This document shows, one piece after another, positions 1-64,000 of a DNA stretch of 64,000 bases. A model generated the notes under the pieces. That model had not been told where the DNA came from. It saw nothing but the letters and a program-made list of their open reading frames with translations, and ran no database searches. The DNA lies in the IMG/VR virus record IMGVR_UViG_3300042391_000634, positions 186,001 to 250,000 of that record; one strand, 5' to 3'. The translations under genes and the position numbers were made by a program. Numbering within the stretch: the first letter of the stretch is position 1; each line of letters starts with the position of its first letter.

Positions 1-2
1 CA

Positions 3-1748
3 AATTTACAATTAATAAATTTTCCAGAGTGTGAAGAATGTGATGGAAGTAACACTGGTAATTGTACTATGTATGATAATGTTTATGATGATAATTTAGC
101 CACCGGATATTTTATTGATAATGGTTTAGGTGGAAGAACATACGTTGCAAATATAACAGTTGGTCAAACAATTGTAGGTGTTTTATTAGCGGGAGACAGC
201 ACCTATGTTCGTAGATCACAACCAACTTATGCGGGTGACCCAAATATTAGAGATATGGAAGGTGAAGTTTGGTATTTACAAGCTTTACCATTAAGTCATA
301 GAAGTGAATTTAGTAATGGTGTTTTTACTGTTGTTCCAGGAACACAAACAACATCTAGATTAACACAAATTTTAAAAGAATATTATAAAAGAAAAAGAGT
401 AGGTAAAATGTTTTGTGGAGGAATAGTCAATTATGGTTTTATTGATAATTGGTTATCTGGATCTTTATATTTTTTACAATTTAAAGTTAAAGGATTATCA
501 TCTGGAGTTGAAACATCCATAAGATATTGTAGAGATTTAGTTAGATTTGTGGGTAATGGTGTAAATAGATTTTATTACAGATCAGCACCATTTAATGGAA
601 GCAACTTTACATCTGTAAAACATCCTACAACATTTGTTGATTTAGGACCTAGAGATGAATTTATTAAAGAAATATGTGTTGATTCAACATTAGATCCAAA
701 CTGTTCAGTATCACGTTCAATTGGTGCAACATCTTATCAAGATATGGGTGAATTAATAGGGTTAGCAATTAATTATAGAATGGACGTTGCTGGTGTAAAC
801 GGAAATTTGGATATATTTTTTGATAATAAAGGTTTCTCAAGTAAAGTGTCGTTACCAAAAGTTTTAGATGGTGATATATTACAATTATTATCAATAAATA
901 ACGAAGTCGGAATAAAACAATTTGATTTACAAAGTTCAAGATATGTTGGGTATCAATTTAACTATTTAGATCCAGAAGAATATCCTGAATTTTTCAAAGT
1001 TAATGGTGATTGGGGTCCCCTACCTGTAACATTTGAATTAGATGAAGATGACGGTGAAAGAGTTAGATTATGTTTAAATGAACCAACACATTTAGGATAT
1101 ACGGGAAATGTAGTGCAAGGTAGATTAACAGAATCATCACAAAGAATACCATTTTATTTATGGGATAAAGGAGGACCTGGATTTGGCCCAAGTGGAATTA
1201 ATCAAAACAACCAATCTTGGGATTATGGAACATTACAGGTGCAACCATTACAAGGTATGACATATGGTTACAATATACCACATACATCACCAAATGATGA
1301 TAGTGACCCATATATGTTATTACCAATGACAAATAATTTTTCAGGTAAAACGGTAACAGGATTAGACCTTGTTAGTTCTATTGAATTTAATGTCATTTCC
1401 GCAAACGATAAAAACCCATCATACGATGGTGAATACCCTGGTTTTAGTTATTTATATGTTCCAGGTTGGAACGAGATTGATGAACCAACATCAGGGACGT
1501 TATATATAAGAGTTGGACCTGCTGAATATAACTCACCCGATAGTTTAGTAGTTAATGGTTGGCAAACAATATCATGGAACACAAGTGTGGATATAATTTT
1601 ACCATATAGAAAAGATTATTACGATGGAAATAAACAAATACTTTCAACCCCATTCCAATTTTATTTTGGATTAAATGCGGGTAAAACGGGTATGGATAAA
1701 TTTATTGACCTATTCGGTCCTAATGGGGCATTCCCAACTGCAGAATAA
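3..1748 (+). CDS. Virion structural protein, 5'-truncated by the window edge
   Basis: The frame stays open from position 3 (NLQLINFPECEECDG...) into the called ORF at 69. It is translationally coupled to the next gene (TAATG) and lies in the structural block. Confidence 0.6.
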   Translation, partial: NLQLINFPECEECDGSNTGNCTMYDNVYDDNLATGYFIDNGLGGRTYVANITVGQTIVGVLLAGDSTYVRRSQPTYAGDPNIRDMEGEVWYLQALPLSHRSEFSNGVFTVVPGTQTTSRLTQILKEYYKRKRVGKMFCGGIVNYGFIDNWLSGSLYFLQFKVKGLSSGVETSIRYCRDLVRFVGNGVNRFYYRSAPFNGSNFTSVKHPTTFVDLGPRDEFIKEICVDSTLDPNCSVSRSIGATSYQDMGELIGLAINYRMDVAGVNGNLDIFFDNKGFSSKVSLPKVLDGDILQLLSINNEVGIKQFDLQSSRYVGYQFNYLDPEEYPEFFKVNGDWGPLPVTFELDEDDGERVRLCLNEPTHLGYTGNVVQGRLTESSQRIPFYLWDKGGPGFGPSGINQNNQSWDYGTLQVQPLQGMTYGYNIPHTSPNDDSDPYMLLPMTNNFSGKTVTGLDLVSSIEFNVISANDKNPSYDGEYPGFSYLYVPGWNEIDEPTSGTLYIRVGPAEYNSPDSLVVNGWQTISWNTSVDIILPYRKDYYDGNKQILSTPFQFYFGLNAGKTGMDKFIDLFGPNGAFPTAE

Positions 1749-3631
1749 TGGAAAAGAAAGAAATATTATTACCGAGTAAAAGATACTTTAAGGCAGAAGA
1801 ACAAGATTTAAATCTTAGTGTTAAGTTAGATAATGATGAAACATTATTAAGAGAGGGAGATAAAGACATAGTATTAAATTTATCTGAATTATTTGATGAT
1901 GAAAGAAATGAATCAATTAATTATAAAATTTACGGTAAAATAAAAATGGTATTTAGAAACATGTATTCTGGATATACAGATTATACCCCTCTATTAAAAA
2001 ACTTATATTTAGTTGGTGATGGCACAGGTGATGATAAAGGATTTATACCATATAATGAATTTGCATTTTTAAGAAATGATGTTATCAGAGAAAATGTAAT
2101 ACCATCTACTGGATTAACATTGGGGAGTTCCAATGTTATACCAACAATAGAATTAACGGGAAATAGATATACAGGTCACACAACAACAACATCAATAGAA
2201 GCACCATATAAAAATTGGAATTTATATTTAAGTTATGTTTATAGTGGAGATACCACTCACCAAATGAAATATACATTATCTGGTAACACAACAGGATGTG
2301 GTGATGGTAAAACTTTTTGTTTCAACTCAGGAGACGGTATACCATTTAGAGTTGAAAGTAATGGAAATTATTATACATTAACGTCACCAGTTGAACATGG
2401 TTTGTTACAAGGTGAATACATTATATTATCCGGTGGAACTTATACGTCATATTCAGGTATAAGCACAGGTAAAACATTTTATACCATACCAATTACTTCA
2501 GATACTGAAAAATTTAGAATTTATTATATTGATAATGTTGGTAACGGTGTGTATAATTCAGAAAAATATGTAATTAACATATTAAAGAATGAATTTACAT
2601 CGGGTACAACATTGAGTTCAGTTGTTTTAGGTAGAAGATGTACCGACATTAACAATATAACAGGAACAACATCAACATATTACGTCCATAAACATAAAAC
2701 AATTACAAGTAAAGATGATTATATAATGGATAAGGTTGGATTTGAATCTTCCATTTTTGAAGACGAAAGAAAAATATTATTTGAAAATACATTACAAGAA
2801 AATGATATTTTAGTTGAAAGAAATAGACAAGAGTCTGTTTTATTTGATTTTAAAAAAACATTTGCACTATCTGGAATTACAAATAATTTAGGTTACACAC
2901 CAACTGAAGTTTATGTTAGTATTATTTTAAAAAATGAAAATGGATTATTTGACTATCCACCTAAAGTAGGTTATAAATTTAATTTTCATAACACATGGAT
3001 TGACCAACATTTTAGTGGAACAACATCAGTTGAAAAGGTTATGACTGGATTAACAGAAACATTTACAGGTAATACATCTGGTTACACATTTACAGGTGGA
3101 AAAACAATACCCATTGGAACAACAGGACTTACAGGTGCATTTGTTGAATATAATAGAAAAGAAATGAAAGAAAGGATTATTAGTGAATCATATCATAGAT
3201 TTTCACATAAACCTTTTATAAGTGGTTCAACACAATTATTTGACCACTTACAATACAGTGGAACAACTTTTTCTGGTGCGTCATTAAATAATATGGTTGG
3301 ATATTATTATCAACCACACCATAGAGTTAAATTAAGGGAGTTGTCACCATATATTGAAACATCAAAACTTGATGCGACACAACCAAATACTTTAATTGGT
3401 TTACCTGAAAATTCCATCTACGATCAAGATGAAAAACTTTGGAAATGGAGAGATTTATATGACCACGGATTTGTTGACCAAGAAGGAAATGGAACGACGT
3501 TCCCATTTATGAATAACATTCATTATGTTGTAAATGATATTAACTTTTATTTGAGAAGTGAACAAACATATTTTAATAAGGTAGATGGAATAAATGGATT
3601 TAATAATTATAAAAATAAAACTAACTGTTAG
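1748..3631 (+). CDS. Putative virion structural (baseplate/tail region) protein
   Basis: 627 aa ORF, coupled on both sides, rich in [ST]GxT motifs like its neighbours. Confidence 0.55.
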   Translation: MEKKEILLPSKRYFKAEEQDLNLSVKLDNDETLLREGDKDIVLNLSELFDDERNESINYKIYGKIKMVFRNMYSGYTDYTPLLKNLYLVGDGTGDDKGFIPYNEFAFLRNDVIRENVIPSTGLTLGSSNVIPTIELTGNRYTGHTTTTSIEAPYKNWNLYLSYVYSGDTTHQMKYTLSGNTTGCGDGKTFCFNSGDGIPFRVESNGNYYTLTSPVEHGLLQGEYIILSGGTYTSYSGISTGKTFYTIPITSDTEKFRIYYIDNVGNGVYNSEKYVINILKNEFTSGTTLSSVVLGRRCTDINNITGTTSTYYVHKHKTITSKDDYIMDKVGFESSIFEDERKILFENTLQENDILVERNRQESVLFDFKKTFALSGITNNLGYTPTEVYVSIILKNENGLFDYPPKVGYKFNFHNTWIDQHFSGTTSVEKVMTGLTETFTGNTSGYTFTGGKTIPIGTTGLTGAFVEYNRKEMKERIISESYHRFSHKPFISGSTQLFDHLQYSGTTFSGASLNNMVGYYYQPHHRVKLRELSPYIETSKLDATQPNTLIGLPENSIYDQDEKLWKWRDLYDHGFVDQEGNGTTFPFMNNIHYVVNDINFYLRSEQTYFNKVDGINGFNNYKNKTNC

Positions 3632-5034
3632 TGGAAATTTTAAAGAATAGTAATAATTTAAAAATAGTGATTAATACTGAAGAAAACTTCAGAACTGACT
3701 TAGGTTGGCAAGATAATCTTGCTCAGTTTGAGGATGAGGTTTTAAAAGATATTATTAATCCATCTAAGAATTATGAAACAGTTAGATACATACATAAACC
3801 ATATACCGGAACCACTTTATTAAAAGAACAAACAGATATATGGTTTCAATTTTATTTTGTTGATGGTAGTGATTATGTTTTAGATTACAATCCCGTCGGA
3901 ATTACCACACAGGAAAATGAATTAATGTTAAAACAAGCAACCGAAAGTTTTTTCAGATTAGAATTATTTAAAACACCAAGTGTAGTTTCACAAACAGGAA
4001 CTACATTAACATGTGAACCCCCAACAAGACAAAATAGAAGATTGGTTAATTCTAAAAATTTATCATTACCATTAGGTGAAAAGTTTTTTTATGTAACAGA
4101 AAATTCTGGTTATTTTATTCATATACCAGTTTTTAACGGGTCAAATTATAGAAACAAAGAAAACATGTATTTGTTTTGGTTTGATGACGAAAGTGCATTA
4201 ACCGATACAAATTTAAGTGGGACAACAACATTAGACCAATATATATTTGGAACGGGGTCCACAATACAAACTATTTTATTTACAAATGAAAATAATAATA
4301 TAACACAAGTAAATATACCAACAGGTGGAACAACATTAATTGGATGGACAGGACAAACATTTACAATTCCAAATATAGTAACTTATAATAGAAATTATTA
4401 TCATGGAATAAATACGTTTTTTATGACGGCAAAATTCTTTGATGCAAAAAATGGACAATTAATAGATTTTACAAATTCAGGATTTACAACAGGACATACA
4501 ATTACTGAGGAAAATGATATGTATTATCAAATTGATTTTGATAATTACGAAAGAACATATCAAATTTACAAATATACAGGAACAAAGGGAGTTAGAATTG
4601 GTAATGGGGTTTCTTCACCAATAAAGTTTTTTGAAAAAGGAGGAGCATCAATACCACCTACACCTACACCAACTCCTACACCTACAATAACACCAACACC
4701 AACGGTTACACCAACACCTGGCGCTCCAACATCAACACCAACTCCTACACCTACACCAACAAATACATTTCAAAATTATAATGGTATTGGAATTTATCCA
4801 TCTTCAGATAATTTAACTTGTTCAAACCATACAGAACAATTAAATGTTTTAATTTATTTAAATGATAGTGATTTTGATATTTATGAATCTACGGGTTATT
4901 TGACTAGTGGAATGGTAATATATGATAATAGTTCAGGAGATCCTTGGTATGTTTCAAATAAAGTATATGATTCAACAATCACTACCATCTTTAGTGTGAC
5001 AAGTGGTGTGTTAAGTGTTAATACATTATGTTAA
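3631..5034 (+). CDS. Structural protein with PT linker and C-terminal Cys-bounded module
   Basis: GTG start overlaps the previous stop. A PTPTPT tract is followed by a C...GMVIYD...C module. Confidence 0.55.
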   Translation: MEILKNSNNLKIVINTEENFRTDLGWQDNLAQFEDEVLKDIINPSKNYETVRYIHKPYTGTTLLKEQTDIWFQFYFVDGSDYVLDYNPVGITTQENELMLKQATESFFRLELFKTPSVVSQTGTTLTCEPPTRQNRRLVNSKNLSLPLGEKFFYVTENSGYFIHIPVFNGSNYRNKENMYLFWFDDESALTDTNLSGTTTLDQYIFGTGSTIQTILFTNENNNITQVNIPTGGTTLIGWTGQTFTIPNIVTYNRNYYHGINTFFMTAKFFDAKNGQLIDFTNSGFTTGHTITEENDMYYQIDFDNYERTYQIYKYTGTKGVRIGNGVSSPIKFFEKGGASIPPTPTPTPTPTITPTPTVTPTPGAPTSTPTPTPTPTNTFQNYNGIGIYPSSDNLTCSNHTEQLNVLIYLNDSDFDIYESTGYLTSGMVIYDNSSGDPWYVSNKVYDSTITTIFSVTSGVLSVNTLC

Positions 5035-5048
5035 AAATATAAAAATAA

Positions 5049-6233
5049 ATGAAAAGAAACGAATATACCATATTAAAAAGACAGATACCTGATGTTCATT
5101 TACATTCGGTTACAGGGTCATATTGGTTTGATAATCAAAATAACTTAATACCGTGGTCGGGAGATACGGGATTTTTACCAACGGGATACACACCATATAG
5201 TGGTTATGTCGTTAACAATGTAACAGGTAGTTTACCAACAGGTTCCTATATATGGAATGGAACTTCTTGGAGTGGATTGACAGGTAGTTTAAATCAAAGT
5301 TATAATTTACCAATAGTATTAAACGCGAGTGCGGATGAAATGGGAGTAATGTCTTCTTTTGATGGTAATATGGAACAAGTTGAACAGTTAGTTAATTTTA
5401 CATATAAACAATCAGGTTCGGCTGTAACAGTTTATAATACGGTTAATCCTGATAAGTTAAGAAAAATTGTAGACCAAAAATACACAATAAAATGGGGGGA
5501 TGGAACTTCAGGTTCGTTAGATGTAAACGGAGGAGTTTTGTATTCAAATTTTCCAACAGCATCACATACATATTCAGCAACAGGTAGTTATACTTTAAAT
5601 TTATTTTTAGATTCACCTTGGAGTAAAGAAAAAATAAATAAAAATATTACAGTTCCAAATACAGGGTCTGTAGTCCTTAATCCTTTAGGAACATTTAGTG
5701 GATTTACAATACCATATACCAATATAACAGGTTCTTTAGACTATATAAATGAATCAAAATTTTCTGGTTTCACAGGTTCAACCATTTTAAAATACATGGC
5801 AATAGGTGGTAGTAAAATAGGTGAATTAAGAAAATATGGAGAAACAACACTTAATAGTTCAATGTATGTTACAGGATTATTTTCAGGTTCAGCTTATACC
5901 GGATATACATTGGATACGGGTAGCATTATTAGTGGTAGTTTAGATATTACTAAAATACCTACCGGTAGTTTATGGTATATGGATTTTGCGGACGGATACA
6001 CTATGGTAACAGGTAAAACTACCAATTTTACCAAAGAAGAGGTTATTAATAATGTTATTACAAGGAACGAACATTTCTTAGGTTTTATTGACGACCCAAA
6101 CGTATATTCTGACATTTTTGTTGAAAGAGGACGACAAGGAGTGATGGAACCAAACCTAAGATTAGGTGAAATTGATAACATGAGTGAGTTAGAAGTTTAT
6201 GGAAATGGATATTTTAAAGTGAGAAAACAATAA
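5049..6233 (+). CDS. Structural protein with PKD-like domain
   Basis: YTIKWGDGT...SHTYSATGSYTLNL matches the PKD-domain signature (WGDG, H-x-Y-xxxG-x-Y). Confidence 0.55.
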   Translation: MKRNEYTILKRQIPDVHLHSVTGSYWFDNQNNLIPWSGDTGFLPTGYTPYSGYVVNNVTGSLPTGSYIWNGTSWSGLTGSLNQSYNLPIVLNASADEMGVMSSFDGNMEQVEQLVNFTYKQSGSAVTVYNTVNPDKLRKIVDQKYTIKWGDGTSGSLDVNGGVLYSNFPTASHTYSATGSYTLNLFLDSPWSKEKINKNITVPNTGSVVLNPLGTFSGFTIPYTNITGSLDYINESKFSGFTGSTILKYMAIGGSKIGELRKYGETTLNSSMYVTGLFSGSAYTGYTLDTGSIISGSLDITKIPTGSLWYMDFADGYTMVTGKTTNFTKEEVINNVITRNEHFLGFIDDPNVYSDIFVERGRQGVMEPNLRLGEIDNMSELEVYGNGYFKVRKQ

Positions 6234-6239
6234 GAATTA

Positions 6240-6247
6240 TATTTATA
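6240..6247 (+). promoter_or_regulatory. TATTTATA putative late promoter
   Basis: Motif recurs upstream of structural genes; 10 nt before ATG 6258. Confidence 0.55.
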
Positions 6248-6257
6248 ATAAAAGTTT

Positions 6258-7178
6258 ATGGCAGTAGGATCATACGGAGTAATTAGACCAGCAGATGTAT
6301 CACCAGATGACGTAGAAATTCTATATCATTATGCGGCTGATAGAGTCTCAACAACCGCAGTAACATTAAAGAAATTAACGTCAAATCAGGTTTTAACCCC
6401 GATTTTACATACAGGAACAACAACAACCGACACGGCCGCAGTTGGAACTGAAATATTAGGTGGATTATATAATCTATTATTAAGTGCGGACGATTTTAGT
6501 GATTTAGGGATTTATACACTTTATATAAGACCAAAACAAATAAGAACCACAGTTACAGATTGTGGTATTTTAGCGTCCCTACCTTCAGTTAGAGGTGTTG
6601 TTATTGATTTATCAAATGTCCCATCCGCAGATAGAAACAAATTTACACCACAAGGTTTAGTTGGTTATAGAGTTGAATACATCAATCCAAACGATAATAA
6701 GAAATTACCTAACTTTTATAAGATAGTAACATCTTCTTTTTATTGCACACCTGTAACAGCAAATTTAAACACAACAACACAAAAGTCAGTAAGATATCAA
6801 TATAGTGAAGGTGCAACAAACTTTATGTTTTTAACGGTTACACCGTCATCTGCACCATCAAACAAACCAAATACGGTTCCATTTATTGGAAGTCCAGGTC
6901 AAAAGATAATCTTATCAAACACATATTTCAATCCAACAACAATACAAATTGATATGGTTGAACATGACGCTTCAACACTTGCAAATGCTCTTTACGGTAA
7001 TCAAACTAAGGCGGTTACACCAGGTATTTACACAATTTACGATAAAGACAATAACATATATAAACAATATAACTTATTTGAAATCAAAGACGACTTTAAT
7101 GATACTCTTTATGAGGTTAGAGAAACTCGTACCGATATTGATGAAACTTTAAACTTTGATACAATTACCAATATCTAA
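6258..7178 (+). CDS. Putative baseplate-associated structural protein
   Basis: 306 aa ORF preceded by TATTTATA and coupled to the baseplate wedge-like gene. Confidence 0.5.
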
Positions 7179-10100
7179 TGGCAAAATATAAAGTTCCAAG
7201 TCAAGCTGCAAGTGGTGCTGATACATTCAGTGACAATCTAGTAGGTAATCAAATTACCACAGGTACTGGTCAATTGACTAATACGAACTTTGCGTTAGAT
7301 AGTGAGGTTATACAACGAGATACAAAGAAATTTAAAACAAACCCATTTTCGGATTTTTTAACTTTAGACGATTTAAAGAAAGAAACCTCAGCTTTATCTA
7401 CAGATGAGATTGCAAAAAGAAAAAAAGAAATAAAATTTAAAGGTTCAAAAGGTGATGCGGGTAAATCTTTATTTGGTTCATTAAAAAGTAGATTAGGTGT
7501 TTCAACACAAAACATAATTATTAATTTTCCTGCTGGAATTTTAATTGATTCAAATAGTTTTATTAGTGTTAGTGGATTAACTGCAACAGGTATTGAGTAT
7601 AATAAATTAAATGATACAACTCAATTTGATGTTGAGTTTAGTATGTTATACAATCCATTTTCTTTAATACTATTAAAACCAAAAAGTAAGGATTTAACAA
7701 CATCTACAAATTCAACAAGAGATTTTTATAGTTCATATACAAAATATGTTATTACGGTTAGTGGTAAAACTTATAATATAACAAATTACACCGAACCGAA
7801 TAGTAATAATATTATAAAATTAAAAGTAAGTGGTAAACCATTTACCGATACAACATATTCAGAAGATATTTTAATTAGACCAAATGACGGAGTAGTTGAT
7901 GAATTTTTTAATGGATTAGATGATTTAGAAGAAACATTATTAAATAGGGATAGTTCTCCAATCTACACCGCTAGTTTCAAAGTTCCAAGAGATAGTTTTG
8001 ACCAAACAAAAACAGAATTAATTTCCGTTAATTATAGTTGGCCAATATCTGATAAAGATAATTGGAATATTAAAATTGCGGGTTTAGAATATGAGGATTA
8101 TTTAAGAAAATTAAGTGATATTGCTGATGAGATAGATGATTACAAATCAAATTTATTTGTAAGATTTTTAACATCCCCACAATTATTTGAGTTTGATTCT
8201 CCAGATAAAAAGGCGGAAGCAATTTTTCAATTGTATGGTCAATCGTTTGATAAAGTAAAAAAATACATTGATAATATTGCTAACATGAGAAATGTTAGTT
8301 ACGACGGAATTAATAATGTTCCCGATGTTTTATTAAAAAACTTAGCAAATACATTAGGATTAGATACTGTTAATTTAATAGATGAAAAAGGTTTAGATGA
8401 ATTATTATATACAAAGACATCACAACAATATTCAGGATTAGTTTCAGGAACATCATTATTAGATGCTGAGTTTGAATTTTATAGAAGGTTATTGGTGAAT
8501 TTAGCTTACATTTATAAATCAAAAGGAACAAGACAATCATTAGAATTCTTTTTAAGATTTTTAGGTGCTCCTGAACCATTGATTAAAATTAATCAATATG
8601 TTTATAAAATTACATCATATCCAAAATCATTTAATTTAGAGGATGATATCTATAATGCGGTTACAGGAAGAAATGTTATAAAAACTGCGGTATTTTTACC
8701 AACGGGTGGAACAATAGATGGTGTGGTTTATACAGGATATTCATACTATATAAAATCAACAACAGGTTCAACATCATTAAGTATTGATGGATATCCCGTA
8801 GATTCAGTTACGTTACAACCAAAATCAGTAACAGGTTCAACAGATTTGTTTTTTCAAAAAGGTTCTGGATGGTATGATAATACGGCAAGTCACAAATCAC
8901 CTTTGATACTTGACCAAGATTTATCAAGTGGAACAACTGTAGATGGTAATTATGTTTTAACGGGAAGAACAAAAACTGTTATTACTAAAAATAGTAGATA
9001 CACATACGGAGAAGATTATTTTGACATATATAGAACATTACCTGGATTAGATACGGGATTTGAATTACAAACATTAATCGATAATAGTCAAACCGAATTA
9101 CTTGGGGACGATTCACGTTTAATTTTAAATCGTAAAAACATTGAAGTTTATTTATCATCCGCACAAGCGGTTGATTTTGACATATACCGTAAATCAAGAG
9201 ATTTAGAATTAACATTCGGAACAAATAGTTTAACACCACAAACGGGAGTAACTTTTGCAGAATATGTTGATTTAATGTTACATCAACAAATTAAAAATTC
9301 TCATATTATAAGATATAAAAAGAATTACATTACATTAGAGGACATATACCAAGATTACATAACAAATAAACACGGATTAAATTTTAATTATACACCATAC
9401 ACTTTCCCTGACATTAATTTGTTTATTGAGAAAATGAGTCCATATTGGACAAGTGTAATAGACCAAATTATACCTTCAACAACATTATGGACTGGAGGTA
9501 ATTTAATTTCAAATAATATTTTTGGAAGACCAAAATATCAATATAAATATGGATGTCAACCAATTGAAATAGTTGATAATTTATATCCTGAAATACCAAG
9601 TGGATATACTCAATATTTTGAAGACGTTATTGATGAATATGATAATGATATATTCACCGAAATCAACTCAATTGGAGAATATAAATACGACGGACGAATT
9701 TATATATTTCCAACTTTTGAAATAAACGGCGTAACCTATTCTGGAACAACAGGAAACACATCATCAGTTACAAGTATTACCGGATTAACATATGTTTTAT
9801 TATCGGGTATAACAAATACAACAAATAGTGCTAAGTTATATGAACCTGATGGTAGTGGAAATGCTTATGCGATGATTAGTGGTACCACAAATACTATTAG
9901 TCCTGATTATGATAAAGTAGAAGATTTGTGGCAAACGGCAATTTTAAATACTATTGAATATATAAATAATTGCACCGATTGTTTATATTCAGGAAATACA
10001 ATTGATAATGTGGGTTATATAAGTTCATATGCACCATTTACGGGTGCAACAGGAATTACAATAACGCCAATAAAAATTAGAAAAAAATTATTAACGGGTA

Positions 10101-12865
10101 AAATTTTCATTGATAATAATGGAGAAGAAAAAATTAAATTAACATCATTTAAATATGGACCTAATGATTGTACAAAAAATATATATGTTGATTTAACCGC
10201 ACGTGCATTTACTGACACTTATGATTGTTCATTAGGACAAGGGTCGGCTGAATGGAAGTTATCAACTCCAACTCCAACCCCAACTCCGGCACCAACCTCA
10301 ACACCAACGGTAACACCAACACCAGTACCAACCTCGACTCCAGTACCAACCTCAACACCAACGGTAACACCAACAAGTACTCCGGCACCAACCGGAACAC
10401 CAACACCAACACCTACTATTACACCAACACCAACGGTAACACCAACACCAACACCAATTCCATGTAATTTTACAATTGAATATACTGCATTAATATCAAC
10501 CCCGACCCCTACACCAACTGTTACACCAACACCAACTGTTACACCAACACCAATTCCATGTAATTTTACAATTGAATATACTGCATTAATATCAACCCCG
10601 ACTCCGACCCCTACTATTACACCAACACCAACGGTAACACCAACCCCAATTCCATGTAGTTTTACAATTGAATATACCGCATTAATTTCAACACCAACCC
10701 CAACACCTACTATTACACCAACACCAACGGTAACACCAACCCCAATTCCATGTATCTTTACAATTGAATATACTGTATTAACACCAACACCAACCCCTAC
10801 ACCAACTGTTACACCAACACCTACACCTAGCATATGTCAAAGACCAACGGGGTTACCTTGGGATATTATTAATTACGCATATAAAATAAATTCGGGAGAT
10901 TCATACACTAACTTCACGTCATCATTACAAGCGGCTTGTGACGCATTAACAGCAATTAGATTGGCGGAACAAACTCAACTTGTTAATTCGGTACTCGGAA
11001 TAACTTTCAATGCTGATCCAGCGGTACAACTTGGAGCAACATTATATAATAATAATTCAATAACAACTTGTGATAAAGTACAATCGGGTTATTATATATA
11101 CGATTTAAGTGGTTTTCAAACGTACATTTTAGGTGTTGGAAGTGATGGATTGGTTACATATTTTGGTGATTGTACGTTAACAACAAATACCCCAACCCCA
11201 ACACCTACGGTTACACCAACACCAGAACCAACTAGTACTCCAACAGTTACACCAATTCCATGTAATTTTACTATTGAGTATACCGTATTAATATCAACCC
11301 CAACCCCAACACCTACTTCAACAAGTACACCAGCACCAACTGAAACACCAACCCCTACACCAACTGTTACCCCAACATCAACACCTACATGTGTGGTAAC
11401 AACATATAATTCATTATTTAGTGGAACTACTTCAGAAAATGCTTGTAATAATATAACACAATATGTGCCGGATGCGTGGGTGTGTATTTTGAATGATAGT
11501 TATTTACAAATTGGTGAAGCTTGGTATACGAATATTAATCTTACAACACCATATCCTGATGGATATTATTGTTTCCATAATGAAACACTTGGGTTTAATA
11601 ATACGTGGGTTTATATTGTAAACGGTTTAATTGATTCTACCGGATTATGTCTGACACCAACAAATACACCGACCCCAACACCTACGGTTACATCAACACC
11701 TGCACCTACTGGCACTCCAACACCAACACCAATTCCATGTAATTTTACAATTGAATATACTGCATTAATATCAACCCCAACCCCAACTCCAACACCATTA
11801 CCAACTAGTACACCAACAGTAACGCCAGATCCAACTAGTACTCCAACAGTAACACCTAACCCAACTAGTACCCCAACAGTAACACCTAACCCAACTAGTA
11901 CCCCAACAGTAACACCTAATCCTACTAGTACACCATTACCAACTAGTACCCCAACGATTACACCAGAACCAACTAGTACACCATTACCAACTAGTACACC
12001 AACGGTTACACCAATTCCGTGTAACTTCACCATTGAATACACTGCATTAATATCAACTCCAACACCAAATCCAACTAGTACACCAACAGTAACACCAAAT
12101 CCAACTAGTACACCAACAGTAACACCAAATCCAACTAGTACACCAACAGTAACGCCAGATCCAACTAGTACACCAAATCCAACTAGTACACCAACAGTAA
12201 CGCCAGATCCAACTAGTACACCAAATCCAACTAGTACACCAACAGTAACGCCAGATCCAACTAGTACACCAAATCCAACTAGTACACCAACACCAACACC
12301 ATTACCAACATCCACACCAACTGTTACACCAACACCTTGCCCATCAGAAGGTACTTTTTTAATGTCTACTTGTGTTGGTTATGATTTATATTACAGATTC
12401 GCGAATGGTAGTTGTGGTACGTATGACACATTTATTGAAAGTAATTCCTCAAGTTGTGGTTATGTTGCACCAACACCCACCCCAACCCCAACCCCATTAC
12501 CGGACGGAGTTTTAAGTTTTGGATCCACAGATGGTGGGTTCATACAGTGTGGAGCGGGTTACGATTCTAATGACTATGAATATTATAGAACATATGAGGT
12601 TATTTTTACGAGCGCACGAAATACGATGGGATATGTTGTTGTCTATTTAAGCGATAATTCAAGTATACAAATACCATTTAATGAAAATGATACCTCCGCA
12701 TCTACAACCATTTTCTGTGGATGTGGATCATCATGTGCGGACATACAATATGTAATGAATATAATATACACCACACCAACCCCAACACCAACAGCGGAAC
12801 CAACATTTACACCAACTCCGACACCAGAAGGAGGTGGAGGACAGGACCCCCTTGAACCTATATAA
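7178..12865 (+). CDS. Baseplate wedge-like protein (P2 gpI/T4 gp7-like region) with long PT-repeat C-terminal extension
   Basis: [14 protein letters not shown]...[28 protein letters not shown] resembles the Tail_P2_I-type motif. The C-terminal ~870 aa consist of PT linkers, 7 PIPCxFTIEYT peptides and Cys modules. Confidence 0.6.
10262..12340 (+). repeat. Pro-Thr coding repeats with 7 interspersed PIPC(N/S/I)FTIEYT(A/V)L units
   Basis: ACACCA-type codon repeats and near-identical ~45-nt units (ccaattccatgtaattttacaattgaatatactgcattaatatca). Confidence 0.9.
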
Positions 12866-12890
12866 AATAAAATAAAATAAAATAAACAGA

Positions 12891-12898
12891 TATTTATA
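12891..12898 (+). promoter_or_regulatory. TATTTATA putative late promoter
   Basis: Intergenic, upstream of ATG 12915. Confidence 0.5.
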
Positions 12899-12914
12899 AA
12901 TATAAATTAAAATT

Positions 12915-13652
12915 ATGCCAGTTTTTTTACCATCTAAAACAATAAATTTAAAATTAGGAGCGGGAAGTTCCTCATTTCCAGACAATTTCCAAATTGACAT
13001 ATGGTCTTGGAATGTTACAACTGATGCTGCCGAATTTAATAGAACATATGCAACAGGAATTACTAAAACACAATTAGCAACCGCAGGTGTGGGTTATAAT
13101 GTTACAGGTATTACAGGTAACGATTATAAAGTTGTTGCAACTAGTACAGGAACATGTACAACATTAGACGATGTTGAGGTTTATGTGGATGCATTATCAA
13201 TATACCAACCATCATTTAGTGGAACGTTTACAGATATATATAATGGTTATCCTACGACACCACAAGTTAATACTTTTACACAAACAGGTACAGGTAGTGG
13301 AGAAGATTCGTTTGCTGTAACGGGACCTTATGGTGGTCTACAAAATATTACAGGTAATCACGTTGTTGGTATTTTTGATACTTTATCATATATAGACGCA
13401 ACAGATTTTACATTATCTTATGTAAGTGGAACATCGGGAGGAGTCACAGTTTATGATGATTATGCTAACGGACCATTTAGTAGTTTTTCTATCACTAAAT
13501 CGGGTAAATCATTCACATTAATAGGTAGTTCTAACACATCATTAGCTCCACAAAATTTTGTACCTTTTATTAAAGGAACTATGAGATTAACATATGACCC
13601 ATCAACTTATTATGTTGATTTTGATTATTGGTATAACCCAACTAACATTTAA
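12915..13652 (+). CDS. Putative virion accessory protein
   Basis: N-terminal ~90 aa (TGITKTQL...VVATSTGTC) resemble the N-termini of 13713 and 14966. Confidence 0.5.
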   Translation: MPVFLPSKTINLKLGAGSSSFPDNFQIDIWSWNVTTDAAEFNRTYATGITKTQLATAGVGYNVTGITGNDYKVVATSTGTCTTLDDVEVYVDALSIYQPSFSGTFTDIYNGYPTTPQVNTFTQTGTGSGEDSFAVTGPYGGLQNITGNHVVGIFDTLSYIDATDFTLSYVSGTSGGVTVYDDYANGPFSSFSITKSGKSFTLIGSSNTSLAPQNFVPFIKGTMRLTYDPSTYYVDFDYWYNPTNI

Positions 13653-13700
13653 TAAAACACTTTATTATAAGGGGTTTTTTGTTTAATTTCTATATAATAC

Positions 13701-13708
13701 TATTTATA
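13701..13708 (+). promoter_or_regulatory. TATTTATA putative late promoter
   Basis: 4 nt before ATG 13713. Confidence 0.5.
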
Positions 13709-13712
13709 GAAT

Positions 13713-14366
13713 ATGTCCGAATATTTTAATGCTGAAGTTAATATAGGTAAAAAGAGTAACTCAATTGAAAAAGTTAGTTTATACGCATGTTCTGGATCAA
13801 CGGAAGCAACATGTGACCCAACACCAATATCTGGTTATAATGGTATTCTATGGACAGATACAAAATTTTCACCACTTTTTGAGAGTGGTTCATATCCATC
13901 ATTATCAGGATTGGTAACATTTATAACTGGATTAACGTTATACACACATATATATATTAGAGTATTAACAACATCAAGTTATAATGGAAGTTGTATACGT
14001 AGTAATATGATACCAATTATTGGTATCCCAACTCCAACAGCAACACCATTACCAACCTCTACACCAACACCAATACCATGTAGTTTTGACGGAACCATTG
14101 TTTATGGATTACCTGTTACCCCAACTCCTACACCAACACCATTACCAACCTCAACACCAAACCCAACTAGTACACCAACCTCAACACCAAACCCAACTAG
14201 TACACCAACCTCAACACCAAACCCAACACCAACTAGTACACCAACTGTTACACCAACAGCAACAACATTAAGTGGGCCTTATTTTAACTCAATAGGATTA
14301 GCTTATAGCCCAAGTAATCCAAATAAATGTCAAGCATATACTTGTTATAATAATTTAACAACATAA
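13713..14366 (+). CDS. Virion accessory protein with PT linker
   Basis: Shared N-terminal domain, a [12 protein letters not shown] peptide, a PT tract, and a short Cys-containing C-terminal segment. Confidence 0.55.
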
Positions 14367-14384
14367 TTTAAAAAAAAATAATAT

Positions 14385-14705
14385 ATGAGTATACTATGTG
14401 AGTTAGTCACTTTTTATCATAATTTATCGGCAGGATCAAACGGAAATTCACTATTGAATGAAACTTTGTATGGTGACACATCAGGTGGTACAATAATGGA
14501 TGGATATTATTCCGATGGAACATATATCTACACCGTATCGGGAAGTCTTGTTACATATGTTGAAACTGCAGCTTCATTAGGATGTCAAGGTACAACACCA
14601 GAACCAACCGTAACACCAACACCACAAGGATATTCACAACAATTGGGTTATGGAACATCCTCAAATAACGCATGTATTTTCTACACCGGACCAATTGAAG
14701 GGTAA
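14385..14705 (+). CDS. Small Cys-module protein (apparent domain fragment)
   Basis: LYGD...GYYSDG...V...C, then a PT linker and LGYGTSSNNAC. Confidence 0.5.
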   Translation: MSILCELVTFYHNLSAGSNGNSLLNETLYGDTSGGTIMDGYYSDGTYIYTVSGSLVTYVETAASLGCQGTTPEPTVTPTPQGYSQQLGYGTSSNNACIFYTGPIEG

Positions 14706-14726
14706 CCACTTTAAAAATAAAAAACA

Positions 14727-14951
14727 ATGTCAGCAGGAACTTTACAATTTTATTCTAATTACGAAACATTACCAACGGCATTATTCGACGATGATATGAA
14801 CCCATTATCACCAACGCCAATTATGTATACAAATATTAACATGACTAGTACAGCAAATAATGGTTATTATTCAAATGGTGTCAATTGGTGGAGAGTAACA
14901 GGTGGTGCAGGAGTAATAACAGATACCGGTGTTTGTCCGGCGGTTGATTAA
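14727..14951 (+). CDS. Small Cys-module protein (apparent domain fragment)
   Basis: MYTN...NGYYSNG...VTGGAGVITDTGVC; A-rich start region. Confidence 0.5.
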   Translation: MSAGTLQFYSNYETLPTALFDDDMNPLSPTPIMYTNINMTSTANNGYYSNGVNWWRVTGGAGVITDTGVCPAVD

Positions 14952-14965
14952 AATAAAAAAAGAAA

Positions 14966-15934
14966 ATGTCAATACCAGTAACAATAACATTAAACACAAT
15001 AGTAGGAACACCAGGTCCTTTTAGTTTATATTCATGTATTGAATCGACTTGTTCGGGTTCATTAACACCATTTGTAACAGGAGTGTCGTTATCTGATTTA
15101 CAAACTGGTAGTTTAGTTCCTGATATTAGCGGAAATACACCTACTTACGTTAAAATTAAATCTACAGGAGGAAGTTGCGCGTATGAAATTATTAAACCAA
15201 TAACAGGAATACCTACGGTAACTCCAACTCCAACACCAACCATAACACCAACACCTGGTTCAACTAGTACCCCAACTCCAACTCCAACTCCAACAGCAAC
15301 AACGGGAACATGTGTACCTAAAGAATATAACATAACAGCTAACGGTAATTTCTATTGGATTGATTGTGAAGGAAATGACAGATATAGTTATTTTACAACT
15401 GCAGATAGTCCAATATGTATTTGTAGTTCAAGTAATTTACCAATATCGTTAGATGGTGGAACAGGAACATTAGCGGGCGGTGGATGTGAATGTAATCCAG
15501 TAACACCAACTCCAACACCGACAGTTACACCAACACCAACCCCAACACCAAACTATTATAATGTAAAAGTTAAATTAGTAGGTATGATGGGTACCAGTGG
15601 GAATTTAACGGTACGTCAATCATCAGATGGTATAACATTTATAAATTCAGTAACAATAACTACCACAGATAACGATGTTGCTCAACAGTCCTTTAACGGT
15701 ACACCAGGTTATTATTATTACTTTATAGTTGCAAGAACTTCAGGTAATTCTGATAGATTGAATTGGTATACCCAAGTATTCCCATCCGACTTCAATCCTG
15801 GATCGATAGCTGATGCCGGTTGCACTTCACTTGGAGGAGCAACATTACAATCAGAGACTTTCCAATTACCAAATCCGACACAAAGTGTATCTGAAGTGTT
15901 ATTTTATGGAGATATAAGTGACGCATGTCTATAA
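14966..15934 (+). CDS. Virion accessory protein with PT linkers and Cys-rich modules
   Basis: N-terminal GPFSLYSC...TGVSLSDL...KIKSTGGSC domain, two PT tracts and a WIDCEG module. Confidence 0.55.
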   Translation: MSIPVTITLNTIVGTPGPFSLYSCIESTCSGSLTPFVTGVSLSDLQTGSLVPDISGNTPTYVKIKSTGGSCAYEIIKPITGIPTVTPTPTPTITPTPGSTSTPTPTPTPTATTGTCVPKEYNITANGNFYWIDCEGNDRYSYFTTADSPICICSSSNLPISLDGGTGTLAGGGCECNPVTPTPTPTVTPTPTPTPNYYNVKVKLVGMMGTSGNLTVRQSSDGITFINSVTITTTDNDVAQQSFNGTPGYYYYFIVARTSGNSDRLNWYTQVFPSDFNPGSIADAGCTSLGGATLQSETFQLPNPTQSVSEVLFYGDISDACL

Positions 15935-15950
15935 TAAAATTAAACAAAGA

Positions 15951-15958
15951 TATTTATA
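15951..15958 (+). promoter_or_regulatory. TATTTATA putative late promoter
   Basis: 4 nt before ATG 15963. Confidence 0.5.
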
Positions 15959-15962
15959 ACAT

Positions 15963-18041
15963 ATGAGTTTTTTAAATAGTAATAATTCGGAGTTCTTGTC
16001 AGCAAGAATAACCAATAGAGGTAGAAAGGCAATAGCCAAAGGTAGTTTCAATATTGAATATTTTCAAATTGGGGACTCTGAATATGATTACACAACACCA
16101 TTCACAAACTTAACGGGAACCACAGGTCACCAAAAAGTGTTTGCACCATTTGATTATGATGCGGGTGTAAAATACCCACTTTCATTAGATTCGGATCTTA
16201 CAACAACTTATGGACAACCAATATCAAATAGTGAAACGATTAAATTAAGAAATGAAATGGGTGCTGGTGGATTTGTATCACAATATTCAAGTGCTCCAAT
16301 AGTAAAAACCGAAACTCAACAAATTGCATATACCAAAATAAGTGGAACAACAAGTTTAGTTGTTCCGACTGGAGTAACATTTAATGATTGTGAATATATT
16401 ACAATAGTATTTGATAGTTTTTCAACCAAAACAATAACAGGACAAACAAATAGTTTAATTTATAAAGTATTATCTATTAGTGGAAACACATTAACATTAG
16501 ATCGTAACACACCAAACTTAGCGACTTTAACCGGTAATGCACAAGTTGTTTGTAACAAATGTTTAATAGAAGAACAAACTGACGACGTATTCAATCCAAT
16601 TGATTACACAGGCCAATTAAATTCGTGGACATTAAACACGGTATGGACAGAAAAACCAATCGGTGGTGATTATAATGGAACAGATGAAAGTCTATCTGGA
16701 TATACAAGTAATCAATATGTATCAATCAAAAATTTATTAGGTTATACTAAAACAGGACAAACATTTAATAATTTAACAGGAGGAACAATAACAGGAACAA
16801 CATTTAAAAATTCGTTTGATGAATTAATACAAGTTTCACCGTCAGAACAAAGATGTATTGCAATAGTTCATTATTCTGAATTGGGAGATATAGTTGTTGA
16901 CCCCGAAAGATTTTTTAAATATGATGATTACATAAGTTCATTAACAGGAACAACCGGAACGAGTATTTCGTTATTTAATGAGTTAGATGGCGCAGATAGA
17001 GACTACGATAAAAGTGATAGTGAATATTTTGAAGTTTATATTCCATTTATTTATTATCATAGAAATACAGGAACAACATTAGGTGCTTTATTTACAATGG
17101 ATACAACTGATTATTATATTAATTCATCAATTAACTCAAGAAATCAACTTAAGTTTAGATTTTTAGTTGACGAACAAAATAATAAAGTGGGTAAAGTTTT
17201 TGTGAATAATAAAATAATCGTATTTGATGACCAAGAATTGGTTGCGATGTTAGATTATAGGTCAAATAGAAGATACACATTACCATCACCAAAATTAGGG
17301 TTATCATCAAGTGACGGAGTTGCCGCACAATCTATGGTAACAACTACAGGAGATACGGCTTGGGTTACATATATGTTTGAAAATACAAGTGGTAATACTT
17401 TAAATTCATTCCCTTGTAATTATTTTAATAAAATTAGTGGTAATGGAACACCATCACAAATAATGTTTAAATTTAGTGGTAACTCATTTTCCAATATGGC
17501 AACAACGTTAAGTGGAGTAAAAGATGGTTATGTTGCAAATAAATTTTACGCATTAGTTCAAACAGGAACAACACCAACACCAAATTTATGGAAAAAAATA
17601 GATATCACTTCACAAATACCAAGTTATACAAGTGGTTATATTAACCCAACAAGTTTAACGGGAGTATCATTTACAATATCTTATTCAGGTTATACAGGTG
17701 CAACCGCATTTGATTTTGAAGACCATATGTCAGGAGTAACTTCCGATTATCTATGGAACACAACAGGTTCAACAACACAACCTCAATTCGGTGACGAACA
17801 ACCATTCCCTGGTAGTGTTAGATTGGTTAGAGCAAGTGATATTGAAGAGATGAATATGATAATTAACTTACCGTCCACACAATTTACAACAACTCAAAAT
17901 CCAACGTATACTTCTGGAGATAAATACATTACCGAAGTTGCATTATTAGATTCTAATAAGGAACCGTTAGTTGTTGCAAAAACACCGACACCCGTTAAAA
18001 GAGCAGGAACTCAAGTGTTTGCTATCAGATTAGATTTCTAA
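15963..18041 (+). CDS. Baseplate/tail-fibre attachment protein (DUF3751-like termini)
   Basis: N-terminal ARITNRGRKAIAKG..IEYFQIGDSE and C-terminal YITEVALLD...LVVAK..PVKR...RLDF resemble tail-collar/baseplate proteins of large myophages. Confidence 0.55.
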   Translation: MSFLNSNNSEFLSARITNRGRKAIAKGSFNIEYFQIGDSEYDYTTPFTNLTGTTGHQKVFAPFDYDAGVKYPLSLDSDLTTTYGQPISNSETIKLRNEMGAGGFVSQYSSAPIVKTETQQIAYTKISGTTSLVVPTGVTFNDCEYITIVFDSFSTKTITGQTNSLIYKVLSISGNTLTLDRNTPNLATLTGNAQVVCNKCLIEEQTDDVFNPIDYTGQLNSWTLNTVWTEKPIGGDYNGTDESLSGYTSNQYVSIKNLLGYTKTGQTFNNLTGGTITGTTFKNSFDELIQVSPSEQRCIAIVHYSELGDIVVDPERFFKYDDYISSLTGTTGTSISLFNELDGADRDYDKSDSEYFEVYIPFIYYHRNTGTTLGALFTMDTTDYYINSSINSRNQLKFRFLVDEQNNKVGKVFVNNKIIVFDDQELVAMLDYRSNRRYTLPSPKLGLSSSDGVAAQSMVTTTGDTAWVTYMFENTSGNTLNSFPCNYFNKISGNGTPSQIMFKFSGNSFSNMATTLSGVKDGYVANKFYALVQTGTTPTPNLWKKIDITSQIPSYTSGYINPTSLTGVSFTISYSGYTGATAFDFEDHMSGVTSDYLWNTTGSTTQPQFGDEQPFPGSVRLVRASDIEEMNMIINLPSTQFTTTQNPTYTSGDKYITEVALLDSNKEPLVVAKTPTPVKRAGTQVFAIRLDF

Positions 18042-18080
18042 CTCTTTACTATTCAGTTAATTTAAGTTAATTTTTACTCT

Positions 18081-18689
18081 ATGAGTATAGATATTAATTT
18101 CAAAAACAAACCAAAGATTCTCGGTCTTGACATCAGCACGAAGACGATCGGCTTTGCTTTATTTGATATGACGGGTTCTAAATTATTAGAACTAACACAT
18201 TTTTCACCAAAAATTAAACCACAACCTGAAGATAAGATTGAGGAATTAATTAAAAAAGCTGACGCATTCAAAAAACATTTGGAAAGTTATAAAGACATGG
18301 GGATTCTTCGTGTCATCATTGAAGAACCATTGTTGCAGTCAAATAATATCTATACCATTGGAACATTATTACGTTATAACACGTTGATACTCAAGAACTG
18401 TTACGATGTATTAGGAGTTTTACCAACATTTATTTCAACATATAATTCAAGAAAATTTGCGTTCCCTGATTTGGTAGGACCAAATGATAAAGGACGTAAT
18501 GTTCTATTTGGTGGATACCCAAGAGATATAGATAAGAAACATGTTATTTGGGAACACGTTAATAGTGTGTGTCCTGATGTAAATTGGTTATACGGTAAAA
18601 CAGGTAATCTTAAAAAAGAAAACTATGACATGGCAGATGCGGCATGTTGTGTAATTGGTTATGTTAATATGAACAAACAAACATCTTAA
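18081..18689 (+). CDS. RuvC-like Holliday junction resolvase
   Basis: ILGLDISTKTIGFA (RNase H fold D), VIIEEP and DMADA match the RuvC catalytic pattern. Confidence 0.8.
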   Translation: MSIDINFKNKPKILGLDISTKTIGFALFDMTGSKLLELTHFSPKIKPQPEDKIEELIKKADAFKKHLESYKDMGILRVIIEEPLLQSNNIYTIGTLLRYNTLILKNCYDVLGVLPTFISTYNSRKFAFPDLVGPNDKGRNVLFGGYPRDIDKKHVIWEHVNSVCPDVNWLYGKTGNLKKENYDMADAACCVIGYVNMNKQTS

Positions 18690-18703
18690 AATTTTCGGCA
18701 ACT
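18690..18703 (+). promoter_or_regulatory. 14-bp intergenic box AATTTTCGGCAACT, copy 1
   Basis: Identical copy at 21964-21977; both are followed by TTTAC and TATATTT(T)ATTAATA. Confidence 0.45.
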
Positions 18704-18745
18704 AATATTTTACATTACAGGTTGTTATAGATATATTTATTAATA

Positions 18746-18817
18746 GGACGGGACGAGAGTTAAAATCCTCGTTTGGTTGGAGGGAGTCGAGGTGGTGTTC
18801 GGCTCCCATTTTTTTTT
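18746..18817 (+). ncRNA. Candidate ~70-nt small RNA ending in an intrinsic terminator
   Basis: GC-rich island between genes. Hairpin 18747-18778, hairpin GGGAGTCGA/TCGGCTCCC 18782-18807 followed by T9, and a promoter-like TATATTTATT just upstream. Confidence 0.5.
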
Positions 18818-18844
18818 ATCATACTTTTTTATTATATTTTGATA

Positions 18845-19786
18845 ATGAGCACCCAAGAAGTAGATTACTCCGCAGTATTCGATATTTTAGAAGATATGTT
18901 TGGTGACTATAAAAATCACAATGATTATAGATACCAAGTGTCATTTGACTGCCCCGTGTGTTCACACGAAATTAAAGGGTTAGAACAAGGAGATGGTAAA
19001 GGAAATCTTGAGGTGAATTACAAGTATGGTGTTTATAAATGTTGGGTGTGTGCTGAAACACATGGAACTCATGGTTCAATTTATAAACTAATTAAAAAGT
19101 TTGGGAATCCAAAACAATTAAAGAAATATCTTTTATTGAAACCTGAGGATGATGAAGAGATTGCAAATAGAACATACAAACCAGTTAAATTACCAAAAGA
19201 ATTTATTTTATTTAAAGATGCTAGTATGGGACTTAAGATGACCCCACAATACAAGCAGGCATATAACTATATCAAAAATAGACACATAACAGATTTGATG
19301 TTACAAATCTATAATATTGGTTTTTGTTATAGTGGACCATATGAAAGTAGAATTATAATTCCATCTTATGACGAGAACAAAAGAATAAATTATTTTATTG
19401 CTCGTTCTTATTTACAGAAGACAAAAAGAAAATACATGAATCCTGAAGCACAAAAGGAAACAATTATTTTCAATGAACATTTAATTAATTGGGACGAACC
19501 AATATACATAGTAGAAGGAGCTTTTGATAGTATTTTTATTCCTAATGCAATTCCAATGTTGGGAAAGTTTATTAGTGAACATTTATTTATGAAACTCTAC
19601 AATAATGCCAAAAAAATAGTTATAGTATTAGATCCTGATGCGTATAATGACCAAGAAAGATTATACCATAGGTTAAACTGTGGTAAGTTAATGGGGAAAG
19701 TGTGGAGTATTAAATTGGAAGGAGATAAAGATATTGCCGATTTACAAGGGAACTTAAGTGAATATAAAATGAAACAAATAGATTAG
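18845..19786 (+). CDS. DnaG-type DNA primase (Zn finger + TOPRIM)
   Basis: CPVC...CWVC zinc-binding region, RIIIPS, IVEGAFD, LDPDA. Start moved to ATG 18845 because the called upstream part runs through the terminator hairpin. Confidence 0.85.
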   Translation: MSTQEVDYSAVFDILEDMFGDYKNHNDYRYQVSFDCPVCSHEIKGLEQGDGKGNLEVNYKYGVYKCWVCAETHGTHGSIYKLIKKFGNPKQLKKYLLLKPEDDEEIANRTYKPVKLPKEFILFKDASMGLKMTPQYKQAYNYIKNRHITDLMLQIYNIGFCYSGPYESRIIIPSYDENKRINYFIARSYLQKTKRKYMNPEAQKETIIFNEHLINWDEPIYIVEGAFDSIFIPNAIPMLGKFISEHLFMKLYNNAKKIVIVLDPDAYNDQERLYHRLNCGKLMGKVWSIKLEGDKDIADLQGNLSEYKMKQID

Positions 19787-19787
19787 A

Positions 19788-20657
19788 ATGAATTTAAAAG
19801 ACATATCATTAGAAATTAATGATTTATTAGAAAAAAGAAGACAAGAATTAGAATTAACATTCATAGAAGAAGAACATATCTACTATATGAAAGATGTTGA
19901 TGGTGAAGTTAAAAAGAACTTTCCATCAGTATCAAAAATTGTAAAGAAATTTCATAAACCATTTGATGCTGATGGTATGGCATTAAAAATGTCTAAAGGT
20001 GACCCTGAAGGACAAGCGGAATTACTTGCCGAATGGAAAGAAGCTGGTGACCTATCAACTAATATGGGTAGTAGAGTTCACTTTGAATTGGAGAAAGATT
20101 TAATTGGTCGTTTTGGTAATTACAAAGAAGTTAGGCAACCGATATTTGAGATTAATGAAGAACAACAACGCAAAAGTGATGCAATGATTAAAGCGGGAAA
20201 AGATTTTCTTGATTTAATGTTAGAACGAGGAGGGGTGTTATTAGATACAGAAATTGTATTAGGTGACCCGACAGAACAATACACGGGGCAACCCGATAAG
20301 TGTTGGTTGATGCAAAATAAAACAAAAGATGATTTTGGTTTTGTAATTACTGATTGGAAATCAAATAAGCCAAAGAACTTTGAAGTACATCATTATACTG
20401 GTAGATTATACCCACCATTCAACAACTATCACGATAATGCTTTAGGACATTATTATTTACAACTACCATTATATGGTCGATTGTTGCATAAGATGTTAGA
20501 AGGAACAAAATATTCCGATACTAAATTATTAGGTGGAGTTATAGTTCTATTAAAAGAAGATGGGACATTTACTGAATATAAAGTTCCACCACAAATAACA
20601 AATGCAATCCTTACAATGGATTTATCAAAATATATTTCAAGATGGTCAAAAAAATAA
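19788..20657 (+). CDS. PD-(D/E)XK exonuclease (RecB/Cas4-like superfamily)
   Basis: PSVS, GSRVH, GQPD, DWKS and YYLQL motifs. Confidence 0.75.
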   Translation: MNLKDISLEINDLLEKRRQELELTFIEEEHIYYMKDVDGEVKKNFPSVSKIVKKFHKPFDADGMALKMSKGDPEGQAELLAEWKEAGDLSTNMGSRVHFELEKDLIGRFGNYKEVRQPIFEINEEQQRKSDAMIKAGKDFLDLMLERGGVLLDTEIVLGDPTEQYTGQPDKCWLMQNKTKDDFGFVITDWKSNKPKNFEVHHYTGRLYPPFNNYHDNALGHYYLQLPLYGRLLHKMLEGTKYSDTKLLGGVIVLLKEDGTFTEYKVPPQITNAILTMDLSKYISRWSKK

Positions 20658-21460
20658 TACACATTGCCGATTTACATATTCGAACAATTCAAATGCATGA
20701 TTTGTATAGAGAACAATTTGAAACATTAATTGATGATATAAGAGAACATAATATCGTATGGCACCAAGAAGGTATTCAATATGAAGAAATACGTATCGTT
20801 GTTGCAGGAGATATTGCACATCAAAAGATTAATATATCTAATGAACAACTATTATTAACAAGTTGGTTCTTAAAAGAATTATCAAAATATGGTAAGGTTG
20901 TTATTATACCTGGCAATCATGATTTCTTGGAAAACAATACACAAAGAATGGATAGTATAACACCGGTGGTTCAACTATTAGATGACCCAACTATTGTTTA
21001 TTATAAAGATAGTGGTGATTATATTGATGAAAATATCCAATGGGTAGTCTATTCATTATATCAACACAACGCACGTCCTGAATTTACAAAAGATGAAACT
21101 AAATTAACTATTGGATTATTTCACGGACCTATTATGGGATTATCAACTGACTTAGGTTATGAGTTTGAGGATGCGTATGACCAATTAAACTTTGTTGATT
21201 TGGATTTATTGTTATGTGGTGATATTCACAAGAGACAACAATTCACATTACCTAACGGAGGTCATGCAATTATGGTTGGTAGTCTTATACAACAAAACTT
21301 TGGAGAGACAGTTAAACATCATGGATATGGAATATATGATGTTGCAACAAATGAATATATATTTCATGATTTAGAAAACGAACAACCATTCCTACACTTT
21401 AGAATAAACGATATCAAAGACATAGAAAATGAAACCGAAGAGCACGTTAATCTTGGATAG
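20642..21460 (+). CDS. SbcD/Mre11-like metallophosphoesterase nuclease subunit
   Basis: IADLHI, AGDI, PGNHD, FHG, GDIHKRQ and GSLIQQNFGE motifs. Confidence 0.85.
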   Translation: MVKKIIHIADLHIRTIQMHDLYREQFETLIDDIREHNIVWHQEGIQYEEIRIVVAGDIAHQKINISNEQLLLTSWFLKELSKYGKVVIIPGNHDFLENNTQRMDSITPVVQLLDDPTIVYYKDSGDYIDENIQWVVYSLYQHNARPEFTKDETKLTIGLFHGPIMGLSTDLGYEFEDAYDQLNFVDLDLLLCGDIHKRQQFTLPNGGHAIMVGSLIQQNFGETVKHHGYGIYDVATNEYIFHDLENEQPFLHFRINDIKDIENETEEHVNLG

Positions 21461-21962
21461 TGAGTTTATTCAATACTGTGAATTAAACAAAATAGTCAAT
21501 ATAGATAAGTTAGCACAGGAAACCTTCAGTAGAGGGTTTTCTTTGTTAAAGTATGGTGAGACACCAACTGGTAACAGAACTAAAGAAATAGTTGAGGTAA
21601 CAAAAGAGGTTATAAAAGAAGTTATCGTTGAGGTTGAAAAGATTGTTGAGGTTCCCGTTGAAGTCATTAGGGAGGTTATTAAAGAAATAACAATTGAGGT
21701 ACCAATAGAGGTTATTAGAGAGGTTATTGTTGAAAAGAAAGGTAAGAGTAAGACCGTAACTAAAGAGGTGATTAAAGAGGTTCCTGTTGAGAAAATAGTG
21801 GAGGTTATTAGAGAGGTTACTAATAACGATGAGATCGAAAAGTTGATGAAGGAGAATGAAAAATTAAAATCCGATTTAGATAAAATAACCAAATCTTTAA
21901 GTGGATTGGGTAAAGGTAGATACCTTAAAAATAGTGACTTAGGTTCACTATATGATGAGTGA
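21429..21962 (+). CDS. Protein with EVIKEV/EKIVEVP repeats and coiled-coil end
   Basis: Val/Ile/Glu/Lys low-complexity repeat in the middle of the ORF. Confidence 0.6.
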   Translation: MKPKSTLILDSEFIQYCELNKIVNIDKLAQETFSRGFSLLKYGETPTGNRTKEIVEVTKEVIKEVIVEVEKIVEVPVEVIREVIKEITIEVPIEVIREVIVEKKGKSKTVTKEVIKEVPVEKIVEVIREVTNNDEIEKLMKENEKLKSDLDKITKSLSGLGKGRYLKNSDLGSLYDE

Positions 21963-21963
21963 T

Positions 21964-21977
21964 AATTTTCGGCAACT
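21964..21977 (+). promoter_or_regulatory. 14-bp intergenic box AATTTTCGGCAACT, copy 2
   Basis: Identical to 18690-18703. Confidence 0.45.
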
Positions 21978-22033
21978 TACTTTTTTTTACGGAATCTTTT
22001 GTCTATATTTTATTAATATAAATAATAACATAA

Positions 22034-22558
22034 ATGGCAAAAGTTTACAACGCCGGTGGATTCGATGATACACCATCGAGACTGGCAACAATCAAATTCT
22101 TAAAAGAAACATTCAATTTAGATTTTAAATTAGGTTCTAAGTTTGGTATTGATACGGTATGTATCGATGACCCAACATGGGGGGCAGAAGTTGAACAATC
22201 TAAAACATGGACAGGAGATTTTTTCTCATCACAAAATAAAGGACTTAATAATAAATCTGGGTTAGGATTTATGACAGTTAACATTCCTTGGTGGAGAAAG
22301 GCAAAGTATTGGGCGCAAGATAATCCAGGTAAAGATAAGAATATGTATGTGAGAATGAATAAAGACGCATCACAAGTGATTGTTATTGAAGCACAAGTAT
22401 TTCATGATCCTGAAATGTGTTTAGAATCACATTTTAAAACAGGTTGGATTACAACTGGCGAAGTTGAAGAGTGGAGAAGTTTTAGAAGAGAACATGTTAG
22501 AGTTTTTAATTTAATAAACGGAGTTTATGTAGAAGATAAAATTGAAGTGTTATGTTAA
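22034..22558 (+). CDS. Hypothetical protein, possible PD-(D/E)XK-type endonuclease
   Basis: FGID...AEVE pattern resembles a restriction-endonuclease-like active site. Confidence 0.4.
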   Translation: MAKVYNAGGFDDTPSRLATIKFLKETFNLDFKLGSKFGIDTVCIDDPTWGAEVEQSKTWTGDFFSSQNKGLNNKSGLGFMTVNIPWWRKAKYWAQDNPGKDKNMYVRMNKDASQVIVIEAQVFHDPEMCLESHFKTGWITTGEVEEWRSFRREHVRVFNLINGVYVEDKIEVLC

Positions 22559-22860
22559 TATTTTTTTGGTGTGTTGCGGCATATGGATGTGCTAGCATTA
22601 TTTCGTGGTCCGCAATATTTGAAGGATTAAGAGAATGGGTAAAAAATAAATCTTCTTGGTTTCATAAATTGATGACTTGTCCTTTGTGTCTTGGATTTCA
22701 TTTAGGATGGGTTATGTCACTTACATTAGGTGGTTTATGTAATCATTATTTTCAAACAAATTTATTTTGGGGTCTTTTTGCTGATGCTGTCTTTACTTCT
22801 GGTTCAACGTGGATTATTAATTCCATAACTGAGTTCTTTGAAGAAAGTCGTATTAAATAA
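22552..22860 (+). CDS. Small membrane protein, DUF1360-like
   Basis: Three hydrophobic segments and LMTCPLCLGF (CPxC). Confidence 0.55.
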   Translation: MLIFFWCVAAYGCASIISWSAIFEGLREWVKNKSSWFHKLMTCPLCLGFHLGWVMSLTLGGLCNHYFQTNLFWGLFADAVFTSGSTWIINSITEFFEESRIK

Positions 22861-23330
22861 TGAGAAAATTAGACACATATAATATTGATTGGATTAAAAT
22901 TGCCGAAGGATTTGGATTATCTAAAGAACAAACTATTGAATGTTTTAATGATGGTAGAATGATGGGTAGAATAGGTGAATTTTTACATAAAAAATCATCG
23001 GGAGGAGAAAGAGAAAATGAAAATGCTAGTTTTGATGTTACAGAATCTAATGGTATAAAAAGTGAAGTTAGATCTATTACTAAACAAATAAGTTTTGCTC
23101 CATCTAAAGAAACTGGATATGGAAGGAAAGTAACCTCTGAAGGTTTTAAAACAAAAATGGATAATCTTGATAGGTTTGTTGCGTTAGATTTAAGGGAATT
23201 AAAAAATGGTATATTATATACAATTGAAATAACTAAAGAAGATGTTTATAATTTACCATTAAGTTCAAATGTGTCAATTAAGGCAGAAAAATTTTACGAA
23301 ATTTATGATAGAATTAAACAAGATATATAA
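22860..23330 (+). CDS. Putative small restriction-endonuclease-like protein
   Basis: FDVTESNGIKSEVRSI resembles a D...E-x-K/R nuclease motif; overlaps the MTase start. Confidence 0.4.
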   Translation: MRKLDTYNIDWIKIAEGFGLSKEQTIECFNDGRMMGRIGEFLHKKSSGGERENENASFDVTESNGIKSEVRSITKQISFAPSKETGYGRKVTSEGFKTKMDNLDRFVALDLRELKNGILYTIEITKEDVYNLPLSSNVSIKAEKFYEIYDRIKQDI

Positions 23331-24153
23331 TGAAAATTGTTTGGACACTTTATCTAAGGTAAAGGACAATACAATTGATTTAACAATAACATCACCACCA
23401 TATGATGATTTAAGAACATACAACGACCACGTTAAAGGTAATAAAACGGAATACAATGGTTATTCATTTGATTTTGAAAATATCGCAAGAGAATTGTATA
23501 GAACAACTAAACAAGGTGGTGTGGTAGTATGGGTGGTTGGAGATGGAACTGAAAAAGGAAGTGAAACGGGAACGTCATTCAGACAAGCACTGTTCTTTAA
23601 AGAAATTGGGTTCTTTATTCATGATACAATGATATATCAGAAAAATAATTTCTCAAATCCATCATCAACTCGTTACCATCAAATATTTGAATACATGTTT
23701 GTATTTTCAAAAGGAAAACCAAAAACATTTAATTCAATTAAAGATAGAAAAAACATTTACGCCGGTGTAGTTCCTTGGGGTAAAAATACGGTAACACAAA
23801 AAGACGGAACAAAAATTGAAAGACCTAAAAAGGCGTACGGTGAATATGGACAAAGGTTTAATATTTGGAAATATAAAACATCTAAGAACGGACAAGAAGA
23901 CGAGATAGCTTATAATCATCCAGCAATATATCCAATACAATTAGTAAAAGACCATATAATTTCTTGGAGTAATGAAGGTGATTTAGTTTATGATCCGTTT
24001 ATGGGTAGTGGGACTACGGCAAGAGGAGCAAGTGTATTAAATAGAAATTTTATTGGTAGTGAAATAAATGAAGAATATGTTAAAATAATTGAAGAGAGAT
24101 TAACATTACCATATATTGATAAATCAAATAATACCAACGAAGAAATTGAGTAA
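23305..24153 (+). CDS. DNA methyltransferase, beta class (N4-C/N6-A)
   Basis: TSPPY (motif IV) precedes HPAIYP and DPFMGSGTT (motif I); likely start is ATG 23305. Confidence 0.9.
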   Translation: MIELNKIYNENCLDTLSKVKDNTIDLTITSPPYDDLRTYNDHVKGNKTEYNGYSFDFENIARELYRTTKQGGVVVWVVGDGTEKGSETGTSFRQALFFKEIGFFIHDTMIYQKNNFSNPSSTRYHQIFEYMFVFSKGKPKTFNSIKDRKNIYAGVVPWGKNTVTQKDGTKIERPKKAYGEYGQRFNIWKYKTSKNGQEDEIAYNHPAIYPIQLVKDHIISWSNEGDLVYDPFMGSGTTARGASVLNRNFIGSEINEEYVKIIEERLTLPYIDKSNNTNEEIE

Positions 24154-26482
24154 TCCTTTTATAAAAGTAACTTGGGAAGATGTTCCTGAAAATTTCACTC
24201 CTGAGAAAATCAGAAGGGTGAAATCTTATTTTGAGAAAAAATATAACGCAAAGACTGTTCAGGTAATAACTAAAACTTTAACTAACGTTAATCAAACACG
24301 TTTAGAGTCTTTAGAGGCATCTGATAATATCTTAGACCATCAATATCAAAAGAAATTGATGAAAGATTTTCTTTCCGATAATCATATAATCATTAAGGAG
24401 GAGTTAATGGAAAGATTAGATAATAAAGTGAATTCTCAAATAGATAAATTAAATGAAAACAAAGTCAGATATAATAAATGGTACATTAGAAAAGTTGAGT
24501 TTTCTAACTTCCTATCATTCGGAGATAATAACATTATTGACTTTACTGGTTTAGATGGTATTACAGTAATTGAATCCACACCTAAGAACTTTGGCGGTAA
24601 ATCTACATCATCAGTAGACCTTTTAATGTTCTTATTTTTTAACACAACAACTAAAACAAAAACTAACGGAGAGATCTTTAATAGATTTACCGATAAGAAT
24701 GATGTAAGTGTTCGTGGTGAGATTACAATTGATGGAGATGATTATGTAATTGAAAGAAAGACATCTCGTAAGATGAGTAAGTCAGGTGAATACACGGTTA
24801 AGAATGACTTAGAATTTTTTAAGAAAGCTGAAGATGGGTCTATTGTAAACTTATCTGGTGAACAAAGAAGAGAGACTGAAGCGTTTATATCTTCAGCAAT
24901 TGGAACACAAGAAGATTTCTTATCAACTATATTAACAACAGGTTATAACTTAGAAGAACTTATCGAATCTAAACCTACCGCTCGTGGACAGATATTAACA
25001 AAGTTCATGGGATTAGAAAGTCTTAAAGCAAAGGAAGAAATTGCTAAAGAGATGTTTAACGATTGGTCTAAGAAATTAGTATCCAATACATATAACAAAG
25101 TTAGTTTAGAATCTATTAATGAAACACACAAAGAAAGTATTATTAATTGTGAAAACGAAATTATTAAATTAACAAAAGAGTTAGGTAAATTTGAAAAAGA
25201 ATTAACAAAGTTAGAAAAGAAAAGAGACGAAGTGTTCTTAAAAAGAAACAACGACGTAGATAAGGAACTTATTAATACCAATCCAGTTTTATTACAAAGA
25301 GAAGTTACTTTTTTATTAACTCAAAAAAATGTAAGTCAAACAAACGCCGACGGAGTTAATGTAATAGAACCATCAGAGTTCTATTACGAAGACCAACATA
25401 AAGAGTTGAGAGGTGAAATGGCAAACCTACAAGGTGTTGATATTGCTTACAAATATGAAAAAACTCAAAGGGAAAAACTAATTAAACAATTTGAAGAAGG
25501 AACAGTTTGCCCAACTTGTAATCGTGCGTTAGATGAGGTTGACCATACTGATGAAATTAAAAAGATTAAAAAAGAAATTGAAGATATCATTAAAGAGATT
25601 GAATTAAATCAAAATCAATTTGATTTATTGAAAGAACAATCCGAAGGGTTTGATAAATTAAAAACTGAATTTGAGGCTTACGAAAGAAATAAACTTCGTA
25701 AGGAAAGATATGAATTAGAGGTTGAACAAAAACAATTGGAGATTGATGGTAAACAAAGAAGATTAGATAATTATGAAACCAATAAAAAGAAACTTGAAGA
25801 GAACCAAAAAATCGATGCAGAAGTAATTGCTCTTAAAACTAAAATAGAAACCGCAAACGGAGATATTAGACAAACTAATATGAATATTGAAAAACATACC
25901 AATAATATTATGAACATGAATGAGAAGATTGGTATTAATGAAGAGTTGATTAAAAAGATTACAGCGGAAGAAGAATTATCTGCTGTGTTTAAAATATACT
26001 TAACTGTTTATGGTAAAAATGGTATATCCAAAATTATTCTTAAAAATATGATTCCGTTAATCAATCAGGAATTGTATCGTTTGTTAGTGGATAGTTGTCA
26101 TTTCATATTAGAGATGAATATAAACGATAAGAACGAGGTTGAATTTATTATGATAGATACTGAGACCCGAATCGTTAAACCTCTTAATGCGGGTTCTGGT
26201 TACGAAAGAACCATATCCTCATTAGCACTTCGTAGTGTATTGACCAAGATATCGTCATTACCCAAGCCCAATATAGTTGTAATGGATGAGGTGTTCGGTA
26301 AGATTGCGGACGAGAACTTGGAAATGGTCGGTGAATTCTTTAAAAAGATTAAAAATTACTTTGACCATATATTAGTCATATCACACAATTCTTTAATACG
26401 TAATTGGTCGGATAACATCATTATGATTAAAAAAGAGGAGAATGTTTCATCAATAGATTTTATCACAACAAAAATTTCTTAG
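24116..26482 (+). CDS. SbcC/Rad50-like SMC ATPase with N-terminal extension
   Basis: FSNFLSFG, Walker A NFGGKST, coiled coils, CPTC zinc hook, SGYE signature, Walker B VVMDE, ISHN. Start may be TTG 24146. Confidence 0.88.
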   Translation: MINQIIPTKKLSNPFIKVTWEDVPENFTPEKIRRVKSYFEKKYNAKTVQVITKTLTNVNQTRLESLEASDNILDHQYQKKLMKDFLSDNHIIIKEELMERLDNKVNSQIDKLNENKVRYNKWYIRKVEFSNFLSFGDNNIIDFTGLDGITVIESTPKNFGGKSTSSVDLLMFLFFNTTTKTKTNGEIFNRFTDKNDVSVRGEITIDGDDYVIERKTSRKMSKSGEYTVKNDLEFFKKAEDGSIVNLSGEQRRETEAFISSAIGTQEDFLSTILTTGYNLEELIESKPTARGQILTKFMGLESLKAKEEIAKEMFNDWSKKLVSNTYNKVSLESINETHKESIINCENEIIKLTKELGKFEKELTKLEKKRDEVFLKRNNDVDKELINTNPVLLQREVTFLLTQKNVSQTNADGVNVIEPSEFYYEDQHKELRGEMANLQGVDIAYKYEKTQREKLIKQFEEGTVCPTCNRALDEVDHTDEIKKIKKEIEDIIKEIELNQNQFDLLKEQSEGFDKLKTEFEAYERNKLRKERYELEVEQKQLEIDGKQRRLDNYETNKKKLEENQKIDAEVIALKTKIETANGDIRQTNMNIEKHTNNIMNMNEKIGINEELIKKITAEEELSAVFKIYLTVYGKNGISKIILKNMIPLINQELYRLLVDSCHFILEMNINDKNEVEFIMIDTETRIVKPLNAGSGYERTISSLALRSVLTKISSLPKPNIVVMDEVFGKIADENLEMVGEFFKKIKNYFDHILVISHNSLIRNWSDNIIMIKKEENVSSIDFITTKIS

Positions 26483-26498
26483 TTTCAAATATCTTAAT

Positions 26499-26506
26499 TA
26501 TATTTG
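26499..26506 (+). promoter_or_regulatory. Bacteroidota-type -7 promoter element TATATTTG
   Basis: Matches the TAnnTTTG consensus, upstream of clpP. Confidence 0.45.
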
Positions 26507-26529
26507 TCCTATAAACTAAATTTACATTT

Positions 26530-27207
26530 ATGACACCTAAAGATTACCAACAATTTGGACTTTACGCTAAAGATAAAGGGATTAGCTCCTTAAATTTACA
26601 CTACCACAACCAAAAAATTGAGGACAGTTTAACTCCATATATTTTGGAGGAAAGACAAATGAATGTTACAATAATGGATGTGTTCTCAAGATTGATGATG
26701 GAACGTATCATTTGGGTAGCGGGGGGTGTGGATGACCATATGTCAACTATTTGTCAAGCACAGTTAATGTTCTTGGATAGTTTAGATGGTAATGATATTA
26801 CTATGCACATTGACAGTCCAGGAGGTTCGGTTAAATCCGGTTTATCAATTGTTGATGTAATGGATTATATCAAATCAGACATTAGAACAATCAACACAGG
26901 TATGGCGGCTTCAATGGGTTCAGTTCTATTAGGTGCTGGTACTAAGGGTAAAAGAGGGTCATTGAGATTCTCTCAAACCATGTTACACCAATCATCAGGA
27001 GGTGCTGGAGGTAATATTCAAGATGCGAGAATTACTTTCCAAGAATGGGAAAAAGTAAACAATATATTATTTGACCTTTTAGGTAAGTATTGTGGAAAAA
27101 CCGCTGAACAGGTTAAAAATGATGCTTCAAGAGATTTATGGTTAAATGCTGAAGAAGCACTTTCCTATGGAATTATCGATGAAATAGTTAAAAAGAAGAA
27201 AAAATAA
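26530..27207 (+). CDS. clpP: ATP-dependent Clp protease proteolytic subunit
   Basis: DVFSRLMMERII, IDSPGGSV, GMAASMG (Ser), MLHQ (His) and RDLW (Asp). Confidence 0.93.
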   Translation: MTPKDYQQFGLYAKDKGISSLNLHYHNQKIEDSLTPYILEERQMNVTIMDVFSRLMMERIIWVAGGVDDHMSTICQAQLMFLDSLDGNDITMHIDSPGGSVKSGLSIVDVMDYIKSDIRTINTGMAASMGSVLLGAGTKGKRGSLRFSQTMLHQSSGGAGGNIQDARITFQEWEKVNNILFDLLGKYCGKTAEQVKNDASRDLWLNAEEALSYGIIDEIVKKKKK

Positions 27208-27209
27208 GT

Positions 27210-27231
27210 AAAGGGGGATAAAACCCCCTTT
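27210..27231. terminator. Intrinsic terminator hairpin
   Basis: AAAGGGGG-ATAAAA-CCCCCTTT directly after clpP. Confidence 0.7.
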
Positions 27232-27260
27232 CTTCATATTTATAATAAAACATAGAATCG

Positions 27261-27905
27261 ATGAAAAAATTATTAAACTTAAAAAATATTGCATTAGTAT
27301 TATTAATTGCAATTGTTGTATTTCAACAATGTGGTGGGGATAAAAAAACAACAGGTGAGATTGTAAAAGTTGATGGTAAAAAATATGAACTTATTAAACA
27401 TGAGATTGATACAGTTGAAGTAGTTAAGACTAAGGTAGTTACTAAAAAGGGAGAAGATATTTACCATGAAACAATTAAGGAAGTAATCATCCCAACAATC
27501 GTAGATACTCAAGCTTTATTACACGACTATTTCGCTAAGAACATCTATAAGGATACATTACAATTACCTGATAGTTTAGGAACAGTATCTTTAATTGATA
27601 CAATTACTCAAAACAAAATATTAGGAAGAACTTTCAACGCAAGTGTTAAGCAAAGAACCATTAAAGAAACTTTGATTGTTAAGGAATTACCTAAAACTCA
27701 AGTATATTATGGATTTATGGGTGGTTTTAATAAAGTAGATGTAGTTTCAAATATTGGAGCAGGTGCATTGATTAAAACTAAAAAAGATAAAATATATCAA
27801 TTAGGTATAGGGGTTGCTAATAAAGTAGGAAGTGATGGAACCAGTGGTGTGTTGTCTCCTTTTATTAGTGGGGGTGTATATTGGAAGATTAAATTTAAAA
27901 AATAA
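27261..27905 (+). CDS. Membrane-anchored/exported protein, candidate spanin-like
   Basis: N-terminal hydrophobic segment ending QQC, amphipathic beta-strand C-terminus ending GGVYWKIKFKK; TATTTATA at 27237. Confidence 0.45.
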   Translation: MKKLLNLKNIALVLLIAIVVFQQCGGDKKTTGEIVKVDGKKYELIKHEIDTVEVVKTKVVTKKGEDIYHETIKEVIIPTIVDTQALLHDYFAKNIYKDTLQLPDSLGTVSLIDTITQNKILGRTFNASVKQRTIKETLIVKELPKTQVYYGFMGGFNKVDVVSNIGAGALIKTKKDKIYQLGIGVANKVGSDGTSGVLSPFISGGVYWKIKFKK

Positions 27906-27923
27906 ATTACTCTATAACATAAT

Positions 27924-28379
27924 ATGAAGTCATATCTATTATTCATTTATGGAGTATTTGATGATGATCAAGATATTGAATTTTTTTGTTTAGAAATTTT
28001 AGGACAATCTCCCTTTGTATCATCAGTAAGGTATATTATCGAAAACAATCAGAATATTATTGTAATGTTTGACTCAAACGAAGATAGTATGGTGTTATCT
28101 AATGAGATACATCTTTTATCCAAAAATGACAGTGTAAAGTTTTATTTTTTAATTGAAAAACCATCATTAGTTAGTGTCTATCTACCTGAAACAATTAACG
28201 ATTATATTTTTAAACCATCTACCTCCGACCCTCTCATGATTAAGGTAGAATACCAAAAAAACACAGAGGTCCAAAGGGCAGATTTAAATTTGGACGACGT
28301 ATTAGATAAGATTGATTACTATGGAATTGAGAGTCTAACCCCCGAAGAAAAAAAGTTCTTAGATAATTTTGAAAAGTAA
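27924..28379 (+). CDS. Hypothetical protein with DUF6576-like C-terminus
   Basis: LDDVLDKI..YGIESLTPEEKKFL resembles the short helical domain found at the C-terminus of Bacteroidota rhomboid proteins. Confidence 0.5.
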   Translation: MKSYLLFIYGVFDDDQDIEFFCLEILGQSPFVSSVRYIIENNQNIIVMFDSNEDSMVLSNEIHLLSKNDSVKFYFLIEKPSLVSVYLPETINDYIFKPSTSDPLMIKVEYQKNTEVQRADLNLDDVLDKIDYYGIESLTPEEKKFLDNFEK

Positions 28380-28426
28380 GATTTTTTAGTTATTTTTATA
28401 TACACACTTAAACCCACACCAAACAT

Positions 28427-29236
28427 ATGAAAAAATCCATAATTAGTAACACGGAAGAGATACAACAATATATAAGAGACATTCGTAAAATACCTGTTAT
28501 ATCACACAAAAGACAGGAAGAAATTTTCATTAGATTAAACGATAAGACAATAACTAAACAAGAACAAAAAGTTTTGTTTGATGAATTGGTTGTAGGTAAT
28601 TTAAGATTTGTAATATCAGTTGCAAAGATGTTTCAGAATCAAGGAATGGATATTATGGATTTAATATCAGAAGGAAACATCGGGTTAATTAAGGCAGCAC
28701 AAAGATTCGACCCAACAACCGGTGTAAAGTTTATCTCATACGCAGTGTGGTGGGTTAGACAATCAATAATGGCGTCACTTAATGAAAACGCAAGAACAAT
28801 AAGACTACCATCAAACTTAATCCAAGAGGTTCAAAAATCTAAAAAGGAAGAAGTTAATGAAGAGGATAATTTTTTTGTAAATAATTCAGATGAACCTGTT
28901 ACAAGTGGGTTACCTTATTGTGTTGGTTTATACAGAGAAATTAATGAAGACGGTGACCAATTAATTGATATTATACCGAACAAAGAGGCTGATAGACCTG
29001 ACGCAATTGTTAATTCACCTGAAGAAATAAAGAAAAAAGTTTCTGCGATGTTGAGTGTTTTAGATGATAGGGAAAAGACAATTATTGAGAGATATTATGG
29101 TCTAACAGGTATTGAATCAAACTTAGAAGACTTAGGGGAGGAATATGGTTGTACAAAAGAACGTATTAGACAATTACGTGATAAGGCCATTAAGAAGCTT
29201 AGAAATGAGAGTTTTGGTCTATTAAACTATTTATAA
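28427..29236 (+). CDS. RNA polymerase sigma-70 factor, Bacteroidota RpoD-like
   Basis: NLRFVISVAK, DLISEGNIGLIKAAQRFD, KFISYAVWWVRQSI, RTIRLP and region 4 TKERIRQL; no region 1.1. Confidence 0.92.
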   Translation: MKKSIISNTEEIQQYIRDIRKIPVISHKRQEEIFIRLNDKTITKQEQKVLFDELVVGNLRFVISVAKMFQNQGMDIMDLISEGNIGLIKAAQRFDPTTGVKFISYAVWWVRQSIMASLNENARTIRLPSNLIQEVQKSKKEEVNEEDNFFVNNSDEPVTSGLPYCVGLYREINEDGDQLIDIIPNKEADRPDAIVNSPEEIKKKVSAMLSVLDDREKTIIERYYGLTGIESNLEDLGEEYGCTKERIRQLRDKAIKKLRNESFGLLNYL

Positions 29237-29248
29237 AAATATAACATT

Positions 29249-29542
29249 ATGAAAAAGTTAATCGAATTAATAAAAACATATAAACTACAGATACTGATTT
29301 TTTTAACAGTTGTATTCTTTTTTCGCTCTTGTAGTAGTTCAAGTAAAGTGACTAAATTAGAAAAAATTGAAAAACAAAACGTATCTATGATTGATAGTCT
29401 TAAAACTAAACATAAAAACGAAAAAATAGCAATTCATAGTTTTTATGATAATTGGATTACACAAAAAGATAGAGGACCACAATTAATGGAACTACATTTT
29501 ATTGTTAAAGAAAACTTAAAAAAAGAACAAGAATCTAAATGA
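29249..29542 (+). CDS. Small membrane-anchored coiled-coil protein (lysis cassette?)
   Basis: N-terminal TM ending FRSC; TATTTATA at 29228-29235. Confidence 0.45.
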   Translation: MKKLIELIKTYKLQILIFLTVVFFFRSCSSSSKVTKLEKIEKQNVSMIDSLKTKHKNEKIAIHSFYDNWITQKDRGPQLMELHFIVKENLKKEQESK

Positions 29543-30687
29543 AACATTGGTTAAACCAAAATTTTAAAGCATTAATCATTGCAGCATTTTTGATTCCAAT
29601 CATTACTGTTGCTATTGTTTCTATTTCACACGTAACAAAATGGTATGGTATATCCAATCCCGTAAGTTGGGCCGTTTATCTATCAATTGGAATTGAGATT
29701 GCAGCATTATCGGCATTGGCTGCCATTTCAGCAAACATGGGTAAGAAAGTTTATTTCCCATTTGCCGTCGTAACGTTAATACAGTTTATAGGTAATATAT
29801 TTTTCGCGTACACATATATCGATATCAACGGACAGTCTTTTAGGGATTGGGTTGATTTAGTGGCACCATTAACAGAATTAATGGGTGTAGACCCAACTGA
29901 CTTAGTGGGTAATAAAAGATTCTTAGCATTTTTTGCCGGTGGTATGTTACCAATCATTTCATTATCCTTTCTTCATATGTTAGTTAAATTTACAGAAGAA
30001 GATAGACTAAAAGAAAATCAAGCACCACCAATTAAAGAATTAGAATCTAATCCCGAAGATTTAAAACATTTTGTTGATGAAGCAACAAGATTACATTTAA
30101 GTGAAGATGATTTAAAGAAACTTGAAGAAGTTTTGTTAAACCCACCTCCACCAAATGAAGAATTAAAGAAAGCAGCGGATGAATATAAAAGAAGAGGAGA
30201 ATTATTGGCGGAGATAATTAAGAACGACGAAGAATTAGGTTTATATGATGAACCGTTTGATAATTCAATGATTAAAGAAGATTTGGATGATGAAGTATCT
30301 GATTGGGATGAAACATTAATGGATGGTTTAGAAGATGAAGAACCTTTCTTCACTGAAGAAGAGATAGAGAATATTTTACAAGAAGAACCAACAGAGGAAG
30401 AGATTCAACGAAATTTTTCTACTATAGAACCTGAAACGGAGAATATTTTACAAAATAACGAATCACTTGAATTTGATATTTTAGTTCAAGAGGATTTAGA
30501 AGTTCCTGAACAAGAATTTGATGGATTTGTTCCTGAACCATTTGCAACACCTGAGGAAGTTATAGAATTGAAAATAGATGAGGATAATGAACGAATGGAT
30601 ATTATAGGTCAGAATGGAAATGAAGGTCTCCATTATGAAAACGAAGAGAATACATCATCCGAACAAGATGATGAAAAAAAAAATTAG
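29539..30687 (+). CDS. Multi-pass membrane protein with very acidic C-terminal tail (holin-like position)
   Basis: About four TM segments in the first 150 aa, then an E/D-rich tail; lies upstream of an amidase-like gene. Confidence 0.55.
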   Translation: MKHWLNQNFKALIIAAFLIPIITVAIVSISHVTKWYGISNPVSWAVYLSIGIEIAALSALAAISANMGKKVYFPFAVVTLIQFIGNIFFAYTYIDINGQSFRDWVDLVAPLTELMGVDPTDLVGNKRFLAFFAGGMLPIISLSFLHMLVKFTEEDRLKENQAPPIKELESNPEDLKHFVDEATRLHLSEDDLKKLEEVLLNPPPPNEELKKAADEYKRRGELLAEIIKNDEELGLYDEPFDNSMIKEDLDDEVSDWDETLMDGLEDEEPFFTEEEIENILQEEPTEEEIQRNFSTIEPETENILQNNESLEFDILVQEDLEVPEQEFDGFVPEPFATPEEVIELKIDEDNERMDIIGQNGNEGLHYENEENTSSEQDDEKKN

Positions 30688-30983
30688 AAGAGTCCCTAAT
30701 TCCGATATCGGAGGAATTGAAGGAGGAATTGGTTACGTCAATAATAGAAGATTTATCCCCAAAAGAAATAACCCCAATCTTAGAATCGATAGACTCTAAA
30801 GAAGAAAATTTATATTGGGAAACAGACGACGTTAATCCAAATTCTATAATTTACGATTTGGAAAATAATAAAACAATTATACCAACATTTGAAGAAGAAA
30901 TACTACCTCCGTCTCCAGTACCATCACCATCGGAAAAAATAATATCAAGAAATGTTAGTTCAAGACGTAGAAATATTAGATAA
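30675..30983 (+). CDS. Probable -1 frame continuation of 29539 (KKKLEESLIPISEELKEELV...)
   Basis: The frame opens exactly at the A10 run (TGA at 30672), has no ATG start and continues the acidic composition. Confidence 0.5.
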   Translation, partial: KKKLEESLIPISEELKEELVTSIIEDLSPKEITPILESIDSKEENLYWETDDVNPNSIIYDLENNKTIIPTFEEEILPPSPVPSPSEKIISRNVSSRRRNIR

Positions 30984-31560
30984 CGTCAATTTAAATTTAG
31001 TTCGTAAGAAGTCTAAAAAAACACAAATATTTTTATACGATACTCAACGAAGATTAGACGATTTTATTAATAAAATCAAATATCGTAAGAATGGTTATTA
31101 TGATGATATTCCACATTACGTGGTATCTAAATTAGGAATGGTTTATCAATTATTTGATACTAACCATAGTTCAAATACATTTAATAACCCTAATATAGAT
31201 AAAAAACAGATTAAAATTGCAATTGAGAACTTAGGATGGTTAAATAAGAATACCATCACTGGTGTCCTTAATAATTGGATTGGCGACCCATACAGAGGAG
31301 AACCACATATCCGTAATTGGAGGAATCATTACTTTTGGGATACATACTCAGATACCCAAATAAAGTCTCTTTATGAGTTGTGTAATGAATTATGTGATAA
31401 ACATAAAATAACCAAACAAATAGTCCCATCTCATGGATACTTTGAAAATGCCTCAAATTTCATGGGAATAGTATGTAAATCCAATTTTTCAAGTATTTAT
31501 ACAGATATAAACCCTTCCTTTAACTTTGGGGTTTTTTTTAACGATGCAAAAGAAAATTAA
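30952..31560 (+). CDS. N-acetylmuramoyl-L-alanine amidase-like (Amidase_2/PGRP fold)
   Basis: PHYVVSKLGMVYQL, IKIAIENLG, YSDTQIKSLYELC and DINP; some Zn ligands appear substituted. Confidence 0.65.
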   Translation: MLVQDVEILDNVNLNLVRKKSKKTQIFLYDTQRRLDDFINKIKYRKNGYYDDIPHYVVSKLGMVYQLFDTNHSSNTFNNPNIDKKQIKIAIENLGWLNKNTITGVLNNWIGDPYRGEPHIRNWRNHYFWDTYSDTQIKSLYELCNELCDKHKITKQIVPSHGYFENASNFMGIVCKSNFSSIYTDINPSFNFGVFFNDAKEN

Positions 31561-32068
31561 AAACGATTACGATGTAACAAGAAACATGTTAAAGACCATC
31601 AGGACTATAACACAATCTAAAACATCAATGGGAACATTAAATGAGGCAGTTGGTTTTCAATCACCTGAGGTAGATAATGCTGAAGATAATCTTAAAAATG
31701 ACATTATTGTAATTAACGATGTTGAGGTTAAATTAAATTCACCTGATGAAGCTGACATGACATTACAAGATAGTCAAAAAACAGCCATATCTCAATTGAT
31801 TGATAATTTTAAACAACAAGTTTCTCAAATTACTGATTTCAATCCTGGTATTACAATGACACAGGATCAAGTTAGATTAGATGGGACATTGACAGACCAA
31901 GATATTAGTTTTGTATTTATTGCAGGTAAAGATGCTGGTGTTTATATTAATGCGGATATGTTAAAATTAGAACAAGAAGTTGCTAACGAATTGGAAAAAT
32001 TAGCTAAGTTTCAAGAAACGTTTGAAACTGCAATGAATCCATTAATACAAGAGAGAAAAACTAACTAA
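31544..32068 (+). CDS. Hypothetical late protein
   Basis: Likely start ATG 31544; TATTTATA at 31494. Confidence 0.5.
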   Translation: MQKKIKNDYDVTRNMLKTIRTITQSKTSMGTLNEAVGFQSPEVDNAEDNLKNDIIVINDVEVKLNSPDEADMTLQDSQKTAISQLIDNFKQQVSQITDFNPGITMTQDQVRLDGTLTDQDISFVFIAGKDAGVYINADMLKLEQEVANELEKLAKFQETFETAMNPLIQERKTN

Positions 32069-32071
32069 TAA

Positions 32072-32311
32072 ATGGCACTAACAGATCAAGACAAGAGAGA
32101 GATTGAGAATATCACAAGAAAAGAAATTAAAGATTTTATGGACACAACACAAGCCCATAAGATTGTTGTGAAGATGATTCAAGACGAGTTAGGAACAAAA
32201 AAGATAGATGATAAAATAGTTGATTTATCAACTAAAGTAGTGGTTGAATTATTCAAGACCCTATGGCAGAGAAAATCATTTTGGGAAAGTTCTTTAAAAT
32301 CTGTTAAATAA
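32072..32311 (+). CDS. Hypothetical protein
   Basis: 79 aa helical ORF coupled to the next gene. Confidence 0.55.
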   Translation: MALTDQDKREIENITRKEIKDFMDTTQAHKIVVKMIQDELGTKKIDDKIVDLSTKVVVELFKTLWQRKSFWESSLKSVK

Positions 32312-33150
32312 TGAAGTATTCTAAACCAAACTTTGAACATGAGTGGAGTGAGGCTCTTCGTTACCGTGAATTTGAAAAGATGGGTAAGGATAAGTGGTTA
32401 GAGAAAGCATCAAAAGATTTTGAAATTTCTAATTTTAATTCAATTAAAGAAATGTTGAATAATGTGGATTTAGATTATGATACACTTGAGGATGAAAAGA
32501 AGAAAAGATTTGAAAAGCATTTTAAAGAAGGTGAAGTTGAAATACCTATGGTAGTTAAATTTGGTGAGAAAGATTATGACCTTTTAGGTGGTAATACAAG
32601 ACTTGCTGGTTTAATTGGTAAAGGTATTAACCCCAAATTGTGGGTTGTGGATATGACAAAAAAGAAATCGGAAGTTAAAGAAACTGGAGCAGACTCTTCA
32701 GGGTCATTTAGTGGACCATTAATGAAAGGAGATTCCAATGTAATTAAAAGACCAATATCTAAAATACCCAATTTTGAACCAAAAGAAGAATTATCTGAAG
32801 AAGGTATAATATCAACGGGAGAATTTGATGTCCCATTTTTAGGTAAATCAACCTCTGGTGGTCGTAAAGACCCATTAAAGATTGACGGACCTGATAGTAT
32901 CTACAAAGGTAGAGCGGTTAAGGATAAGAATTTCCCTAAATGGGGAGGACCGGATAGTGTTTTTGTTAAGGTTAAAGAGAAATGTAAAAAGTTTCCATAT
33001 TGTAATCAAGGTAATACGGGAGCAATTGAATTTGTCCATGAAGACAAAGAATTACAAAAAGTAATAATAGAAATCTCAAAAAAATACGGAATACCACATC
33101 AAGAGGTGGAAAATATAGTATTAAATGAGATTAAAGATATATTTATATAG
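32311..33150 (+). CDS. Protein with ParB/Srx-like N-terminal domain
   Basis: IPMVVK...YDLLGGNTRLAGL resembles the ParB-N GxxR motif; C-terminal KCKKFPYCNQG. Confidence 0.5.
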   Translation: MKYSKPNFEHEWSEALRYREFEKMGKDKWLEKASKDFEISNFNSIKEMLNNVDLDYDTLEDEKKKRFEKHFKEGEVEIPMVVKFGEKDYDLLGGNTRLAGLIGKGINPKLWVVDMTKKKSEVKETGADSSGSFSGPLMKGDSNVIKRPISKIPNFEPKEELSEEGIISTGEFDVPFLGKSTSGGRKDPLKIDGPDSIYKGRAVKDKNFPKWGGPDSVFVKVKEKCKKFPYCNQGNTGAIEFVHEDKELQKVIIEISKKYGIPHQEVENIVLNEIKDIFI

Positions 33151-33152
33151 AT

Positions 33153-34397
33153 ATGAAAGTAAGTGAATTAAAACAAATCGTTGAAAACATCGTCTTAGAC
33201 GAGGTTAGAAAGACAATTATGGAAGAATCAAATAGTAAAAAAGAGGTATACCATATTAAATGTGAAGGTATTCCTTTAGCCACTTTTGAATCTGAACAAG
33301 AAGCTAATGACGCTTTACCTGATTATAAAGATAAACATAAAGATGGTGAGTTAATCATTGAAAAAGGAGTTTATGAAAATCATAATGATATGATGGATAA
33401 ACTTGATGAGATGAATGACCAATTAGAAGAAACAAACGACATGGAAAATACAGAAATGCAACCGGAAGAAGGAAATGCGTTTGGTGGAGCATTAGCTGCC
33501 GCTAAATTAAAAGGTGATAAAGAATTTAAAGTTGGTGATAAAGAATATGACGTAAAAGAGGAAGAAGACTGTGAAGAGTGTGGTGGTTCTTATATGGAAG
33601 AAGAGGAAGAAGGTGGAGATGATTTTGAAGAAATGTTAAGAGGTAGAAGAAAAAAACATAGTTATGTTGATAATGGTGAAGAGACACCTGATGAAATGGG
33701 TGAAGAAAAGAAATGTTGTGAAAAATGTGGCAAAGAACTGTGTGAGTGTGGTGGAATGTATGAATCAAAAAAGAAAACATTACGTTTAAAAGAATCTGAA
33801 TTGGCTAATTTAATAGTTAAAATGGTTAATGAATCGGTACCTGGGTTAGATGCCGCTAAGAAAGCACATACTGAAAGTGGTAAAGAAAACAAAGCTAATT
33901 TAGCTGCAGTAGAAAAGAAAATTGCTGGATTGTTAAAATTTGATGGTAACGATAATCCTGAATTTCCAAAAGCAATTGGTAAAGGTGAAAAAGTTGCAAG
34001 AAAAAATACACCAAACCAAGAAGATGAAATTAAGAAAAACTTTGCAGGGTTAGAAAATTTAGATTACGACGTTGAACCAGATGAGAAATTTAAGAAAAGA
34101 TTAAAAATGGCAATTGAAGGTGACGTTACAATGGGTAATGCACCAACAACTGAACCAGCTAAAATTAAACCAAGTAACGGAGCAGATAAAGGGGAAGATT
34201 CTAAAGATAAAGATGGTAATAGTATCCCAACACCTGAGACCGCTAAAGGAATTCAAAAGCAAGTTAAAGATAGACAAAAGGATAAGGATAATAGAGAGTT
34301 ATATAATATACGATCTGATGTTAAAACAGCAAAATCTATCAACGAAGAAGTTGAAAAGATGAAGAAAATGTTTAAATACAACGAAAAAACTCAATAA
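33153..34397 (+). CDS. Acidic, probable internal head/scaffold protein
   Basis: TATTTATA at 33140; LKESEL..LI.KMVNE and SINEEVEKMK motifs; CEECGG/CEKCG/CECG clusters. Confidence 0.45.
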   Translation: MKVSELKQIVENIVLDEVRKTIMEESNSKKEVYHIKCEGIPLATFESEQEANDALPDYKDKHKDGELIIEKGVYENHNDMMDKLDEMNDQLEETNDMENTEMQPEEGNAFGGALAAAKLKGDKEFKVGDKEYDVKEEEDCEECGGSYMEEEEEGGDDFEEMLRGRRKKHSYVDNGEETPDEMGEEKKCCEKCGKELCECGGMYESKKKTLRLKESELANLIVKMVNESVPGLDAAKKAHTESGKENKANLAAVEKKIAGLLKFDGNDNPEFPKAIGKGEKVARKNTPNQEDEIKKNFAGLENLDYDVEPDEKFKKRLKMAIEGDVTMGNAPTTEPAKIKPSNGADKGEDSKDKDGNSIPTPETAKGIQKQVKDRQKDKDNRELYNIRSDVKTAKSINEEVEKMKKMFKYNEKTQ

Positions 34398-34424
34398 TAT
34401 ATTCTTTTTCTTTTCATTAATCTT

Positions 34425-34432
34425 TATATTTG
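34425..34432 (+). promoter_or_regulatory. Bacteroidota-type -7 promoter element TATATTTG
   Basis: TAnnTTTG match 15 nt before ATG 34448. Confidence 0.45.
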
Positions 34433-34447
34433 TTATATAATTGTTTT

Positions 34448-34903
34448 ATGGAAAATAAAGAAAGTTATTTAGAGTTCGTTTCATCCGAAAATTACAAACA
34501 ACAAATTGACGTTTGGTATCGAGCATATAATATCAGTAGAGAGAAGACTGAATTATTTTACGATTTTTTAGTTTCCCTATATAATTTAATCGACGAAACT
34601 TATTTAGGACCCGATGCGGTTAAAACAACCGACGACCAAATGAAACACTTTACTTGGTGTTGGGATAGAACTATAGACAGTTTTAATAAAGAAAAGATAT
34701 TCTTCAAAGATAGAGGTAATGCATATGAATATCTATGGAATTTTTATTTAGAAGCTTATTATTACCCCAAAAATATTGAAACTATAATAAGAATACCAGA
34801 ATACTTTTATATTCTTTTTGACTTTGTTCATAAGAAAACCAGATCTGAACTGGATATGTTAACGGAATTATACAAATTGTTAGAACAAAACTTGAAAAAG
34901 TAA
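34448..34903 (+). CDS. Hypothetical protein
   Basis: Likely ATG start (MENKES); aromatic-rich helical ORF. Confidence 0.55.
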   Translation: MENKESYLEFVSSENYKQQIDVWYRAYNISREKTELFYDFLVSLYNLIDETYLGPDAVKTTDDQMKHFTWCWDRTIDSFNKEKIFFKDRGNAYEYLWNFYLEAYYYPKNIETIIRIPEYFYILFDFVHKKTRSELDMLTELYKLLEQNLKK

Positions 34904-34942
34904 AATTTTTTCCATATATTGATATTAAAATCGTAATAAAAT

Positions 34943-35137
34943 ATGGAAACCTTAAAAAAAATAGACGAACTTTTCATGAACATGAAAGTTGACACGGAAA
35001 AGGTTTATTTAAAGGGCAATAGAAGTGCTTCAATTAGAGCAAGAAAATACGCCCAAGAAATAAAACAATTAATTGGAATCTACAGAAAAGAGATTCTTGA
35101 TGAAATGAAAAAACACGATGTAAATGTTACAAGTTAA
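34943..35137 (+). CDS. Histone H1-like Hc1 family protein
   Basis: KGNRSASIRARK..QEIK matches the Hc1 GNKAAxxRARK motif. Confidence 0.7.
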   Translation: METLKKIDELFMNMKVDTEKVYLKGNRSASIRARKYAQEIKQLIGIYRKEILDEMKKHDVNVTS

Positions 35138-35300
35138 ACTTTTTTTCTTTGTCTTAAGTATAATATATATCTTAAGATTTTTAGTGGAATTGGTAATTAG
35201 AATTACTCAAGATAACGCTGACCCTATTTCATTAACAAAATATGAACAATACTTTCATTATGTTGCATTGTCATATATAATAACTTACATTTTAATTTAA
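35124..35300 (+). CDS. Small two-TM membrane protein (not in the ORF track)
   Basis: MLQVKLFFFVLSIIYILRFLVELV...YVALSYIITYILI, 58 aa, fills the gap exactly. Confidence 0.5.
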   Translation: MLQVKLFFFVLSIIYILRFLVELVIRITQDNADPISLTKYEQYFHYVALSYIITYILI

Positions 35301-35304
35301 TATC

Positions 35305-35760
35305 GTGTTTGAATCAATAAAATCATTAAGACCTCATTTTCATTCTTTAAGAGAGGTACAGAATAACGTTAGTTTAGATATTAAAATTCCATTGAATTGG
35401 AAATACGAAGATATTGCAAAACCATATCGAACTATAACTCTTAAAGTACAAGATAAAAATGATAAATTTAATTTAATCTCATTTATATCACAAGCAACAC
35501 AAGAAGGTTATGATGTTGTTTTTGCGTGTGCAGATGAAATATTTAAATTCAATAAAGAAGAAGAAGAGAAACAAAAGTTATTTCACCAAAAAGTAAAAGA
35601 ATTACAAGAATTATTTAAAACAGAAACTTTAGATAAATTAAAAGAGATAAATCTAATTGATAATTATGGACAAGAAATTACAACAGGGATTGAATTGGTT
35701 GGACAAGGAGATGAAGAAGGACCAGAAGGAAGTGGAGATACAGAAACTGAGGATGATTGA
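35305..35760 (+). CDS. Hypothetical protein
   Basis: 151 aa ORF, GTG start. Confidence 0.55.
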   Translation: MFESIKSLRPHFHSLREVQNNVSLDIKIPLNWKYEDIAKPYRTITLKVQDKNDKFNLISFISQATQEGYDVVFACADEIFKFNKEEEEKQKLFHQKVKELQELFKTETLDKLKEINLIDNYGQEITTGIELVGQGDEEGPEGSGDTETEDD

Positions 35761-35863
35761 AGAAGTAAAAAAAATTAATAAGGACGAGTTGTTTAAACCA
35801 AAAAAGAAAGTATCTATAGTAGATAAATTATTAAAGATATTAGGTTATGGAAAAAAAAGGTGA
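35666..35863 (+). CDS. Small basic hypothetical protein
   Basis: ATG 35666 (MDKKLQ); overlaps the previous gene by 95 nt and is coupled to the next. Confidence 0.45.
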   Translation: MDKKLQQGLNWLDKEMKKDQKEVEIQKLRMIEEVKKINKDELFKPKKKVSIVDKLLKILGYGKKR

Positions 35864-36080
35864 GTTATTAAATCAATTGGCAATCGTAAGTGACTTATTA
35901 GAAAAGTTAAATACAAATATTGAATCAAAAACAATAGTCCTTAACTTAAAAGAGGAAGAATTTTTAAAGTCATTTAACAACATTCAAAAAAAATACGGGA
36001 GATTAATTGAAAAACCAGAGGAGACCTTCACAATTAAAATAGGTGAGGTAGATATTATTTTTAATATGAGTAATGTCTAA
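35847..36080 (+). CDS. Hypothetical protein
   Basis: 77 aa ORF in the operon. Confidence 0.5.
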   Translation: MEKKGELLNQLAIVSDLLEKLNTNIESKTIVLNLKEEEFLKSFNNIQKKYGRLIEKPEETFTIKIGEVDIIFNMSNV

Positions 36081-36699
36081 ATAACTCACGTCTATTAAAA
36101 CCTTTAGATTCTAACAAATTATATAATTGTTTTCTTTGATAGGTGGTAATGTCTTTGACGAACATAAAGTTCGTCTTTTTCTTTTTAAGGAGGTCTTGTT
36201 TTAGTATTTCAAACAATCTATCCGCATCATTAAGATTTTTATTACCATACATTTTAACATCGTTCTCAATTTGAACAAATAAATTTTTATTTAATGTGAA
36301 TATTTGAGTAATTTCAGTTATCGGTGCAATTTTATCCATCATTTCATGATATCTAATTCTTTTCTTTGTTTGGAAATCGTATATTAATTCCTCTTGCCAA
36401 TATGGTAAGATTTCTTTTATACGGAACTTATCATCTTCAATTGAGGCTTCTATATTTCTACCCAAACTATCTTTAACATATGTTGATGTTGCCCAACGGT
36501 TATTTGGGAATATTAAAGCAATCTCATATACTAATTCTTGTTTGCGTTTACTACCCTGAATTTTAAGAAACGGAGGAACACGTTGAGTTTTATATTCTCT
36601 CCAATATTCATATACGGTGGTCCTCTTCATACAATGGTATAAAACTTTTATTCTTTTTTTATTACAAAAAAGAACTATAAAGTATTTTCCTTTTTTCAT
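36061..36699 (-). CDS. Basic hypothetical protein
   Basis: 212 aa ORF with no competing + strand ORF. Confidence 0.6.
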   Translation of the reverse strand: MKKGKYFIVLFCNKKRIKVLYHCMKRTTVYEYWREYKTQRVPPFLKIQGSKRKQELVYEIALIFPNNRWATSTYVKDSLGRNIEASIEDDKFRIKEILPYWQEELIYDFQTKKRIRYHEMMDKIAPITEITQIFTLNKNLFVQIENDVKMYGNKNLNDADRLFEILKQDLLKKKKTNFMFVKDITTYQRKQLYNLLESKGFNRRELFRHYSY

Positions 36700-36845
36700 A
36701 ATAATTTAGTTATAAGGGTATATAAACCATATCCACCTAATAAAAACCAAATAATAGTGAAAATAACGATGCCGGTTGATACAAACTTAGTCGTTTTTAT
36801 AACCTCATCTCTTAAATTTTTTTTCTTACATGTACTACAAGCCAT
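36696..36845 (-). CDS. Small CxxC + TM protein (not in the ORF track)
   Basis: MACSTCKKKNLRDEVIKTTKFVSTGIVIFTIIWFLLGGYGLYTLITKLL, 49 aa; ATGA overlap with the 36699 start. Confidence 0.55.
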   Translation of the reverse strand: MACSTCKKKNLRDEVIKTTKFVSTGIVIFTIIWFLLGGYGLYTLITKLL

Positions 36846-36917
36846 AATAAAATATATACTATTAATTTCTTTTTATCAAATATTTTGGTTATATTTTTTG
36901 ATATAAACAAATGATTA

Positions 36918-37889
36918 ATGATTAGTTACATCGGAGGTAAGGCACGTATTGGTAAATGGATAGTTCCACATATTCCCACAGATATTGAAACATATGTTGA
37001 AGGATTTTCAGGTATGTTTTGGGTGTTTTTTAATATGGACCTTAGTAAGTTCCCTAATTTAAAAACAGTCGTTTATAATGACTTTAATCGTCTTAACGCA
37101 AATTTAATGAAATGGGCGAAACAATATGACGTTCTACACCAAGCATTATCCACGTACCCGTGTCAAACATTAAAGGTTGAAGATACACCACCTGAATATG
37201 AACAAATGTTTAATCAATATCAAAAAGAAGTTTTTGACCCTAAATTAGTTATAACAGAAGAGAATAGTTTAGAAATAACATGTAAGTATGTTTATGTATT
37301 GACACAAGTATTCTCAGGTTCTAAACCAGAAACATCTTCATATACAGATTATAAAGGTGTTTATCGTTGTAAGGTTCTTATTTTTATGGATAAATTAAAG
37401 AATCCAAAATATAGAGAACATATTGATAGAATTACATTTGTTGAGAATAAAGATTTTTGTGATGTTGTAAAACAATATGATTCACCAACAACATATTTCT
37501 ATATGGACCCTCCATATTGGAAAACTGAAAATTATTATTCAAATCATGATTTTGATGTTAACGATCATATTAGGTTATCGGAATGTATGAAAGGTATTGA
37601 AGGTAAATTTAGTTTATCATACTACGACTTTCCTAAATTAGTTGAATGGTTTCCAAAAGACCAATTTGAATGGAGAACAGAGAATTTTAAGAAAGCGGCG
37701 GCAGCTAAGAAAGACGGAACACAAAATGAAGGAACGGAATTGTTAATTATGAATTACAAGGCACCACATGTTGAAGGAAAAATTGAAAAGGCTGTAAGGT
37801 TGGCTAAAGAAAAAGAAGAAAGAGAAAAGAAACAAAAATTAAAGAAAGAAGAAAAAGAATTAAATAATAAAATAAAGGATATAAAATAA
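36918..37889 (+). CDS. Dam-like (D12 class) N6-adenine DNA methyltransferase
   Basis: YIGGK, YVEGFSG, VYNDFN, YMDPPY and ELLIMNY. Confidence 0.85.
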   Translation: MISYIGGKARIGKWIVPHIPTDIETYVEGFSGMFWVFFNMDLSKFPNLKTVVYNDFNRLNANLMKWAKQYDVLHQALSTYPCQTLKVEDTPPEYEQMFNQYQKEVFDPKLVITEENSLEITCKYVYVLTQVFSGSKPETSSYTDYKGVYRCKVLIFMDKLKNPKYREHIDRITFVENKDFCDVVKQYDSPTTYFYMDPPYWKTENYYSNHDFDVNDHIRLSECMKGIEGKFSLSYYDFPKLVEWFPKDQFEWRTENFKKAAAAKKDGTQNEGTELLIMNYKAPHVEGKIEKAVRLAKEKEEREKKQKLKKEEKELNNKIKDIK

Positions 37890-37894
37890 AAAAC

Positions 37895-38419
37895 ATGAGC
37901 ACAGCATGGTACGTGGTAAAAGTTTTACCAGGAAAAGAAAGATCATTAACTGAACAATTTAATAAAGACATTGGATTAGGTAGAATTTCAAATATTATAA
38001 GATTTATATGCCCAACCGAAAAAGAGTTTGTCGTGGTAAAAAATAAAAAGGCTTTCAGAGAAAAAGTTCTTTATAGTGGGTATCTATATTTTGAATCTTC
38101 AAATCAATTAGGACAAGACGATTTGAAGATAATTTCATTACTACCAAATATTATGGGAATGATAGGTGATAAGATGCCAATGTTATTAAAAGATACCGAT
38201 GTTAGACGTATATTAAAAGATGACACATTGGAAGAACACATTGAAAGTAAAAAATTGAAATTTGATATCGGAGAACCAATTATAGTATCGGAAGGACCGT
38301 TTGAAGGTTTTAATGGTATTATTAAAGAAATTAAAATTGACCGTGTTGATATTGAAATAAAAATATTTGGAAGAAATACGGCTGTTTCATTAACTTTGGA
38401 ACAAATACGAAAGCCTTAA
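37895..38419 (+). CDS. nusG: NusG transcription elongation/antitermination factor
   Basis: WYVVKVLPGKE NGN domain, LYSGYLY, and KOW motif GPFEGFNGII...IFGRNTAVSL. Confidence 0.88.
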   Translation: MSTAWYVVKVLPGKERSLTEQFNKDIGLGRISNIIRFICPTEKEFVVVKNKKAFREKVLYSGYLYFESSNQLGQDDLKIISLLPNIMGMIGDKMPMLLKDTDVRRILKDDTLEEHIESKKLKFDIGEPIIVSEGPFEGFNGIIKEIKIDRVDIEIKIFGRNTAVSLTLEQIRKP

Positions 38420-38748
38420 TGGATAAAATATCACCTGAAGTTTTAATATACATACAATCTGTTAAAAATTATTTTGAATCAAATATAGAAGTTAAAGAAT
38501 ATTTTCTTAATAACTCCGACGAAGAATTGTTTTATAAACATATGATTGAGATTGCACAAAAAAATTATACTAAAAATGGGGATGCAATTTTAAACAGAGA
38601 ACAATTTGAATTATTAAGAAAGACTATCTCAGCCATATCAATTATAAAAAATAAAAAATTTAAAATTAAAAACGAAGATTTTGATTACGATAATGGGGTG
38701 TTCATAGAAACTCCCTTTCCAAATTTCGGTATGATATGTCTTAATTAA
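38419..38748 (+). CDS. Hypothetical protein
   Basis: 109 aa ORF coupled to nusG. Confidence 0.5.
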   Translation: MDKISPEVLIYIQSVKNYFESNIEVKEYFLNNSDEELFYKHMIEIAQKNYTKNGDAILNREQFELLRKTISAISIIKNKKFKIKNEDFDYDNGVFIETPFPNFGMICLN

Positions 38749-38756
38749 AAAAATAT

Positions 38757-39839
38757 ATGAATAAAAATTTACCAAAAGATTATCCACTATACGATGCTGT
38801 TTATGGTAGTGATATCCCAACAGAACAATACTACGTTGTTAAATTTGATAAACTACCATCTAAGTATGTTGATAGTAGTATTAATTATGAACCATCCGTT
38901 ACTGAAGAACTTTTAAAAAATGGATTTAAGGAGATAAAAAGGGTTATGGTTTATAACAAAAGACACAACTCATCAACACAGTCTTTATACATTAACGATA
39001 CTGCAGAAATCTTTATTAGAACATTCAAAAATAACGATGGTATAAAAGACCCTAAAGATACACTTATCCAAATGGAATTTTGTTATGATGTAGTTAAGGG
39101 TGATATTAACGACCAATTAGATTTTAACGTATTTAAAAATTACGAAAGAATAAAAAAGAAAGCTAATATCCAACTTGTTAAAAATGATATGGGTCATTTG
39201 GATACGGAGGAATATGATTTATATGTTCCACCTACCGATTTGGAATTGAATTACGGAGAGGAGTTTATTAAAATACACGATGTAATTGTTGAAAGGTTAA
39301 ATTCTAAAAACGATAAAGGAATTATTCTATTACATGGGGACCCTGGAACTGGTAAGACATCTTATATTAAACATTTAACCAGTTTAGTAAAAGAAAAAGA
39401 TATTTTATTTATTCCACCATCAATGGCAGAAATGTTATCCGAACCATCAATTATTCCTTTTTTAATGGATAATAAGAATTCAATTTTAATTATTGAAGAT
39501 GCGGAAAGAGTTATTTCAGACAGAGAAGGTAATGGATCACCAGCTGGAGTATCGAATCTCCTTAATCTTACTGACGGTATTTTAGGAGATTGTTTAAATA
39601 TTCAAGTTATTGCAACCTTTAATATGAAAAGAGAAAAGATAGACCAAGCTCTCCTTCGTAAAGGTCGATTGATTGCCGAACATAAATTTGAAAAACTTTC
39701 AGTTGATAATACAAATAAATTATTAAAACATTTAGAAAAAAATCAAATAGTTGAGGAAGGTATGGTTTTAGCTGATATTTATAACATAGACACAGAAGTC
39801 TATAAAACATCCCCAAAAGGAAATAAAATAGGATTTTAA
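38757..39839 (+). CDS. AAA+ ATPase
   Basis: Walker A GDPGTGKTS, Walker B IIEDAE, LLNLTDG and arginine finger ALLRKGR. Confidence 0.85.
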   Translation: MNKNLPKDYPLYDAVYGSDIPTEQYYVVKFDKLPSKYVDSSINYEPSVTEELLKNGFKEIKRVMVYNKRHNSSTQSLYINDTAEIFIRTFKNNDGIKDPKDTLIQMEFCYDVVKGDINDQLDFNVFKNYERIKKKANIQLVKNDMGHLDTEEYDLYVPPTDLELNYGEEFIKIHDVIVERLNSKNDKGIILLHGDPGTGKTSYIKHLTSLVKEKDILFIPPSMAEMLSEPSIIPFLMDNKNSILIIEDAERVISDREGNGSPAGVSNLLNLTDGILGDCLNIQVIATFNMKREKIDQALLRKGRLIAEHKFEKLSVDNTNKLLKHLEKNQIVEEGMVLADIYNIDTEVYKTSPKGNKIGF

Positions 39840-39848
39840 AATTAACAA

Positions 39849-40157
39849 ATGGAATACGTATCATCAGCACAAGTTGCACAACTACAATCAGAAGGAAAAA
39901 AAATATTAATACAATACATCGCGTCATGGTGTGGACAACCATGTGAATCATTAACACCAAGATTATCTAACTTGTCTAACCAATATTCAGATGTTACATT
40001 TGTTAGTGTAGATTTAGAACAAAATCCAAATGTTGTTTCAGAATTGGAAATTGATATTGTCCCAACTGTAATGATATATGATGGACAAACATTAATTAAT
40101 CGTTCCGTTGGTGCAAATAAGGACGGTGTTTATGTTGAAATATTAGATAATTTGTAA
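39849..40157 (+). CDS. Thioredoxin-like protein
   Basis: ASWCGQPC, VPT cis-Pro motif and RSVGA. Confidence 0.8.
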   Translation: MEYVSSAQVAQLQSEGKKILIQYIASWCGQPCESLTPRLSNLSNQYSDVTFVSVDLEQNPNVVSELEIDIVPTVMIYDGQTLINRSVGANKDGVYVEILDNL

Positions 40158-40427
40158 ATGGAACTTTTTATTTTCACATTAAGTGATTGTATTCATTGCC
40201 AAGACTTAAAAACAAGATTAAGTAATGTTAAATTATCATTCAAAGAGTTTGAAATTAATAAAAATAAATCATTTTGGGAGGAAATAGTTAAACAGACAGG
40301 AGAAGATATTGTTCCAACTGTTTATATAAAGGAGGATGAAGGTAAAAAAACACATATTTTTATCCCCGGCAAAGACTTTAATAACGGGGATGAAGCTATA
40401 AATATCATAAAAAAATACACATTATAA
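40158..40427 (+). CDS. Glutaredoxin-like protein
   Basis: CIHC and VPTVYI. Confidence 0.75.
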   Translation: MELFIFTLSDCIHCQDLKTRLSNVKLSFKEFEINKNKSFWEEIVKQTGEDIVPTVYIKEDEGKKTHIFIPGKDFNNGDEAINIIKKYTL

Positions 40428-40455
40428 AAAAAAAGGGTCTTTAACCCTTTTTTTT
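40426..40455. terminator. Bidirectional intrinsic terminator
   Basis: A9-GGGT-CTTTA-ACCC-T8. Confidence 0.7.
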
Positions 40456-40504
40456 ATGCCTATTAATATAATAAAAGTATTTATGTAAAAGACTTTACAT
40501 TTAC

Positions 40505-43186
40505 ATGGCACTACAAAGAATAAATTGGACTCAGATTGAGACAGAAAATGTTAGTACAGGTACCACGATAGATCTGGGTTCATCAACTACTCCGTTAAAT
40601 GCAGTATATACAGATGACTTATATGTTTCAGGAACAAGTATATCTACGTTAATATCTGCTGGCGGTAATGGCTCCTCTGGAACCTCAGGTTCTAACGGTG
40701 CTTCGGGTACATCGGGTTCTAGCGGCACATCGGGTTCATCTGGTGCGAGAGGTTCTTCAGGAACATCAGGTTCTTCAGGAACATCAGGACAAAATGGTAC
40801 ATCAGGTTCTTCAGGAACATCAGGACAAAATGGAGCAAATGGAACAAATGGTTCCTCAGGAACATCGGGACAAGCGGGAACGTCAGGTTCATCAGGTTCT
40901 TCGGGTCAAGACGGTTTAAATGGTTCCAATGGAACTTCAGGTTCTTCTGGAACATCAAGTAATGGAACATCAGGAACATCAGGGTCTAATGGGTCAAGTG
41001 GAACATCTGGAGCAAGAGGTTCGTCAGGAACGTCGGGTTCTTCAGGTACATCAAGTAATGGAACATCAGGAACAAGTGGTTCATCTGGTTCTTCAGGTAT
41101 AAATGGTTCTTCAGGAACTTCAGGTTCTAGTGGATTGAGTGGTACGTCAGGTACAAGTGGAACATCAGGTTCTAATGGTAGTTCAGGTTCATCAGGAACA
41201 CAAGGAACATCAGGTTCTAGTGGTTCTTCAGGAACGGCAGGAACTAGTGGTAGTAATGGTTCATCAGGAACTTCAGGTAATAACGGTTCTTCAGGATCTA
41301 GTGGTTCATCAGGTTCCAACGGATCTAGTGGTTCATCAGGAACAAGTGGTTCTTCAGGAACGTCAGGTACAAGTGGTGCTAGAGGTTCTTCAGGAACGTC
41401 AGGTACAAGTGGTGCAGTTTATGCTACACGTTCAAGTACACTAATTTCAGATATTGATGAACATGATGGATTACCGTTAACATTTACGGTTGATACTGGT
41501 TTATCATATACAGTTGGACAAAAAGTAATTGCAGCCTACGATGTTAATAATTATTTAATTGGTAGAGTAAGTGGTTATAGTGGTAATCAATTATCGATTT
41601 TAATTGATACACATGGTGGTGGTAGTGAACACGACGATTGGTACATTAATTTATATGGTGGAACAACTATAGTTTCAGGTGGAACAGGTGGAGGTACAGC
41701 ATTAATAGTAACCGACGGAACAACTTCTGTTACCGATGTGAATAGAATAAGATTTAGTGGTGCAACAGTTACACAAACGGCTGCGGGACAATTAACGGTA
41801 ACAATAACGGGTGGTGAAGGAACGGGAACCGCAGGTTCTTCGGGAACGTCAGGATCTAGCGGGTCGTCAGGAACTGCAGGTTCTTCAGGATCAAGTGGAA
41901 CATCATCTTCAATTTATGTTAAACAGCAAGGTGGTTCACCTATTACGAATATATCAGGTGTCACATTTAGTGGTGCAACTGTTGTAGATGACGGAAACGG
42001 AAATGTAACCGTTCAAGTTACAGGCGGAGGTGAAATTGGCAACGATGGTTACCAAGGACACTTAGCAACATGGAAGTTCAATACGAGTACTAATACAAAT
42101 GTAAATCCAAATACAGGTTATTTTACTTTAAACACATCTGCGTGGGGATTAACAACAACAAGTATTTCGTTAGCAAATTTTAGTTTTTCACCAAATGTAG
42201 ATTTTTCAAGTTACTTAGATAGTTTATCTAACGGTTCAATATTAAAATTAATTAAAGCGACAGACCCGTCAATTTTTAAAATATTACAAATCACATCAAC
42301 TCAACCGTATGATGTTGGATTTGAGAATTTCACAGTAACACAAATTGCCACTGGTGGAGATGATCCATCAAGTGATGATGAGTTTTTACTAATCACTATG
42401 GGAGAAGCTGGTGTATCGGGAAATGATGGTTCATCAGGTACATCAGGTACATCAGGTTCATCAGGTACTAGTGGAACTTCAGGTATAAACGGTACATCTG
42501 GTACAGACGGTAGTTCAGGAACAAGTGGTTCAGATGGTACATCGGGTACATCAGGTTCTTCAGGTAGCGATGGTACAAGTGGTACTTCAGGATCTAGTGG
42601 TTCTGATGGTACAAGTGGAACATCTGGTTCTAGTGGTAGTAATGGTTCGTCAGGTACATCAGGTAGTGACGGTACTTCGGGTATTAATGGTACTTCAGGT
42701 ACAGATGGTACTTCAGGTACAGATGGTACTTCAGGAACTAGTGGTACAGATGGTACATCTGGTACATCACCTTTATACGTTGACGCAACTATAAAAGGAT
42801 ATCAGATAGTTCTTAACATGAGTGGAGGATCCACCGACGCCACTACACCGATTGCAAGTGTTTTAGGTCCAAATGGTGAAAATAAAGCTACATTAGAATC
42901 TCAAGGTTGGTCATTCACAATACCAACAACAAATAGATTACAAATTGGTAGACCAAGTGGTTTACAATCACAACCTATAGTGAATATAATGACACATGGC
43001 GTTAATGGTACGGAGGTTTTATCTAAATCACCAAATGCAACCACCACCGCTGGACAGAGTGTTTTCCAACAATATTCGGGTGGTAATTGGACCGGTATGG
43101 TTTTATATTCCGTATCGTCAGCAAACACAGGTGCGGCAACGGGAGGAAGTACGAACGTAATAATAACATTTGGTATAACAACTTAA
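40505..43186 (+). CDS. Gly-X-Y (GSS/GTS) repeat fibre protein 1
   Basis: Long Gly-every-third tracts separated by globular modules; TATTTAT at 40478. Confidence 0.7.
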   Translation: MALQRINWTQIETENVSTGTTIDLGSSTTPLNAVYTDDLYVSGTSISTLISAGGNGSSGTSGSNGASGTSGSSGTSGSSGARGSSGTSGSSGTSGQNGTSGSSGTSGQNGANGTNGSSGTSGQAGTSGSSGSSGQDGLNGSNGTSGSSGTSSNGTSGTSGSNGSSGTSGARGSSGTSGSSGTSSNGTSGTSGSSGSSGINGSSGTSGSSGLSGTSGTSGTSGSNGSSGSSGTQGTSGSSGSSGTAGTSGSNGSSGTSGNNGSSGSSGSSGSNGSSGSSGTSGSSGTSGTSGARGSSGTSGTSGAVYATRSSTLISDIDEHDGLPLTFTVDTGLSYTVGQKVIAAYDVNNYLIGRVSGYSGNQLSILIDTHGGGSEHDDWYINLYGGTTIVSGGTGGGTALIVTDGTTSVTDVNRIRFSGATVTQTAAGQLTVTITGGEGTGTAGSSGTSGSSGSSGTAGSSGSSGTSSSIYVKQQGGSPITNISGVTFSGATVVDDGNGNVTVQVTGGGEIGNDGYQGHLATWKFNTSTNTNVNPNTGYFTLNTSAWGLTTTSISLANFSFSPNVDFSSYLDSLSNGSILKLIKATDPSIFKILQITSTQPYDVGFENFTVTQIATGGDDPSSDDEFLLITMGEAGVSGNDGSSGTSGTSGSSGTSGTSGINGTSGTDGSSGTSGSDGTSGTSGSSGSDGTSGTSGSSGSDGTSGTSGSSGSNGSSGTSGSDGTSGINGTSGTDGTSGTDGTSGTSGTDGTSGTSPLYVDATIKGYQIVLNMSGGSTDATTPIASVLGPNGENKATLESQGWSFTIPTTNRLQIGRPSGLQSQPIVNIMTHGVNGTEVLSKSPNATTTAGQSVFQQYSGGNWTGMVLYSVSSANTGAATGGSTNVIITFGITT

Positions 43187-43200
43187 TATAGAAAAATAAA

Positions 43201-46200
43201 ATGGCATTAGAGGCTCCTGACAAATTATTAATTGGTAGTATAGATTTTGGTACAACAATACCAAACGAAACATATTCTTCTTTAGATACATACGATGGTG
43301 TATACATGTCATTCATATGTAATTTCACAATCATACCTCAACAAGGTGCTTATCCCGATTCAAATTTAAATCTTAATCTTTATAATGTAAATGATATCAC
43401 TATTGGTATGAAATTTGCGTTACCAACATCAAAAATGTATGATGTTATAGGGATTACGGGAATTACAGACACCGATGCAATTATTGAATTAAGAGATACT
43501 AATTTAAAAGAATATATAAATTCTAATTACGACCCACCAAATAATTTTCCAGATGAAAATCAAAATGGTATTTTTTATGAAGTCATTGACGGAGCGGCTA
43601 AATTGGGTAACCTTCAACAAAATGAAGGAGCGTTTACAAATTTAGGATATTGGATTGATGATATAATTGGTAATAGTATTACTGAATTAGCGGATTTTCA
43701 GACTGAGAGTGCGTTATTTCAACAAACAGGTTCATTTTATGCGACAACTAATGACCTTCAAATAACCGGTTCGTTAAATGTTGAAGAAGGTACAATTAGT
43801 GGTGACGGTGGTGGATTATATAATATTCCAGCAAGTGGGGTTACAGGATTAGAATTATTTAAAATTACATCAGGTAGTGTTAGTGCATCTTTAGAAGGTG
43901 GTACATTAAATATTAATACTGATGTTTTCATAGATGGTATTATTACTGCAAAACAATTAAACATTGATTATGTAAGTTCATCAATACTTTATACATCGGG
44001 ATCAACCAAATTTGGTGATACCTCAGACGATACACACGAATTTACAGGTTCATTGTTTATCAGTGGGTCGGTAAATATAGTTAGTGGTAGTTTAACAATT
44101 GATGGAGTTTCATTCTCAGCAATGACATCAGGTACATCAGGTTCTAGTGGTAGTGATGGAACTAGTGGAACTTCAGGTTCAGACGGTTCTTCAGGAACGT
44201 CAGGTTCATCTGGTTCTTCAGGAACATCAGGTAGTTCAGGTTCTAGCGGGTCATCAGGAACAAGTGGTTCTTCAGGTTCTTCTGGAACGTCAGGTTCAAG
44301 TGGTTCTTCAGGAAGTTCAGGTTCTAGCGGATCTTCAGGAACTAGTGGTTCAGACGGATCTAGCGGAACCTCAGGTAGTTCAGGTTCTAGCGGATCTTCA
44401 GGAACTAGTGGTTCAGACGGATCTAGCGGAACCTCAGGTTCTAATGGAACGGATGGTTCTTCAGGTTCAGATGGTACATCAGGTTCAGATGGTTCTTCAG
44501 GTTCAGATGGCACATCAGGAACTAGTGGTTCTAGTGGAATAAGTGGTGTAGACGGTACGAATGGTTCATCAGGCACATCGGGTTCTTCAGGTAGTGATGG
44601 TAGTTCAGGTACATCAGGTTCAAGTGGTAGTGATGGTTCTTCAGGAACTAGTGGTTCTTCAGGTAGTGATGGGTCTTCAGGTACTTCAGGATCAAGTGGA
44701 AGTGATGGCACGAGCGGCACATCGGGTAGTGATGGAACTTCGGGATCTAATGGTACAGACGGTTCATCAGGTACTTCAGGAGATAGTTTATTTGCTCAAA
44801 CAGGTTCTTTTTGGGCGACAACAAATGACATACAGATTACAGGTTCGTTAGATATTACCTCAACATTAGGTATAACTGACGCAAATATTATAATGACCGA
44901 CAGTTCTTCATTATACATGACGAGCGGGTCAAACATCTACGTTGATGGAGGTATTATTAGTGGAGCTTACATTTATGGTGACGGTTCAAACTTAATAAAC
45001 ATTCCAGCAAGTGGAGTAACGGGTTTACAATTAAATCAAATCGTTAGTGGTAGTGCAACTGCATCTATTTCACCTGACGGTTTTCAAATAAATGTACCAA
45101 CATCAATTACAGGATCGTTATTTGTTGATGGTATCATAACCGCTAAACAATTAAATATTGATTACGTAAGTTCTTCAATACTTTACACATCAGGATCTAC
45201 AAAATTCGGAGATACTTCAGACGATACTCACGAGTTTACAGGTTCATTGTTTATTAGTGGTTCTGTTAATATTTCAAGCGGTAGTTTAGTTATAGATGGA
45301 GTTTCATTCTCAGCAATGACTTCAGGAACATCAGGAACAAGTGGGACTTCGGGTTCTAGTGGTAGTGATGGTACATCAGGAACATCAGGTTCAGATGGTA
45401 CGTCAGGTTCTAGTGGTTCTGATGGTTCTTCAGGAACTAGTGGTTCTTCAGGTAGTGATGGGTCTTCAGGTACTTCAGGATCAAGTGGAAGTGATGGCAC
45501 GAGCGGCACATCAGGTTCTAGTGGTTCAGATGGTTCATCTGGTTCAAGTGGTAGTGATGGTTCAAGTGGTACATCGGGATCTAGTGGTTCAGATGGCACA
45601 TCAGGAACTAGTGGTTCTAATGGAACGGATGGGACATCAGGTACTAGCGGAAGTAATGGTACAGATGGTTCATCAGGAACTAGTGGTAGTTCAGGTTCTG
45701 ACGGAACATCAGGTTCTGACGGATCTTCGGGTAGTGATGGAACTTCAGGAACTAGTGGCTCATCAGGTATATCTGGCGTTGATGGTACAAATGGTTCATC
45801 GGGATCTAGTGGATCTTCAGGTAGTGACGGTTCAAGTGGTACATCAGGATCTAGTGGTTCAGATGGTTCTTCAGGCACAAGTGGTAGTGATGGTACATCG
45901 GGAACCTCAGGTTCTAATGGAACGGATGGTTCATCAGGTACAAGTGGTTCAGATGGAACTAGCGGTTCTAGCGGTAGCGATGGTTCATCAGGTACAAGTG
46001 GTGATAGTTTATTCGCACAAACAGGTTCATATTGGGCAACAACAAATGATATTCAAATCACAGGTAGTTTAACTATAACTTCTCAATTAGGTGTTACTGA
46101 TAGTAACATAATAATGACTGATAGTTCTTCATTATACTTATCTAGTGGCTCAAACATATATGTTGACGGTGGAATAATTAGTGGAGCATACATTTATGGT

Positions 46201-48096
46201 GATGGTAGTAATTTAATTAACATACCAGCAAGTGGAGTTACAGGATTAGAATTAAATAAAATAGTAAGTGGTTCAGTAAGTGCATCCATTCAATCTGATG
46301 GAACATTCAGGGTTAATGGAAACACGTATATTGATGGTATTTTAACGGCTAAAGAATTACATATTGATTATGTAACCTCTTCAGTTTTATATACATCAGG
46401 ATCGACAAAGTTCGGTGATACATTAGATGATAATCACAATTTTACAGGTTCGGTTAATATAACAGGTTCAATAACATTAAATGGTCAAGCAATTGGTACG
46501 GGTAAATTAGATGAATCGGCATTTAATACATATACAGGTTCAAATACATCACAATTTGCGGGAACATCATCATATGCAATATATGCGGAAAATGCTGTAA
46601 TAGTATCAGGGGCAAATAAACAATTATATGTTTCTTCACCTTCAACAACATGGTCTTTCACACACAATTTACATGAGAGATATCCTGTTATAAATGTTTT
46701 TGATGATAACGGTTATATAGTAGTTCCAGAAACAATAAGAAGTATAAATCAAGATTTAATTGAAGTATATTTCAACGTAGCAACGGCAGGACATGTAGTT
46801 GCATCTGTTGGTGGAGCAGGAACAAGTGGAACATCGGGAACTTCAGGTTCTAGTGGTAGTGATGGAACATCAGGTTCAGATGGTACATCAGGTTCAGACG
46901 GATCTTCAGGTACAAGTGGTAGTGATGGTTCTTCAGGAACAAGTGGATCTAGTGGTTCAGATGGTTCTTCAGGTACTAGTGGGTCTTCTGGTTCGGACGG
47001 ATCTAGTGGAACCTCAGGTTCTAATGGTTCAGATGGTTCATCGGGTACTAGTGGGTCTTCTGGTTCGGACGGTTCTTCAGGAACAAGTGGATCAGATGGT
47101 TCATCAGGCACATCAGGTTCAGACGGCACATCGGGTACTAGTGGTTCTAGTGGTATAAGTGGTGTGGATGGTACAGATGGTTCTTCAGGAACTAGTGGTT
47201 CATCGGGATCAAATGGTTCTTCAGGAACTAGTGGTTCAGACGGATCTAGCGGAACATCAGGTACATCGGGTACATCAGGTACAAGTGGTAGTTCAGGCAC
47301 TTCAGGTAGTGATGGTTCTTCAGGAACTAATGGTTCAGATGGTACATCAGGAACATCAGGTGATAGTTTATTTGCACAAACAGGTTCATATTGGGCAACA
47401 ACAAACGATATACAGATTACAGGTTCTTTAAATATTACATCTCAATTAGGTATTACAGATAGTAATACAATAATGACGGATAGTTCTTCATTGTATTTAA
47501 CAAGTGGTTCTAATTTATACATCCTCAACGGTAAAGCCGATTTAACAAATAGTGATTTAGAAATTAACACAGGTAATTTAACAGTTAATAACGGAACAAT
47601 TAGTGGTTCATTTGTTGGAGATGGTGCAGGATTATATAATATTCCATCATCAGGAATTACAGGTCTTAACTTAGATAGAATTGTTAGTGGTAGTGTAAGT
47701 GCATCATTGGCTGATGGAAAATTAAAAGTTAATACTGATGTAGTAATTGATGGTACAATCACAGCAAAAGAATTACGTATTGATTATGTAACATCTTCAA
47801 TTCTTTATCAATCAGGATCAACAAAATTCGGTGATACATTAGATGATAATCACAATTTTACAGGTTCATTACGTACAACAGGTTCGGTTATTATTGACGG
47901 AGATTTAACAGTACGTGGAACAACAACGTTAACATCAACAGACCCATTAAGAGAATCTTTGATTATATCAGGAGCGATGGCGATGATGCAAGCTCAAATT
48001 CAATCACAGATTATATCCGCGTCAATATCAATGGGAGGACAAAGGGTAATATCACAAGAACAAAACAATATTGTATTAGATTTAGGTGGTTTTTAA
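43201..48096 (+). CDS. Gly-X-Y repeat fibre protein 2
   Basis: Three ~200-aa GXY tracts, with repeated GDSLFAQTGSxWATTND and TSGSTKFGDTxDDxHxFTGS modules. Confidence 0.75.
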   Translation: MALEAPDKLLIGSIDFGTTIPNETYSSLDTYDGVYMSFICNFTIIPQQGAYPDSNLNLNLYNVNDITIGMKFALPTSKMYDVIGITGITDTDAIIELRDTNLKEYINSNYDPPNNFPDENQNGIFYEVIDGAAKLGNLQQNEGAFTNLGYWIDDIIGNSITELADFQTESALFQQTGSFYATTNDLQITGSLNVEEGTISGDGGGLYNIPASGVTGLELFKITSGSVSASLEGGTLNINTDVFIDGIITAKQLNIDYVSSSILYTSGSTKFGDTSDDTHEFTGSLFISGSVNIVSGSLTIDGVSFSAMTSGTSGSSGSDGTSGTSGSDGSSGTSGSSGSSGTSGSSGSSGSSGTSGSSGSSGTSGSSGSSGSSGSSGSSGTSGSDGSSGTSGSSGSSGSSGTSGSDGSSGTSGSNGTDGSSGSDGTSGSDGSSGSDGTSGTSGSSGISGVDGTNGSSGTSGSSGSDGSSGTSGSSGSDGSSGTSGSSGSDGSSGTSGSSGSDGTSGTSGSDGTSGSNGTDGSSGTSGDSLFAQTGSFWATTNDIQITGSLDITSTLGITDANIIMTDSSSLYMTSGSNIYVDGGIISGAYIYGDGSNLINIPASGVTGLQLNQIVSGSATASISPDGFQINVPTSITGSLFVDGIITAKQLNIDYVSSSILYTSGSTKFGDTSDDTHEFTGSLFISGSVNISSGSLVIDGVSFSAMTSGTSGTSGTSGSSGSDGTSGTSGSDGTSGSSGSDGSSGTSGSSGSDGSSGTSGSSGSDGTSGTSGSSGSDGSSGSSGSDGSSGTSGSSGSDGTSGTSGSNGTDGTSGTSGSNGTDGSSGTSGSSGSDGTSGSDGSSGSDGTSGTSGSSGISGVDGTNGSSGSSGSSGSDGSSGTSGSSGSDGSSGTSGSDGTSGTSGSNGTDGSSGTSGSDGTSGSSGSDGSSGTSGDSLFAQTGSYWATTNDIQITGSLTITSQLGVTDSNIIMTDSSSLYLSSGSNIYVDGGIISGAYIYGDGSNLINIPASGVTGLELNKIVSGSVSASIQSDGTFRVNGNTYIDGILTAKELHIDYVTSSVLYTSGSTKFGDTLDDNHNFTGSVNITGSITLNGQAIGTGKLDESAFNTYTGSNTSQFAGTSSYAIYAENAVIVSGANKQLYVSSPSTTWSFTHNLHERYPVINVFDDNGYIVVPETIRSINQDLIEVYFNVATAGHVVASVGGAGTSGTSGTSGSSGSDGTSGSDGTSGSDGSSGTSGSDGSSGTSGSSGSDGSSGTSGSSGSDGSSGTSGSNGSDGSSGTSGSSGSDGSSGTSGSDGSSGTSGSDGTSGTSGSSGISGVDGTDGSSGTSGSSGSNGSSGTSGSDGSSGTSGTSGTSGTSGSSGTSGSDGSSGTNGSDGTSGTSGDSLFAQTGSYWATTNDIQITGSLNITSQLGITDSNTIMTDSSSLYLTSGSNLYILNGKADLTNSDLEINTGNLTVNNGTISGSFVGDGAGLYNIPSSGITGLNLDRIVSGSVSASLADGKLKVNTDVVIDGTITAKELRIDYVTSSILYQSGSTKFGDTLDDNHNFTGSLRTTGSVIIDGDLTVRGTTTLTSTDPLRESLIISGAMAMMQAQIQSQIISASISMGGQRVISQEQNNIVLDLGGF

Positions 48097-48167
48097 ATAA
48101 AACAAATCATTAATAAAAATATATTAAAAAAAACATAGAATTAATACGAGGATAGGTAATAACAAAG

Positions 48168-48175
48168 TATTTATA
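48168..48175 (+). promoter_or_regulatory. TATTTATA putative late promoter
   Basis: Intergenic, upstream of ATG 48196. Confidence 0.5.
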
Positions 48176-48195
48176 AACTAAACAAACAAGCATAG

Positions 48196-51100
48196 ATGGC
48201 ACAAATCATTAAACACAGGAGGGGTTCGTTAGCGACTCTCAAAAACACAACAGCAAGGAACGGTGAATTAATCATCGCAACCGGTTCGATTGGTAATTTA
48301 CAAGGACCTTTTATTTTTATAGGTTCTCCAGTATTAGCAGACGAAGGAGTTGCAGGAGCGTTCAATACGGTCTCCAAGATTTATCAAGGAGCTAATGCAC
48401 CAACGATTGCAGCTGGCACATATGGTTCTGGATTAGATGGCACACCATTCTATGCCAGTTCTGAAAAGAAATTATACATATTAAACAACGATAACGTTGG
48501 TAATACTGCATTAAATTTAGTAGGTAACATTGAAGGTAATACTATCAGTGGTGTTACAATTACTAATTTAACAGGTACAACCGCAACGTTTGGTAGTCAA
48601 GTTAATATCAGTGGTTCAATGAACATTACCGGTAGTTTCTGGTTAAATGGTTCAGAATACACATCAAATAGTTCAGGAACTTCAGGTTCTTCAGGTTCTA
48701 GCGGTTCTTCAGGAACGGCAGGAACTTCAGGTTCTTCAGGTTCTTCAGGTTCTAGCGGTTCTTCAGGAACAGCTGGTACATCAGGTTCTTCAGGATCTAG
48801 CGGTTCTTCAGGAACGGCAGGAACTTCAGGTTCATCAGGTTCATCAGGAACTGCTGGTACATCTGGAACTTCAGGTAGTGATGGTACATCAGGTACATCA
48901 GGTTCCAGTGGTTCTTCAGGATCTAACGGTTCTTCAGGAACTAGTGGTTCATCTGGATCATCAGGAACTTCAGGTTCTTCAGGTTCATCAGGTTCTAATG
49001 GTACCGATGGTTCTTCAGGTTCATCAGGAACTAGTGGTTCATCAGGTTCATCAGGAACTAGTGGTTCTTCAGGTTCTTCAGGAACAGCTGGTACATCAGG
49101 TACATCAGGTTCAAGTGGTTCATCGGGATCATCAGGTTCATCAGGAACTTCAGGAACAGCAGGAACTTCAGGTTCTAGCGGTAGTGATGGTTCATCGGGT
49201 TCATCGGGAAGTGCTGGTACATCAGGAACATCGGGTACGTCAGGTTCATCAGGTTCTTCAGGTTCAGACGGTACTTCAGGAACTAGTGGTTCATCAGGTT
49301 CATCAGGAACAGCAGGAACTAGTGGTTCATCAGGTTCTTCAGGATCTTCAGGGTCTAATGGTACTGACGGTACTTCAGGAGATAGTTTATTCGCATTAAC
49401 AGGATCAATATGGTCAACAACAAATCCAGTAAGAATTGTAGGCGCATTAACGTCATCAGTAGTATCATCTTCATTTGTAGGTGATGGTGCAGGACTTTAT
49501 AATATACCAGCGAGTGGAGTTACTGGATTAGAATTAAATAAAATAGTAAGTGGTTCAGTAAGTGCATCAATATTATCTGATGGAACATTCAGAGTTAATG
49601 GAGACACTTATATTAATGGTATCATTACAGCAAGACAATTAAATATTGATTATGTAAGTTCTTCAATAATGTATACATCAGGTTCAACCAAATTTGGTGA
49701 TACGTTAGATGATACACATGATTTTACAGGTAGTCTTAATATTACAGGTTCATTAAAATTGAACGGTGTAACAGTTGGAACGGGTAAATTAGATGAATCT
49801 TGGTTTAATAGTTATGTATCAAGTTCAACATCTCAATTAGCAGGAACATCATCATTCGCAGTTTCTTCATCATATGCTGTATACGCTGAAAACGCGGTTA
49901 TTGTTTCAGGTCAAACTAAAACATTAGTAATTAGTTCAGCATCAACAACATGGTCATTCAACCACAATTTAGGATACAAATATCCAGCGGTTAATGTGTT
50001 TGATGGTAGTGATAAAGTTGTGATACCAACAGAAATTCACGTTATTGATAGTAATAACTTAAAAGTATACTTTAACGAAGCTCAAACGGGTACAGTAATT
50101 GCCACTATTGGTGGTAATGGTTCATCAGGAACTTCAGGTTCAGGTGGTACATCAGGTTCTTCAGGGTCAGCAGGAACAAGCGGTTCATCTGGTTCAGCAG
50201 GAACTAGTGGAACTTCAGGTTCTTCAGGTTCTAGTGGGTCTAATGGTACTGATGGTTCTTCAGGGTCAAGTGGTTCATCAGGAACTGCAGGTACATCAGG
50301 TACATCAGGTTCTAATGGTTCATCAGGATCTAGTGGTTCATCAGGTTCATCAGGAACTGCGGGTACAAGTGGTTCAAGTGGTTCAGATGGCACATCGGGA
50401 ACAAGTGGTTCTTCAGGAACAAGTGGTTCGTCAGGTTCATCAGGAACTTCAGGTTCTTCAGGTAGTTCAGGAACGGCAGGAACTTCAGGTTCTAGTGGTT
50501 CATCAGGTTCTTCAGGAACTTCAGGTTCTAATGGTACTGATGGTTCTTCAGGTTCTTCAGGAACAAGTGGTTCTTCAGGTTCATCAGGAACGGCAGGTAC
50601 TTCGGGTACATCAGGATCAAGTGGTTCATCAGGATCTTCAGGTTCTTCAGGAACAAGTGGTTCAGATGGAACTAGTGGTACATCAGGTTCTAGCGGTTCT
50701 TCAGGAACATCAGGTTCAAGTGGTTCTTCAGGAACTGCAGGAACATCAGGATCTAGTGGTAGTGATGGTTCTTCAGGTTCATCAGGAACTGCAGGTACAT
50801 CAGGTAGTTCAGGAACATCAGGAACATCAGGTTCAAGTGGATCTAGTGGTTCTTCAGGAACGTCGGGTTCTTCAGGATCAGCAGGTACATCAGGATCTTC
50901 AGGAGACAGTATATTCGCTTTAACAGGATCAGTTTGGGAAACAAACTTAAGTGTTAAATTTAACCAACCAGTAACTTCTTCTGTATTCACAGGTTCGTTC
51001 ATTGGTGATGGTGCAGGACTTTATAATATACCAGCAAGTGGTGTAACAGGATTACAATTAGATAAGATTGCAAGTGGTGCGGTAACAGCATCGGTAACTG

Positions 51101-51798
51101 CAGCAGGACTACAAGTAAATGCTAACACATCAATTACAGGTTCATTAACAGTAAGTTCAGGTTCAGCAACAATGTTAGGTGGTGACTTATTTGTATCAGG
51201 AAACTTACAAGTATTAGGTTCATCTACAAATGTAAACATTCAATCAAGTACAGTTGCAATCGGTGATAATATTATCTTAGTAAACGCTTACTCACCATTC
51301 CAAAGATACGCAGGTATCAGTGGATATGATTCAGGTTCAGCGGATCAATCAGGTTCATTATTATGGGATTCAACTAATAATGATTGGTTAACAGTTGACG
51401 GTTCTAATAACTCAAGTAAAGTAATTGGAACAACCGCAGGAGCATTAGGAAGTGAAACAAGTTTAACAAGTGGAACATTCCCAATTGCATCTTCTGATAA
51501 CACAATTGGTAATAGTTTATTGACTTATAGTGGAACAACATTACAATTCAATACAGATAAATTCACAGTTGAATCGGTATCAGGAAACACAGTAGTAGCG
51601 GGTACATTAAAAGTATCAACTAACGGTAGTGACTTGGTAAGTAGTACAAGATCAAATGTTACATTCAAAAATGCAAGTGACATATTTGGTGAGGTACCAA
51701 CAACAGATACAAGTGATGTGGTGACTACAATATTAGGTTATAAAACCTCAGATGGTAGTTTAACATTCACAAATACAATAGACGGTGGATCGTTTTAA
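48196..51798 (+). CDS. Gly-X-Y repeat fibre protein 3 (Mtd_N-like start)
   Basis: MAQIIKHRRG...GEL N-terminus, two GXY tracts, a WSFNHNLG module and IDGGSF end. Confidence 0.75.
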   Translation: MAQIIKHRRGSLATLKNTTARNGELIIATGSIGNLQGPFIFIGSPVLADEGVAGAFNTVSKIYQGANAPTIAAGTYGSGLDGTPFYASSEKKLYILNNDNVGNTALNLVGNIEGNTISGVTITNLTGTTATFGSQVNISGSMNITGSFWLNGSEYTSNSSGTSGSSGSSGSSGTAGTSGSSGSSGSSGSSGTAGTSGSSGSSGSSGTAGTSGSSGSSGTAGTSGTSGSDGTSGTSGSSGSSGSNGSSGTSGSSGSSGTSGSSGSSGSNGTDGSSGSSGTSGSSGSSGTSGSSGSSGTAGTSGTSGSSGSSGSSGSSGTSGTAGTSGSSGSDGSSGSSGSAGTSGTSGTSGSSGSSGSDGTSGTSGSSGSSGTAGTSGSSGSSGSSGSNGTDGTSGDSLFALTGSIWSTTNPVRIVGALTSSVVSSSFVGDGAGLYNIPASGVTGLELNKIVSGSVSASILSDGTFRVNGDTYINGIITARQLNIDYVSSSIMYTSGSTKFGDTLDDTHDFTGSLNITGSLKLNGVTVGTGKLDESWFNSYVSSSTSQLAGTSSFAVSSSYAVYAENAVIVSGQTKTLVISSASTTWSFNHNLGYKYPAVNVFDGSDKVVIPTEIHVIDSNNLKVYFNEAQTGTVIATIGGNGSSGTSGSGGTSGSSGSAGTSGSSGSAGTSGTSGSSGSSGSNGTDGSSGSSGSSGTAGTSGTSGSNGSSGSSGSSGSSGTAGTSGSSGSDGTSGTSGSSGTSGSSGSSGTSGSSGSSGTAGTSGSSGSSGSSGTSGSNGTDGSSGSSGTSGSSGSSGTAGTSGTSGSSGSSGSSGSSGTSGSDGTSGTSGSSGSSGTSGSSGSSGTAGTSGSSGSDGSSGSSGTAGTSGSSGTSGTSGSSGSSGSSGTSGSSGSAGTSGSSGDSIFALTGSVWETNLSVKFNQPVTSSVFTGSFIGDGAGLYNIPASGVTGLQLDKIASGAVTASVTAAGLQVNANTSITGSLTVSSGSATMLGGDLFVSGNLQVLGSSTNVNIQSSTVAIGDNIILVNAYSPFQRYAGISGYDSGSADQSGSLLWDSTNNDWLTVDGSNNSSKVIGTTAGALGSETSLTSGTFPIASSDNTIGNSLLTYSGTTLQFNTDKFTVESVSGNTVVAGTLKVSTNGSDLVSSTRSNVTFKNASDIFGEVPTTDTSDVVTTILGYKTSDGSLTFTNTIDGGSF

Positions 51799-51817
51799 AA
51801 AAACGTAATAAAAAATT

Positions 51818-51851
51818 AAAAGGAAGACCTAAAAAATCTTCCTTTTTTTTT
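51818..51851. terminator. Intrinsic terminator
   Basis: AAAAGGAAGA...TCTTCCTTTT followed by a T-run. Confidence 0.75.
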
Positions 51852-51871
51852 ATCTTATTAAGAAATTAAAC

Positions 51872-51879
51872 TATTTATA
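51872..51879 (+). promoter_or_regulatory. TATTTATA putative late promoter
   Basis: Follows the terminator; 7 nt before ATG 51887. Confidence 0.55.
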
Positions 51880-51886
51880 GAGTACT

Positions 51887-52228
51887 ATGGGTATACAATT
51901 TTCAGGAAAACTTAGAATAGTTCCAAATGCGTCAGGACCAACACCAACCCCTACACCGACAGGTGCTCCAACTAGTACGCCAACACCTACACCTATACCA
52001 ACAGATACACCTACACCAACACCGACAGGTGCTCCAACGGATACGCCAACACCTACACCTACTATTACTAATACACCAACGGCAACACCACAACCAACTA
52101 GTACACCAACGGCAACACCACAACCAACTAGTACACCAACCCCAACACCATCCGTACCATCTTGTGATATTACATATAATGTAGTACCATTTGACTTGAC
52201 TTGTGATATAACTTATAATATAATATAA
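51887..52228 (+). CDS. Small PT-linker protein ending in two CDITYN(V/I)(V/I) peptides
   Basis: Short N-terminal peptide, ~75 aa PT tract, duplicated Cys peptide. Confidence 0.6.
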
Positions 52229-52247
52229 AAATAAAGATAGATATAAA

Positions 52248-55200
52248 ATGGCAACAACAGTTCAGATATTAACAACAAATTATAGTGGTCAAACTGCTAC
52301 AATTACATTTTCACCATGTAGTGGAGGAACGATCAATTTAGGTTCACATGTTATTCCTTACAACTATATAAGTGATAATTATCAAGGTGATTATTCGTTA
52401 TATTTTGCCGATTTTAGTCAAACTTGTACATTTAATATTCCATGTGCAACACCAACACCAACACCAACGGTAATTGTTGCAACTGCCACACCAACACCAA
52501 CAGTAACACCAGATCCTACAGCAACACCGACTAGTACACCAGATCCTACAGCAACACCGACTAGTACACCAGATCCTACAGCAACACCGACTAGTACACC
52601 AGATCCTACCGCAACACCGACTAGTACACCAGATCCTACCGCAACACCAACAGTAACACCGGAACCAACAGCAACACCGACTAGTACACCAACAGTAACA
52701 CCGGAACCTACCGCAACACCGACTAGTACACCAACAGTAACACCGGAACCTACCGCAACACCGACTAGTACACCGGAACCAACTTATTACTATTATTATT
52801 TATTGAATTGTGATTTAGTTAATAATGCTTACGGTAGAAGTTTAAATCCATATATACATTTGTCTGGTTTTACATTTAATGTTGATACTAATTTGTGTTA
52901 TACAATTAATGGTCAGGAAACCGATCCATATTATGATTATGATTTAGATAATGCAACTATAGTAACTGATTGTACGGATATTTTATGTCCTACACCAACA
53001 CCAACTCCGACACCAACTGAAACACCAACACCGACACCAATACCTTCATATAGTTACGGAGTACATACAGGTGGGACATATTTAGATCCATATACGGCGT
53101 GTCAAAGTCAAACAGTTGATTCTATATTTTACAGTATAAATCCAACATTAAATGTTGGTGATGTATTATATGCAGATGTGGAATTATCAAGTATATATGT
53201 TACTGAAATTGGAAATTACTTTATAATTGAAGATGAAGAAAATAAATATGTAATAGATACAGACAGCTTAGGATCGATAATTAGCTTAACAAATTGTAAT
53301 ACTATTCAACCAACTCCAACACCAACAGGTGCACCTACAGATACACCAACTCCAACTCCAACACCAACAGGTGCACCAACAGATACACCTACTCCAACAC
53401 CTACCGCAACACCAACAGTAACACCAGATCCAACGGCAACACCTACCGCAACACCAACAGTAACACCAATACCAAGTGCAGCGTTTAATGGTATTGCAAT
53501 TACAGGTAATACTTCCATGTATTGTGCATGTCTAGTAGTTGGAACAGATAGTATTTATTACATAAATTCATCAAGTATTAATGATAATGGAATTTATTTA
53601 TATTCAGATTCAGGATTTACACAAACATTACCAAATGGAGTATTATATAAATTAATATCTACAGATGGTTTTAATACTGAATATATTGTTTCGGTAGATG
53701 AAACAGGTATGATTTCATCTGTTACAAATTGTTTAACAGGTGTAATTCCACCAACAGCATTTAACGGTATTCAATTGAGTGATACAACACCACTTTATGA
53801 TGTTTGTCAATCAGGAACTGGAAATGTATATTACATATTTGGTGGAGAAACAATTGAAATAGGAACGTATCTTTATACAGATGAATGTACAACTTCAAAT
53901 AATTTAGCACCAAATGGTTATTTACATAAATTAGAATCATTAGACAACTTATATACTCAATATATTGTAACGGTAGATGAAACAGGTATGATTACATCTG
54001 TCACAAATTGTGATACCATATTTGAACCAACCCCAACCCCAACAGTAACACCGGAACCAACAGCAACACCGACTAGTACACCAACAGTAACACCGGAACC
54101 TACCGCAACACCGACTAGTACACCAACAGTAACACCAGATCCAACAGCAACACCGACTAGTACACCAACAGTAACACCAGATCCTACAGCAACTCCAACA
54201 CCAACACCAGATCCAACTGCAACTCCAACACCAACACCTGACCCTAATTTCTATTATGAGGCGGATAGATATGAATGTCAGTTAGATGGTTCTTGTAGTT
54301 TTATTGAAACTATTGTTATTGCAAATCAACCTGAATTAGTATTAAATGCAAGATTTAGATTAGACCCAACAACAGGATATATATTTCAGGTAGTTAGTTC
54401 AACAACACCACAAATTGCTACATTAACAAATATGACGGGATTAGGGGTAACAAGTTGTAGTACTTTATGTTCGCAACCACCGACACCAACACCTACTCCA
54501 GAACCAACTAGTACCCCAACTGCAACACCTGATCCAACAGCAACACCGACACCAACACCAAATCCAACAGCAACGCCTGATCCAACAGCAACACCGACAC
54601 CAACACCTAATCCTACCGCAACACCAACGTCAACACCAAATCCAACTGCAACACCAACACCGACACCAAATCCAACAGCAACACCAACACAAACTCCTGA
54701 CCCTAATTACTATTTCTTAGCAGAGGAATATGAATGTTTAGGAAATGGTAATTGCCAATATGTAAGTGATTTATATATAAGTAACCCTGTAGATTTAACT
54801 ATCGCACCAACACAACGATATAGATTAGATCCAACATCAGGATTAATTTTAAGAGTAATGACAGCGGTAGCACCACAAGTTGCGTTAATTACAAATATGA
54901 GTGGTAGCGGTCAAATAAATTGTAATGCATTTTGTGCTCAACCACCAACAGCAACCCCTACACCAAATCCTACTGCAACACCTGATCCAACAGCAACACC
55001 GACAGTAACACCAAATCCAACTGCAACACCGACACCAACACCAAATCCTACTGCAACACCTGATCCAACAGCAACACCGACAGTAACACCAAATCCAACT
55101 GCAACACCGACACCAACACCAAATCCTACTGCAACACCTGATCCAACAGCAACACCGACAGTAACACCAAATCCAACTGCAACACCGACACCAACACCAA

Positions 55201-55568
55201 ATCCAACAGCAACGCCTGATCCAACACCAACACCAACACCTATACCTAGTGCCGAAACTGAAGTCACAGGTAGTAATGGATTTTATGGTGGTACAATAAC
55301 AAGTGTTATAATTGGAGGTTTATCACTTACAACAAATGATGTGTTTCCAAGAAGTCCTGGAGATGGATTTGGTGGAACAGTTCCATTAACAGGTTCACAA
55401 TTGGTCGTTGTACATATAGCCGATGTTGCTCCTGATGGATGTTTAACAGTATCTACCGCATTTAACGGACCACAAAGTATTGCGGCTTCAGGTGGACAAA
55501 CATTCTCACAAGTAATGGACATCACAGGTGGTGTATTCATAAATGGAACTGATGGTCAATGTGCGTAA
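52248..55568 (+). CDS. Large PT-repeat protein with Cys-bounded modules
   Basis: PTATP linkers separate modules, including two AFNGI...[12 protein letters not shown] copies and two YxAxxYEC...RLDPT copies. Confidence 0.65.
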
Positions 55569-55587
55569 AACAACAAATAAAAATAAT

Positions 55588-55618
55588 AAAAGGAGAACAT
55601 AAAAAGTTCTCCTTTTTT
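55588..55618. terminator. Intrinsic terminator
   Basis: AAAAGGAGAAC...GTTCTCCTTTT followed by T residues. Confidence 0.75.
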
Positions 55619-55698
55619 GTTTATTAAAAGTATTTATCATAAGACCTACATAGGTCGTTAACCGTGATATATATCACAAGGATTTAGAACACATATAT

Positions 55699-58600
55699 AT
55701 GAGTCAAATAGTAAAACTACGTAGAAGTGCGGTCGCTGGTAAAAAACCAACAAATGCACAATTAGAATTAGGAGAATTATCCATCAACACAACCGATGGT
55801 AAATTATACTTCGCCAAATCAGGGTCAGCATCTACCTCAATTGAGGAAATAGTTACTACAAATGCTCAGAACACAGGTTCATTAAATCTTAGTGGTAGTT
55901 TCAATTTAATTGGAACAAACAACGTCACAGGTTCAACAAAAATTACAGGTTCATTAAGTGTTACAGGTAACACATCTTTTACATCTTTAGTTATATCAGG
56001 TGCTGATGCAACTGCAAACGTATCGGCTTTCGTTCCATCAAGTTCAGTTTATAATGATGCGGGTTTAAATACACCAAACAGGGTTGCTGCAGGTGTTCGT
56101 TTTAATTGGGGTAGTGAGAATTGGACTATCGGTGCTGCAAGAGGTGCAACAACTGATATTGATGGTTTAATATTCAGTAGAAATGGTAACAGACAAATGT
56201 TACTTGATGAAAACAATAATTTAATTTTATCAGGTTCAATTAATTTAACAGGTTCATTTAACATAAATGGAACCGAATATACATCCACAACATCGGGAAC
56301 GAGTGGTACAAGTGGGTCTTCAGGATCTAACGGGTCTTCAGGCACATCAGGAACTAGCGGTAGTAGTGGTTCATCTGGAACATCAGGTAGTTCAGGTTCT
56401 AATGGATCATCAGGTAGTTCAGGTACTAGTGGGTCTACTGGCACTTCAGGAACATCAGGGTCAAGCGGTAGTAATGGATCATCAGGTACATCAGGATCTA
56501 GTGGTTCTACAGGAACTAGTGGATCATCAGGTACATCAGGATCTAGTGGTTCTACAGGAACTAGTGGTTCTTCAGGATCAACAGGAACAAGTGGAACATC
56601 AGGTTCTAGTGGTAGTAACGGTTCTTCAGGTACATCGGGTTCTAGTGGTTCTTCAGGTACGTCAGGTTCAAATGGTTCATCAGGTAGCAGTGGAACATCA
56701 GGATCTAGCGGTAGTAATGGTTCTTCAGGAACATCAGGTAGTAATGGATCAAGTGGAACATCAGGGTCTAGTGGATCCACAGGAACTTCAGGTTCATCAG
56801 GAACTAGTGGAAGTAACGGATCATCAGGTACGTCAGGATCTAGCGGTTCTTCAGGAACAGCAGGTTCTTCAGGAACAGCAGGGTCAAGTGGTACAACAGG
56901 AACAAGTGGTTCATCAGGATCATCAGGAGATAGTTTATTTGCTTTAACAGGTTCAGTTTGGGAAACCACAAATAATGCTAAAGTAAATGGTGATTTAACA
57001 ATTACAGGAACACTTACGGCAAAAGAAATTCACACGGCATTAGTTACATCTTCAGTATTATTTGAATCAGGATCTACGGCATTTGGTAATACGTTAGATG
57101 ATAATCATAATTTTACCGGATCTGTAAAGATTACTGGATCATTATACGTTAATGGTGCAGTTGTTGGAACAGGTAAGTTAGATGAGTCATGGTTTAATTC
57201 ATACGTATCAAGTTCAACAACAACAATTGCAAGTTCATCATACGCATTAACGGCATCACATGCTTTAAACGCCGTTGTATTAAACGGACAAACAAAAACA
57301 CAAAACGTTAGTGTTGCAGCAGCCACATGGTCATTTAATCACCAAATGGGTGTTAGATATCCATCAGTTCAAGTATTTGATAATGACGGACGTATTGTAA
57401 TCCCAAGTGAAATAATTTCAACAGACACAAATAATATAAGTGTATATTTCCCATTTGCACAAGAGGGAACAATAAGTGTAACAGTTGGTGGAGCGGGAAC
57501 TGCGGGTACATCAGGTACGAGTGGTTCATCAGGAAATAGTGGTTCTTCAGGAACTAGTGGTATTAATGGTTCTTCAGGAACTAGTGGTATTAACGGTTCT
57601 TCAGGAACAAGTGGAGGTTCGGGTTCATCAGGATCAAATGGTACATCAGGAACAAGTGGTAGAGATGGTATTGGTGGAGCAACACAAACATTCGCATCAT
57701 TAGCAACATGGTCGGTATTTCACAATTTAGGTATTGATTTCCCTGTTGTTACGGTTTGGGACGATAGTAGAAGTATAATCATACCAAGTAAAATAGAATC
57801 TGTTGATAATAATAATCTTAATGTTTATTTCCCACTTGCAGTTTCAGGTAGTGTGAATGTTGTTAGAGGCGGACATATGGTAAGTGGGGCGGTGGATTTA
57901 TCTTCAGCTCTATTAAGTAGTAATATAGTAAGTTCAAGTATTCAAGGTTCAAATTTAGGATTTGCAACAACAGGTTCAAATACGTTTAAAGGAACACAAA
58001 CATTCAGTGGGTCAATTGTACCTGTGGGTAGTGGTTCTTTTGATTTAGGTAGTGAGTCAAATCCATTTAGACACTTATACTTATCAAGTGCGTCTTTATA
58101 CATCGACGGACAAAAAGTTTTAGGTAGTACAAACCAAGAATTACAGATTACAACCGACAACGGTCAATCAATTAAAATTTTAGAACAAGGTACAGATACA
58201 ATCACATTTCAAACTGTGGATGGAGATATTCAATTAAAGTCATCGGGTGGAGGTAATATATTAATTGATCCAACAACGGGTTCGGTTGATGTTAGAGGAA
58301 ATATTATAGTTCAAGATGGATTTAAAATATTAAGTTCAGGTGGTAACAGTGTTGTTTTCGCTGATGACATTATTGTATCGGGTTCAGCTAATTTCACAAA
58401 CGGAATTACAGTTAACGGTACAACATTTAGTTCAATGACATCGGGAACAAGTGGAACATCGGGATCTAACGGATCAAGTGGTACATCTGGTACGAGTGGT
58501 TCAAGTGGATCTTCAGGTACGTCAGGTTCTAGTGGATCTTCAGGAACAAGCGGATCTAGTGGATCGTCTGGAACAAGTGGTACATCAGGTAGTTCAGGAT

Positions 58601-59424
58601 CTAGTGGAACTAGTGGTTCATCGGGAACTAGTGGAGATTCAATATTTGCACAAACAGGGTCTATTTGGTCGGCAACAAAAAATGTTGAGATTACAGGTTC
58701 TTTTAAAGTTAAGGGAGCAATTACGGCTGACGAACTTTATATGACATATGTAACATCATCTGTCATGTATTCGTCAGGATCAACAAAGTTTGGAGATACT
58801 TTAGATGACACACATCAAGTTACGGGTAGTTTAAGTATAACTGGTTCATTATCAATAAACGGAACATCATATACTGCAGCAACATCAGGTACTAGTGGAT
58901 CTTCAGGAACATCAGGTTCAAATGGTTCTTCAGGGTCTAGTGGTACATCAGGTTCTAGTGGATCTAACGGATCTTCAGGTTCTAGTGGAACATCGGGTAG
59001 TTCAGGGTCTTCAGGAACGTCAGGTTCTTCAGGTTCTAACGGTAGTTCAGGTTCTTCAGGTTCTAATGGTTCATCAGGTTCTAGTGGTACAACAACAATT
59101 ACAAATGCGGTTGATAATAGAATAATGACAAGTGCCGGTGGTGTTACATTAAATGCTGAAGCTAATTTAACATTTGACGGTTCAACATTAACGGTAGCAG
59201 GTAACGTGTTACCTGAAGCAAATGGAACAAGAGATTTAGGTTCGGCAACATATCGTTGGAGTACAGTTTATACATCGGATTTATCGTTGAATAACGGAAT
59301 TGGTGATTGGACAATAGTGGAAGGTGAAGATGATTTATTCTTATATAACAATAAGAAGGGTAAAGTATATAAGTTTGCTTTAACTGAAGTTGACCCTAAT
59401 GTTGCCACTCCTAAAAAATCATAA
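55699..59424 (+). CDS. Gly-X-Y repeat tail fibre protein 4
   Basis: N-terminal KLRRS...P...LELGELSINTTDGKLYF (Mtd_N-like), GXY tracts, and C-terminal DLGS..RW..VYTSDL...WTIVEGEDDLFL..NK.GK.YKF typical of myophage fibre ends. Confidence 0.8.
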   Translation: MSQIVKLRRSAVAGKKPTNAQLELGELSINTTDGKLYFAKSGSASTSIEEIVTTNAQNTGSLNLSGSFNLIGTNNVTGSTKITGSLSVTGNTSFTSLVISGADATANVSAFVPSSSVYNDAGLNTPNRVAAGVRFNWGSENWTIGAARGATTDIDGLIFSRNGNRQMLLDENNNLILSGSINLTGSFNINGTEYTSTTSGTSGTSGSSGSNGSSGTSGTSGSSGSSGTSGSSGSNGSSGSSGTSGSTGTSGTSGSSGSNGSSGTSGSSGSTGTSGSSGTSGSSGSTGTSGSSGSTGTSGTSGSSGSNGSSGTSGSSGSSGTSGSNGSSGSSGTSGSSGSNGSSGTSGSNGSSGTSGSSGSTGTSGSSGTSGSNGSSGTSGSSGSSGTAGSSGTAGSSGTTGTSGSSGSSGDSLFALTGSVWETTNNAKVNGDLTITGTLTAKEIHTALVTSSVLFESGSTAFGNTLDDNHNFTGSVKITGSLYVNGAVVGTGKLDESWFNSYVSSSTTTIASSSYALTASHALNAVVLNGQTKTQNVSVAAATWSFNHQMGVRYPSVQVFDNDGRIVIPSEIISTDTNNISVYFPFAQEGTISVTVGGAGTAGTSGTSGSSGNSGSSGTSGINGSSGTSGINGSSGTSGGSGSSGSNGTSGTSGRDGIGGATQTFASLATWSVFHNLGIDFPVVTVWDDSRSIIIPSKIESVDNNNLNVYFPLAVSGSVNVVRGGHMVSGAVDLSSALLSSNIVSSSIQGSNLGFATTGSNTFKGTQTFSGSIVPVGSGSFDLGSESNPFRHLYLSSASLYIDGQKVLGSTNQELQITTDNGQSIKILEQGTDTITFQTVDGDIQLKSSGGGNILIDPTTGSVDVRGNIIVQDGFKILSSGGNSVVFADDIIVSGSANFTNGITVNGTTFSSMTSGTSGTSGSNGSSGTSGTSGSSGSSGTSGSSGSSGTSGSSGSSGTSGTSGSSGSSGTSGSSGTSGDSIFAQTGSIWSATKNVEITGSFKVKGAITADELYMTYVTSSVMYSSGSTKFGDTLDDTHQVTGSLSITGSLSINGTSYTAATSGTSGSSGTSGSNGSSGSSGTSGSSGSNGSSGSSGTSGSSGSSGTSGSSGSNGSSGSSGSNGSSGSSGTTTITNAVDNRIMTSAGGVTLNAEANLTFDGSTLTVAGNVLPEANGTRDLGSATYRWSTVYTSDLSLNNGIGDWTIVEGEDDLFLYNNKKGKVYKFALTEVDPNVATPKKS

Positions 59425-59427
59425 GAG

Positions 59428-60165
59428 ATGCCATTAAATATAAGTGGTACAACAATAGATAGTAATTTAAGTAAAGTTGTACGTACCAAAAGTATTGTAG
59501 GTTCAAATTTAGTTGTCCATTTAGAAACCGAACACCCAAGTTCATATCCGGGTACTGGAGATTATTGGTATAACATTGGGACAAATGGAGGTTCAATTTC
59601 CAAAGGAACTTATTTACCATCTTATACCACATTAGGTGGGGTTATTTGTTTTAATTTTAATCAAACAGGTGCATTTTTTGAAAACACTTCATTTTTTACA
59701 ACAGCATTTCCAGCGGGAGGTACTAATTTAACTATTGATGTTTGGATTTATCCTGCAGCATCAGAATTAACTGTTGGTGATAGAGGAAATATAGTTAGAG
59801 CAACAAATGGAAATGCTTGGTATATGAGTTGGAATAAAGATAATAGTAAGTTGTCAAATTATTGGTATGGTAAAACAAATGAAGGATATCACGAATCAAC
59901 CGCAGCAATGACAAGAGGAACTTGGAATAATTTAGTTTCAGTATGGTCATCATCTGGATTATCACAATATCTAAATAACACAAAAACAACTGCCGTTACA
60001 AGTGGAACAGCAGCTAATACAACTAATGGTATTACCATTGGATATGAAGGAGATGGAAGACAATTCTCAGGAGGTATTGCAAGTATAAGAATGTATAATA
60101 GAGCATTGAGTGATAATGAAGTAACACAAAACTATAACGCGCAAAAACAAAGATACGGAAGATAA
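59428..60165 (+). CDS. LamG/concanavalin A-like lectin domain protein
   Basis: LVVHLE..SYPGTG, TIDVWIYP, IG...FSGGIASIRMYNRALS..EV.QNYN..K.RYG. Confidence 0.8.
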   Translation: MPLNISGTTIDSNLSKVVRTKSIVGSNLVVHLETEHPSSYPGTGDYWYNIGTNGGSISKGTYLPSYTTLGGVICFNFNQTGAFFENTSFFTTAFPAGGTNLTIDVWIYPAASELTVGDRGNIVRATNGNAWYMSWNKDNSKLSNYWYGKTNEGYHESTAAMTRGTWNNLVSVWSSSGLSQYLNNTKTTAVTSGTAANTTNGITIGYEGDGRQFSGGIASIRMYNRALSDNEVTQNYNAQKQRYGR

Positions 60166-60166
60166 T

Positions 60167-60913
60167 ATGCCAATAAATGTAAACGGAACTGAGATTAATA
60201 GTACAATAGTGAGGACATTAAGTTATAAGGATATACCAACCGATAACTTACTAATTCATTTAGATGCGTCTGCAAATGATTCGTATCCTGGTTCAGGTGC
60301 AATTTGGTATGATATTACTGGAAATGGATACGATGCAACATTAAATAATTCTATTGGTTACACATCAAATGGAGGCGGGATGATGACGTTCAATGGTTCA
60401 AATCAAACCGCAGTAATAAATGTTAATAGTTTTGCTAGAAATAATGTTGCATATACATTTAGTACGTTTTTTTATTTAACAACATCGGACGGTGCAGCAC
60501 CATTTTGTATGATGACAACTCCAAATGACACTAATAATAATGATGGATTTTGGCAACATTTAAATTTAGGAAATTGGCTTTGGAGAACAGAAGATAGTTC
60601 GGGTGAATTTGGTGGTAATGCTGAATCACCATCTACATTTGTTGGAGGTAATTATTATCATATTGTTGTTGTCGTTAAAACAAATCAATTACTTTTTTAC
60701 AGAAATGGAACATTACTCAGTACGATATCAACAACCTTTAGTTGGGCAAATGTGAGAAATGATAATACAATGTATTTGTTTATAGGTAAAGGTTATGAAG
60801 ATGCATATTACTTAAGTGGAAATATTGGAAATTTTCAATTATATAATAAACAATTATCAGCAACGGAAATATCATCAATATATAACACACAAAAATCAAG
60901 ATTCGGATTATAA
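60167..60913 (+). CDS. LamG/concanavalin A-like lectin domain protein
   Basis: LLIHLDA..SYPGSG..WYD, YRNG, GNIGNFQLYNKQLS, KSRFGL. Confidence 0.8.
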   Translation: MPINVNGTEINSTIVRTLSYKDIPTDNLLIHLDASANDSYPGSGAIWYDITGNGYDATLNNSIGYTSNGGGMMTFNGSNQTAVINVNSFARNNVAYTFSTFFYLTTSDGAAPFCMMTTPNDTNNNDGFWQHLNLGNWLWRTEDSSGEFGGNAESPSTFVGGNYYHIVVVVKTNQLLFYRNGTLLSTISTTFSWANVRNDNTMYLFIGKGYEDAYYLSGNIGNFQLYNKQLSATEISSIYNTQKSRFGL

Positions 60914-60925
60914 AAATTATAAATT

Positions 60926-61627
60926 ATGCCATTCAATGTAGGAGGTTACATATATAACGGACAAATGGGATTTAATCAAAGATTTAAATCCGTAATTACA
61001 AATGGTTTAATACTTCAATTAGATGCGTCATCACCCACATCTTATAATGGTAGTGGTTCAACATGGACTGATTTATCAGGACAAGGAGTAAACGGAACAA
61101 TTAATGGAGTATCATGGGTATCAGATGGATTAAAAAGTTATTTTAATTTCCCAACAGTAAGTGACAATAACTACATATCTACAGCAACAAGTCAAACATA
61201 TTTAGATTTTACTTTTGTATTTCAACCTGACTTCACGGCGAGTGGTTTAGTTGGACTTATTGGTAGTAGTGCACCCGGTACTGCCGCCGATAAAAGTTTA
61301 AGATTTAGTTCCGATGGTACAAATCCATGGACCGTTACAGGTAGAAATCCAGGAGATGTAAATGATTGGGCATATTCCGCCGGAACAACATATTACGTTA
61401 ATGGAGTAGCATCAAATACATTAGTTTCAGGTTGGAATATTTTTGGTGGATATAAAACAAATCAAAATACATTTCCAGCATCTTTCAGTGCGTTTTTAGG
61501 TTCTTCAGCATACCCATCAAGAGGATTTAAAGGAAAATTGGCGGTGGCGTTGATGTATAATAGACAACTAAGTGCAGTCGAACAAGCTTATAATTATACA
61601 GTACTAAAACAAAGGTTTGGTTTATAA
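60926..61627 (+). CDS. LamG/concanavalin A-like lectin domain protein
   Basis: GLILQLDA..SY.GSGSTWTDLSG, FKGK..MYNRQLS, KQRFGL. Confidence 0.75.
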   Translation: MPFNVGGYIYNGQMGFNQRFKSVITNGLILQLDASSPTSYNGSGSTWTDLSGQGVNGTINGVSWVSDGLKSYFNFPTVSDNNYISTATSQTYLDFTFVFQPDFTASGLVGLIGSSAPGTAADKSLRFSSDGTNPWTVTGRNPGDVNDWAYSAGTTYYVNGVASNTLVSGWNIFGGYKTNQNTFPASFSAFLGSSAYPSRGFKGKLAVALMYNRQLSAVEQAYNYTVLKQRFGL

Positions 61628-61640
61628 ACTATTTATTTTT

Positions 61641-61859
61641 ATGAGATACATAATACTAAAAGAACTTTTACCATCGTTAAAAAATGAACCAGATTATGAT
61701 GAAAATATGAATTTCATAACAAAATGTTTGTGTATTGAAAACGACGAATTATATGTGTACGATACATTAGGTGAGGCCGAATTAAAAAAACAAGAATTAT
61801 TGAATGATAGTAGATATGAAGGTAGAGAATTAAAAATAAAAGAAACAACTGAATTTTAA
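61641..61859 (+). CDS. Small hypothetical protein within the LamG array
   Basis: Likely ATG 61641 (MRYIILKE) preceded by TATTTATT. Confidence 0.5.
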   Translation: MRYIILKELLPSLKNEPDYDENMNFITKCLCIENDELYVYDTLGEAELKKQELLNDSRYEGRELKIKETTEF

Positions 61860-61860
61860 T

Positions 61861-62574
61861 ATGCCAATAGATTTAAATGGAAATATAATATCATCAACTT
61901 CAATTACTGGAAGTACATTTAGTAATTCTATTATTACTGATGGATTAATTATGCATTTAGACGCTGGAAATAAAAATTCATATATTGGTAGTGGTACAAA
62001 TATTTACGATATTGCAGGTAGTAATTACACGGGTTCTTTAATCAATAGTCCAACATATTCAACAGGAAGTTTAACATTGAATGGTTCATCACAATATATT
62101 AATATGAACGCTTCAGCTGTAGTACCTGGCGGTGCAAGTTCATATAGTGTATCTACTTGGGTATATAGAACAAGAAATGATGTTGGATACGAAGAAGTAT
62201 TAGCTCAATGGACATATGCAAATTCAGGTAATTCATTCTATTTTGGTTTTAATAATAGTAATGTTAGATTTAGTGATACTTGGTATAATGTAACAGTTTC
62301 AGGTGCTGGAACTATAAATACTTGGATGAATATTGTTGGAGTTAATTTCGGCGGGTCAAATGCTCATATTTACATAAATGGAAATTTGATGGCGGTCAAG
62401 GGTTCTGCATTAACATATACAGGAACTGCAAATATGATTATAGGTAGGCAGGGTGAGTTAGATGGAGAATATTTTTCAGGTAAAATTGGTCAAATATTAA
62501 TATACAATAAGGCTTTAAATAAAGCTGAAATTTTAAATAATTACTATTCAACTAAATCTAGATTTGGATTATAA
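61861..62574 (+). CDS. LamG/concanavalin A-like lectin domain protein
   Basis: GLIMHLDA..SY.GSG, YING, FSGKIGQILIYNKAL, KSRFGL. Confidence 0.8.
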   Translation: MPIDLNGNIISSTSITGSTFSNSIITDGLIMHLDAGNKNSYIGSGTNIYDIAGSNYTGSLINSPTYSTGSLTLNGSSQYINMNASAVVPGGASSYSVSTWVYRTRNDVGYEEVLAQWTYANSGNSFYFGFNNSNVRFSDTWYNVTVSGAGTINTWMNIVGVNFGGSNAHIYINGNLMAVKGSALTYTGTANMIIGRQGELDGEYFSGKIGQILIYNKALNKAEILNNYYSTKSRFGL

Positions 62575-62586
62575 AATAAAATAACT

Positions 62587-63183
62587 ATGGGATTTAATAT
62601 AGGAGGTTCTACTTTATCGTCATCAATGTTAACACCGGATGGTGTTATATTACCAAAAAACTTTAAAAGAGTTACAAGTGATATGATTGATAGTGTAGTT
62701 AACACAAACTGTACACTTTTATCACAAGGAAATGATAGTACCGGTGGATATGCAATTTCATATCAATTTAATTTAGGTGGATGTGGTGGTACTGAATCTG
62801 GTTTATATGTTAAAATAAAAAACACAATTACTTGGTCAAGAATATTTTGTAAATTTACAAATGAAGGTAGTGCCGCATGTTGGACATTTAATCAAAATGG
62901 TTATGGTGGACTATCACCTAACTTAGCATCTTATAATACTGGATTAGGTGACATTATATTTCGTTGGGATGCATCAAATGCATTTGAAAATACACAATTT
63001 AATGTACAAACTGGCGCATGTGATAATGAGGCTACAAATTTTATGAGATTCAGTGGTGTCAAATCTTTTTATATGTTTATGAGAAGAAATGATAGTAATA
63101 TTGCCGGAATCGGTCACGGTAGATCTTGTAATTCTACCGGCGGAGGATCTTATTGTACAATATCAGAAATTTATATAATATAA
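62587..63183 (+). CDS. Cys-containing non-LamG protein sharing the array's N-terminal motif
   Basis: Starts MGFNIGG like its neighbours; several Cys; no LamG motifs. Confidence 0.55.
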   Translation: MGFNIGGSTLSSSMLTPDGVILPKNFKRVTSDMIDSVVNTNCTLLSQGNDSTGGYAISYQFNLGGCGGTESGLYVKIKNTITWSRIFCKFTNEGSAACWTFNQNGYGGLSPNLASYNTGLGDIIFRWDASNAFENTQFNVQTGACDNEATNFMRFSGVKSFYMFMRRNDSNIAGIGHGRSCNSTGGGSYCTISEIYII

Positions 63184-63187
63184 CATT

Positions 63188-63964
63188 ATGCCATTAGATT
63201 TAACAGGAAATAAATTAAATAGTACTTCAATAGGCCCCAAAGGTGAAGTTTTAAAACAAATCTCATCTGATGGTCTGATATTTCATGTTGATGCTGCAAA
63301 TAAAAATTCTTATTTAGGTTCGGGGTCAACATGGGTTGATTTAAGTGGTAACAATAATAATGGTACATTATATAACTCACCAACCTTTGCTTCAAATGAT
63401 GCAATTGGTAATTTAGCATTTAATGGATCAAATCAATACATGCAAGCAAATATCTCATCAACACTATTAAATGGTGATCCAAATTTTACAATTGAAATGT
63501 TTGTAAAAAGAACAGCAACATTAGTCGGTACGGCAGGTGCTTATTGGGGATTGGGACAAGGAGGAACACAAGGATTTGCAGTACAAGGATGGACACCTAC
63601 AGATAATAGAATACATATGGATTTATGGGATTCATCAAGAGTTGATACTCAACAAGATTATCCATTAAACACTTGGGTTCATATTGTTTGGTCTAAAATA
63701 GGTACGGGTATTAGTCCTAGTACGGTTAATTGTTTTATAAATGGTGTTGCGGCAAGTTGTATATCAGGTAGAGAACAAACATCAGGACCAAACTATCCAA
63801 CATCGACCGCAGGTAATGGTATTGCAATTGGAAGAATTGCCGGTAATTACGATGGATACTATGGACAAATGAAAATGGGTGTTTTTAGAGTGTACACAAG
63901 AGGTATATCATTAAAAGAAGCGGCACAAAATTTTAATAGTCAAAAATCAAGGTTTGGTTTATAG
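63188..63964 (+). CDS. LamG/concanavalin A-like lectin domain protein
   Basis: GLIFHVDA..SY.GSGSTWVDLSG, WVHIV, FING, KSRFGL. Confidence 0.8.
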   Translation: MPLDLTGNKLNSTSIGPKGEVLKQISSDGLIFHVDAANKNSYLGSGSTWVDLSGNNNNGTLYNSPTFASNDAIGNLAFNGSNQYMQANISSTLLNGDPNFTIEMFVKRTATLVGTAGAYWGLGQGGTQGFAVQGWTPTDNRIHMDLWDSSRVDTQQDYPLNTWVHIVWSKIGTGISPSTVNCFINGVAASCISGREQTSGPNYPTSTAGNGIAIGRIAGNYDGYYGQMKMGVFRVYTRGISLKEAAQNFNSQKSRFGL

Positions 63965-64000
63965 AAATATTTTTCTTATATTATCTTAATGATTACCAAT

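What the first reader, a model, noticed from the sequence alone, without database searches (positions are those of the whole stretch)
1748..18041. [S/T]-G-x-T motif saturates virion proteins: candidate phage O-glycosylation sequon, with a second [S/T]-G-S dialect
Seen: in the non-repetitive 627-aa protein at 1748, about 17 of about 25 SG/TG dipeptides continue as [ST]GxT (SGYT, TGLT, TGHT, SGDT, SGNT, SGTT...; hand count). The protein at 15963 has about 18, and 3631 and the 7178 N-terminal half are similar. The motif is rare in the replication and metabolic genes at 18-40 kb. Gene 5049 and the 43-59 kb fibres instead favour TGS/SGS. These sites sit in unrelated sequence contexts, so they are not tandem duplications. 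Inference: convergent accumulation of a short motif in virion proteins suggests a modification signal, such as dense O-glycosylation by a phage glycosyltransferase to shield the particle. It differs from the known Bacteroidota D-(S/T)-(A/L/V/I/M/T) sequon. No glycosyltransferase lies in this window.
Basis: partly seen in the sequence, partly recalled or inferred. Interest (0 to 1): 0.72.

Follow-up and report, generated by a model that had tools for sequence, protein, structure and literature searches.

The report
Thr/Ser-Gly-x-Thr motif saturating phage tail proteins
A sharply defined four-residue motif, [Ser/Thr]-Gly-x-Thr, occurs about ten times more often than chance in the tail, baseplate and fibre proteins of an uncultivated 335-kb jumbo phage and its relatives; it looks like a tag read by some phage-specific factor, possibly a sugar-attachment site, but no modification has been shown.

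Summary
[ST]GxT occurs 17, 18, 8, 8 and 18 times in the proteins at 1748, 15963, 3631, 5049 and 7178. Shuffles predict 1.1, 1.5, 1.0, 0.8 and 4.7. It is near zero in the replication genes.

Selection acts on the protein, since both Ser codon families are used. The motif is not inherited by paralogy. It is strict: only S/T at position 0, only G at +1, only T at +3. D, N, V and I are not enriched. T4 tail proteins lack it (17 observed, 11.4 expected).

Relatives keep the density while sites turn over. The tail sheath's outer domains carry it too.

The "[ST]GS dialect" is 79% collagen-like Gly-X-Y repeats. A smaller real [ST]GS-hydrophobic motif remains.

The genome, outside the window, holds about 13 glycosyltransferase genes. 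Two are true TibC/Aah-type protein O-heptosyltransferases. That island is absent from two relatives that keep the motif. Two core glycosyltransferases sit among nucleotide-metabolism genes.

A glycosylation sequon is therefore plausible but unproven (about 0.4). A lineage-specific structural turn motif is the main rival (about 0.35).

The parts
1748..3631 (+). 627-aa baseplate-module protein with 17 [ST]GxT sites. The gene lies two genes downstream of a gp6-like baseplate wedge gene.
   Evidence: 17 observed against 1.1 expected. The AF2 model has pLDDT 83.8 and no PDB fold match. 120 homologues at 64-94% identity carry 9-19 sites. Distant homologues carry 0-9, mostly 0-4. The wedge gene was identified.
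3014..3133 (+). Motif-dense variable beta-meander of the 1748 protein (aa 423-462), with 6 motif copies. Sites turn over among homologues here.
   Evidence: DSSP shows short strands at 436-440, 447-451 and 459-469, with motifs at the junctions.
3631..5034 (+). 467-aa protein with 8 [ST]GxT sites.
   Evidence: 8 observed against 1.0 expected. Orthologues in G001 and G002 have 2/0.1 and 5/0.2.
5049..6233 (+). 394-aa protein carrying both flavours: 8 [ST]GxT and 14 [ST]GS-hydrophobic sites.
   Evidence: 8/0.8 and 14/0.8. No collagen-like run; the residue after [ST]GS is L/Y/A/V. Sequence shown.
7178..10237 (+). N-terminal 1020 aa of the 1895-aa protein, with 17 [ST]GxT sites.
   Evidence: 17 observed against 1.9 under local shuffles. 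Orthologues have 19/1.4 in G001 and 20/2.6 in G002.
10268..12865 (+). C-terminal half of the same protein. PT-rich linkers alternate with a repeated Cys-containing '[15 protein letters not shown]' module. Only 1 [ST]GxT site.
15963..18041 (+). 692-aa tail-module protein with 18 [ST]GxT sites.
   Evidence: 18 observed against 1.5 expected. In 120 homologues, 12 sites are kept in at least 80% of sequences, and about 5-6 sites per homologue sit in other columns. Weak Prophage_tailD1 hit, below the Pfam cut-off. The AF2 model was poor.
40505..59424 (+). Four fibre genes (40505-43186, 43201-48096, 48196-51798, 55699-59424) with long collagen-like (G-S/T-S)n runs. These are the source of most [ST]GS.
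   Evidence: Sequences. 399-633 collagen-like residues per protein, with 273 of 341 [ST]GS inside the runs. [ST]GxT is not enriched across the whole proteins.

Best explanation
[ST]-G-x-T is a short linear motif kept by selection at the protein level on the outer parts of the contractile-tail apparatus. The proteins involved are the sheath's accessory domains, peripheral baseplate proteins and fibres, in a broad lineage of uncultivated ~30% GC jumbo myoviruses.

The motif is strict, is specific to this lineage, and is maintained in number while sites move. I therefore infer that something outside the protein fold reads it. The most likely reader is a phage-encoded glycosyltransferase working in the cytoplasm. 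It would attach sugar to the Ser/Thr at position 0 (or the Thr at +3) at strand-loop junctions before or during tail assembly.

Shown: the enrichment, its specificity, its distribution, its evolution, and the presence of about 13 glycosyltransferase genes including two TibC/Aah-type protein O-heptosyltransferases.

Inferred: that any site is modified, which enzyme does it, and what the modification is for (shielding, solubility or receptor contact).
For: (1) Enrichment of 7-15x survives global shuffles, local shuffles and anagram controls.

(2) Ser is encoded by both TCN and AGY, and Thr and Gly by several codons each, so the motif is not a DNA-level feature.

(3) Specificity: position 0 is S 10.9x and T 9.6x, but D 0.9x and N 0.8x. 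Position +1 is G only. Position +3 is T 10.1x, against S 1.7x, V 1.3x and I 0.9x. A generic Asx/ST turn or a preference for beta-branched residues would also enrich D/N or V/I.

(4) Folding physics is universal, yet 18 T4 tail, baseplate, fibre and head proteins show 17 sites against 11.4 expected.

(5) The carriers are unrelated in sequence.

(6) Enrichment is limited to the virion's outer parts. All 7 sheath sites lie in aa 35-602, outside the conserved sheath core at 653-963. The gp6-like wedge has 0.

(7) Homologues keep 9-19 sites spread over 55-66 different alignment columns. About 5 per homologue sit in columns where the query has none.

(8) In the confident AF2 model most sites lie in coil next to a strand. 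Aah/TibC enzymes glycosylate the first residue of the loop in a strand-loop-strand element (PMC3835316).

(9) Glycosyltransferases: two proteins pass NCBIfam TIGR04414 (264 and 282 bits, cut-off 200). They match TibC at E about 1e-50 and keep the catalytic Asp, Lys230, Trp305 and all four iron-finger Cys. Two further glycosyltransferases are conserved across the clade.
Against: - There are no mass-spectrometry or other data on modification.
- The TibC-like genes lie on an accessory island. It is missing from G001 (76% complete) and G002 (86% complete), while genes on the island's downstream side (306-310 kb) keep their order in G001. Both relatives keep strong enrichment.
- Close homologues of the TibC-like protein are far fewer than those of the 1748 protein.
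- AIDA-I, a known substrate of that family, is enriched in SGG (25/3.3) and not in [ST]GxT (4/3.5). TibC was found to modify Ser but not Thr (PMC4358343).
- The Ser:Thr ratio at position 0 is the same in genomes with and without the island.
- The clade-wide glycosyltransferases sit among dUTPase, PhoH and a late-sigma-like gene, so they may act on DNA. The 407-aa one is equally present in the distant clade, where enrichment is only 3-4x.
- In a G002 fibre the motif is part of an obvious repeating structural unit, LTGLTINGDLSVSGDTNLN.
- At least one site (x-G-x-T near residue 74) is conserved across the whole protein family.
Confidence: 0.4

Rival explanations
1. The motif is purely structural. 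It would be a strand-capping or turn element (hydrophobic residue, then [ST]-G-x-T, then hydrophobic residue) that this lineage's beta-rich tail proteins have come to favour, with no modification. Gly would allow a turn or bulge, and the two hydroxyls would make side-chain-to-backbone hydrogen bonds.
For: - Sites sit at strand ends or starts in the AF2 model.
- Position -1 is usually L/Y/I/F/T.
- Many sites are conserved in position. In the 15963 family 12 columns are kept in at least 80% of sequences, and motif triplets are more conserved than other triplets (0.77 against 0.50).
- In fibres the motif lies inside repeated structural units.
- The related [ST]GS-hydrophobic motif occurs in fibre shafts.
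- No writer enzyme tracks the motif.
Against: - D/N at position 0 and V/I/S at +3 are not enriched, unlike known Asx/ST turns.
- T4 tail proteins do not use the motif.
- The same fold in distant homologues works with 0-4 sites rather than 9-19.
- Sites occupy mixed structural positions: strand exit, strand entry and open coil.
- About 5 sites per homologue lie in new columns.
Confidence: 0.35
2. In this particular phage the two island-encoded TibC/Aah-type O-heptosyltransferases are the writers for [ST]GxT. They would add heptose that the island's GT2/GT4 enzymes and methyltransferases then extend.
For: - Both proteins are true family members.
- The family acts in the cytoplasm on a Ser (or Thr) at the start of a loop in a strand-loop-strand element (PMC3835316). 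Its E. coli substrate shares the Ser-Gly core.
- The island also carries GT2, GT4, GT1, methyltransferases, an epimerase/dehydratase, a radical SAM enzyme and a 2OG-Fe(II) oxygenase.
Against: - The motif is clade-wide but the island is not.
- SGG is nearly absent from the motif-rich proteins.
- In both this genome and its near relatives, a fibre gene directly follows the second TibC-like gene in the island.
- Both the island and the Ser/Thr-rich collagen-like fibres are missing from G001. The fibres are therefore the more economical target.
- Arg286 of TibC is Ile in both phage proteins, and Thr226 is Gly in one.
Confidence: 0.12
3. The motif is read by something other than a glycosyltransferase. 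Candidates are a different modification (for example phosphorylation), a tail-assembly chaperone, or a shared contact with a host surface polymer.
For: The same arguments for an outside reader apply. No glycosyltransferase correlates with motif density.
Against: No candidate kinase, chaperone or binding partner was identified. Sites are too many and too scattered for a single binding interface.
Confidence: 0.12
4. The enrichment is an artefact of composition, repeats, paralogy or a DNA-level signal.
For: The proteins are rich in Thr, Ser and Gly.
Against: Global shuffles, local shuffles and anagram controls all fail to reproduce it. Codons vary. No paralogy was found. TG.T and SG.T rank highest in the unbiased scan apart from PT linkers.
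Confidence: 0.01

Closest known systems
Aah/TibC autotransporter O-heptosyltransferases (BAHT family) and their substrates AIDA-I and TibA
   Same: Substrates are all-beta proteins destined for the outside of the cell. They are glycosylated densely in the cytoplasm. The acceptor is the first residue of a loop in a strand-loop-strand element, often Ser followed by Gly, as in NSGG (PMC3835316, PMC4358343). This genome encodes two family members.
   Different: The substrates here would be phage tail proteins, not autotransporters. The motif is [ST]-G-x-T, with Thr as common as Ser and a strict Thr at +3. AIDA-I shows SGG and no [ST]GxT enrichment. The enzymes are absent from relatives that keep the motif.
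Mycobacteriophage virion glycosylation (Freeman et al. 2023, as summarised in PMC12619734)
   Same: Phage-encoded glycosyltransferases modify virion proteins, and a shielding role has been proposed.
   Different: There the glycans sit at the C-termini of the capsid and tail-tube subunits. Here the candidate sites are a dispersed tetrapeptide on sheath, baseplate and fibre proteins. The major capsid protein has only 3. No modification has been shown here.
Bacteroidota general O-glycosylation sequon D-[ST]-[ALIVMT]
   Same: A three- to four-residue Ser/Thr sequon on surface proteins.
   Different: The sequence differs and there is no Asp preference at -1. That system acts in the periplasm, whereas phage tails assemble in the cytoplasm (established knowledge). 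The host of this phage is unknown.
Collagen-like Gly-X-Y phage fibres; glycosylated G-x-T triplets of Bacillus BclA (from memory, not tested)
   Same: The 40-59 kb fibres are Gly-X-Y repeats rich in Ser/Thr. G-x-T is also the core of the dispersed motif.
   Different: The dispersed motif is not in triplet register and needs Ser/Thr before the Gly.
N-x-[ST] sequon turnover in viral glycan shields (analogy only)
   Same: Number is maintained while positions turn over.
   Different: Different chemistry, different enzymes and different viruses.

Membership tests
BAHT / TIGR04414 autotransporter strand-loop-strand O-heptosyltransferase (the two island proteins, genome 286,337-287,467 and 291,982-294,105) | Score above the curated equivalog cut-off, with a near full-length match to TibC | tested here: met
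   264.2 and 281.9 bits against a cut-off of 200. phmmer against TibC 4RAP gave E 9.5e-51 (aa 13-369) and 2.8e-52 (aa 370-700).
BAHT / TIGR04414 | Catalytic base Asp110, plus Lys230 and Trp305 | tested here: met
   All three are conserved in both phage proteins, in Aah and in 7 environmental homologues. Residue roles are from PMC4358343.
BAHT / TIGR04414 | Sugar-binding Arg286 and Thr226 | tested here: not met
   Arg286 is Ile in both phage proteins and I/L/V in the environmental homologues. Thr226 is Gly in protein 1 and kept in protein 2. The donor sugar may therefore differ from, or be bound differently than, in the E. coli enzymes.
BAHT / TIGR04414 | Four-Cys iron finger (Cys339, 342, 358, 370) | tested here: met
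   All four are conserved in both proteins.
BAHT / TIGR04414 | Paired with an autotransporter substrate gene | tested here: not met
   The neighbours are glycosyltransferases, methyltransferases and a collagen/Peptidase_S74 fibre. On an E. coli plasmid, aah is followed directly by aidA.
BAHT / TIGR04414 | Heptosyl transfer to Ser of a protein | not testable with these tools
   Needs enzyme assays or mass spectrometry.
O-glycosylation sequon (the [ST]GxT motif itself) | Covalent glycan on the motif's Ser/Thr | not testable with these tools
   No proteomic data. The phage is known only from metagenomes.
O-glycosylation sequon | A writer enzyme that co-occurs with the motif | tested here: inconclusive
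   The TibC-like island is absent from G001, G002 and G003. A GT2 (259 aa) and a 407-aa glycosyltransferase are present in all genomes examined, including the low-density clade.
Generic Asx/ST-turn structural motif | Asp/Asn can replace Ser/Thr at the first position | tested here: not met
   D 0.9x and N 0.8x against S 10.9x and T 9.6x.
Bacteroidota D-[ST]-[ALIVMT] sequon | Asp directly before the Ser/Thr, and an aliphatic residue or Thr after it | tested here: not met
   Position -1 is T/L/Y/I/F and position +1 is always Gly.
Collagen-like triple-helix repeat (fibres at 40-59 kb) | Long uninterrupted Gly-X-Y runs | tested here: met
   399-633 residues per fibre lie in runs of at least 5 triplets. 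The island's fibre has a Pfam Collagen hit at E 1.6e-16. Pfam was not run on the window's fibres.
'Moraphage' aquatic jumbo phages (PMC12619734) | Heat-shock (DnaK-type) genes reported in all members; genomes up to 307 kb | tested here: not met
   No HSP70 match in the genome. The genome is 335.6 kb. Marker phylogeny was not done.

The most novel reading that the evidence does not exclude
A widespread lineage of uncultivated jumbo phages coats its tail sheath, baseplate and fibres through its own sequon-directed cytoplasmic O-glycosylation system. The sequon is [ST]-G-x-T and the writer is one of the lineage's core glycosyltransferases. Some members have added a second layer: a TibC/Aah-type heptosylation island that modifies Ser/Thr-rich collagen-like fibres. 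This would be the first protein-glycosylation sequon defined for a phage.
Probability: 0.25. Interest if true: 0.85.

Novelty: new variant of a known kind. Interest (0 to 1): 0.62.

Why it matters
If the motif is a glycosylation sequon, a sequence scan could predict virion glycosylation. It would also show that large environmental phages run their own protein-glycosylation programme on the parts of the particle that meet the host and the environment. That bears on host recognition, particle stability and grazing or immune recognition.

Even if the motif is structural, it is an unusually strict, lineage-specific rule. It is easy to test and is not used by T4.

Separately, TibC/Aah-type protein O-heptosyltransferases are so far known as partners of bacterial autotransporters. 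Here they appear in a phage island next to a fibre gene, which suggests a new class of substrates for that family.

Tried and rejected
- **DNA-level motif:** rejected because codons vary.
- **Composition or local composition:** rejected.
- **Paralogy or a hidden shared domain:** no similarity among the carriers. Pfam and PHROGs gave almost nothing for them.
- **Generic turn preference:** rejected by the D/N and V/I tests and by the T4 control.
- **TibC-like enzymes as clade-wide writers:** rejected.
- **Core 407-aa glycosyltransferase tracking motif density:** it does not; it is present in 5 of 5 low-density genomes.
- **Core glycosyltransferases inside a morphogenesis module:** no; their neighbours are dUTPase, PhoH and a late-sigma-like gene.
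- **Fold of the 1748 protein:** no convincing PDB match. Foldseek E >= 0.018; the best VIA-align Z of 6.4 covers only a small beta-barrel at aa 196-300. BFVD found only an uncharacterised homologue.
- **Structure of the 15963 protein:** pLDDT 53.9, not used.
- **Solvent exposure:** not computable, as model coordinates are not provided.
- **Cultured relatives:** none in GenBank phages for the 1748 protein.
- **Moraphage identity:** not supported.
- **Technical failures:** one related-loci run failed and was repeated. A single-protein scan with a distant homologue found nothing, so an alignment was used instead.
- **Complex prediction:** not run. An enzyme-substrate pair of this kind is unlikely to score, and I do not claim stable binding.
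- **Literature searches for a described phage sequon:** nothing relevant found.


Full report
**Setting.** The window is bases 186,001-250,000 of a single 335,630-bp contig with 31% GC. IMG/VR holds it as a virus record, and CheckV rates it 100% complete. It is a contractile-tailed jumbo phage.
- A tail sheath gene lies at genome 154,870-157,767.
- A major head protein gene lies at 124,971-126,746.
- A gp6-like baseplate wedge gene lies at 182,469-184,301.
- The genes in the finding follow that wedge gene directly, so they belong to the baseplate/tail module.
- No GenBank phage matches the region at DNA or protein level.
- Metagenomes hold more than 1,000 homologues each of the 1748 and 15963 proteins, on contigs up to about 347 kb.

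I called 403 ORFs and shuffled each protein 300 times. Observed/expected counts of [ST]GxT are:

| Protein (window start) | Observed | Expected | Note |
|---|---|---|---|
| 1748 | 17 | 1.1 | z 15.7 |
| 15963 | 18 | 1.5 | z 14.2 |
| 3631 | 8 | 1.0 | |
| 5049 | 8 | 0.8 | |
| 7178 | 18 | 4.7 | 17 sites in the first 1020 residues |

Three more proteins outside the window are enriched: a 519-aa protein (8/0.8), the sheath (7/1.2) and a 1947-aa protein (10/1.5). The replication and metabolism genes at 18-40 kb have 4 sites in total, against about 2.4 expected.

Stricter nulls do not change this. With shuffling inside 20-residue windows, the observed count still exceeds the maximum of 500 shuffles in all eight proteins. 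Same-composition anagrams such as T.G[ST], G[ST].T and [ST].GT give 8-14 copies, against 93 for [ST]GxT. An unbiased scan of gapped patterns puts SG.T and TG.T at the top once the PT-linker patterns of the 7178 protein are set aside.

**What kind of signal it is.**
- Ser at position 0 uses both TCN and AGY codons, and Gly and Thr use several codons each. Selection is therefore on the protein.
- The carriers share no detectable similarity (all BLASTP E > 0.01), so the motif arose independently in each.
- The motif is strict. Position 0 is S (10.9x) or T (9.6x), while D and N are at 0.9x and 0.8x. Position +1 is Gly only. Position +3 is T (10.1x), with S at 1.7x, V at 1.3x and I at 0.9x. Position +2 takes almost anything except Pro.
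- Half of all [ST]G dipeptides in these proteins continue as x-T.
- Position -1 is usually hydrophobic or Thr.

**Structure.** An AF2 model of the 1748 protein built from 72 homologues is confident (pLDDT 83.8, pTM 0.82). It is a multi-domain beta protein with no convincing match in the PDB. In BFVD it matches only an uncharacterised homologue. Eleven of 17 motif starts are in coil, and most sit within three residues of a strand. Some are at strand exits, some at strand entries, and several are in a beta-meander at residues 423-470. Coordinates are not exposed to scripts, so I could not compute burial. The 15963 model was too poor to use. In the sheath, all 7 sites lie in residues 35-602, outside the conserved sheath core at 653-963.

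**Evolution.**
- The 120 closest homologues of the 1748 protein (64-94% identity) carry 9-19 sites.
- Across them the motif occupies 55 alignment columns, and only 5 are kept in at least 80% of sequences. Homologues share about 9-10 of the query's 17 sites and have about 5 elsewhere.
- In the 15963 family there are 66 columns, 12 of them conserved. Motif triplets there are more conserved than other triplets (0.77 against 0.50).
- Number is therefore maintained, many sites are under purifying selection, and new sites keep appearing.
- I fetched two relatives whole. G001 is 233.6 kb and 76% complete. G002 is 286.8 kb and 86% complete. Their 1748 orthologues are 54-57% identical to the query. Both keep strong enrichment in the same orthologues, for example 19/1.4 and 20/2.6 for the 7178 orthologue.
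- In a more distant clade (G005 at 322 kb, G006 at 272 kb, 29-30% identity) the same orthologues still show 3-4x enrichment, and some fibres more.
- Distant 1748 homologues carry 0-9 sites, mostly 0-4.
- As an outgroup, 18 T4 tail, baseplate, fibre and head proteins show no enrichment: 17 against 11.4 for [ST]GxT, and 7 against 11.0 for [ST]GS.
- The motif is therefore a graded trait of this phage lineage, not a general property of myovirus tails.

**The second 'dialect'.** The four fibres at 40.5-59.4 kb contain long collagen-like runs such as GSSGTSGSSGTSGSNG. Across these four and the island's fibre at genome 294,170-296,197, 290 of 368 [ST]GS lie inside runs of at least five Gly-X-Y triplets. 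That part of the finding is ordinary tandem repetition. Outside the runs, [ST]GS is still 4-9x enriched and is followed by L/V/I/F. The 5049 protein has 14 such sites and no collagen run. A second, smaller motif, [ST]-G-S-hydrophobic, is therefore real.

**Glycosyltransferases.** The two GT family searches (GT2, GT1) found none in the window, but the genome has about 13.

A roughly 23-kb island at genome 283-306 kb carries:
- a 2OG-Fe(II) oxygenase
- a GDSL-type hydrolase
- a radical SAM enzyme
- a 376-aa and a 707-aa TibC-like protein
- a GT4-FkbM fusion
- several methyltransferases
- a collagen/Peptidase_S74 fibre
- an Anp1-like GT, two GT2 proteins and a GT2_4/GT92 protein
- an epimerase/dehydratase
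- two GT1 proteins

Both TibC-like proteins pass the NCBIfam equivalog model for autotransporter strand-loop-strand O-heptosyltransferases. They match TibC at E about 1e-50. They keep Asp110, Lys230, Trp305 and the four iron-finger cysteines. Arg286 is Ile in both, and Thr226 is Gly in one (residue roles from PMC4358343). Homologues of the 376-aa TibC-like protein are rare in GenBank phages: one Microcystis phage and three uncultured phages of 636-735 kb.

This family glycosylates the first residue of a loop in a strand-loop-strand element (PMC3835316). In TibA one mapped site is the Ser of NSGG (PMC4358343). AIDA-I has SGG at 25 against 3.3 expected, but [ST]GxT at only 4 against 3.5.

**Does a writer track the motif?** No.
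- The whole island is absent from G001, G002 and G003, although genes on its downstream side (306-310 kb) keep their order in G001.
- Close homologues of the TibC-like protein are few.
- The Ser:Thr ratio at position 0 is the same with and without the island, and SGG is nearly absent.
- In near relatives the island is conserved, and there too a large gene, presumably a fibre, directly follows the second TibC-like gene.
- The Ser/Thr-rich collagen-like fibres have no orthologues in G001. The island's likeliest substrates are therefore those fibres, not the dispersed motif. This is inference.
- A GT2 (259 aa) and a 407-aa glycosyltransferase (phrog_7162, distantly like phi92 gp164) are conserved in all genomes examined. 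They lie next to dUTPase, PhoH and a late-sigma-like gene, so a role in DNA modification is equally possible.

**Weighing.** Three things favour an outside reader over an intrinsic folding preference: strict hydroxyl specificity, restriction to one lineage, and maintenance of number with turnover. Glycosylation is the most plausible such reading, given the gene content and the strand-loop context.

Against this, no writer correlates with the motif. Many sites are conserved in position. In fibres the motif is part of a repeating structural unit.

My estimates are:
- glycosylation-type sequon: about 0.4
- purely structural motif: about 0.35
- TibC-like enzymes as the writers in this phage: about 0.12 (a special case of the glycosylation reading, so these figures are not additive)
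- some other reader: about 0.12
- artefact: about 0.01

I found no description of this motif, or of a phage protein-glycosylation sequon, in the searchable literature. Virion glycosylation itself is known from mycobacteriophages (as cited in PMC12619734).

Noticed in passing
window 10268-12865 (C-terminal half of the 7178 protein): Long Pro-Thr linkers ([14 protein letters not shown]) alternate with about nine copies of a Cys-containing '[15 protein letters not shown]' module. TP.P occurs 96 times against 4.2 expected. PT-rich linkers are classic O-glycosylation targets in bacteria (from memory).
   Followed up: partly
outside the window: genome 283,010-306,040 (L014:10-20000, L015:402-3040): A protein/glycan-modification island of about 23 kb. 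It carries two TibC/Aah-type O-heptosyltransferases, about eight other glycosyltransferases, methyltransferases, a radical SAM enzyme, a 2OG-Fe(II) oxygenase, a GDSL hydrolase and an embedded collagen/Peptidase_S74 fibre. It is conserved in near relatives, which also carry four 2OG-Fe(II) oxygenases and a carbamoyltransferase (L128, L129). It is absent from G001 and G002. Its likely substrates are the Ser/Thr-rich collagen-like fibres.
   Followed up: partly
window 40505-59424: The four fibre genes have 37-40% GC against about 30% elsewhere. Three (43201, 48196, 55699) have no orthologue in G001 or G002. The N-terminus of the first matches a G002 fibre that has no collagen run.
   Followed up: partly
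GenBank phages PP395634.1 (7366-8427) and LR756501/LR756503/LR756504: TibC-like genes also occur in Microcystis phage Mel-JY01, where the gene is annotated as an FkbM methyltransferase, and in three uncultured phages of 636-735 kb. LR756501 also has a homologue of the 407-aa core glycosyltransferase.
   Followed up: no
window 5049-6233, about aa 146-176: By eye, 'KWGDGTSGS...SHTYSATGSYTLNL' resembles the PKD-domain signature (WDFGDG...HtY..pGtYtV). Pfam gave no hit at E <= 0.01.
   Followed up: no
G002 (L111:3809-8017, minus strand; genome 223,809-228,017): A 1402-aa fibre with 35 [ST]GxT sites. Some lie in a repeated unit, LTGLTINGDLSVSGDTNLN. It also has YadA-head-like 'SNFIGxxAG' repeats.
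   Followed up: no
outside the window: genome 133,469-140,014 (L016): A core block conserved in order in five genomes. It places a GT2 and a 407-aa glycosyltransferase beside a late-sigma-like gene, PhoH and a dUTPase/dCTP-deaminase-like gene. This hints that these enzymes may modify DNA rather than protein.
   Followed up: partly
window 18081-18689 and 15963-18041: A RuvC-like Holliday junction resolvase follows the tail module directly. The 15963 protein has a weak, sub-threshold Prophage_tailD1 match at aa 370-425.
   Followed up: no

What the first reader, a model, noticed from the sequence alone, without database searches (positions are those of the whole stretch)
10454..15934. Possible cellulosome-like scaffold/docking system on the virion: tethered Cys-beta-strand peptides plus partner domains
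Seen: the baseplate-like protein 7178 carries 7 copies of PIPC(N/S/I)FTIEYT(A/V)L, each too short to fold alone and isolated between PT linkers, with one Cys and alternating hydrophobics (C-x-F-x-I-x-Y). The following genes 12915, 13713 and 14966 share a ~90-aa N-terminal beta-rich domain ending near STGxC/NGSC but carry different C-terminal cargo. Gene 13713 itself contains a similar peptide ([12 protein letters not shown]). Inference: the peptides are donor strands that complete, and possibly disulfide-lock, the partner domains. This would let one scaffold recruit several interchangeable adhesins, with 13713 allowing branching. I know of no described phage system of this kind.
Basis: inference. 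Interest (0 to 1): 0.78.

Follow-up and report, generated by a model that had tools for sequence, protein, structure and literature searches.

The report
Peptide-and-domain docking code on phage baseplate
A huge aquatic phage carries strings of ten-residue cysteine-bearing beta-strand peptides whose sequence changes in step with a small Ig-like domain at the start of neighbouring genes, which suggests an undescribed plug-and-socket system for hanging interchangeable proteins on the tail baseplate.

Summary
Gene 7178-12865 has seven PIPC[NSI]FTIEYT[AV]L peptides between Pro/Thr linkers, and gene 13713 has one related peptide.

The peptides are not a chance or recent repeat. I found 451 of them in 53 related loci, with the shared pattern [DN]-C-x-F-x-[VI]-x-[VIL]-x-[VIY]. 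Cys is invariant and Phe is 98% conserved. Synonymous sites are as diverged within a genome as between genomes.

- **The N-domains.** The N-termini of 12915 and 14966 belong to one Ig-like family (1472 clusters) with one conserved unpaired Cys. All 76 homologues of 12915 have exactly one Cys. The 13713 N-domain is a separate family.
- **Covariation.** The peptide variant follows the N-domain subtype (r = 0.62), not the protein backbone (r = 0.09-0.28) or the modules lying between them.
- **Swaps and predictions.** Natural swaps and five prospective checks agree with this.
- **Pairings in the window.** The 7178 peptides pair with the 12915 N-domain. The 13713 peptide pairs with the 14966 N-domain. 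The last element of 7178's conserved part probably pairs with the 13713 N-domain.

Direct binding, strand insertion and a disulfide lock are inferred, not shown. The complex prediction gave no answer. AlphaFold2 models the 13713 N-domain as a complete fold.

Interest is high.

The parts
7178..12865 (+). Scaffold gene (1895 aa). It has a conserved N-terminal part of about 1026 aa. The variable C-terminal half holds PT linkers, seven Cys-strand peptides and four small Cys-bounded globular modules (aa 1221-1333, 1407-1491, 1725-1762, 1777-1862).
   Evidence: ORF and translation. More than 300 relatives share 50-78% identity over aa 1-1040 and have variable C-termini. Architecture. The gene lies a few genes downstream of gp25-like and Baseplate_J-like genes.
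10220..10255 (+). Last element of the conserved part (aa 1015-1026, [12 protein letters not shown]), just before the first PT linker. Candidate docking site for the 13713-type N-domain.
   Evidence: This element co-varies with the N13713-family domain: r = 0.475 against 0.26 for the adjacent region, partial r = 0.41, p = 3e-4, 21 loci. The assignment is an inference.
10454..10498 (+). Peptide 1, [15 protein letters not shown] (aa 1093-1107)
10550..10594 (+). Peptide 2, [15 protein letters not shown] (aa 1125-1139)
10646..10690 (+). Peptide 3, [15 protein letters not shown] (aa 1157-1171)
10742..10786 (+). Peptide 4, [15 protein letters not shown] (aa 1189-1203)
11252..11296 (+). Peptide 5, [15 protein letters not shown] (aa 1359-1373)
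11729..11773 (+). Peptide 6, [15 protein letters not shown] (aa 1518-1532)
12011..12055 (+). Peptide 7, [15 protein letters not shown] (aa 1612-1626). It has five synonymous and no amino-acid changes relative to peptide 1.
12915..13652 (+). Small cargo protein (245 aa). An Ig-like N-domain (aa about 8-80, nt about 12936-13154) is followed by the lone Cys81 (nt 13155-13157) and a beta-rich C-terminal domain. Proposed cognate partner of the seven peptides.
   Evidence: Family membership. All 76 homologues have exactly one Cys. AlphaFold2 model. Peptide variant and N-domain are coupled.
13713..14366 (+). Adaptor-like protein (217 aa). It has an Ig/FN3-like N-domain (aa 1-105, three Cys, Cys94 before the last strand), a PT linker, a class-2 peptide, a further PT linker and a short tail.
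   Evidence: Family found in 26 loci. AlphaFold2 pLDDT is 79-92 for aa 1-105.
14070..14114 (+). Class-2 peptide [15 protein letters not shown] (aa 120-134 of 13713). Proposed docking site for the 14966 N-domain.
   Evidence: It co-occurs with the 14966-subtype N-domain in WIN, L019/L103, L021, L028/29 and L150, and nowhere else in the set. It is unstructured and not docked in cis in the AlphaFold2 model.
14385..14705 (+). Small stand-alone gene (106 aa). It encodes a Cys-bounded module like those inside 7178. It has no N-domain and no peptide.
   Evidence: The gene is separated from 13713 by TAA stops and an A-rich spacer.
14727..14951 (+). Small stand-alone gene (74 aa) of the same kind
14966..15934 (+). 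Cargo protein (322 aa). The N-domain of the 14966 subtype (aa 1-85, nt 14966-15220) has Cys24 and Cys29 plus the odd Cys71 (nt 15176-15178). Two further modules follow, separated by PT linkers.

Best explanation
The region encodes a modular docking system on the baseplate of a huge phage. That it sits on the virion is itself inferred from gene order.

**The sockets.** Short amphipathic beta-strand peptides of 9-10 residues start with an invariant Cys and are held on flexible Pro/Thr linkers.

**The plugs.** Small Ig-like N-terminal domains end in one conserved unpaired Cys just before their last strand. They carry interchangeable C-terminal cargo.

**Proposed pairings in this window**
- The seven [10 protein letters not shown] peptides of protein 7178 recruit copies of protein 12915.
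- The [12 protein letters not shown] peptide of protein 13713 recruits protein 14966.
- Protein 13713 itself probably docks on the Cys-strand element that ends the conserved part of 7178.

The result would be a branched, multivalent display of cargo domains.

**Shown:** the motif, its selection, the domain families, the lone Cys, and the specific covariation of peptide variant with N-domain subtype.

**Inferred:** direct binding; binding by beta-strand addition to an edge of the Ig-like sandwich; covalent locking by a Cys-Cys disulfide once the virion is in an oxidising medium; a role of the cargo in adsorption.
For: 1. **Conservation and selection.**
   - There are 451 peptides in 75 proteins of 53 loci. 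Cys is 100%, Phe(+2) 98% and V/I(+4) 96% conserved.
   - pN/pS is 0 at Cys and 0.03 at Phe.
   - Given the same amino acid, copies use the same codon at the same rate within a genome (0.63) as between genomes (0.62). Yet the variable positions are 50% identical within a locus, even across different proteins, against 24% between loci. Each genome's variant is therefore kept by selection, not by recent gene conversion.
2. **The domain.** The profile finds 1472 clusters, nearly always at residues 1-82. Of the best 150, 119 have exactly one Cys in the domain and 126 have an odd total Cys count. All 76 homologues of 12915 have exactly one Cys.
3. **Co-occurrence.**
   - In the scan centred on the large protein, every locus with peptides and enough downstream DNA (about 35) has the domain gene.
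   - None of the six loci without peptides has it in the DNA held.
   - In the scan centred on the domain, 46 of 50 loci have peptide-bearing proteins within 10 kb.
   - Three of the other four (L117, L124, L137) are cut short. The fourth, L130, has SCDFGMDVV just before the first linker of the upstream protein. L125 has the full 10 kb upstream and was not examined further.
4. **Specific covariation (28 loci).**
   - Peptide-variant distance against N-domain distance gives r = 0.62 (p <= 5e-4), and 0.64 after collapsing related loci.
   - Against the scaffold's own N-terminal 1000 aa it gives 0.28 (0.09 after collapsing).
   - Against the scaffold's last 120 aa it gives -0.02, and against the cargo of the same small protein 0.17.
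   - Against the 692-aa neighbour it gives 0.13.
5. **Natural swaps.**
   - L011 and L018 share backbone (91%), the scaffold's C-terminal domain (92%) and the small protein's cargo (77%). Their N-domains are only 48% identical, and their peptides differ (CNFDVEVIVV against CLFDVDVEV).
   - The window's closest backbone relative, L003, has other peptides and another N-domain subtype. L023 is more distant, yet it shares both the peptides and the 12915-type domain (87%).
6. **Prospective tests.**
   - L151 and L152 (N-domain 87-88% identical, backbone 61%) have C[NS]FTIEY peptides.
   - L153 and L154 (N-domain 46-47%, cargo 75% and 61%) have CSFG[IV]S[IV]V[IV] peptides, as does L064, and on a different carrier protein.
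   - The 14966-subtype protein P0266 has CSFDATIVYGLP in the upstream gene.
7. **Baseplate context:**
Against: - **No physical or structural evidence of binding.** The complex prediction scored 0.02 and the tool says it is no evidence either way.
- **Fold completion is not required, at least for 13713.** AlphaFold2 models its N-domain as a complete six-to-seven-strand sandwich and leaves its peptide unstructured. ESM Atlas models of the 14966 N-domain align with complete FN3 domains.
- **The domain occurs without the peptides.** Divergent copies are found in two contigs with no detectable Cys-strand peptides. G002 has an internal copy in a 1230-aa protein. G003 has one at the N-terminus of a 955-aa protein. 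These contigs are only 28% and 43% complete.
- **Covariation is not perfect.** L006 and L021 have similar N-domains but different peptides. Mantel tests on related sequences overstate significance.
- **Stoichiometry looks heavy in some relatives.** L002 has 28 peptides and one domain gene.
- **The virion location is inferred from synteny only.**
Confidence: 0.6

Rival explanations
1. The peptides bind one another. Amphipathic Cys-strands from different chains, or from different peptide-bearing proteins, zip into small intermolecular beta-sheets with interchain disulfides. This would bundle the floppy PT linkers into fibres or nets. The N-domain would co-vary because it joins the same sheet or is only indirectly coupled.
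For: In many relatives a second and third protein carry the same peptide variant as the scaffold. Variable positions are 50% identical between peptides of different proteins in one locus. The last strand of the N-domains, together with its Cys, resembles a peptide.
Against: In this genome only 7178 carries the canonical peptide. In-register pairing of identical chains would not require different copies along one chain to stay alike. The polar face is often D-x-D-x-D, which disfavours stacking. This model does not by itself explain why the variant follows the N-domain of a protein that has no peptides.
Confidence: 0.13
2. There is no binding. The peptides are structural punctuation of the linkers, for example stiffeners, relics of the first or last strand of lost modules, or modification sites. 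Their association with the N-domain reflects cassette-wise recombination at repetitive PT-linker DNA.
For: The region is strongly mosaic. Every module has its best match in a different locus. Peptides resemble the Cys-plus-strand ends of neighbouring modules. Divergent N-domains exist without peptides.
Against: Modules lying physically between peptide arrays and the N-domain do not co-vary with either (r = -0.02 and 0.17). In L011 against L018 they stayed 77-92% identical while arrays on two proteins and the N-domain all switched. Purifying selection on Cys and Phe, and genome-specific variants without DNA homogenisation, argue for a specific function. Prospective predictions held.
Confidence: 0.12
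3. Peptides and N-domains each bind a common third partner, and match one another only through it. The partner could be a host surface structure (for example an open beta-barrel or a pilus groove that accepts beta-strands) or a phage assembly factor.
For: Amphipathic beta-strands with alternating hydrophobic residues are what beta-augmentation receptors accept (established knowledge). Multivalent display on long linkers suits adhesion. Relatives carry discoidin and BspA-type LRR modules in the same proteins.
Against: An N-terminal domain followed by variable cargo is the usual layout of a virion anchor, not of a receptor-binding tip (established knowledge of phage fibres). No third co-varying gene was found in the loci, though none was sought systematically. 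This model is less parsimonious than direct pairing.
Confidence: 0.08

Closest known systems
Cellulosome scaffoldin with cohesin-dockerin pairs
   Same: One scaffold has many docking sites separated by Pro/Thr-rich linkers. Cargo proteins share a small docking module and differ in the rest. Cognate pairs have type specificity. Adaptor proteins allow branching.
   Different: There are no cohesin or dockerin domains (Pfam search negative). The site on the scaffold is a 10-residue peptide, not a 150-aa domain. The plug is an Ig-like domain, not a Ca-binding dockerin. The setting is a phage baseplate. A disulfide is suspected.
Donor-strand complementation in chaperone-usher and type V pili
   Same: A short strand with alternating hydrophobic residues is proposed to pair with an Ig-like domain of another polypeptide.
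   Different: No chaperone, usher or pilin homology was found. The 13713 N-domain models as a complete fold, so edge addition is more likely than filling a missing strand. The strands are internal, repeated and tethered in linkers, not terminal extensions. An invariant Cys is present.
Branched receptor-binding-protein complexes of phages (CBA120/ViI tailspikes TSP1-4, G7C gp63.1-gp66, SP6/K1-5 adaptors)
   Same: N-terminal anchor domains attach several different receptor-binding proteins to one another and to the baseplate. Cargo is exchanged between phages while anchors are kept.
   Different: In those systems, from my own knowledge, anchors bind folded domains of the adaptor. Here the sites are arrays of linear peptides with a sequence code. 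There is no sequence similarity (PHROGs, Pfam and PDB searches negative).
SpyTag/SpyCatcher (split CnaB2 domain)
   Same: A roughly 13-residue beta-strand tag docks on an Ig-like domain and becomes covalently locked.
   Different: That system is engineered and uses a Lys-Asp isopeptide. The window's peptides have no Asp. The only invariant reactive residue is Cys, so a disulfide is the candidate chemistry.

Membership tests
Cellulosome cohesin-dockerin system | Cohesin domains on the scaffold (Pfam PF00963) | tested here: not met
   Pfam scan of 7178 at E <= 0.1 gave no family.
Cellulosome cohesin-dockerin system | Dockerin module with duplicated Ca-binding loops on cargo proteins (PF00404) | tested here: not met
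   Pfam scan of 12915, 13713 and 14966 gave no family. The N-domains model as beta-sandwiches.
Chaperone-usher / type V pilus donor-strand systems | Acceptor Ig-like fold lacks a strand and has an open groove | tested here: inconclusive
   The 13713 N-domain is modelled complete, with a strand after Cys94. In 12915 only five strands are confident and the stretch after Cys81 has pLDDT < 50. No coordinates were available to inspect a groove.
Chaperone-usher / type V pilus donor-strand systems | Pilin, chaperone or usher homology | tested here: not met
   No Pfam, NCBIfam or PHROG match.
Isopeptide tag/catcher (CnaB-type) | Reactive Asp/Asn in the strand and a Lys plus catalytic Glu in the domain | tested here: not met
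   The window's peptide [10 protein letters not shown] has no Asp, and its Asn(+1) varies (N/S/I). Only Cys is invariant across 451 peptides.
Ig-like / FN3-like beta-sandwich fold (N-domains) | Two-sheet sandwich of about 7 strands in 75-105 residues | tested here: inconclusive
   ESM Atlas models of 14966 aa 1-85 align with FN3 domains at TM 0.6-0.77. Foldseek against the PDB gives only weak Ig/FN3 hits, with best E = 0.08 for 13713 and 0.006 for 12915.
Phage baseplate-associated protein (scaffold 7178) | Encoded within the baseplate gene module | tested here: met
   GPW_gp25 lies at genome 182093-182320 (E = 1e-10, over the cut-off). A weak Baseplate_J match lies at 183552-184064. Both are upstream of the colinear gene block. 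Synteny is conserved in relatives.
Phage baseplate-associated protein (scaffold 7178) | Homology to a known baseplate or fibre protein, or presence in virions | tested here: not met
   No hit in Pfam, PHROGs (only linker-composition matches), NCBIfam, PDB sequences or the phage record collection. Presence in virions cannot be tested with these tools.

The most novel reading that the evidence does not exclude
This is a covalent, programmable click-assembly system of virions. Each genome uses its own peptide code, and up to three orthogonal peptide-domain pairs operate in one phage. Ig-like plugs add the tethered strand to their sheet and lock it by a disulfide between the two lone cysteines after lysis. 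The baseplate then carries a branched brush of dozens of exchangeable cargo domains. Swapping a 75-residue plug together with the peptide array re-wires what is displayed. If true, this would be a natural, orthogonal tag/catcher family.
Probability: 0.3. Interest if true: 0.9.

Novelty: new variant of a known kind. Interest (0 to 1): 0.8.

Why it matters
- **A new way to attach host-recognition modules.** If the pairing is real, it shows how large phages attach and exchange many such modules. They would use linear peptide sockets on flexible linkers rather than folded adaptor domains, with a sequence code that keeps cognate partners together through rampant module shuffling.
- **Two protein elements get a role.** The Cys-strand peptide and the lone-Cys Ig-like N-domain are widespread and unannotated. 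The domain has 1472 clusters, and the scaffold has hundreds of relatives in aquatic metagenomes.
- **The hypothesis is directly testable.** Peptides and small domains can be expressed without a cultured host.
- **Possible tools.** Orthogonal peptide-domain pairs, possibly locked by a disulfide, could be useful protein-assembly reagents.

Tried and rejected
- **BLASTP between the three N-termini:** nothing significant. Profiles were needed.
- **Family and sequence searches:** Pfam, PHROGs, NCBIfam, PDB sequences and tblastn against phage records gave no informative match for any gene from 3631 to 18041. The PHROG hits are linker composition.
- **Complex prediction:** 12915 plus the N-domains of 14966 and 13713 plus one peptide scored 0.02, 'no answer'. 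I do not use it as evidence.
- **Structure prediction:** The fold searches gave only generic Ig/FN3 likeness.
- **Cis-docking of 13713's own peptide:** not seen.
- **Homology of the 13713 N-domain with the 12915/14966 family:** hhalign is not significant.
- **Locus scan with alignment A2:** no conserved stretch to search with. The scan with 12915 alone found one contig.
- **Per-column covariation to locate the interface:** the signal is dominated by the divergent 12915 subfamily, so I do not rely on it.
- **Cys counts of the second N-domain type:** 1 Cys with peptides and 3 without, but only four sequences, so inconclusive.
- **Reading 13713, 14385 and 14727 as one gene through stops:** rejected. 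They are in the same frame but separated by TAA stops and A-rich spacers with their own ATGs.
- **Recent repeat expansion or gene conversion as the cause of peptide similarity:** rejected on synonymous divergence.
- **Cargo function of 12915:** ESM Atlas gave only weak leads.
- **Three of four prospective contigs for the 14966 subtype:** too short to test.
- **The moraphage paper (PMC12619734):** I could not link it to this lineage.

Full report
**Setting.**

The window is bases 186001-250000 of a single 335,630-bp, 31% GC virus record, rated complete by CheckV. The window holds collagen-like fibre genes and an SbcC-like gene. A gp25-like gene and a weak Baseplate_J-like gene lie just upstream of it.

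The colinear block runs 69-18041 and ends before resolvase-, primase- and SbcCD-type genes. It is therefore the distal part of a myovirus baseplate module. That assignment rests on gene order only. No gene from 3631 to 18041 matches any Pfam, PHROG, NCBIfam or PDB family in an informative way.

**The observation.**

Gene 7178-12865 encodes 1895 aa with seven copies of PIPC[NSI]FTIEYT[AV]L at residues 1093, 1125, 1157, 1189, 1359, 1518 and 1612.
- Each copy sits between Pro/Thr linkers of 22-100 residues. Four small Cys-bounded globular modules are interspersed.
- The genome holds no other copy except a related [15 protein letters not shown] in gene 13713.
- The seed PIPC.FT arose once in total across 2000 shuffles of the C-terminal region.
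- Copy 7 differs from copy 1 by five synonymous changes and no amino-acid change.

**The peptides are an old, selected motif.**

The first 1040 aa of the protein have more than 300 metagenomic relatives at 50-78% identity. Their C-termini vary from nothing to almost 2000 aa. Some carry discoidin or BspA-type LRR modules.

I worked with 80 IMG/VR loci, two further contigs and the window. In these I found 451 short islands of the same kind, in 75 proteins of 53 loci.
- The shared pattern is T-P-[DN]-C-x-F-[DETN]-[VI]-[DETN]-[VIL]-x-[VIY]-[VIA]-T-P-T-P.
- Cys is 100%, Phe 98% and V/I 96% conserved.
- This describes an amphipathic beta-strand of 9-10 residues with a hydrophobic face and an often acidic face.
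- The islands occur in the large protein and, in many relatives, in one or two further fibre-like proteins.

Among copies within a locus, pN/pS is 0 at Cys and 0.03 at Phe. Given the same amino acid, two copies use the same codon at the same rate within a locus (0.63) as between loci (0.62). The copies are therefore not kept alike by recent duplication or gene conversion. Yet the variable positions are 50% identical within a locus, even between peptides of different proteins, against 24% between loci. Each genome keeps its own variant of the peptide by selection.

**The partner domains.**

BLASTP sees nothing between the three N-termini. Profiles built from the relatives' neighbouring genes give a clearer picture.
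- The N-termini of 12915 and 14966 belong to one family of about 75 residues.
- The 13713 N-terminus forms a second family of about 105 residues. It is not significantly related to the first by profile-profile comparison.
- A search of 1.84 billion representative proteins with the first profile finds 1472 clusters, almost always at residues 1-82 of proteins of 77-608 aa with unrelated C-termini.
- Of the best 150, 119 have exactly one Cys in the domain. It sits in a conserved S-T-G-x-C just before the last strand. 126 have an odd total number of Cys.
- All 76 full-length homologues of 12915 (38-100% identity) have exactly one Cys, at the same place.
- The 13713 family has three conserved Cys. 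Two are close together and one sits before the last strand.

The structure predictions add the following.
- AlphaFold2 models 12915 aa 8-77 as five strands and a short helix (pLDDT 71-91), with low confidence after Cys81.
- It models 13713 aa 1-105 as a confident six-to-seven-strand sandwich, with a strand after Cys94.
- ESM Atlas models and Foldseek give only generic FN3/Ig-like likeness.

**Coupling of peptides and domains.**

*1. Co-occurrence.*
- In every locus where the large protein has peptides and enough downstream DNA is held (about 35), a gene with the first domain family is present. It starts 40-90 bp after the large gene in most, and up to about 7 kb further down, after the second peptide-bearing protein, in others.
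- None of six loci with a peptide-less large protein has the domain gene in the DNA held.
- In a scan centred on the domain, 46 of 50 loci have peptide-bearing proteins within 10 kb.
- Three of the other four (L117, L124, L137) are cut short.
- The fourth, L130, has SCDFGMDVV just before the first linker of the upstream protein. L125 has the full 10 kb upstream and was not examined further.

*2. Covariation over 28 distinct loci.* The table gives the correlation of peptide-variant distance with the distance of each module.

| Module compared | r |
|---|---|
| N-domain of the small protein | 0.62 (partial 0.58-0.65, permutation p <= 5e-4) |
| Scaffold's own first 1000 aa | 0.28 |
| Last 270 aa of the scaffold's conserved part | 0.25 |
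| Last 120 aa of the scaffold (lies between peptides and domain gene) | -0.02 |
| Cargo of the same small protein | 0.17 |
| 13713-type domain | 0.32 |
| 692-aa neighbour | 0.13 |
| 306-aa neighbour | 0.24 |

After collapsing related loci to 18 or 14 representatives, the N-domain value is 0.64 and the backbone value 0.09-0.24.

*3. Natural swaps.*
- L011 and L018 are 91% identical in the backbone and 92% in the scaffold's C-terminal domain.
- They are also 90% identical in a second protein's N-domain and 77% in the small protein's cargo.
- Yet the small protein's N-domain is only 48% identical. The peptides on two proteins read CNFDVEVIVV in one and CLFDVDVEV in the other.
- L018 and L020 share N-domain (89%) and peptide variant but not cargo (26%).
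- The window's closest backbone relative, L003 (81-86%), has CNFDVDID peptides and the common N-domain type.
- L023 is more distant over aa 500-1040 (61% against 81% for L003). It shares both CNFTIEY peptides and the 12915-type domain (87%).

*4. Prospective checks.*
- I predicted that close homologues of the 12915 N-domain would sit next to TIEY-type peptides. L151 and L152 (N-domain 87-88%, backbone 61%) do.
- L153 and L154 have 46-47% identical N-domains but 75% and 61% identical cargo. Their peptides read CSFG[IV]S[IV]V[IV], as in L064, which has the same N-domain subtype. There the array sits on a different carrier protein.

**A second pair.**

The 13713-type peptide P-C-S-F-[DN]-[AG]-[NT]-[IV]-V-Y-G-L-P occurs only in the window, L019 (the same contig as L103), L021 and L028/29. 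The 14966 subtype of the N-domain occurs in exactly these loci, in the next N-domain gene. The carrier N-domains differ and the intervening cargo differs.

Of four further 14966-subtype proteins looked up, only one contig was long enough to test. Its upstream gene carries CSFDATIVYGLP.

**A third pair (weaker evidence).**

The last element of the scaffold's conserved part is D-C-[RST]-[FL]-x-G-G-x-A-x-Y. It corresponds to aa 1015-1026 here and resembles the 13713-type peptide. It co-varies with the 13713-type domain: r = 0.475 against 0.26 for the adjacent region, partial r = 0.41, p = 3e-4.

This fits L015. That locus has this element and a 13713-type gene, but no canonical peptides and no first-family domain gene.

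**Mechanism.**

The most economical reading is a plug-and-socket system. I give direct cognate binding about 0.6.

The details are inference. They rest on the following.
- The peptide has an amphipathic strand pattern.
- The partner is Ig-like.
- There is one invariant Cys in the peptide and one conserved unpaired Cys before the last strand of the domain.
- Three internal copies of the domain begin with G-C-S-x-Y-x-F-x-L, a Cys-plus-strand unit ahead of the first strand.

From this I propose that the peptide adds as an edge strand next to the last strand, and that the two Cys form a disulfide outside the cell. I give this more detailed version about 0.3-0.4.

Fold completion in the strict donor-strand sense is not supported for 13713. 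It remains open for 12915.

**Evidence against, and limits.**
- There is no binding evidence. The one complex prediction gave no answer.
- Divergent copies of the domain occur in two incomplete contigs without detectable peptides.
- Covariation has exceptions, such as L006 and L021.
- Mantel statistics on related sequences are optimistic.
- The cargo functions are unknown.
- The virion location is inferred.

**Comparison with known systems.**

The system works like a cellulosome scaffoldin, and like the branched receptor-binding-protein complexes of some phages. The proposed binding mode recalls pilus donor strands and SpyTag/SpyCatcher. It is a member of none of these families. No defining domain is present, and the docking site is a linear peptide.

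I found no description of the motif or the domain in the paper library.

**Verdict.**

The finding is a new variant of modular docking, of high interest and directly testable.

Noticed in passing
window 40505-51798 and 55699-59424: Four very large genes (893, 1631, 1200 and 1241 aa) are full of collagen triple-helix repeats with tail-fibre PHROG matches. GC is higher here (36-44%) than in the rest of the window.
   Followed up: partly
window 52248-55568: A 1106-aa protein has about 458 residues of Pro/Thr linker but no Cys-strand peptides. A 113-aa PT-rich ORF lies just upstream. It sits among the collagen-like fibre genes.
   Followed up: partly
window 14385-14705 and 14727-14951: Two tiny stand-alone genes each encode one Cys-bounded module like those strung inside 7178 and in the long C-termini of 13713's relatives. 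They are in the same frame as 13713 but separated by TAA stops and A-rich spacers. This may be a fission of a longer ancestral gene. How they would attach to anything is unexplained.
   Followed up: partly
window 3631-5034: The 467-aa baseplate-module protein has its own PT linker and an extra C-terminal module (aa about 385-467). Relatives such as L001 (354 aa) and L002 (284 aa) lack both.
   Followed up: no
window 10219-10833 and 11611-12315, minus strand: Long minus-strand ORFs made of GVGV repeats are mirror images of the PT-linker coding sequence, not genes. The same codon bias produces the strong negative GC skew (-0.37) at 10-12 kb.
   Followed up: yes
L081 contig (G002:C1:29026-43089, minus strand): A relative encodes a 4688-aa protein that is about 4200 residues of Ser/Thr/Pro linker behind a 62-aa N-domain. 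This is an extreme case of the linker architecture, without any peptide islands.
   Followed up: no
L153 11319-13769 and L154 4963-7389: In this sub-lineage the homologue of the scaffold's conserved part is a short protein (816 and 808 aa) with no linker region. The peptide array sits on a separate 1968-aa protein upstream, still next to the cognate small-protein gene.
   Followed up: partly
L011 7686-12584 and 13399-15366: A further island type, CSLDGDIVL / CSLGGDII, is interspersed among the canonical peptides of L011. It could be yet another docking variant.
   Followed up: no
window 29539-30687: A 382-aa protein has a TacA1-like antitoxin domain match (E = 2e-6).
   Followed up: no

What the first reader, a model, noticed from the sequence alone, without database searches (positions are those of the whole stretch)
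14270..14951. Same Cys-bounded module split at the same point across three consecutive in-frame genes
Seen: intact modules in 7178, 52248 and 3631 read [strand..AC]...GxxLYxD/N...GYY...V..G.I...C. In 13713-14951 the first part ends one gene ([17 protein letters not shown]...stop; LGYGTSSNNACIFY...stop). The remainder begins the next gene (..LYGD..GYYSDG..V..C; ..MYTN..GYYSNG..VTGGAGVI..C). All three ORFs share one frame, separated by 18- and 21-nt A-rich spacers containing extra TAA codons, which resemble genuine start regions rather than point nonsense mutations. Inference: programmed gene fission yields a daisy chain in which each protein donates its C-terminal Cys strand to the next. Ribosomal bypass or decay are alternatives.
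Basis: partly seen in the sequence, partly recalled or inferred. Interest (0 to 1): 0.62.

Follow-up and report, generated by a model that had tools for sequence, protein, structure and literature searches.

The report
Split docking module links phage proteins
In a 335-kb lake-water phage, a small cysteine-bounded protein module is cut between neighbouring genes at the same loop twice in a row, and related phages keep these cuts under selection. The three proteins are therefore probably meant to snap together into a short chain rather than being broken genes.

Summary
ORFs 13713-14366 (A), 14385-14705 (B) and 14727-14951 (C) share one frame, with 18- and 21-nt A-rich spacers. A and B each end in a short strand-plus-Cys tail ("tag"). 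B and C each start with the rest of a module that is intact six times elsewhere in the window.

It is not decay. At least nine related metagenomic lineages keep the same chain. B is 101-111 aa, C is 71-74 aa, and dN/dS is 0.3-0.5 with confidence limits below 1.

It is not bypass or readthrough. In relatives the spacers are 3-53 nt and the frames differ. The window's shared frame is therefore incidental.

In a search of 1.84 billion representative proteins, all 11 real matches to B start at or near their own N-terminus, so the A|B cut is old and fixed. Four relatives are natural B-C fusions with an intact second module. This proves that tag2 plus C is one domain and that B|C is a true fission or fusion site.

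Recombination swaps tag plus next-gene receptor as one unit, across the gene boundary. Predicted docking of tag2 onto C has only weak support (0.50 against 0.05 for controls). The module has no Pfam family or solved fold. Physical binding and disulfide linkage are inferred, not shown.

The parts
13713..14366 (+). Gene A (217 aa). It has an all-beta N-terminal anchor domain (aa 1-104), PT linkers with a short '[13 protein letters not shown]' island, and a C-terminal tag1.
   Evidence: ORF. The N-domain belongs to a family of 17 aligned members and is modelled as all-beta, with pLDDT 74. Only weak Ig-like matches were found, E about 0.1. The same N-domain heads a 580-aa unsplit protein in L040.
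14265..14363 (+). tag1, the last 33 aa of A. It consists of a strand, a Cys, then Y-x-Cys and a short tail. It is the presumed N-part of split module 1.
   Evidence: It is conserved at the C-terminus of upstream proteins that carry at least five different N-terminal architectures in 10 loci. Two Cys are invariant. Homology to module N-parts is not statistically demonstrable.
14367..14384 (+). Spacer 1 (18 nt, A-rich, one in-frame TAA), which is the start region of B.
   Evidence: Its last 15 nt, immediately upstream of the ATG, are 80% A, more than at 99.6% of internal ATGs of the genome. Relatives have 3-23 nt here and other frames.
14385..14585 (+). B residues 1-67, the C-part ('receptor') of split module 1. 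It begins Met-x-x-x-Cys and ends at the closing Cys.
   Evidence: Profile match E 1.4e-3. Of 12 hits at E<=1e-3 among 1.84 billion representatives, one is a PT-linker match; the other 11 place this part at residue 1-19 of the protein. Cys4/5 is conserved.
14586..14624 (+). PT linker of B (aa 68-80).
   Evidence: Sequence. The recombination breakpoint between L087 and L088 lies at its 3' end.
14625..14702 (+). tag2, B residues 81-106. It consists of a strand, 'NNAC' and a tail, and is the N-part of split module 2.
   Evidence: It is continuous with the C-equivalent in the natural fusions P0015, P0020, P0021 and P0022. It resembles the N-part of the intact L018 module. B tails are the top 5 of 1802 ORF tails scored with an N-part profile, E 0.036-0.26.
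14706..14726 (+). Spacer 2 (21 nt). Bases 14706-14714 (CCA CTT TAA) are the remnant of the longer tail and the ancestral stop. The conserved 12-nt A-rich leader follows.
   Evidence: Comparison with L081, L082, L087 and L090. A close relative in run X24 reads GGT GAC at 14700-14705.
14727..14951 (+). Gene C (74 aa). It is the C-part of split module 2 only, so it acts as a cap with no tag of its own.
   Evidence: Stand-alone homologues of 70-74 aa at 73-93% identity. Omega is 0.28-0.47. It matches the intact L018 module at E 1.6e-6.
4774..5031 (+). Intact module at the C-terminus of the 3631 protein.
10874..11647 (+). Two intact modules in the 7178 protein (10874-11173 and 11396-11647).
53052..54011 (+). 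Three intact modules in the 52248 protein.

Best explanation
A, B and C are three real, separately translated genes of a freshwater jumbo phage that probably infects Bacteroidetes. Two copies of a small Cys-bounded module of about 85 aa are each divided between neighbouring genes, in the loop that follows the module's invariant Cys.

The upstream protein keeps a tag of about 25-33 aa at its C-terminus, made of a strand plus a Cys-containing turn or helix. The downstream protein starts with the remaining 65-70 aa.

The most likely mechanism is fragment complementation. Tag1 of A would complete the truncated module at the head of B, and tag2 of B would complete C. This would give a finite chain, anchor-B-C, hanging by PT linkers from an all-beta anchor domain on the virion. 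After release, Cys-Cys bonds across the interface may lock the chain.

Shown: the split, its conservation, independent translation, purifying selection, the identity of tag2 plus C with one domain, and the inheritance of tag plus receptor as a unit.

Inferred: binding, disulfides, virion location, and that the benefit is plug-and-play exchange of anchors and distal modules.
For: 1. The same gene chain (A, then B of 101-111 aa, then C of 71-74 aa, then the 647-701 aa neighbour) occurs in independent metagenomes at 65-94% B identity.

2. Omega is 0.28-0.47 with bootstrap limits below 1. ORFs and start and stop positions are kept while dS reaches about 1.

3. Frames and spacers vary. Spacers are 3-53 nt, L081 lost one A of the spacer run, and L088 carries a (TAA)13 run. 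C is conserved all the same, so it is translated from its own ATG. The 15 nt before both ATGs are 80% A, which is typical of or stronger than real starts in this genome. TAA is the main stop, 195 of 250.

4. The representative search gave 12 hits at E<=1e-3. One (P0023, 1575 aa) is a linker-only match. The other 11 begin within the first 19 residues of the protein, so no A-B fusion was found.

5. P0015, P0020, P0021 and P0022 are natural B-C fusions, collinear with B and then C. Their upstream genes still end in tag1.

6. Mosaic structure. L087 and L088 are 90-100% identical in DNA from tag1 through B's linker, then drop to 24-60% from the first codon of tag2 through C. Their A N-domains are unrelated. 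The unit of exchange is therefore tag plus the next gene's receptor.

7. An extra Cys is conserved on both sides of the A|B break, the second Cys of tag1 and Cys4/5 of B.

8. Predicted complex of B(69-106) with C: ipSAE 0.50, best of 3 controls 0.05, verdict 'weak support'. The mark was reached by 58 of 80 solved complexes and 2 of 110 mismatched pairs, but a score of 0.60 or under by only 7 of the 80 and by both mismatches that passed. The runs agree in at least 88% of their contacts and the partner's pLDDT is at least 75. My own alignments were used, so these counts hold only roughly.

9. Independent lake runs X4, X5 and X6 carry contigs identical over both junctions.
Against: - No experiment or confident model shows binding. 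The docking score is in the range the tool calls more often wrong than right without a strong prior.
- Tag1 cannot be shown statistically to be a module N-part, and no intact relative of module 1 was found.
- The module model is only moderate, with pLDDT 72, and no coordinates were available to check Cys-Cys distances.
- The C-parts might fold and work alone.
- Virion location is a guess from gene neighbourhood and domain type.
- On the module-2 tree the L088-type split C groups with the fused forms (support 90/91, not decisive). The number and direction of fission or fusion events is therefore unresolved.
Confidence: 0.7

Rival explanations
1. Independent small proteins. The gene fission is real and conserved, but the truncated modules of B and C fold and act on their own. 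The tails on A and B would then be vestigial or serve another purpose, such as an assembly or chaperone signal, with no chain.
For: The family profile matches the C-parts without the tags. Adding the tags does not raise the score. The N-part is the least conserved part of the family. Docking support is only weak.
Against: The tags are conserved, with invariant Cys and Tyr/Ile positions. Tag and following receptor are exchanged together by recombination. Paired extra Cys flank the A|B break. In intact modules the invariant Cys lies in the part that would be missing.
Confidence: 0.2
2. One protein is made after all, by stop-codon readthrough, ribosomal bypass of the spacers (as in T4 gene 60), or recoding of TAA.
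For: In the window all three ORFs share a frame and the spacers are short.
Against: Relatives have the genes in different frames, for example L081 B|C, L082 A|B, L087 A|B and all of L088. Their spacers are 3-53 nt with several stops. The spacers hold two or three in-frame TAA each. TAA ends 195 of 250 long ORFs of the genome. No tRNA was found in the window.
Confidence: 0.03
3. Decay. A once single gene of about 410 aa was broken by nonsense mutations and the pieces are pseudogene remnants.
For: A close relative (L040) has a single 580-aa gene with the same N-domain. The window's B carries a premature stop three codons before the ancestral one.
Against: The split is kept in at least 9 lineages with intact ORFs, conserved start and end points and omega 0.3-0.5. 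The L040 protein has other modules, not these. The early stop removes only the variable tail, which L082 lacks as well.
Confidence: 0.04
4. An assembly or sequencing artefact created the stops and spacers.
For: None, beyond the low-complexity PT-coding repeats nearby, which do break assemblies (many partial contigs at 14110-14290).
Against: Contigs from three independent runs are identical across both junctions. The same architecture appears in ENA, JGI and Logan assemblies from other samples.
Confidence: 0.01

Closest known systems
Donor-strand complementation or exchange in chaperone-usher pili and in type V (Bacteroidetes) pili
   Same: An incomplete small domain is completed by a short segment donated by the neighbouring subunit, which gives a head-to-tail chain. 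This comparison rests on general knowledge, not on a test here.
   Different: In this phage the donor is a C-terminal tail of 25-33 aa holding the domain's invariant Cys, not a single N-terminal strand. The chain is finite (A, B, C, where C has no tag) and is made of different proteins. No chaperone or usher is evident. The fold is not Ig-like and has no solved relative. The two halves clearly arose by fission of one gene.
Naturally split inteins and 'fractured genes' in metagenomes (Dassa et al. 2009, PMC2677866; abstract seen)
   Same: A domain is divided between two genes and is thought to reassemble from the two products.
   Different: No Hint or intein family hit was found for A, B or C at E<=0.1. 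The fragments are far too small. No splicing is implied, and the genes are adjacent.
Cohesin-dockerin assembly of cellulosomes on PT-linker scaffolds
   Same: Small docking units separated by Pro/Thr-rich linkers allow plug-and-play combination of modules. In this phage, different anchor proteins carry the same tag1.
   Different: Cohesin and dockerin are two complete, unrelated folds. In this phage the two partners are halves of one fold. There is no sequence or fold similarity.
SpyTag/SpyCatcher (engineered split CnaB2 domain)
   Same: A short tag plus a truncated domain reconstitute one fold and become covalently locked.
   Different: SpyTag/SpyCatcher is engineered and uses an isopeptide bond. 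This case is natural, any covalent lock would be a disulfide, and that lock is only inferred.
T4 gene 60 translational bypass and split topoisomerase genes
   Same: Adjacent in-frame coding pieces of a phage are separated by a short untranslated gap.
   Different: The frame and gap length are not conserved here, and each piece has its own start.

Membership tests
Unnamed Cys-bounded 'GYY' module of these jumbo phages (profile built here from 58 copies) | Core block: hYY strand, G-x-x-LY-x-D, G-Y-Y, then y-v and G-x-i, closed by a C-terminal Cys. | tested here: met
   B(1-67) matches at E 1.4e-3 and C at E 6.6e-4 against the profile, Z=910. C matches the intact L018 module at E 1.6e-6.
Unnamed Cys-bounded 'GYY' module of these jumbo phages (profile built here from 58 copies) | N-part: a strand followed by the one invariant Cys of the family, in the same polypeptide. 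| tested here: not met
   B and C lack it. It lies at the end of the preceding protein. That absence is the finding.
Gene fission/fusion ('Rosetta stone') pair | Two adjacent proteins are collinear and contiguous with a single protein in relatives. | tested here: met
   For B|C: window B residues 1-97 align to P0020 residues 1-98, and window C residues 7-70 align to P0020 residues 109-176. The same holds for P0015, P0021 and P0022. For A|B no fused relative was found in 1.84 billion representatives.
Donor-strand / fragment complementation systems | The donated segment physically completes the partner's fold. | tested here: inconclusive
   Complex prediction of B(69-106) with C gave 0.50 against a best control of 0.05, 'weak support'. 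The mark was reached by 58 of 80 solved complexes and 2 of 110 mismatched pairs, but a score of 0.60 or under by only 7 of the 80 and by both mismatches that passed. No contacts were reported.
Programmed translational bypass or readthrough | Conserved frame relation and conserved gap between the coding pieces. | tested here: not met
   Frames differ in L081, L082, L087, L088, L090, L093 and L094. Gaps are 3-53 nt.
Split intein | Hint-domain blocks in the two fragments. | tested here: not met
   No Pfam family at E<=0.1 for A, B or C.
bS21-encoding freshwater jumbo phages of Bacteroidetes (Chen et al. 2022, PMC9723584) | A genome of about 300 kb or more with a bS21 gene on the reverse strand. 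| tested here: met
   The record is 335,630 bp. PF01165 scores 44.3 bits at G000:C1:122185-122331 on the minus strand. The abstract was read. No phylogeny was made, so clade membership itself was not tested.

The most novel reading that the evidence does not exclude
These phages have evolved a natural, orthogonal pair of tag/catcher connectors by splitting one small domain in the same loop twice. Tag1 docks only into B and tag2 only into C, and each joint is then locked by intermolecular disulfides: the family's invariant Cys to the closing Cys, plus an extra Cys pair that staples the A|B break. Because recombination at PT linkers moves tag plus catcher as a unit, any anchor protein can be fitted with the same distal adhesin chain. 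That would make this a plug-and-play system for virion surface fibres, and a ready-made small protein-ligation pair.
Probability: 0.4. Interest if true: 0.75.

Novelty: new variant of a known kind. Interest (0 to 1): 0.64.

Why it matters
Gene fission inside a small domain, rather than between domains, is rare. It is usually read as pseudogenisation.

Here the cut is fixed, selected, repeated at the same loop in two tandem modules, and inherited across the gene boundary. This argues that the halves must find each other.

If the docking is real, it has three consequences:
- It is a new way for phages to assemble and reshuffle surface fibres.
- Annotators should not mark such short ORFs as fragments.
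- It is a possible source of small orthogonal tag/catcher pairs. The tags are 25-33 aa and the receptors 67-74 aa.

It also gives a first handle on an uncharacterised module family that is abundant in the PT-linker proteins of freshwater jumbo phages.

Tried and rejected
**Profile searches**
- An HMM built from the six window modules found neither split piece at E<=10. After iteration over the 80 loci it found C only (E 1e-3). A segment-based iteration was needed to reach both pieces.
- A scan of the 80 IMG/VR loci and of the whole 335-kb genome for other N-terminally truncated modules found none beyond this locus. Sensitivity is low, since B itself is missed at E<=0.1.
- phmmer with the X-masked read-through gave nothing useful.
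- hhalign of tag1 against the module family gave E 0.12 over 6 columns.
- Joining tag to receptor and scoring against 1694 control tails gave no gain for tag1 and p of about 0.04 for tag2.

**Family and database look-ups**
- Pfam and PHROGs returned no real family for A, B or C. The only PHROGs match was a weak one on A's PT-linker region (phrog_15511, E 0.0069, no stretch passing on its own).
- The GenBank phage collection had no DNA or protein match for the locus or for the 692-aa neighbour. It had only distant hits for the SbcC-like protein.
- The protein-atlas feature search returned only viral hypothetical clusters scoring below 0.9.
- A literature search for a described equivalent found none.

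**Fold of the module**
- Foldseek against the PDB gave a best E of 0.9, to BamE.
- VIA-align wide gave a best Z of 3.1.
- The ESM Atlas returned only phage hypothetical proteins, TM 0.64-0.68.

**Ideas left open**
- The B|C junction may have been copied from the A|B junction, because both tails have P-I-E-like endings and both are cut after 'PI' in L082. This is only suggestive and was not tested statistically.
- The tree of module 2 is too poorly resolved to count fission events.

**Steps not taken**
- I did not read the stops through under another genetic code for a single-chain fold, because the genome shows no such code.

Full report
**Context**

The window is bases 186001-250000 of a single 335,630-bp virus record, which CheckV rates 100% complete. 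GC is about 30% and almost all genes lie on the + strand. PHROGs and Pfam identify a primase, an exonuclease, an SbcC-like protein and DNA methyltransferases.

The genome carries a ribosomal protein bS21 gene on the reverse strand. This matches the freshwater jumbo phages predicted to infect Bacteroidetes that Chen et al. 2022 described (PMC9723584). Runs holding this DNA are lake-water metagenomes.

The finding lies in a block of genes for very long Pro/Thr-linker proteins. It sits between a conserved 1895-aa protein (7178) and a conserved 692-aa protein (15963).

**The observation**

ORFs A (13713-14366, 217 aa), B (14385-14705, 106 aa) and C (14727-14951, 74 aa) are all in frame 0. The spacers are 18 and 21 nt, A-rich, and hold one and two further in-frame TAA.

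Six intact modules of 85-100 aa occur in the 3631, 7178 and 52248 proteins. Each has a strand, an invariant Cys, an aromatic 'hYY' strand, G-x-x-LY-x-D, GYY, a further strand, G-x-i and a closing Cys.

A ends with the strand-plus-Cys part. B starts with the rest, then has a short PT linker, and ends with another strand-plus-Cys part. C is only the rest.

A profile built from 58 copies of the module in 80 related IMG/VR loci matches the head of B at E 1.4e-3 and C at E 6.6e-4. C also matches an intact internal module of L018 at E 1.6e-6. In L018 the preceding residues resemble tag2: 'SLGYNVSTGIDAC' in L018 against 'QLGYGTSSNNAC' in tag2.

Both breaks fall in the same loop, 9-12 residues after the invariant Cys.

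The short tags themselves are beyond the reach of profile statistics.

**Not decay, not an artefact**

The word-index search found stand-alone B homologues of 101-111 aa at 65-94% identity and C homologues of 70-74 aa at 73-93% identity.

Their contigs come from ENA, JGI and Logan assemblies of other samples. They show the same order: an upstream protein ending in tag1, then B, then C, then the homologue of the 692-aa protein.

Pairwise dN/dS is 0.28-0.66 for B and 0.26-0.55 for C over dS 0.1-1.2. Bootstrap 95% limits lie below 1 in seven of eight pair tests. Starts and ends stay in place.

Three independent lake runs carry contigs identical to the window across both junctions. An RNA-library run holds short contigs of a near relative on B and across the B|C junction. 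That does not prove transcription.

**Not bypass or readthrough**

In relatives the A|B spacer is 3-23 nt and the B|C spacer 11-53 nt. The frames differ in L081, L082, L087, L088, L090, L093 and L094.

L081 differs from L090 by one A in the spacer run, which shifts the frame. C is nearly identical between them all the same (dN 0.024). L088 has a (TAA)13 run as its spacer.

The 15 nt before the B and C start codons are 80% A. That is richer than at 99.6% of internal ATGs and than at most real starts of this genome. TAA is the usual stop, at 195 of 250 long ORFs. The shared frame in the window is therefore a coincidence or a relic.

One of the 'extra' TAA codons (14712-14714) is the ancestral stop. 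Relatives end 'GPIEGGPL', the window ends 'GPIEG', and L082 ends 'GPI'. The extreme tail is evidently free to vary.

**Age and direction**

A profile of B was scored against 1.84 billion representative proteins and gave 12 hits at E<=1e-3. One of them (P0023, 1575 aa) is a match to the PT linker only. In the other 11 the match starts at residue 1-19 of the protein. No A-B fusion exists among the detectable relatives, so the A|B cut is old and fixed.

Four representatives (P0015, P0020, P0021, P0022; 169-176 aa) are B-C fusions in which module 2 is intact. BLASTP shows that B and C are collinear and contiguous with them. Their upstream genes still end in tag1. This is the direct proof that tag2 plus C is one domain.

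Other relatives (P0008, P0016, P0019) carry a different complete module after B's linker, and no C gene follows.

On a small tree of module 2, the L088-type split C groups with the fused forms (support 90/91). The number and direction of fission or fusion events is therefore open.

**Genetic coupling across the gene boundary**

Tag1 sits on upstream proteins with at least five different N-terminal architectures, from 136 to 520 aa.

L087 and L088 have unrelated A N-domains. Even so, their DNA is 90-100% identical from the linker before tag1, through the spacer, to the end of B's linker. Identity then falls to 24-60% exactly at the first codon of tag2 and stays low through C.

Recombination at PT linkers thus moves [tag1 + spacer + B receptor] and [tag2 + spacer + C] as units. 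This is what one expects if tag and receptor must match.

An extra Cys is conserved on both sides of the A|B break, the second Cys of tag1 and Cys4/5 of B. Ordinary intact modules lack it. This suggests a disulfide staple, which is an inference.

**Structure**

An AlphaFold2 model of the intact L018 module, with a 34-row alignment, is moderate: pLDDT 72 and pTM 0.62. It has a helix starting at the invariant Cys and a three-stranded meander at the C-terminal end. The breaks would fall just after that helix.

No solved structure resembles it. The ESM Atlas returns only phage hypothetical proteins.

The N-domain of A is all-beta with only weak Ig-like matches.

The predicted complex of B(69-106) with C scored ipSAE 0.50 against 0.05 for the best of three controls. 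The tool's verdict is weak support. The mark was reached by 58 of 80 solved complexes and 2 of 110 mismatched pairs. A score of 0.60 or under was reached by only 7 of those 80, and by both mismatches that passed. The runs agree in at least 88% of their contacts and the partner's pLDDT is at least 75. My own alignments were used, so the counts hold only roughly.

**Mechanism proposed**

A, B and C are translated separately. Translation may be coupled, given the 3-23 nt gaps.

Tag1 would complete B's first module and tag2 would complete C. C has no tag and so ends the chain. The chain would hang from A's beta-sandwich anchor by PT linkers, and disulfides may lock it outside the cell.

The likely gain is modularity, since anchors and distal modules can be re-paired by recombination without refolding problems. 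Binding, disulfides and virion location are all inferred.

**Comparison with known systems**

It works like donor-strand complementation in pili, or like an engineered tag/catcher pair. The linker-and-dock logic recalls cohesin-dockerin.

It is not a member of any of these families. There is no sequence or fold relation, no intein signature, and the criteria for bypass are not met. No description of this arrangement was found in the literature searches.

**Verdict**

This is a real, conserved, twice-repeated intra-domain gene fission, with good genetic evidence and weak structural evidence that the halves re-associate. It is a new variant of a known principle, built on a module family with no known fold. 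Interest 0.64.

Noticed in passing
G000:C1:122185-122331 (- strand; outside the window): The genome has a ribosomal protein bS21 gene (PF01165, 44.3 bits) on the reverse strand. This is as described for freshwater jumbo phages predicted to infect Bacteroidetes (PMC9723584).
   Followed up: partly
window 14700-14714: The window's B ends three codons earlier than its relatives, reading GGG TAA CCA CTT TAA against GGT GGT CCA CTT TAA. A near relative in the RNA-library run X24 reads GGT GAC at the same place. The codon differs at all three positions, so this is not a simple point nonsense mutation.
   Followed up: partly
L088:1874-1926: The B|C spacer of this relative is a microsatellite of about 13 TAA repeats, 53 nt long. 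The C gene behind it is nevertheless intact.
   Followed up: no
window 14079-14117; window 10463-12049 (seven copies): Short hydrophobic islands sit inside the PT linkers. '[13 protein letters not shown]' occurs in A and in several relatives. 'C-x-FTIEYT-x-L' occurs seven times in the 7178 protein. They look like mini-modules or strand-forming spacers of unknown role.
   Followed up: no
window 15890-15931: The 322-aa protein 14966 ends '...SEVLFYGDISDACL', a strand plus 'AC' plus one residue. This resembles a tag and ranks 13 of 1802 ORF tails with the N-part profile, at E 1.9. The next gene (15963) does not start with a module C-part, so any partner is unknown.
   Followed up: partly
window 12915-15934 and L001-L080 (about 9970 back to about 6000): The stretch between the conserved 1895-aa and 692-aa genes is a hypervariable cassette. 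It holds two to five genes, each with an N-domain of one all-beta family followed by different sets of small Cys-bounded modules. Close relatives differ completely here. For example, L040 has one 580-aa gene carrying A's N-domain.
   Followed up: partly
L087:945-1318 vs L088:1445-1830: There are sharp recombination breakpoints at PT-linker borders. DNA identity is 90-100% between them and 24-60% beyond them. PT-coding repeats seem to act as recombination joints.
   Followed up: partly
window 29539-30687: A 382-aa protein has a TacA1-like antitoxin domain hit (PF08681, E 1.8e-6) at residues 176-217.
   Followed up: no
window 14110-14290: In all three DNA runs many unrelated contigs pile up on the PT-coding repeat of A, with depth up to about 117 against 3-5 beside it. 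The repeat is shared by many genes or phages in these lakes and breaks the short-read assemblies there.
   Followed up: no

What the first reader, a model, noticed from the sequence alone, without database searches (positions are those of the whole stretch)
30661..30983. Candidate programmed -1 frameshift in a lysis-cassette membrane protein
Seen: gene 29539 ends GAA AAA AAA AAT TAG over an A10 run (30674-30683). The -1 frame is closed by TGA at 30672, opens exactly at the run, and continues ~100 codons with the same acidic character (KKKLEESLIPISEELKEELV...) without an ATG. A downstream hairpin is possible (TAATTCC 30697-30703 with GGAATTG 30713-30719, or the TCCGATATCGGA palindrome). Known: A_AAA_AAA is a slippery heptamer and long A runs also cause transcriptional slippage; phage frameshifts are mostly described for tail chaperones and capsids. 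Inference: short and long isoforms of a holin-like protein.
Basis: partly seen in the sequence, partly recalled or inferred. Interest (0 to 1): 0.62.

Follow-up and report, generated by a model that had tools for sequence, protein, structure and literature searches.

The report
Conserved poly-A slippage site, two isoforms
A run of ten A's near the end of a jumbo-phage membrane-protein gene is a conserved recoding site: most likely RNA polymerase slips on it, so the phage makes a short 382-residue and a long 481-residue form, much as some bacteria do with dnaX.

Summary
Gene 29539..30687 ends GAA AAA AAA AAT TAG over an A10 run (30674-30683). The -1 frame opens at the run and stays open for 102 codons with no ATG.

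It is not an assembly error or a pseudogene. Of the 120 best homologues from independent metagenome assemblies, 118 stop within 5 residues of the run. In 45 of 46 distinct related phage loci an A9-A11 run lies at the same domain boundary, while 244 kb of flanking DNA holds one such A run.

The extension behaves as coding sequence. It is under purifying selection, usually has no start codon, and ends in a motif (RNVxNSRRRxFR) shared with relatives whose gene is continuous. Those continuous relatives keep the run in frame, and the frame relation flipped at least four times on the tree.

The phage avoids such runs elsewhere: none of 57 KKK tripeptides is coded AAA-AAA-AAA.

One relative needs a shift other than -1. 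I therefore favour transcriptional slippage on the A run over classical -1 ribosomal frameshifting, but no reads or RNA data could be obtained.

"Holin-like" is unsupported. The only family signal is a TacA/DUF1778 antitoxin-like motif.

The parts
29539..30687 (+). Zero-frame ORF, the short isoform (382 aa): N-terminal membrane domain plus a long acidic tail, ending EKKN-TAG
   Evidence: The exact protein is on 5 contigs, and 118 of the 120 best homologues end within 5 residues after the KK coded by the run.
29539..30018 (+). N-terminal membrane domain (aa 1-160), four long hydrophobic helices plus one shorter helix; highly conserved, no known family
   Evidence: Alignment A2, mean column identity 78%. 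AlphaFold model pLDDT 78 with helices 9-35, 41-64, 68-93, 99-114, 122-161. No PDB or Atlas match with a named function. No Pfam or PHROGs family.
30064..30189 (+). TacA1/DUF1778 antitoxin-like motif (aa 176-217: ...LHLSEDDLKKLEEVLLNPPPPNEELKKA...)
   Evidence: Pfam PF08681, 28.2 bits (cut-off 21), profile positions 38-79 of 80. Matches the C-terminal part of solved DUF1778 antitoxins, best 7zg5_C, E = 2e-4.
30672..30674 (+). TGA that closes the -1 frame immediately before the run
   Evidence: the -1 frame opens exactly at the run in the window and its close relatives.
30674..30683 (+). A10 slippery run, the recoding site; contains an in-phase A_AAA_AAA heptamer
   Evidence: An A9-A11 run at the homologous position in 45 of 46 distinct related loci, against 1 A>=9 run in 244 kb of their flanks. 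0 of 57 KKK tripeptides in this genome are all-AAA, 28.7 expected.
30685..30687 (+). Zero-frame stop TAG, one codon after the run
30675..30983 (+). -1-frame extension (102 codons plus TAA), the C-terminal module of the predicted 481-aa long isoform. Junction ...SSEQDDEKKKLEESLIPIS...; ends ISRNVSSRRRNIR.
   Evidence: Homologous extension in the -1 frame in related loci. C-terminal motif shared with continuous homologues. dN/dS 0.11-0.69 in this frame against about 0.4-4 in control frames. No ATG. Natural A11 variant P0002 reads straight through. Model mostly disordered with a beta-hairpin at residues 59-68.
30952..31560 (+). Downstream Amidase_2 (endolysin-like) gene; its ATG lies 32 nt before the end of the extension
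   Evidence: Pfam PF01510, 35.6 bits; PHROGs endolysin. The order sigma, this gene, amidase is kept in all 66 loci. The 32-nt overlap recurs in gene calls of relatives.
30697..30719 (+).
   Evidence: z = 0.06. A stem position is broken without compensation in L002-L008. Across 31 distinct junctions the 60 nt downstream have mean z -0.35, several with dG about 0.
29249..29542 (+). Upstream 97-aa small protein with one N-terminal hydrophobic segment; its stop overlaps the ATG of the gene (ATGA)
   Evidence: Detected by tblastn in 17 of the 66 loci, all among the 47 closer relatives. No family.
28427..29236 (+). Phage sigma-70-family factor (context: transcription probably by host RNA polymerase)
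   Evidence: Pfam Sigma70_r2 and r4. A second, weaker sigma-like match lies elsewhere in the genome (21.3 bits, under the 24-bit cut-off), and no RNA polymerase subunit was detected.

Best explanation
The A10 run at 30674-30683 is a selected recoding site at the boundary between the acidic tail and a about 100-residue C-terminal module of a phage-specific membrane protein.

Standard decoding gives the 382-aa short isoform, which stops one codon after the run. In a fraction of transcripts the RNA polymerase stutters on the T10 template and adds one non-templated A. This is probably the host enzyme, redirected by the phage sigma factor. Those mRNAs read GAA AAA AAA AAA TTA GAA... and give the 481-aa long isoform, ending in the conserved RNVxxSRRRxxR tail.

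The device works like Thermus thermophilus dnaX, Shigella mxiE/spa13 and Citrobacter rodentium tssM1. As with dnaX, different lineages have swapped which isoform is the default while keeping the run.

Shown: the run, the frames, their conservation, coding selection on the extension, and avoidance of such runs elsewhere. Inferred: that the slip happens mainly at transcription, its efficiency, and what the two isoforms do. A contribution from ribosomal slippage or sliding on the same run is not excluded.
For: (1) Not an error. 118 of the 120 best homologues from JGI, ENA, NCBI and Logan assemblies end within 5 residues after the run.

(2) The run is conserved. A9-A11 (mostly A10) lies at the homologous boundary in 45 of 46 distinct loci down to about 45% protein identity, with different flanking bases. 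Their 244 kb of flanks hold 1 A>=9 and 2 T>=9 runs.

(3) The extension is real coding sequence. It sits in the -1 frame in every out-of-frame locus where tblastn finds it, except L062. The fused products and the naturally continuous homologues share LYWExDDxNP...RNVxNSRRRxFR. dN/dS is 0.11-0.69.

(4) It has no initiation of its own. 22 of 31 distinct extensions have no ATG, and 5 have no ATG, GTG or TTG.

(5) Continuous homologues keep the run in frame: L013, L029, L040, L041, L071 and L075 with A10; L068, L072 and L076 with A11. A +/-1 A change there gives a stop within a few codons in at least one frame. L071 became in-frame through an extra T, not by changing the run. The in-frame state arose at least 4 times on the tree.

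(6) The genome selects against such runs. 0 of 57 KKK tripeptides are AAA-AAA-AAA (28.7 expected), and this is the only A>=9 run inside an ORF of 120 aa or more. This matches the threshold of about 9 nt found by Baranov et al. 2005 (PMC1088944).

(7) Points favouring transcription over classical -1 ribosomal frameshifting. No significant or conserved downstream structure and no Rfam element. Run length is held at 9-11 rather than 7. L062 (A10) and L063/L064 (A11) are near-identical, both out of frame, and need different shifts, which fits a spread of transcript lengths as measured for tssM1 (PMC4256274).

(8) No phage RNA polymerase was detected, and one clear sigma-70-family gene is present with a second match below the Pfam cut-off.
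Against: There is no direct RNA or protein evidence.

An in-phase A_AAA_AAA heptamer is present in every lineage, and ribosomes can slide on poly-A without stimulators (PMC4363877, abstract as listed). A translational contribution therefore cannot be excluded.

A10/A11 differences between near-identical genomes show that the run also changes in DNA, so heritable switching may contribute.

The host and the slippage propensity of its polymerase are unknown. Bacterial RNA polymerase was reported to slip less on A runs than on T runs in E. coli (PMC6260861). L062 could be a defective variant or an assembly error.
Confidence: 0.6

Rival explanations
1. Classical -1 programmed ribosomal frameshifting. 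Ribosomes shift back one base on the in-phase A_AAA_AAA heptamer, or slide on the poly-A, and translate the extension from an unaltered A10 mRNA.
For: An in-phase X_XXY_YYZ heptamer is present in the window, and any run of 10 A contains one. The extension is in the -1 frame in 44 of 45 out-of-frame loci. Poly-A is known to cause ribosome sliding in E. coli without added stimulators (PMC4363877, listed). E. coli dnaX uses A_AAA_AAG (PMC5009743).
Against: No significant or conserved downstream structure: window z = 0.06; 31 junctions have mean z -0.35, some with dG 0. No SD-like element is seen upstream in the window (by eye). The run is kept at 9-11 A although 7 would do. L062 needs a +1/-2 shift. 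Strong genome-wide avoidance of A9 is what selection against polymerase slippage predicts (PMC1088944).
Confidence: 0.2
2. A DNA-level contingency locus (phase variation). The run is kept because replication slippage switches genomes heritably between short-only (A10) and long (A11) states, and the long form is made only by the A11 subpopulation.
For: A10 and A11 occur in near-identical genomes: L068/L069 against L002, L076 against L009, and L062 against L063/L064. The in-frame state arose several times on the tree.
Against: Within the window's own clade (91% identity or more) 71 of 72 distinct sequences are the short form and one is long. Whole clades stay out of frame over dS > 1 while the extension keeps dN/dS about 0.11 (L021 against L030), which requires regular expression from out-of-frame genomes. 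Several in-frame lineages kept A10 and changed frame by another indel (L071, L013, L075). L062 and L063 differ in run length, yet neither is in frame.
Confidence: 0.12
3. An artefact or decay: a homopolymer miscount in the assembly (true A11), or a recently broken gene whose 3' part is a dying remnant.
For: Homopolymers are error-prone in some sequencing chemistries. One natural A11 variant exists (P0002). Reads could not be inspected.
Against: The same frame break is seen in more than 100 distinct sequences from many independent assemblies and four data sources, and across lineages with only about 50% identity and different junction contexts. The extension is under purifying selection.
Confidence: 0.02
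4. The extension is a separate small gene, started independently at TTG 30717 (88 aa), and not part of the membrane protein.
For: An 88-aa TTG-started ORF can be drawn at 30717..30983.
Against: 22 of 31 distinct extensions have no ATG, and 5 have no ATG, GTG or TTG at all. Amino-acid conservation starts at the run itself (KKKLEE...). At least fifteen related loci, and 32 proteins in the large collection, encode it fused in one ORF.
Confidence: 0.02

Closest known systems
Thermus thermophilus dnaX (tau/gamma by transcriptional slippage on A9) and the dnaX family in general
   Same: A homopolymeric A run lies near the 3' part of the gene at a domain boundary. The two products share the N-terminal part and differ by a C-terminal module. 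Stops lie close by in the alternative frames. Different lineages make either the long or the short product by the non-standard route (PMC1088944; PMC5009743; here).
   Different: This is a phage membrane protein of unknown function, not a polymerase subunit. In the window the long form is the recoded one. The run is A10-A11. The mechanism is not shown experimentally here.
Citrobacter rodentium tssM1 (A11 before a premature stop) and Shigella mxiE / spa13
   Same: A membrane or secretion protein whose zero-frame stop directly follows a long A (or U) run. Insertion of non-templated bases restores the frame and gives two length variants. No SD-like or structural stimulator is nearby. In spa13 the end of the extension overlaps the start of the next gene and affects its expression (PMC4256274; PMC5009743). 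Here the extension overlaps the amidase ATG by 32 nt.
   Different: Those are bacterial chromosomal or plasmid genes with RNA-level proof (ESI-MS of cDNA). Here the evidence is comparative only, the element is a jumbo phage, and conservation spans a much larger and deeper family.
Phage -1 programmed ribosomal frameshifts (lambda G/GT tail chaperone; T7 gene 10A/10B from my own knowledge)
   Same: A phage gene gives a minor C-terminally extended product from an overlapping -1 frame at a slippery sequence near the 3' end (G/GT: PMC5009743).
   Different: Those use short heptamers, often with stimulators, and act in tail chaperones or capsids. Here the signal is a 10-nt homopolymer with no conserved structure, in a membrane protein next to an amidase.
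Homopolymer contingency loci (phase variation by slipped-strand mispairing)
   Same: A homopolymer in a coding region, with run-length differences between near-identical genomes.
   Different: Run length is strongly biased to one state within clades, and the out-of-frame part stays under purifying selection. Several frame changes did not involve the run.

Membership tests
Programmed transcriptional slippage site (Thermus dnaX / mxiE / tssM1 type) | Homopolymeric A or T run of about 9 nt or more inside a coding sequence | tested here: met
   A10 at 30674-30683, inside and one codon before the end of the 382-aa ORF.
Programmed transcriptional slippage site (Thermus dnaX / mxiE / tssM1 type) | The run is conserved among homologues although synonymous alternatives exist and such runs are otherwise avoided | tested here: met
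   45 of 46 distinct loci carry A9-A11 at the site against 1 A run in 244 kb of flanks. 0 of 57 KKK tripeptides are all-AAA in this genome.
Programmed transcriptional slippage site (Thermus dnaX / mxiE / tssM1 type) | The alternative frame encodes a conserved polypeptide that has no start of its own and is fused in some relatives | tested here: met
Programmed transcriptional slippage site (Thermus dnaX / mxiE / tssM1 type) | A heterogeneous mRNA population with non-templated A's, absent from the DNA | not testable with these tools
Programmed transcriptional slippage site (Thermus dnaX / mxiE / tssM1 type) | Two protein products detected in infected cells | not testable with these tools
   Needs western blot or mass spectrometry.
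-1 programmed ribosomal frameshift site | X_XXY_YYZ slippery heptamer in phase with the zero frame | tested here: met
   GA[A AAA AAA] AAT: A_AAA_AAA at 30675-30681.
-1 programmed ribosomal frameshift site | A stimulatory downstream stem-loop or pseudoknot 5-9 nt after the heptamer, conserved among homologues | tested here: not met
Window z = 0.06. 31 junctions have mean z -0.35, some with dG 0. No Rfam element.
-1 programmed ribosomal frameshift site | The required shift is always -1 | tested here: inconclusive
   It is -1 in 44 out-of-frame loci, but L062 (A10) has the extension in the +1 frame while its near-twins L063/L064 (A11) have it in -1. L062 may be a defective variant.
Holin | Membership in a described holin family | tested here: not met
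   No holin family in Pfam or PHROGs even at E = 10 for the membrane domain. No structural match.
Holin | A small membrane protein with TM helices encoded next to the endolysin | tested here: inconclusive
   Four long hydrophobic helices and conserved adjacency to Amidase_2. However, the protein is 382-481 aa with a about 220-320-residue acidic tail that is cytoplasmic by my topology estimate, which is atypical.
DUF1778 / TacA-type antitoxin | The C-terminal toxin-binding segment | tested here: met
   PF08681, 28.2 bits (cut-off 21), profile positions 38-79 of 80. Matches the C-terminal part of solved DUF1778 antitoxins, 7zg5_C E = 2e-4, and also 6ajm_C and 5zgn_A. That this segment binds the toxin is from my own knowledge of these structures.
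DUF1778 / TacA-type antitoxin | The N-terminal ribbon-helix-helix DNA-binding part and an adjacent GNAT toxin gene | tested here: not met
   Profile positions 1-37 are not matched. No Acetyltransf_1 match anywhere in the phage genome.
Phase-variable contingency locus | Run-length polymorphism between near-identical genomes | tested here: met
   A10 against A11: L002 and L068/L069, L009 and L076, L062 and L063/L064.
Phase-variable contingency locus | Both states common within populations, with expression of the distal part only in the ON genotype | tested here: inconclusive
   71 short against 1 long among sequences 91% identical or more, and purifying selection in lineages that stay out of frame, both argue against. 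Within-sample reads were not available.

The most novel reading that the evidence does not exclude
The A run is an evolvable isoform-ratio dial in a large family of uncultivated freshwater jumbo phages. It doses a C-terminal docking module (beta-hairpin plus basic tail) onto a membrane-tethered protein that carries the toxin-binding segment of a TacA/DUF1778 antitoxin. That protein may be a membrane-anchored decoy antitoxin against host GNAT-toxin abortive-infection systems. At the same time, translation of the long form runs 32 nt past the amidase start codon, which could couple endolysin synthesis to the slippage rate. Lineages would retune the dial by flipping the default frame while keeping the run.
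Probability: 0.15. Interest if true: 0.8.

Novelty: new member of a known kind. Interest (0 to 1): 0.62.

Why it matters
Gene callers split or truncate this gene. In the public collections it appears as a 382-aa protein followed by about 300 unassigned bases, so a conserved C-terminal module of a widespread jumbo-phage protein family is missing from the protein databases.

Productive use of a long homopolymer for two isoforms is well documented in bacteria and RNA viruses. I found no report for jumbo phages or for phage membrane or lysis-region genes in the searchable literature.

The family offers dozens of natural variants: A9, A10 and A11 runs, in frame and out of frame, and two different N-terminal domains. 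That makes it a ready-made comparative system for testing how run length and frame arrangement set isoform ratios, and how often evolution swaps the default product, as in dnaX.

The strong avoidance of A9 elsewhere in the genome also suggests that the unknown host's transcription or translation machinery slips appreciably on such runs.

Tried and rejected

Close DNA relatives among deposited phages: none. A protein search of the phage collection found only LR756500, an uncultured 462-kb phage. Its 306-aa homologue is 32% identical over the membrane domain and has no A run.

Function of the membrane domain. Pfam at E = 10, PHROGs, ESM Atlas features, Foldseek against PDB and the Atlas shape search gave nothing with a function. 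The C-terminal extension has no family and folds mostly disordered.

Complex prediction of the extension with the downstream amidase gave 'no answer' (score 0.27, mark 0.32). This counts neither for nor against binding.

Rfam on 30300-31200 gave only a chance-level sRNA hit on the other strand.

Alternative genetic code. I considered it and rejected it without naming one. The stops after the run are both TAG and TAA across relatives, and the zero frame hits TAA three codons after the TAG.

Other long A or T runs in the genome as further recoding sites were checked for open frames around each run. The A9 at 40584 lies in a 5' leader. By my reading of the sequence and frames, the other A10 at 179840 starts inside a stop codon and the A9 at 7895 codes a terminal KKK. 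I saw no second frame junction among the other runs.

The +1-frame product (41 codons in the window) varies from 5 to 42 codons among relatives. I take it as a by-product.
Full report
**Setting.** The window is bases 186001-250000 of a 335,630-bp IMG/VR virus record, rated complete by CheckV, with GC 31%. No deposited phage shares DNA similarity with the region.

**The observation.** The ORF 29539..30687 codes for 382 residues. These are an N-terminal membrane domain followed by a long, very acidic tail.
- It ends GAT GAA AAA AAA AAT TAG.
- The A10 run is 30674-30683.
- The -1 frame has TGA at 30672-30674, then runs open from 30675 for 102 codons (KKKLEESLIPISEELKEELV...ISRNVSSRRRNIR) to TAA at 30981-30983.
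- It has no ATG. The first possible start is TTG at codon 14.

One extra A in the run joins the two frames into a 481-residue protein.

**Is it an error or a broken gene? No.**
- A word-based search of the large protein collection found the identical 382-aa protein on five contigs. Of the 120 best distinct homologues, from JGI, ENA, NCBI and Logan assemblies, 118 end within five residues of the KK coded by the run, and 87 end exactly in DDEKKN.
- A scan of IMG/VR gave 66 related loci. In 41 of them the gene stops 0-12 nt after an A9-A11 run, which is A10 in 36. In every one of these loci where tblastn finds the extension, it lies in the -1 frame.
- The bases flanking the run differ between lineages: gatgA10ttag, cctA10tcatag, gttA10gttcag, gctgA10tctatag. 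The run itself is kept.
- In 46 distinct loci, 45 have an A9-A11 run at this boundary. The 244,151 nt of DNA flanking the gene in those loci hold a single A>=9 run and two T>=9 runs.

**Is the extension coding? Yes.**
- The computationally joined products of all out-of-frame lineages end in the same motif, K..(I/V)xRNVxN(S/T)(R/Q)RRxFR, preceded by LYWExDDxNP..(I/V)YDLxN.
- The same motifs end relatives whose gene is one continuous ORF: L013/L014 (514 aa), L029, L040 and L041, plus 32 proteins of 474-641 aa in the large collection.
- Pairwise dN/dS in the extension frame is 0.11-0.69, for example 0.11 for L021 against L030 at dS 1.3. The same alignments read in the two other frames give about 0.4-4.
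- 22 of 31 distinct extensions contain no ATG, and five contain no ATG, GTG or TTG. Independent initiation is therefore not a general option.
- In the 32 nt where the extension overlaps the start of the next gene, the extension's frame is the better conserved one: N93, V94 and R99 are invariant or nearly so, while the first invariant amidase residue is Q25.

**The run is kept even where it is not needed to join the frames.** This is the most telling result.
- The continuous homologues still carry A10 or A11 in frame at the same boundary, reading DDLKKKDELE, DEDKKKIHLE, EELKKKEIED or EEKKNFEIL.
- L071 is in frame with A10 because of an extra T after the run (gatgA10tttaac, against gatgA10ttag in the window).
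- L075 is in frame with A10. L072-L074, L068/L069 and L076 are in frame with A11.
- In these lineages one A more or less gives a stop within a few codons in at least one frame. The short form would then be the slippage product.
- On a tree of the membrane domain the in-frame state needs five changes, at least four of them forced by well-supported branches, inside an out-of-frame background.
- A more distant group (L048-L061) has an in-frame A10 about 22 codons before a different C-terminus. L040 and L041 carry a second in-frame A10 further upstream.

This is the pattern described for dnaX. There the same two products are made by standard and non-standard decoding in different bacteria, and a small change can reverse which one is the default (PMC5009743; PMC1088944).

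**The genome avoids such runs elsewhere.**
- In 289 ORFs of 120 aa or more (96,019 codons), AAA makes up 80% of lysine codons.
- None of 57 KKK tripeptides is coded AAA-AAA-AAA, although 28.7 are expected if codons were chosen independently.
- The only A>=9 run inside such an ORF is this one.
- I checked the open frames around each of the other fifteen A or T runs of 9 or more and saw no second frame junction. The A9 at 40584 lies in a 5' leader. By my reading, the A10 at 179840 starts inside a stop codon and the A9 at 7895 codes a terminal KKK.
- Baranov et al. found that selection against slippage-prone runs becomes evident at about nine nucleotides in many bacteria, and that exceptions are often used for expression (PMC1088944).

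**Which mechanism?** Three routes can join the frames.

(a) Transcriptional slippage.
- It needs only a long homopolymer.
- It yields a spread of lengths; 10-15 A were measured from the A11 template of tssM1 (PMC4256274).
- It explains why the run is held at 9-11 rather than 7.

(b) Classical -1 ribosomal frameshifting.
- An in-phase A_AAA_AAA heptamer is present.
- However, the 60 nt downstream fold no better than shuffled sequence in the window (z = 0.06).
- Across 31 distinct junctions the mean z is -0.35, and several have dG about 0.
- No Rfam element is present.
- Stimulator-free ribosome sliding on poly-A remains possible (PMC4363877, abstract listed).

(c) Heritable run-length change in DNA.
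- It does occur. A11 variants sit inside A10 clades (L068/L069, L076), and L062 (A10) differs from L063/L064 (A11).
- It cannot be the main route. The window's clade is 71 to 1 in favour of the short form.
- The extension stays under purifying selection in clades that remain out of frame over long divergence.

L062 and L063/L064 are informative. They are near-identical and both out of frame, with the extension in the +1 frame in one and the -1 frame in the other. A spread of transcript lengths serves both; a strict -1 ribosomal shift does not. L062 could, however, be a defective variant.

No phage RNA polymerase was detected. One clear sigma-factor gene is present, with a second sigma-like match below the Pfam cut-off, so the host enzyme probably transcribes the gene.

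I rate the recoding site as real at about 0.85. Transcriptional slippage as its main mechanism stands at about 0.6.

**What the protein is.**
- The membrane domain (aa 1-160) is highly conserved (78% mean column identity). It models as four long hydrophobic helices plus a shorter one (pLDDT 78).
- By the positive-inside rule the tail should be cytoplasmic. This is my inference.
- It matches no Pfam or PHROGs family and no solved or Atlas fold with a function.
- The only family signal is PF08681 (TacA1/DUF1778) at aa 176-217, above Pfam's cut-off. It covers only the C-terminal half of the profile and matches the C-terminal part of solved DUF1778 antitoxins.
- The ribbon-helix-helix part is absent, and the phage has no Acetyltransf_1 gene.
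- The extension models as disordered, with one confident beta-hairpin at residues 59-68 and a basic tail. It looks like a docking module.
- The gene order sigma factor, this gene, Amidase_2, 180-aa protein is kept in the 47 closer loci. All 66 loci keep sigma, this gene and amidase.
- The extension ends 32 nt after the amidase ATG, in the window and in the relatives' gene calls. This resembles the spa13/spa32 arrangement, where slippage affects the downstream gene (PMC5009743). Whether it couples amidase translation here is untested.
- A complex prediction of the extension with the amidase gave no verdict.
- 'Holin-like' is therefore an open guess based on neighbourhood only.

**Domain shuffling.** A sister group (P0121-P0150; L062-L066, L071-L075) has a different N-terminal membrane domain of about 260 aa in place of the 97-aa protein plus the four-helix domain. 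It keeps the TacA-like motif, the acidic tail, the A run and the C-terminal module. The recoding site thus belongs to the tail module, not to one particular membrane anchor.

**Limits.**
- The host is unknown.
- IMG/VR loci are not fully independent samples, so I counted distinct sequences where it mattered.
- The in-silico joined proteins were used only inside scripts. Folds and searches used natural sequences: the window's two frames, loci, and the natural A11 allele P0002.

**Verdict.** The two-isoform recoding interpretation is strongly supported by comparative evidence. The most likely mechanism is transcriptional slippage rather than structure-stimulated -1 ribosomal frameshifting. The holin label is unsupported. 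This is a new and unusually well-replicated member of a known kind of recoding, in a phage family where it has not been described.

Noticed in passing
window 30064-30189 (aa 176-217 of the gene): A TacA1/DUF1778 antitoxin-like segment (LSEDDLKKLEEVLLNPPPPNEELKKA) scores above Pfam's cut-off and matches the C-terminal part of solved DUF1778 antitoxins (7zg5_C, 6ajm_C, 5zgn_A). The ribbon-helix-helix part is absent and the phage has no Acetyltransf_1 gene. It could be a membrane-tethered decoy antitoxin against host GNAT toxins.
   Followed up: partly
whole genome G000 (window included): Long A runs are strongly avoided in coding sequence. 0 of 57 KKK tripeptides in ORFs of 120 aa or more are AAA-AAA-AAA (28.7 expected). 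Only two A10 runs and no T10 occur in 335 kb.
   Followed up: yes
G000:C1:179840-179849 (6.2 kb upstream of the window start): The only other A10 in the genome. By my reading it begins inside the TAA stop of a 338-codon ORF (ata ttt TAA AAA AAA AAT TAA TAG), so it cannot change that ORF's frame. Its role is unknown; a 3' end or terminator-like signal is possible.
   Followed up: partly
L062:3674-3683 versus L063/L064:3674-3684: Near-identical relatives differ by A10 against A11, and neither is in frame. The extension is +1 in L062 and -1 in L063/L064. This is either natural run-length polymorphism served by multi-length slippage, or L062 is a defective or misassembled variant.
   Followed up: partly
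L071-L075 and L062-L066; proteins P0121-P0150: A sister group replaces the 97-aa upstream protein plus the four-helix membrane domain by one unrelated membrane domain of about 260 aa (MNNNWLKYLV...). It keeps the TacA-like motif, acidic tail, A run and C-terminal module.
   Followed up: partly
L040 (gene nt 793) and L041 (gene nt 766); L029 (nt 1152): Some relatives carry a second in-frame A9/A10 run in the acidic tail, with stops close by in both other frames. This would give a third, still shorter product.
   Followed up: no
window 30952-30983: The amidase ATG lies 32 nt before the end of the extension, and the same overlap recurs in relatives' gene calls. Within the overlap the extension's frame is better conserved than the amidase's. 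Translational coupling of the amidase to the long isoform is possible.
   Followed up: partly
window 29539-29542: The 97-aa upstream ORF (29249..29542; one N-terminal hydrophobic segment followed by RSCSSSS, lipoprotein-like by eye) overlaps the gene's start as ATGA. It has no family.
   Followed up: no
window 26530-27207: This 225-aa ORF looks like a ClpP-type serine protease by eye (GGSV...MAASMGS). I did not test it against any family.
   Followed up: no
L070 (LR756500.1:139319-144726): The only relative among deposited phage records is an unannotated 462-kb uncultured phage. Its 306-aa homologue is 32% identical in the membrane domain, has a lysine- and glutamate-rich tail, and has no A run of 8 or more.
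   Followed up: yes
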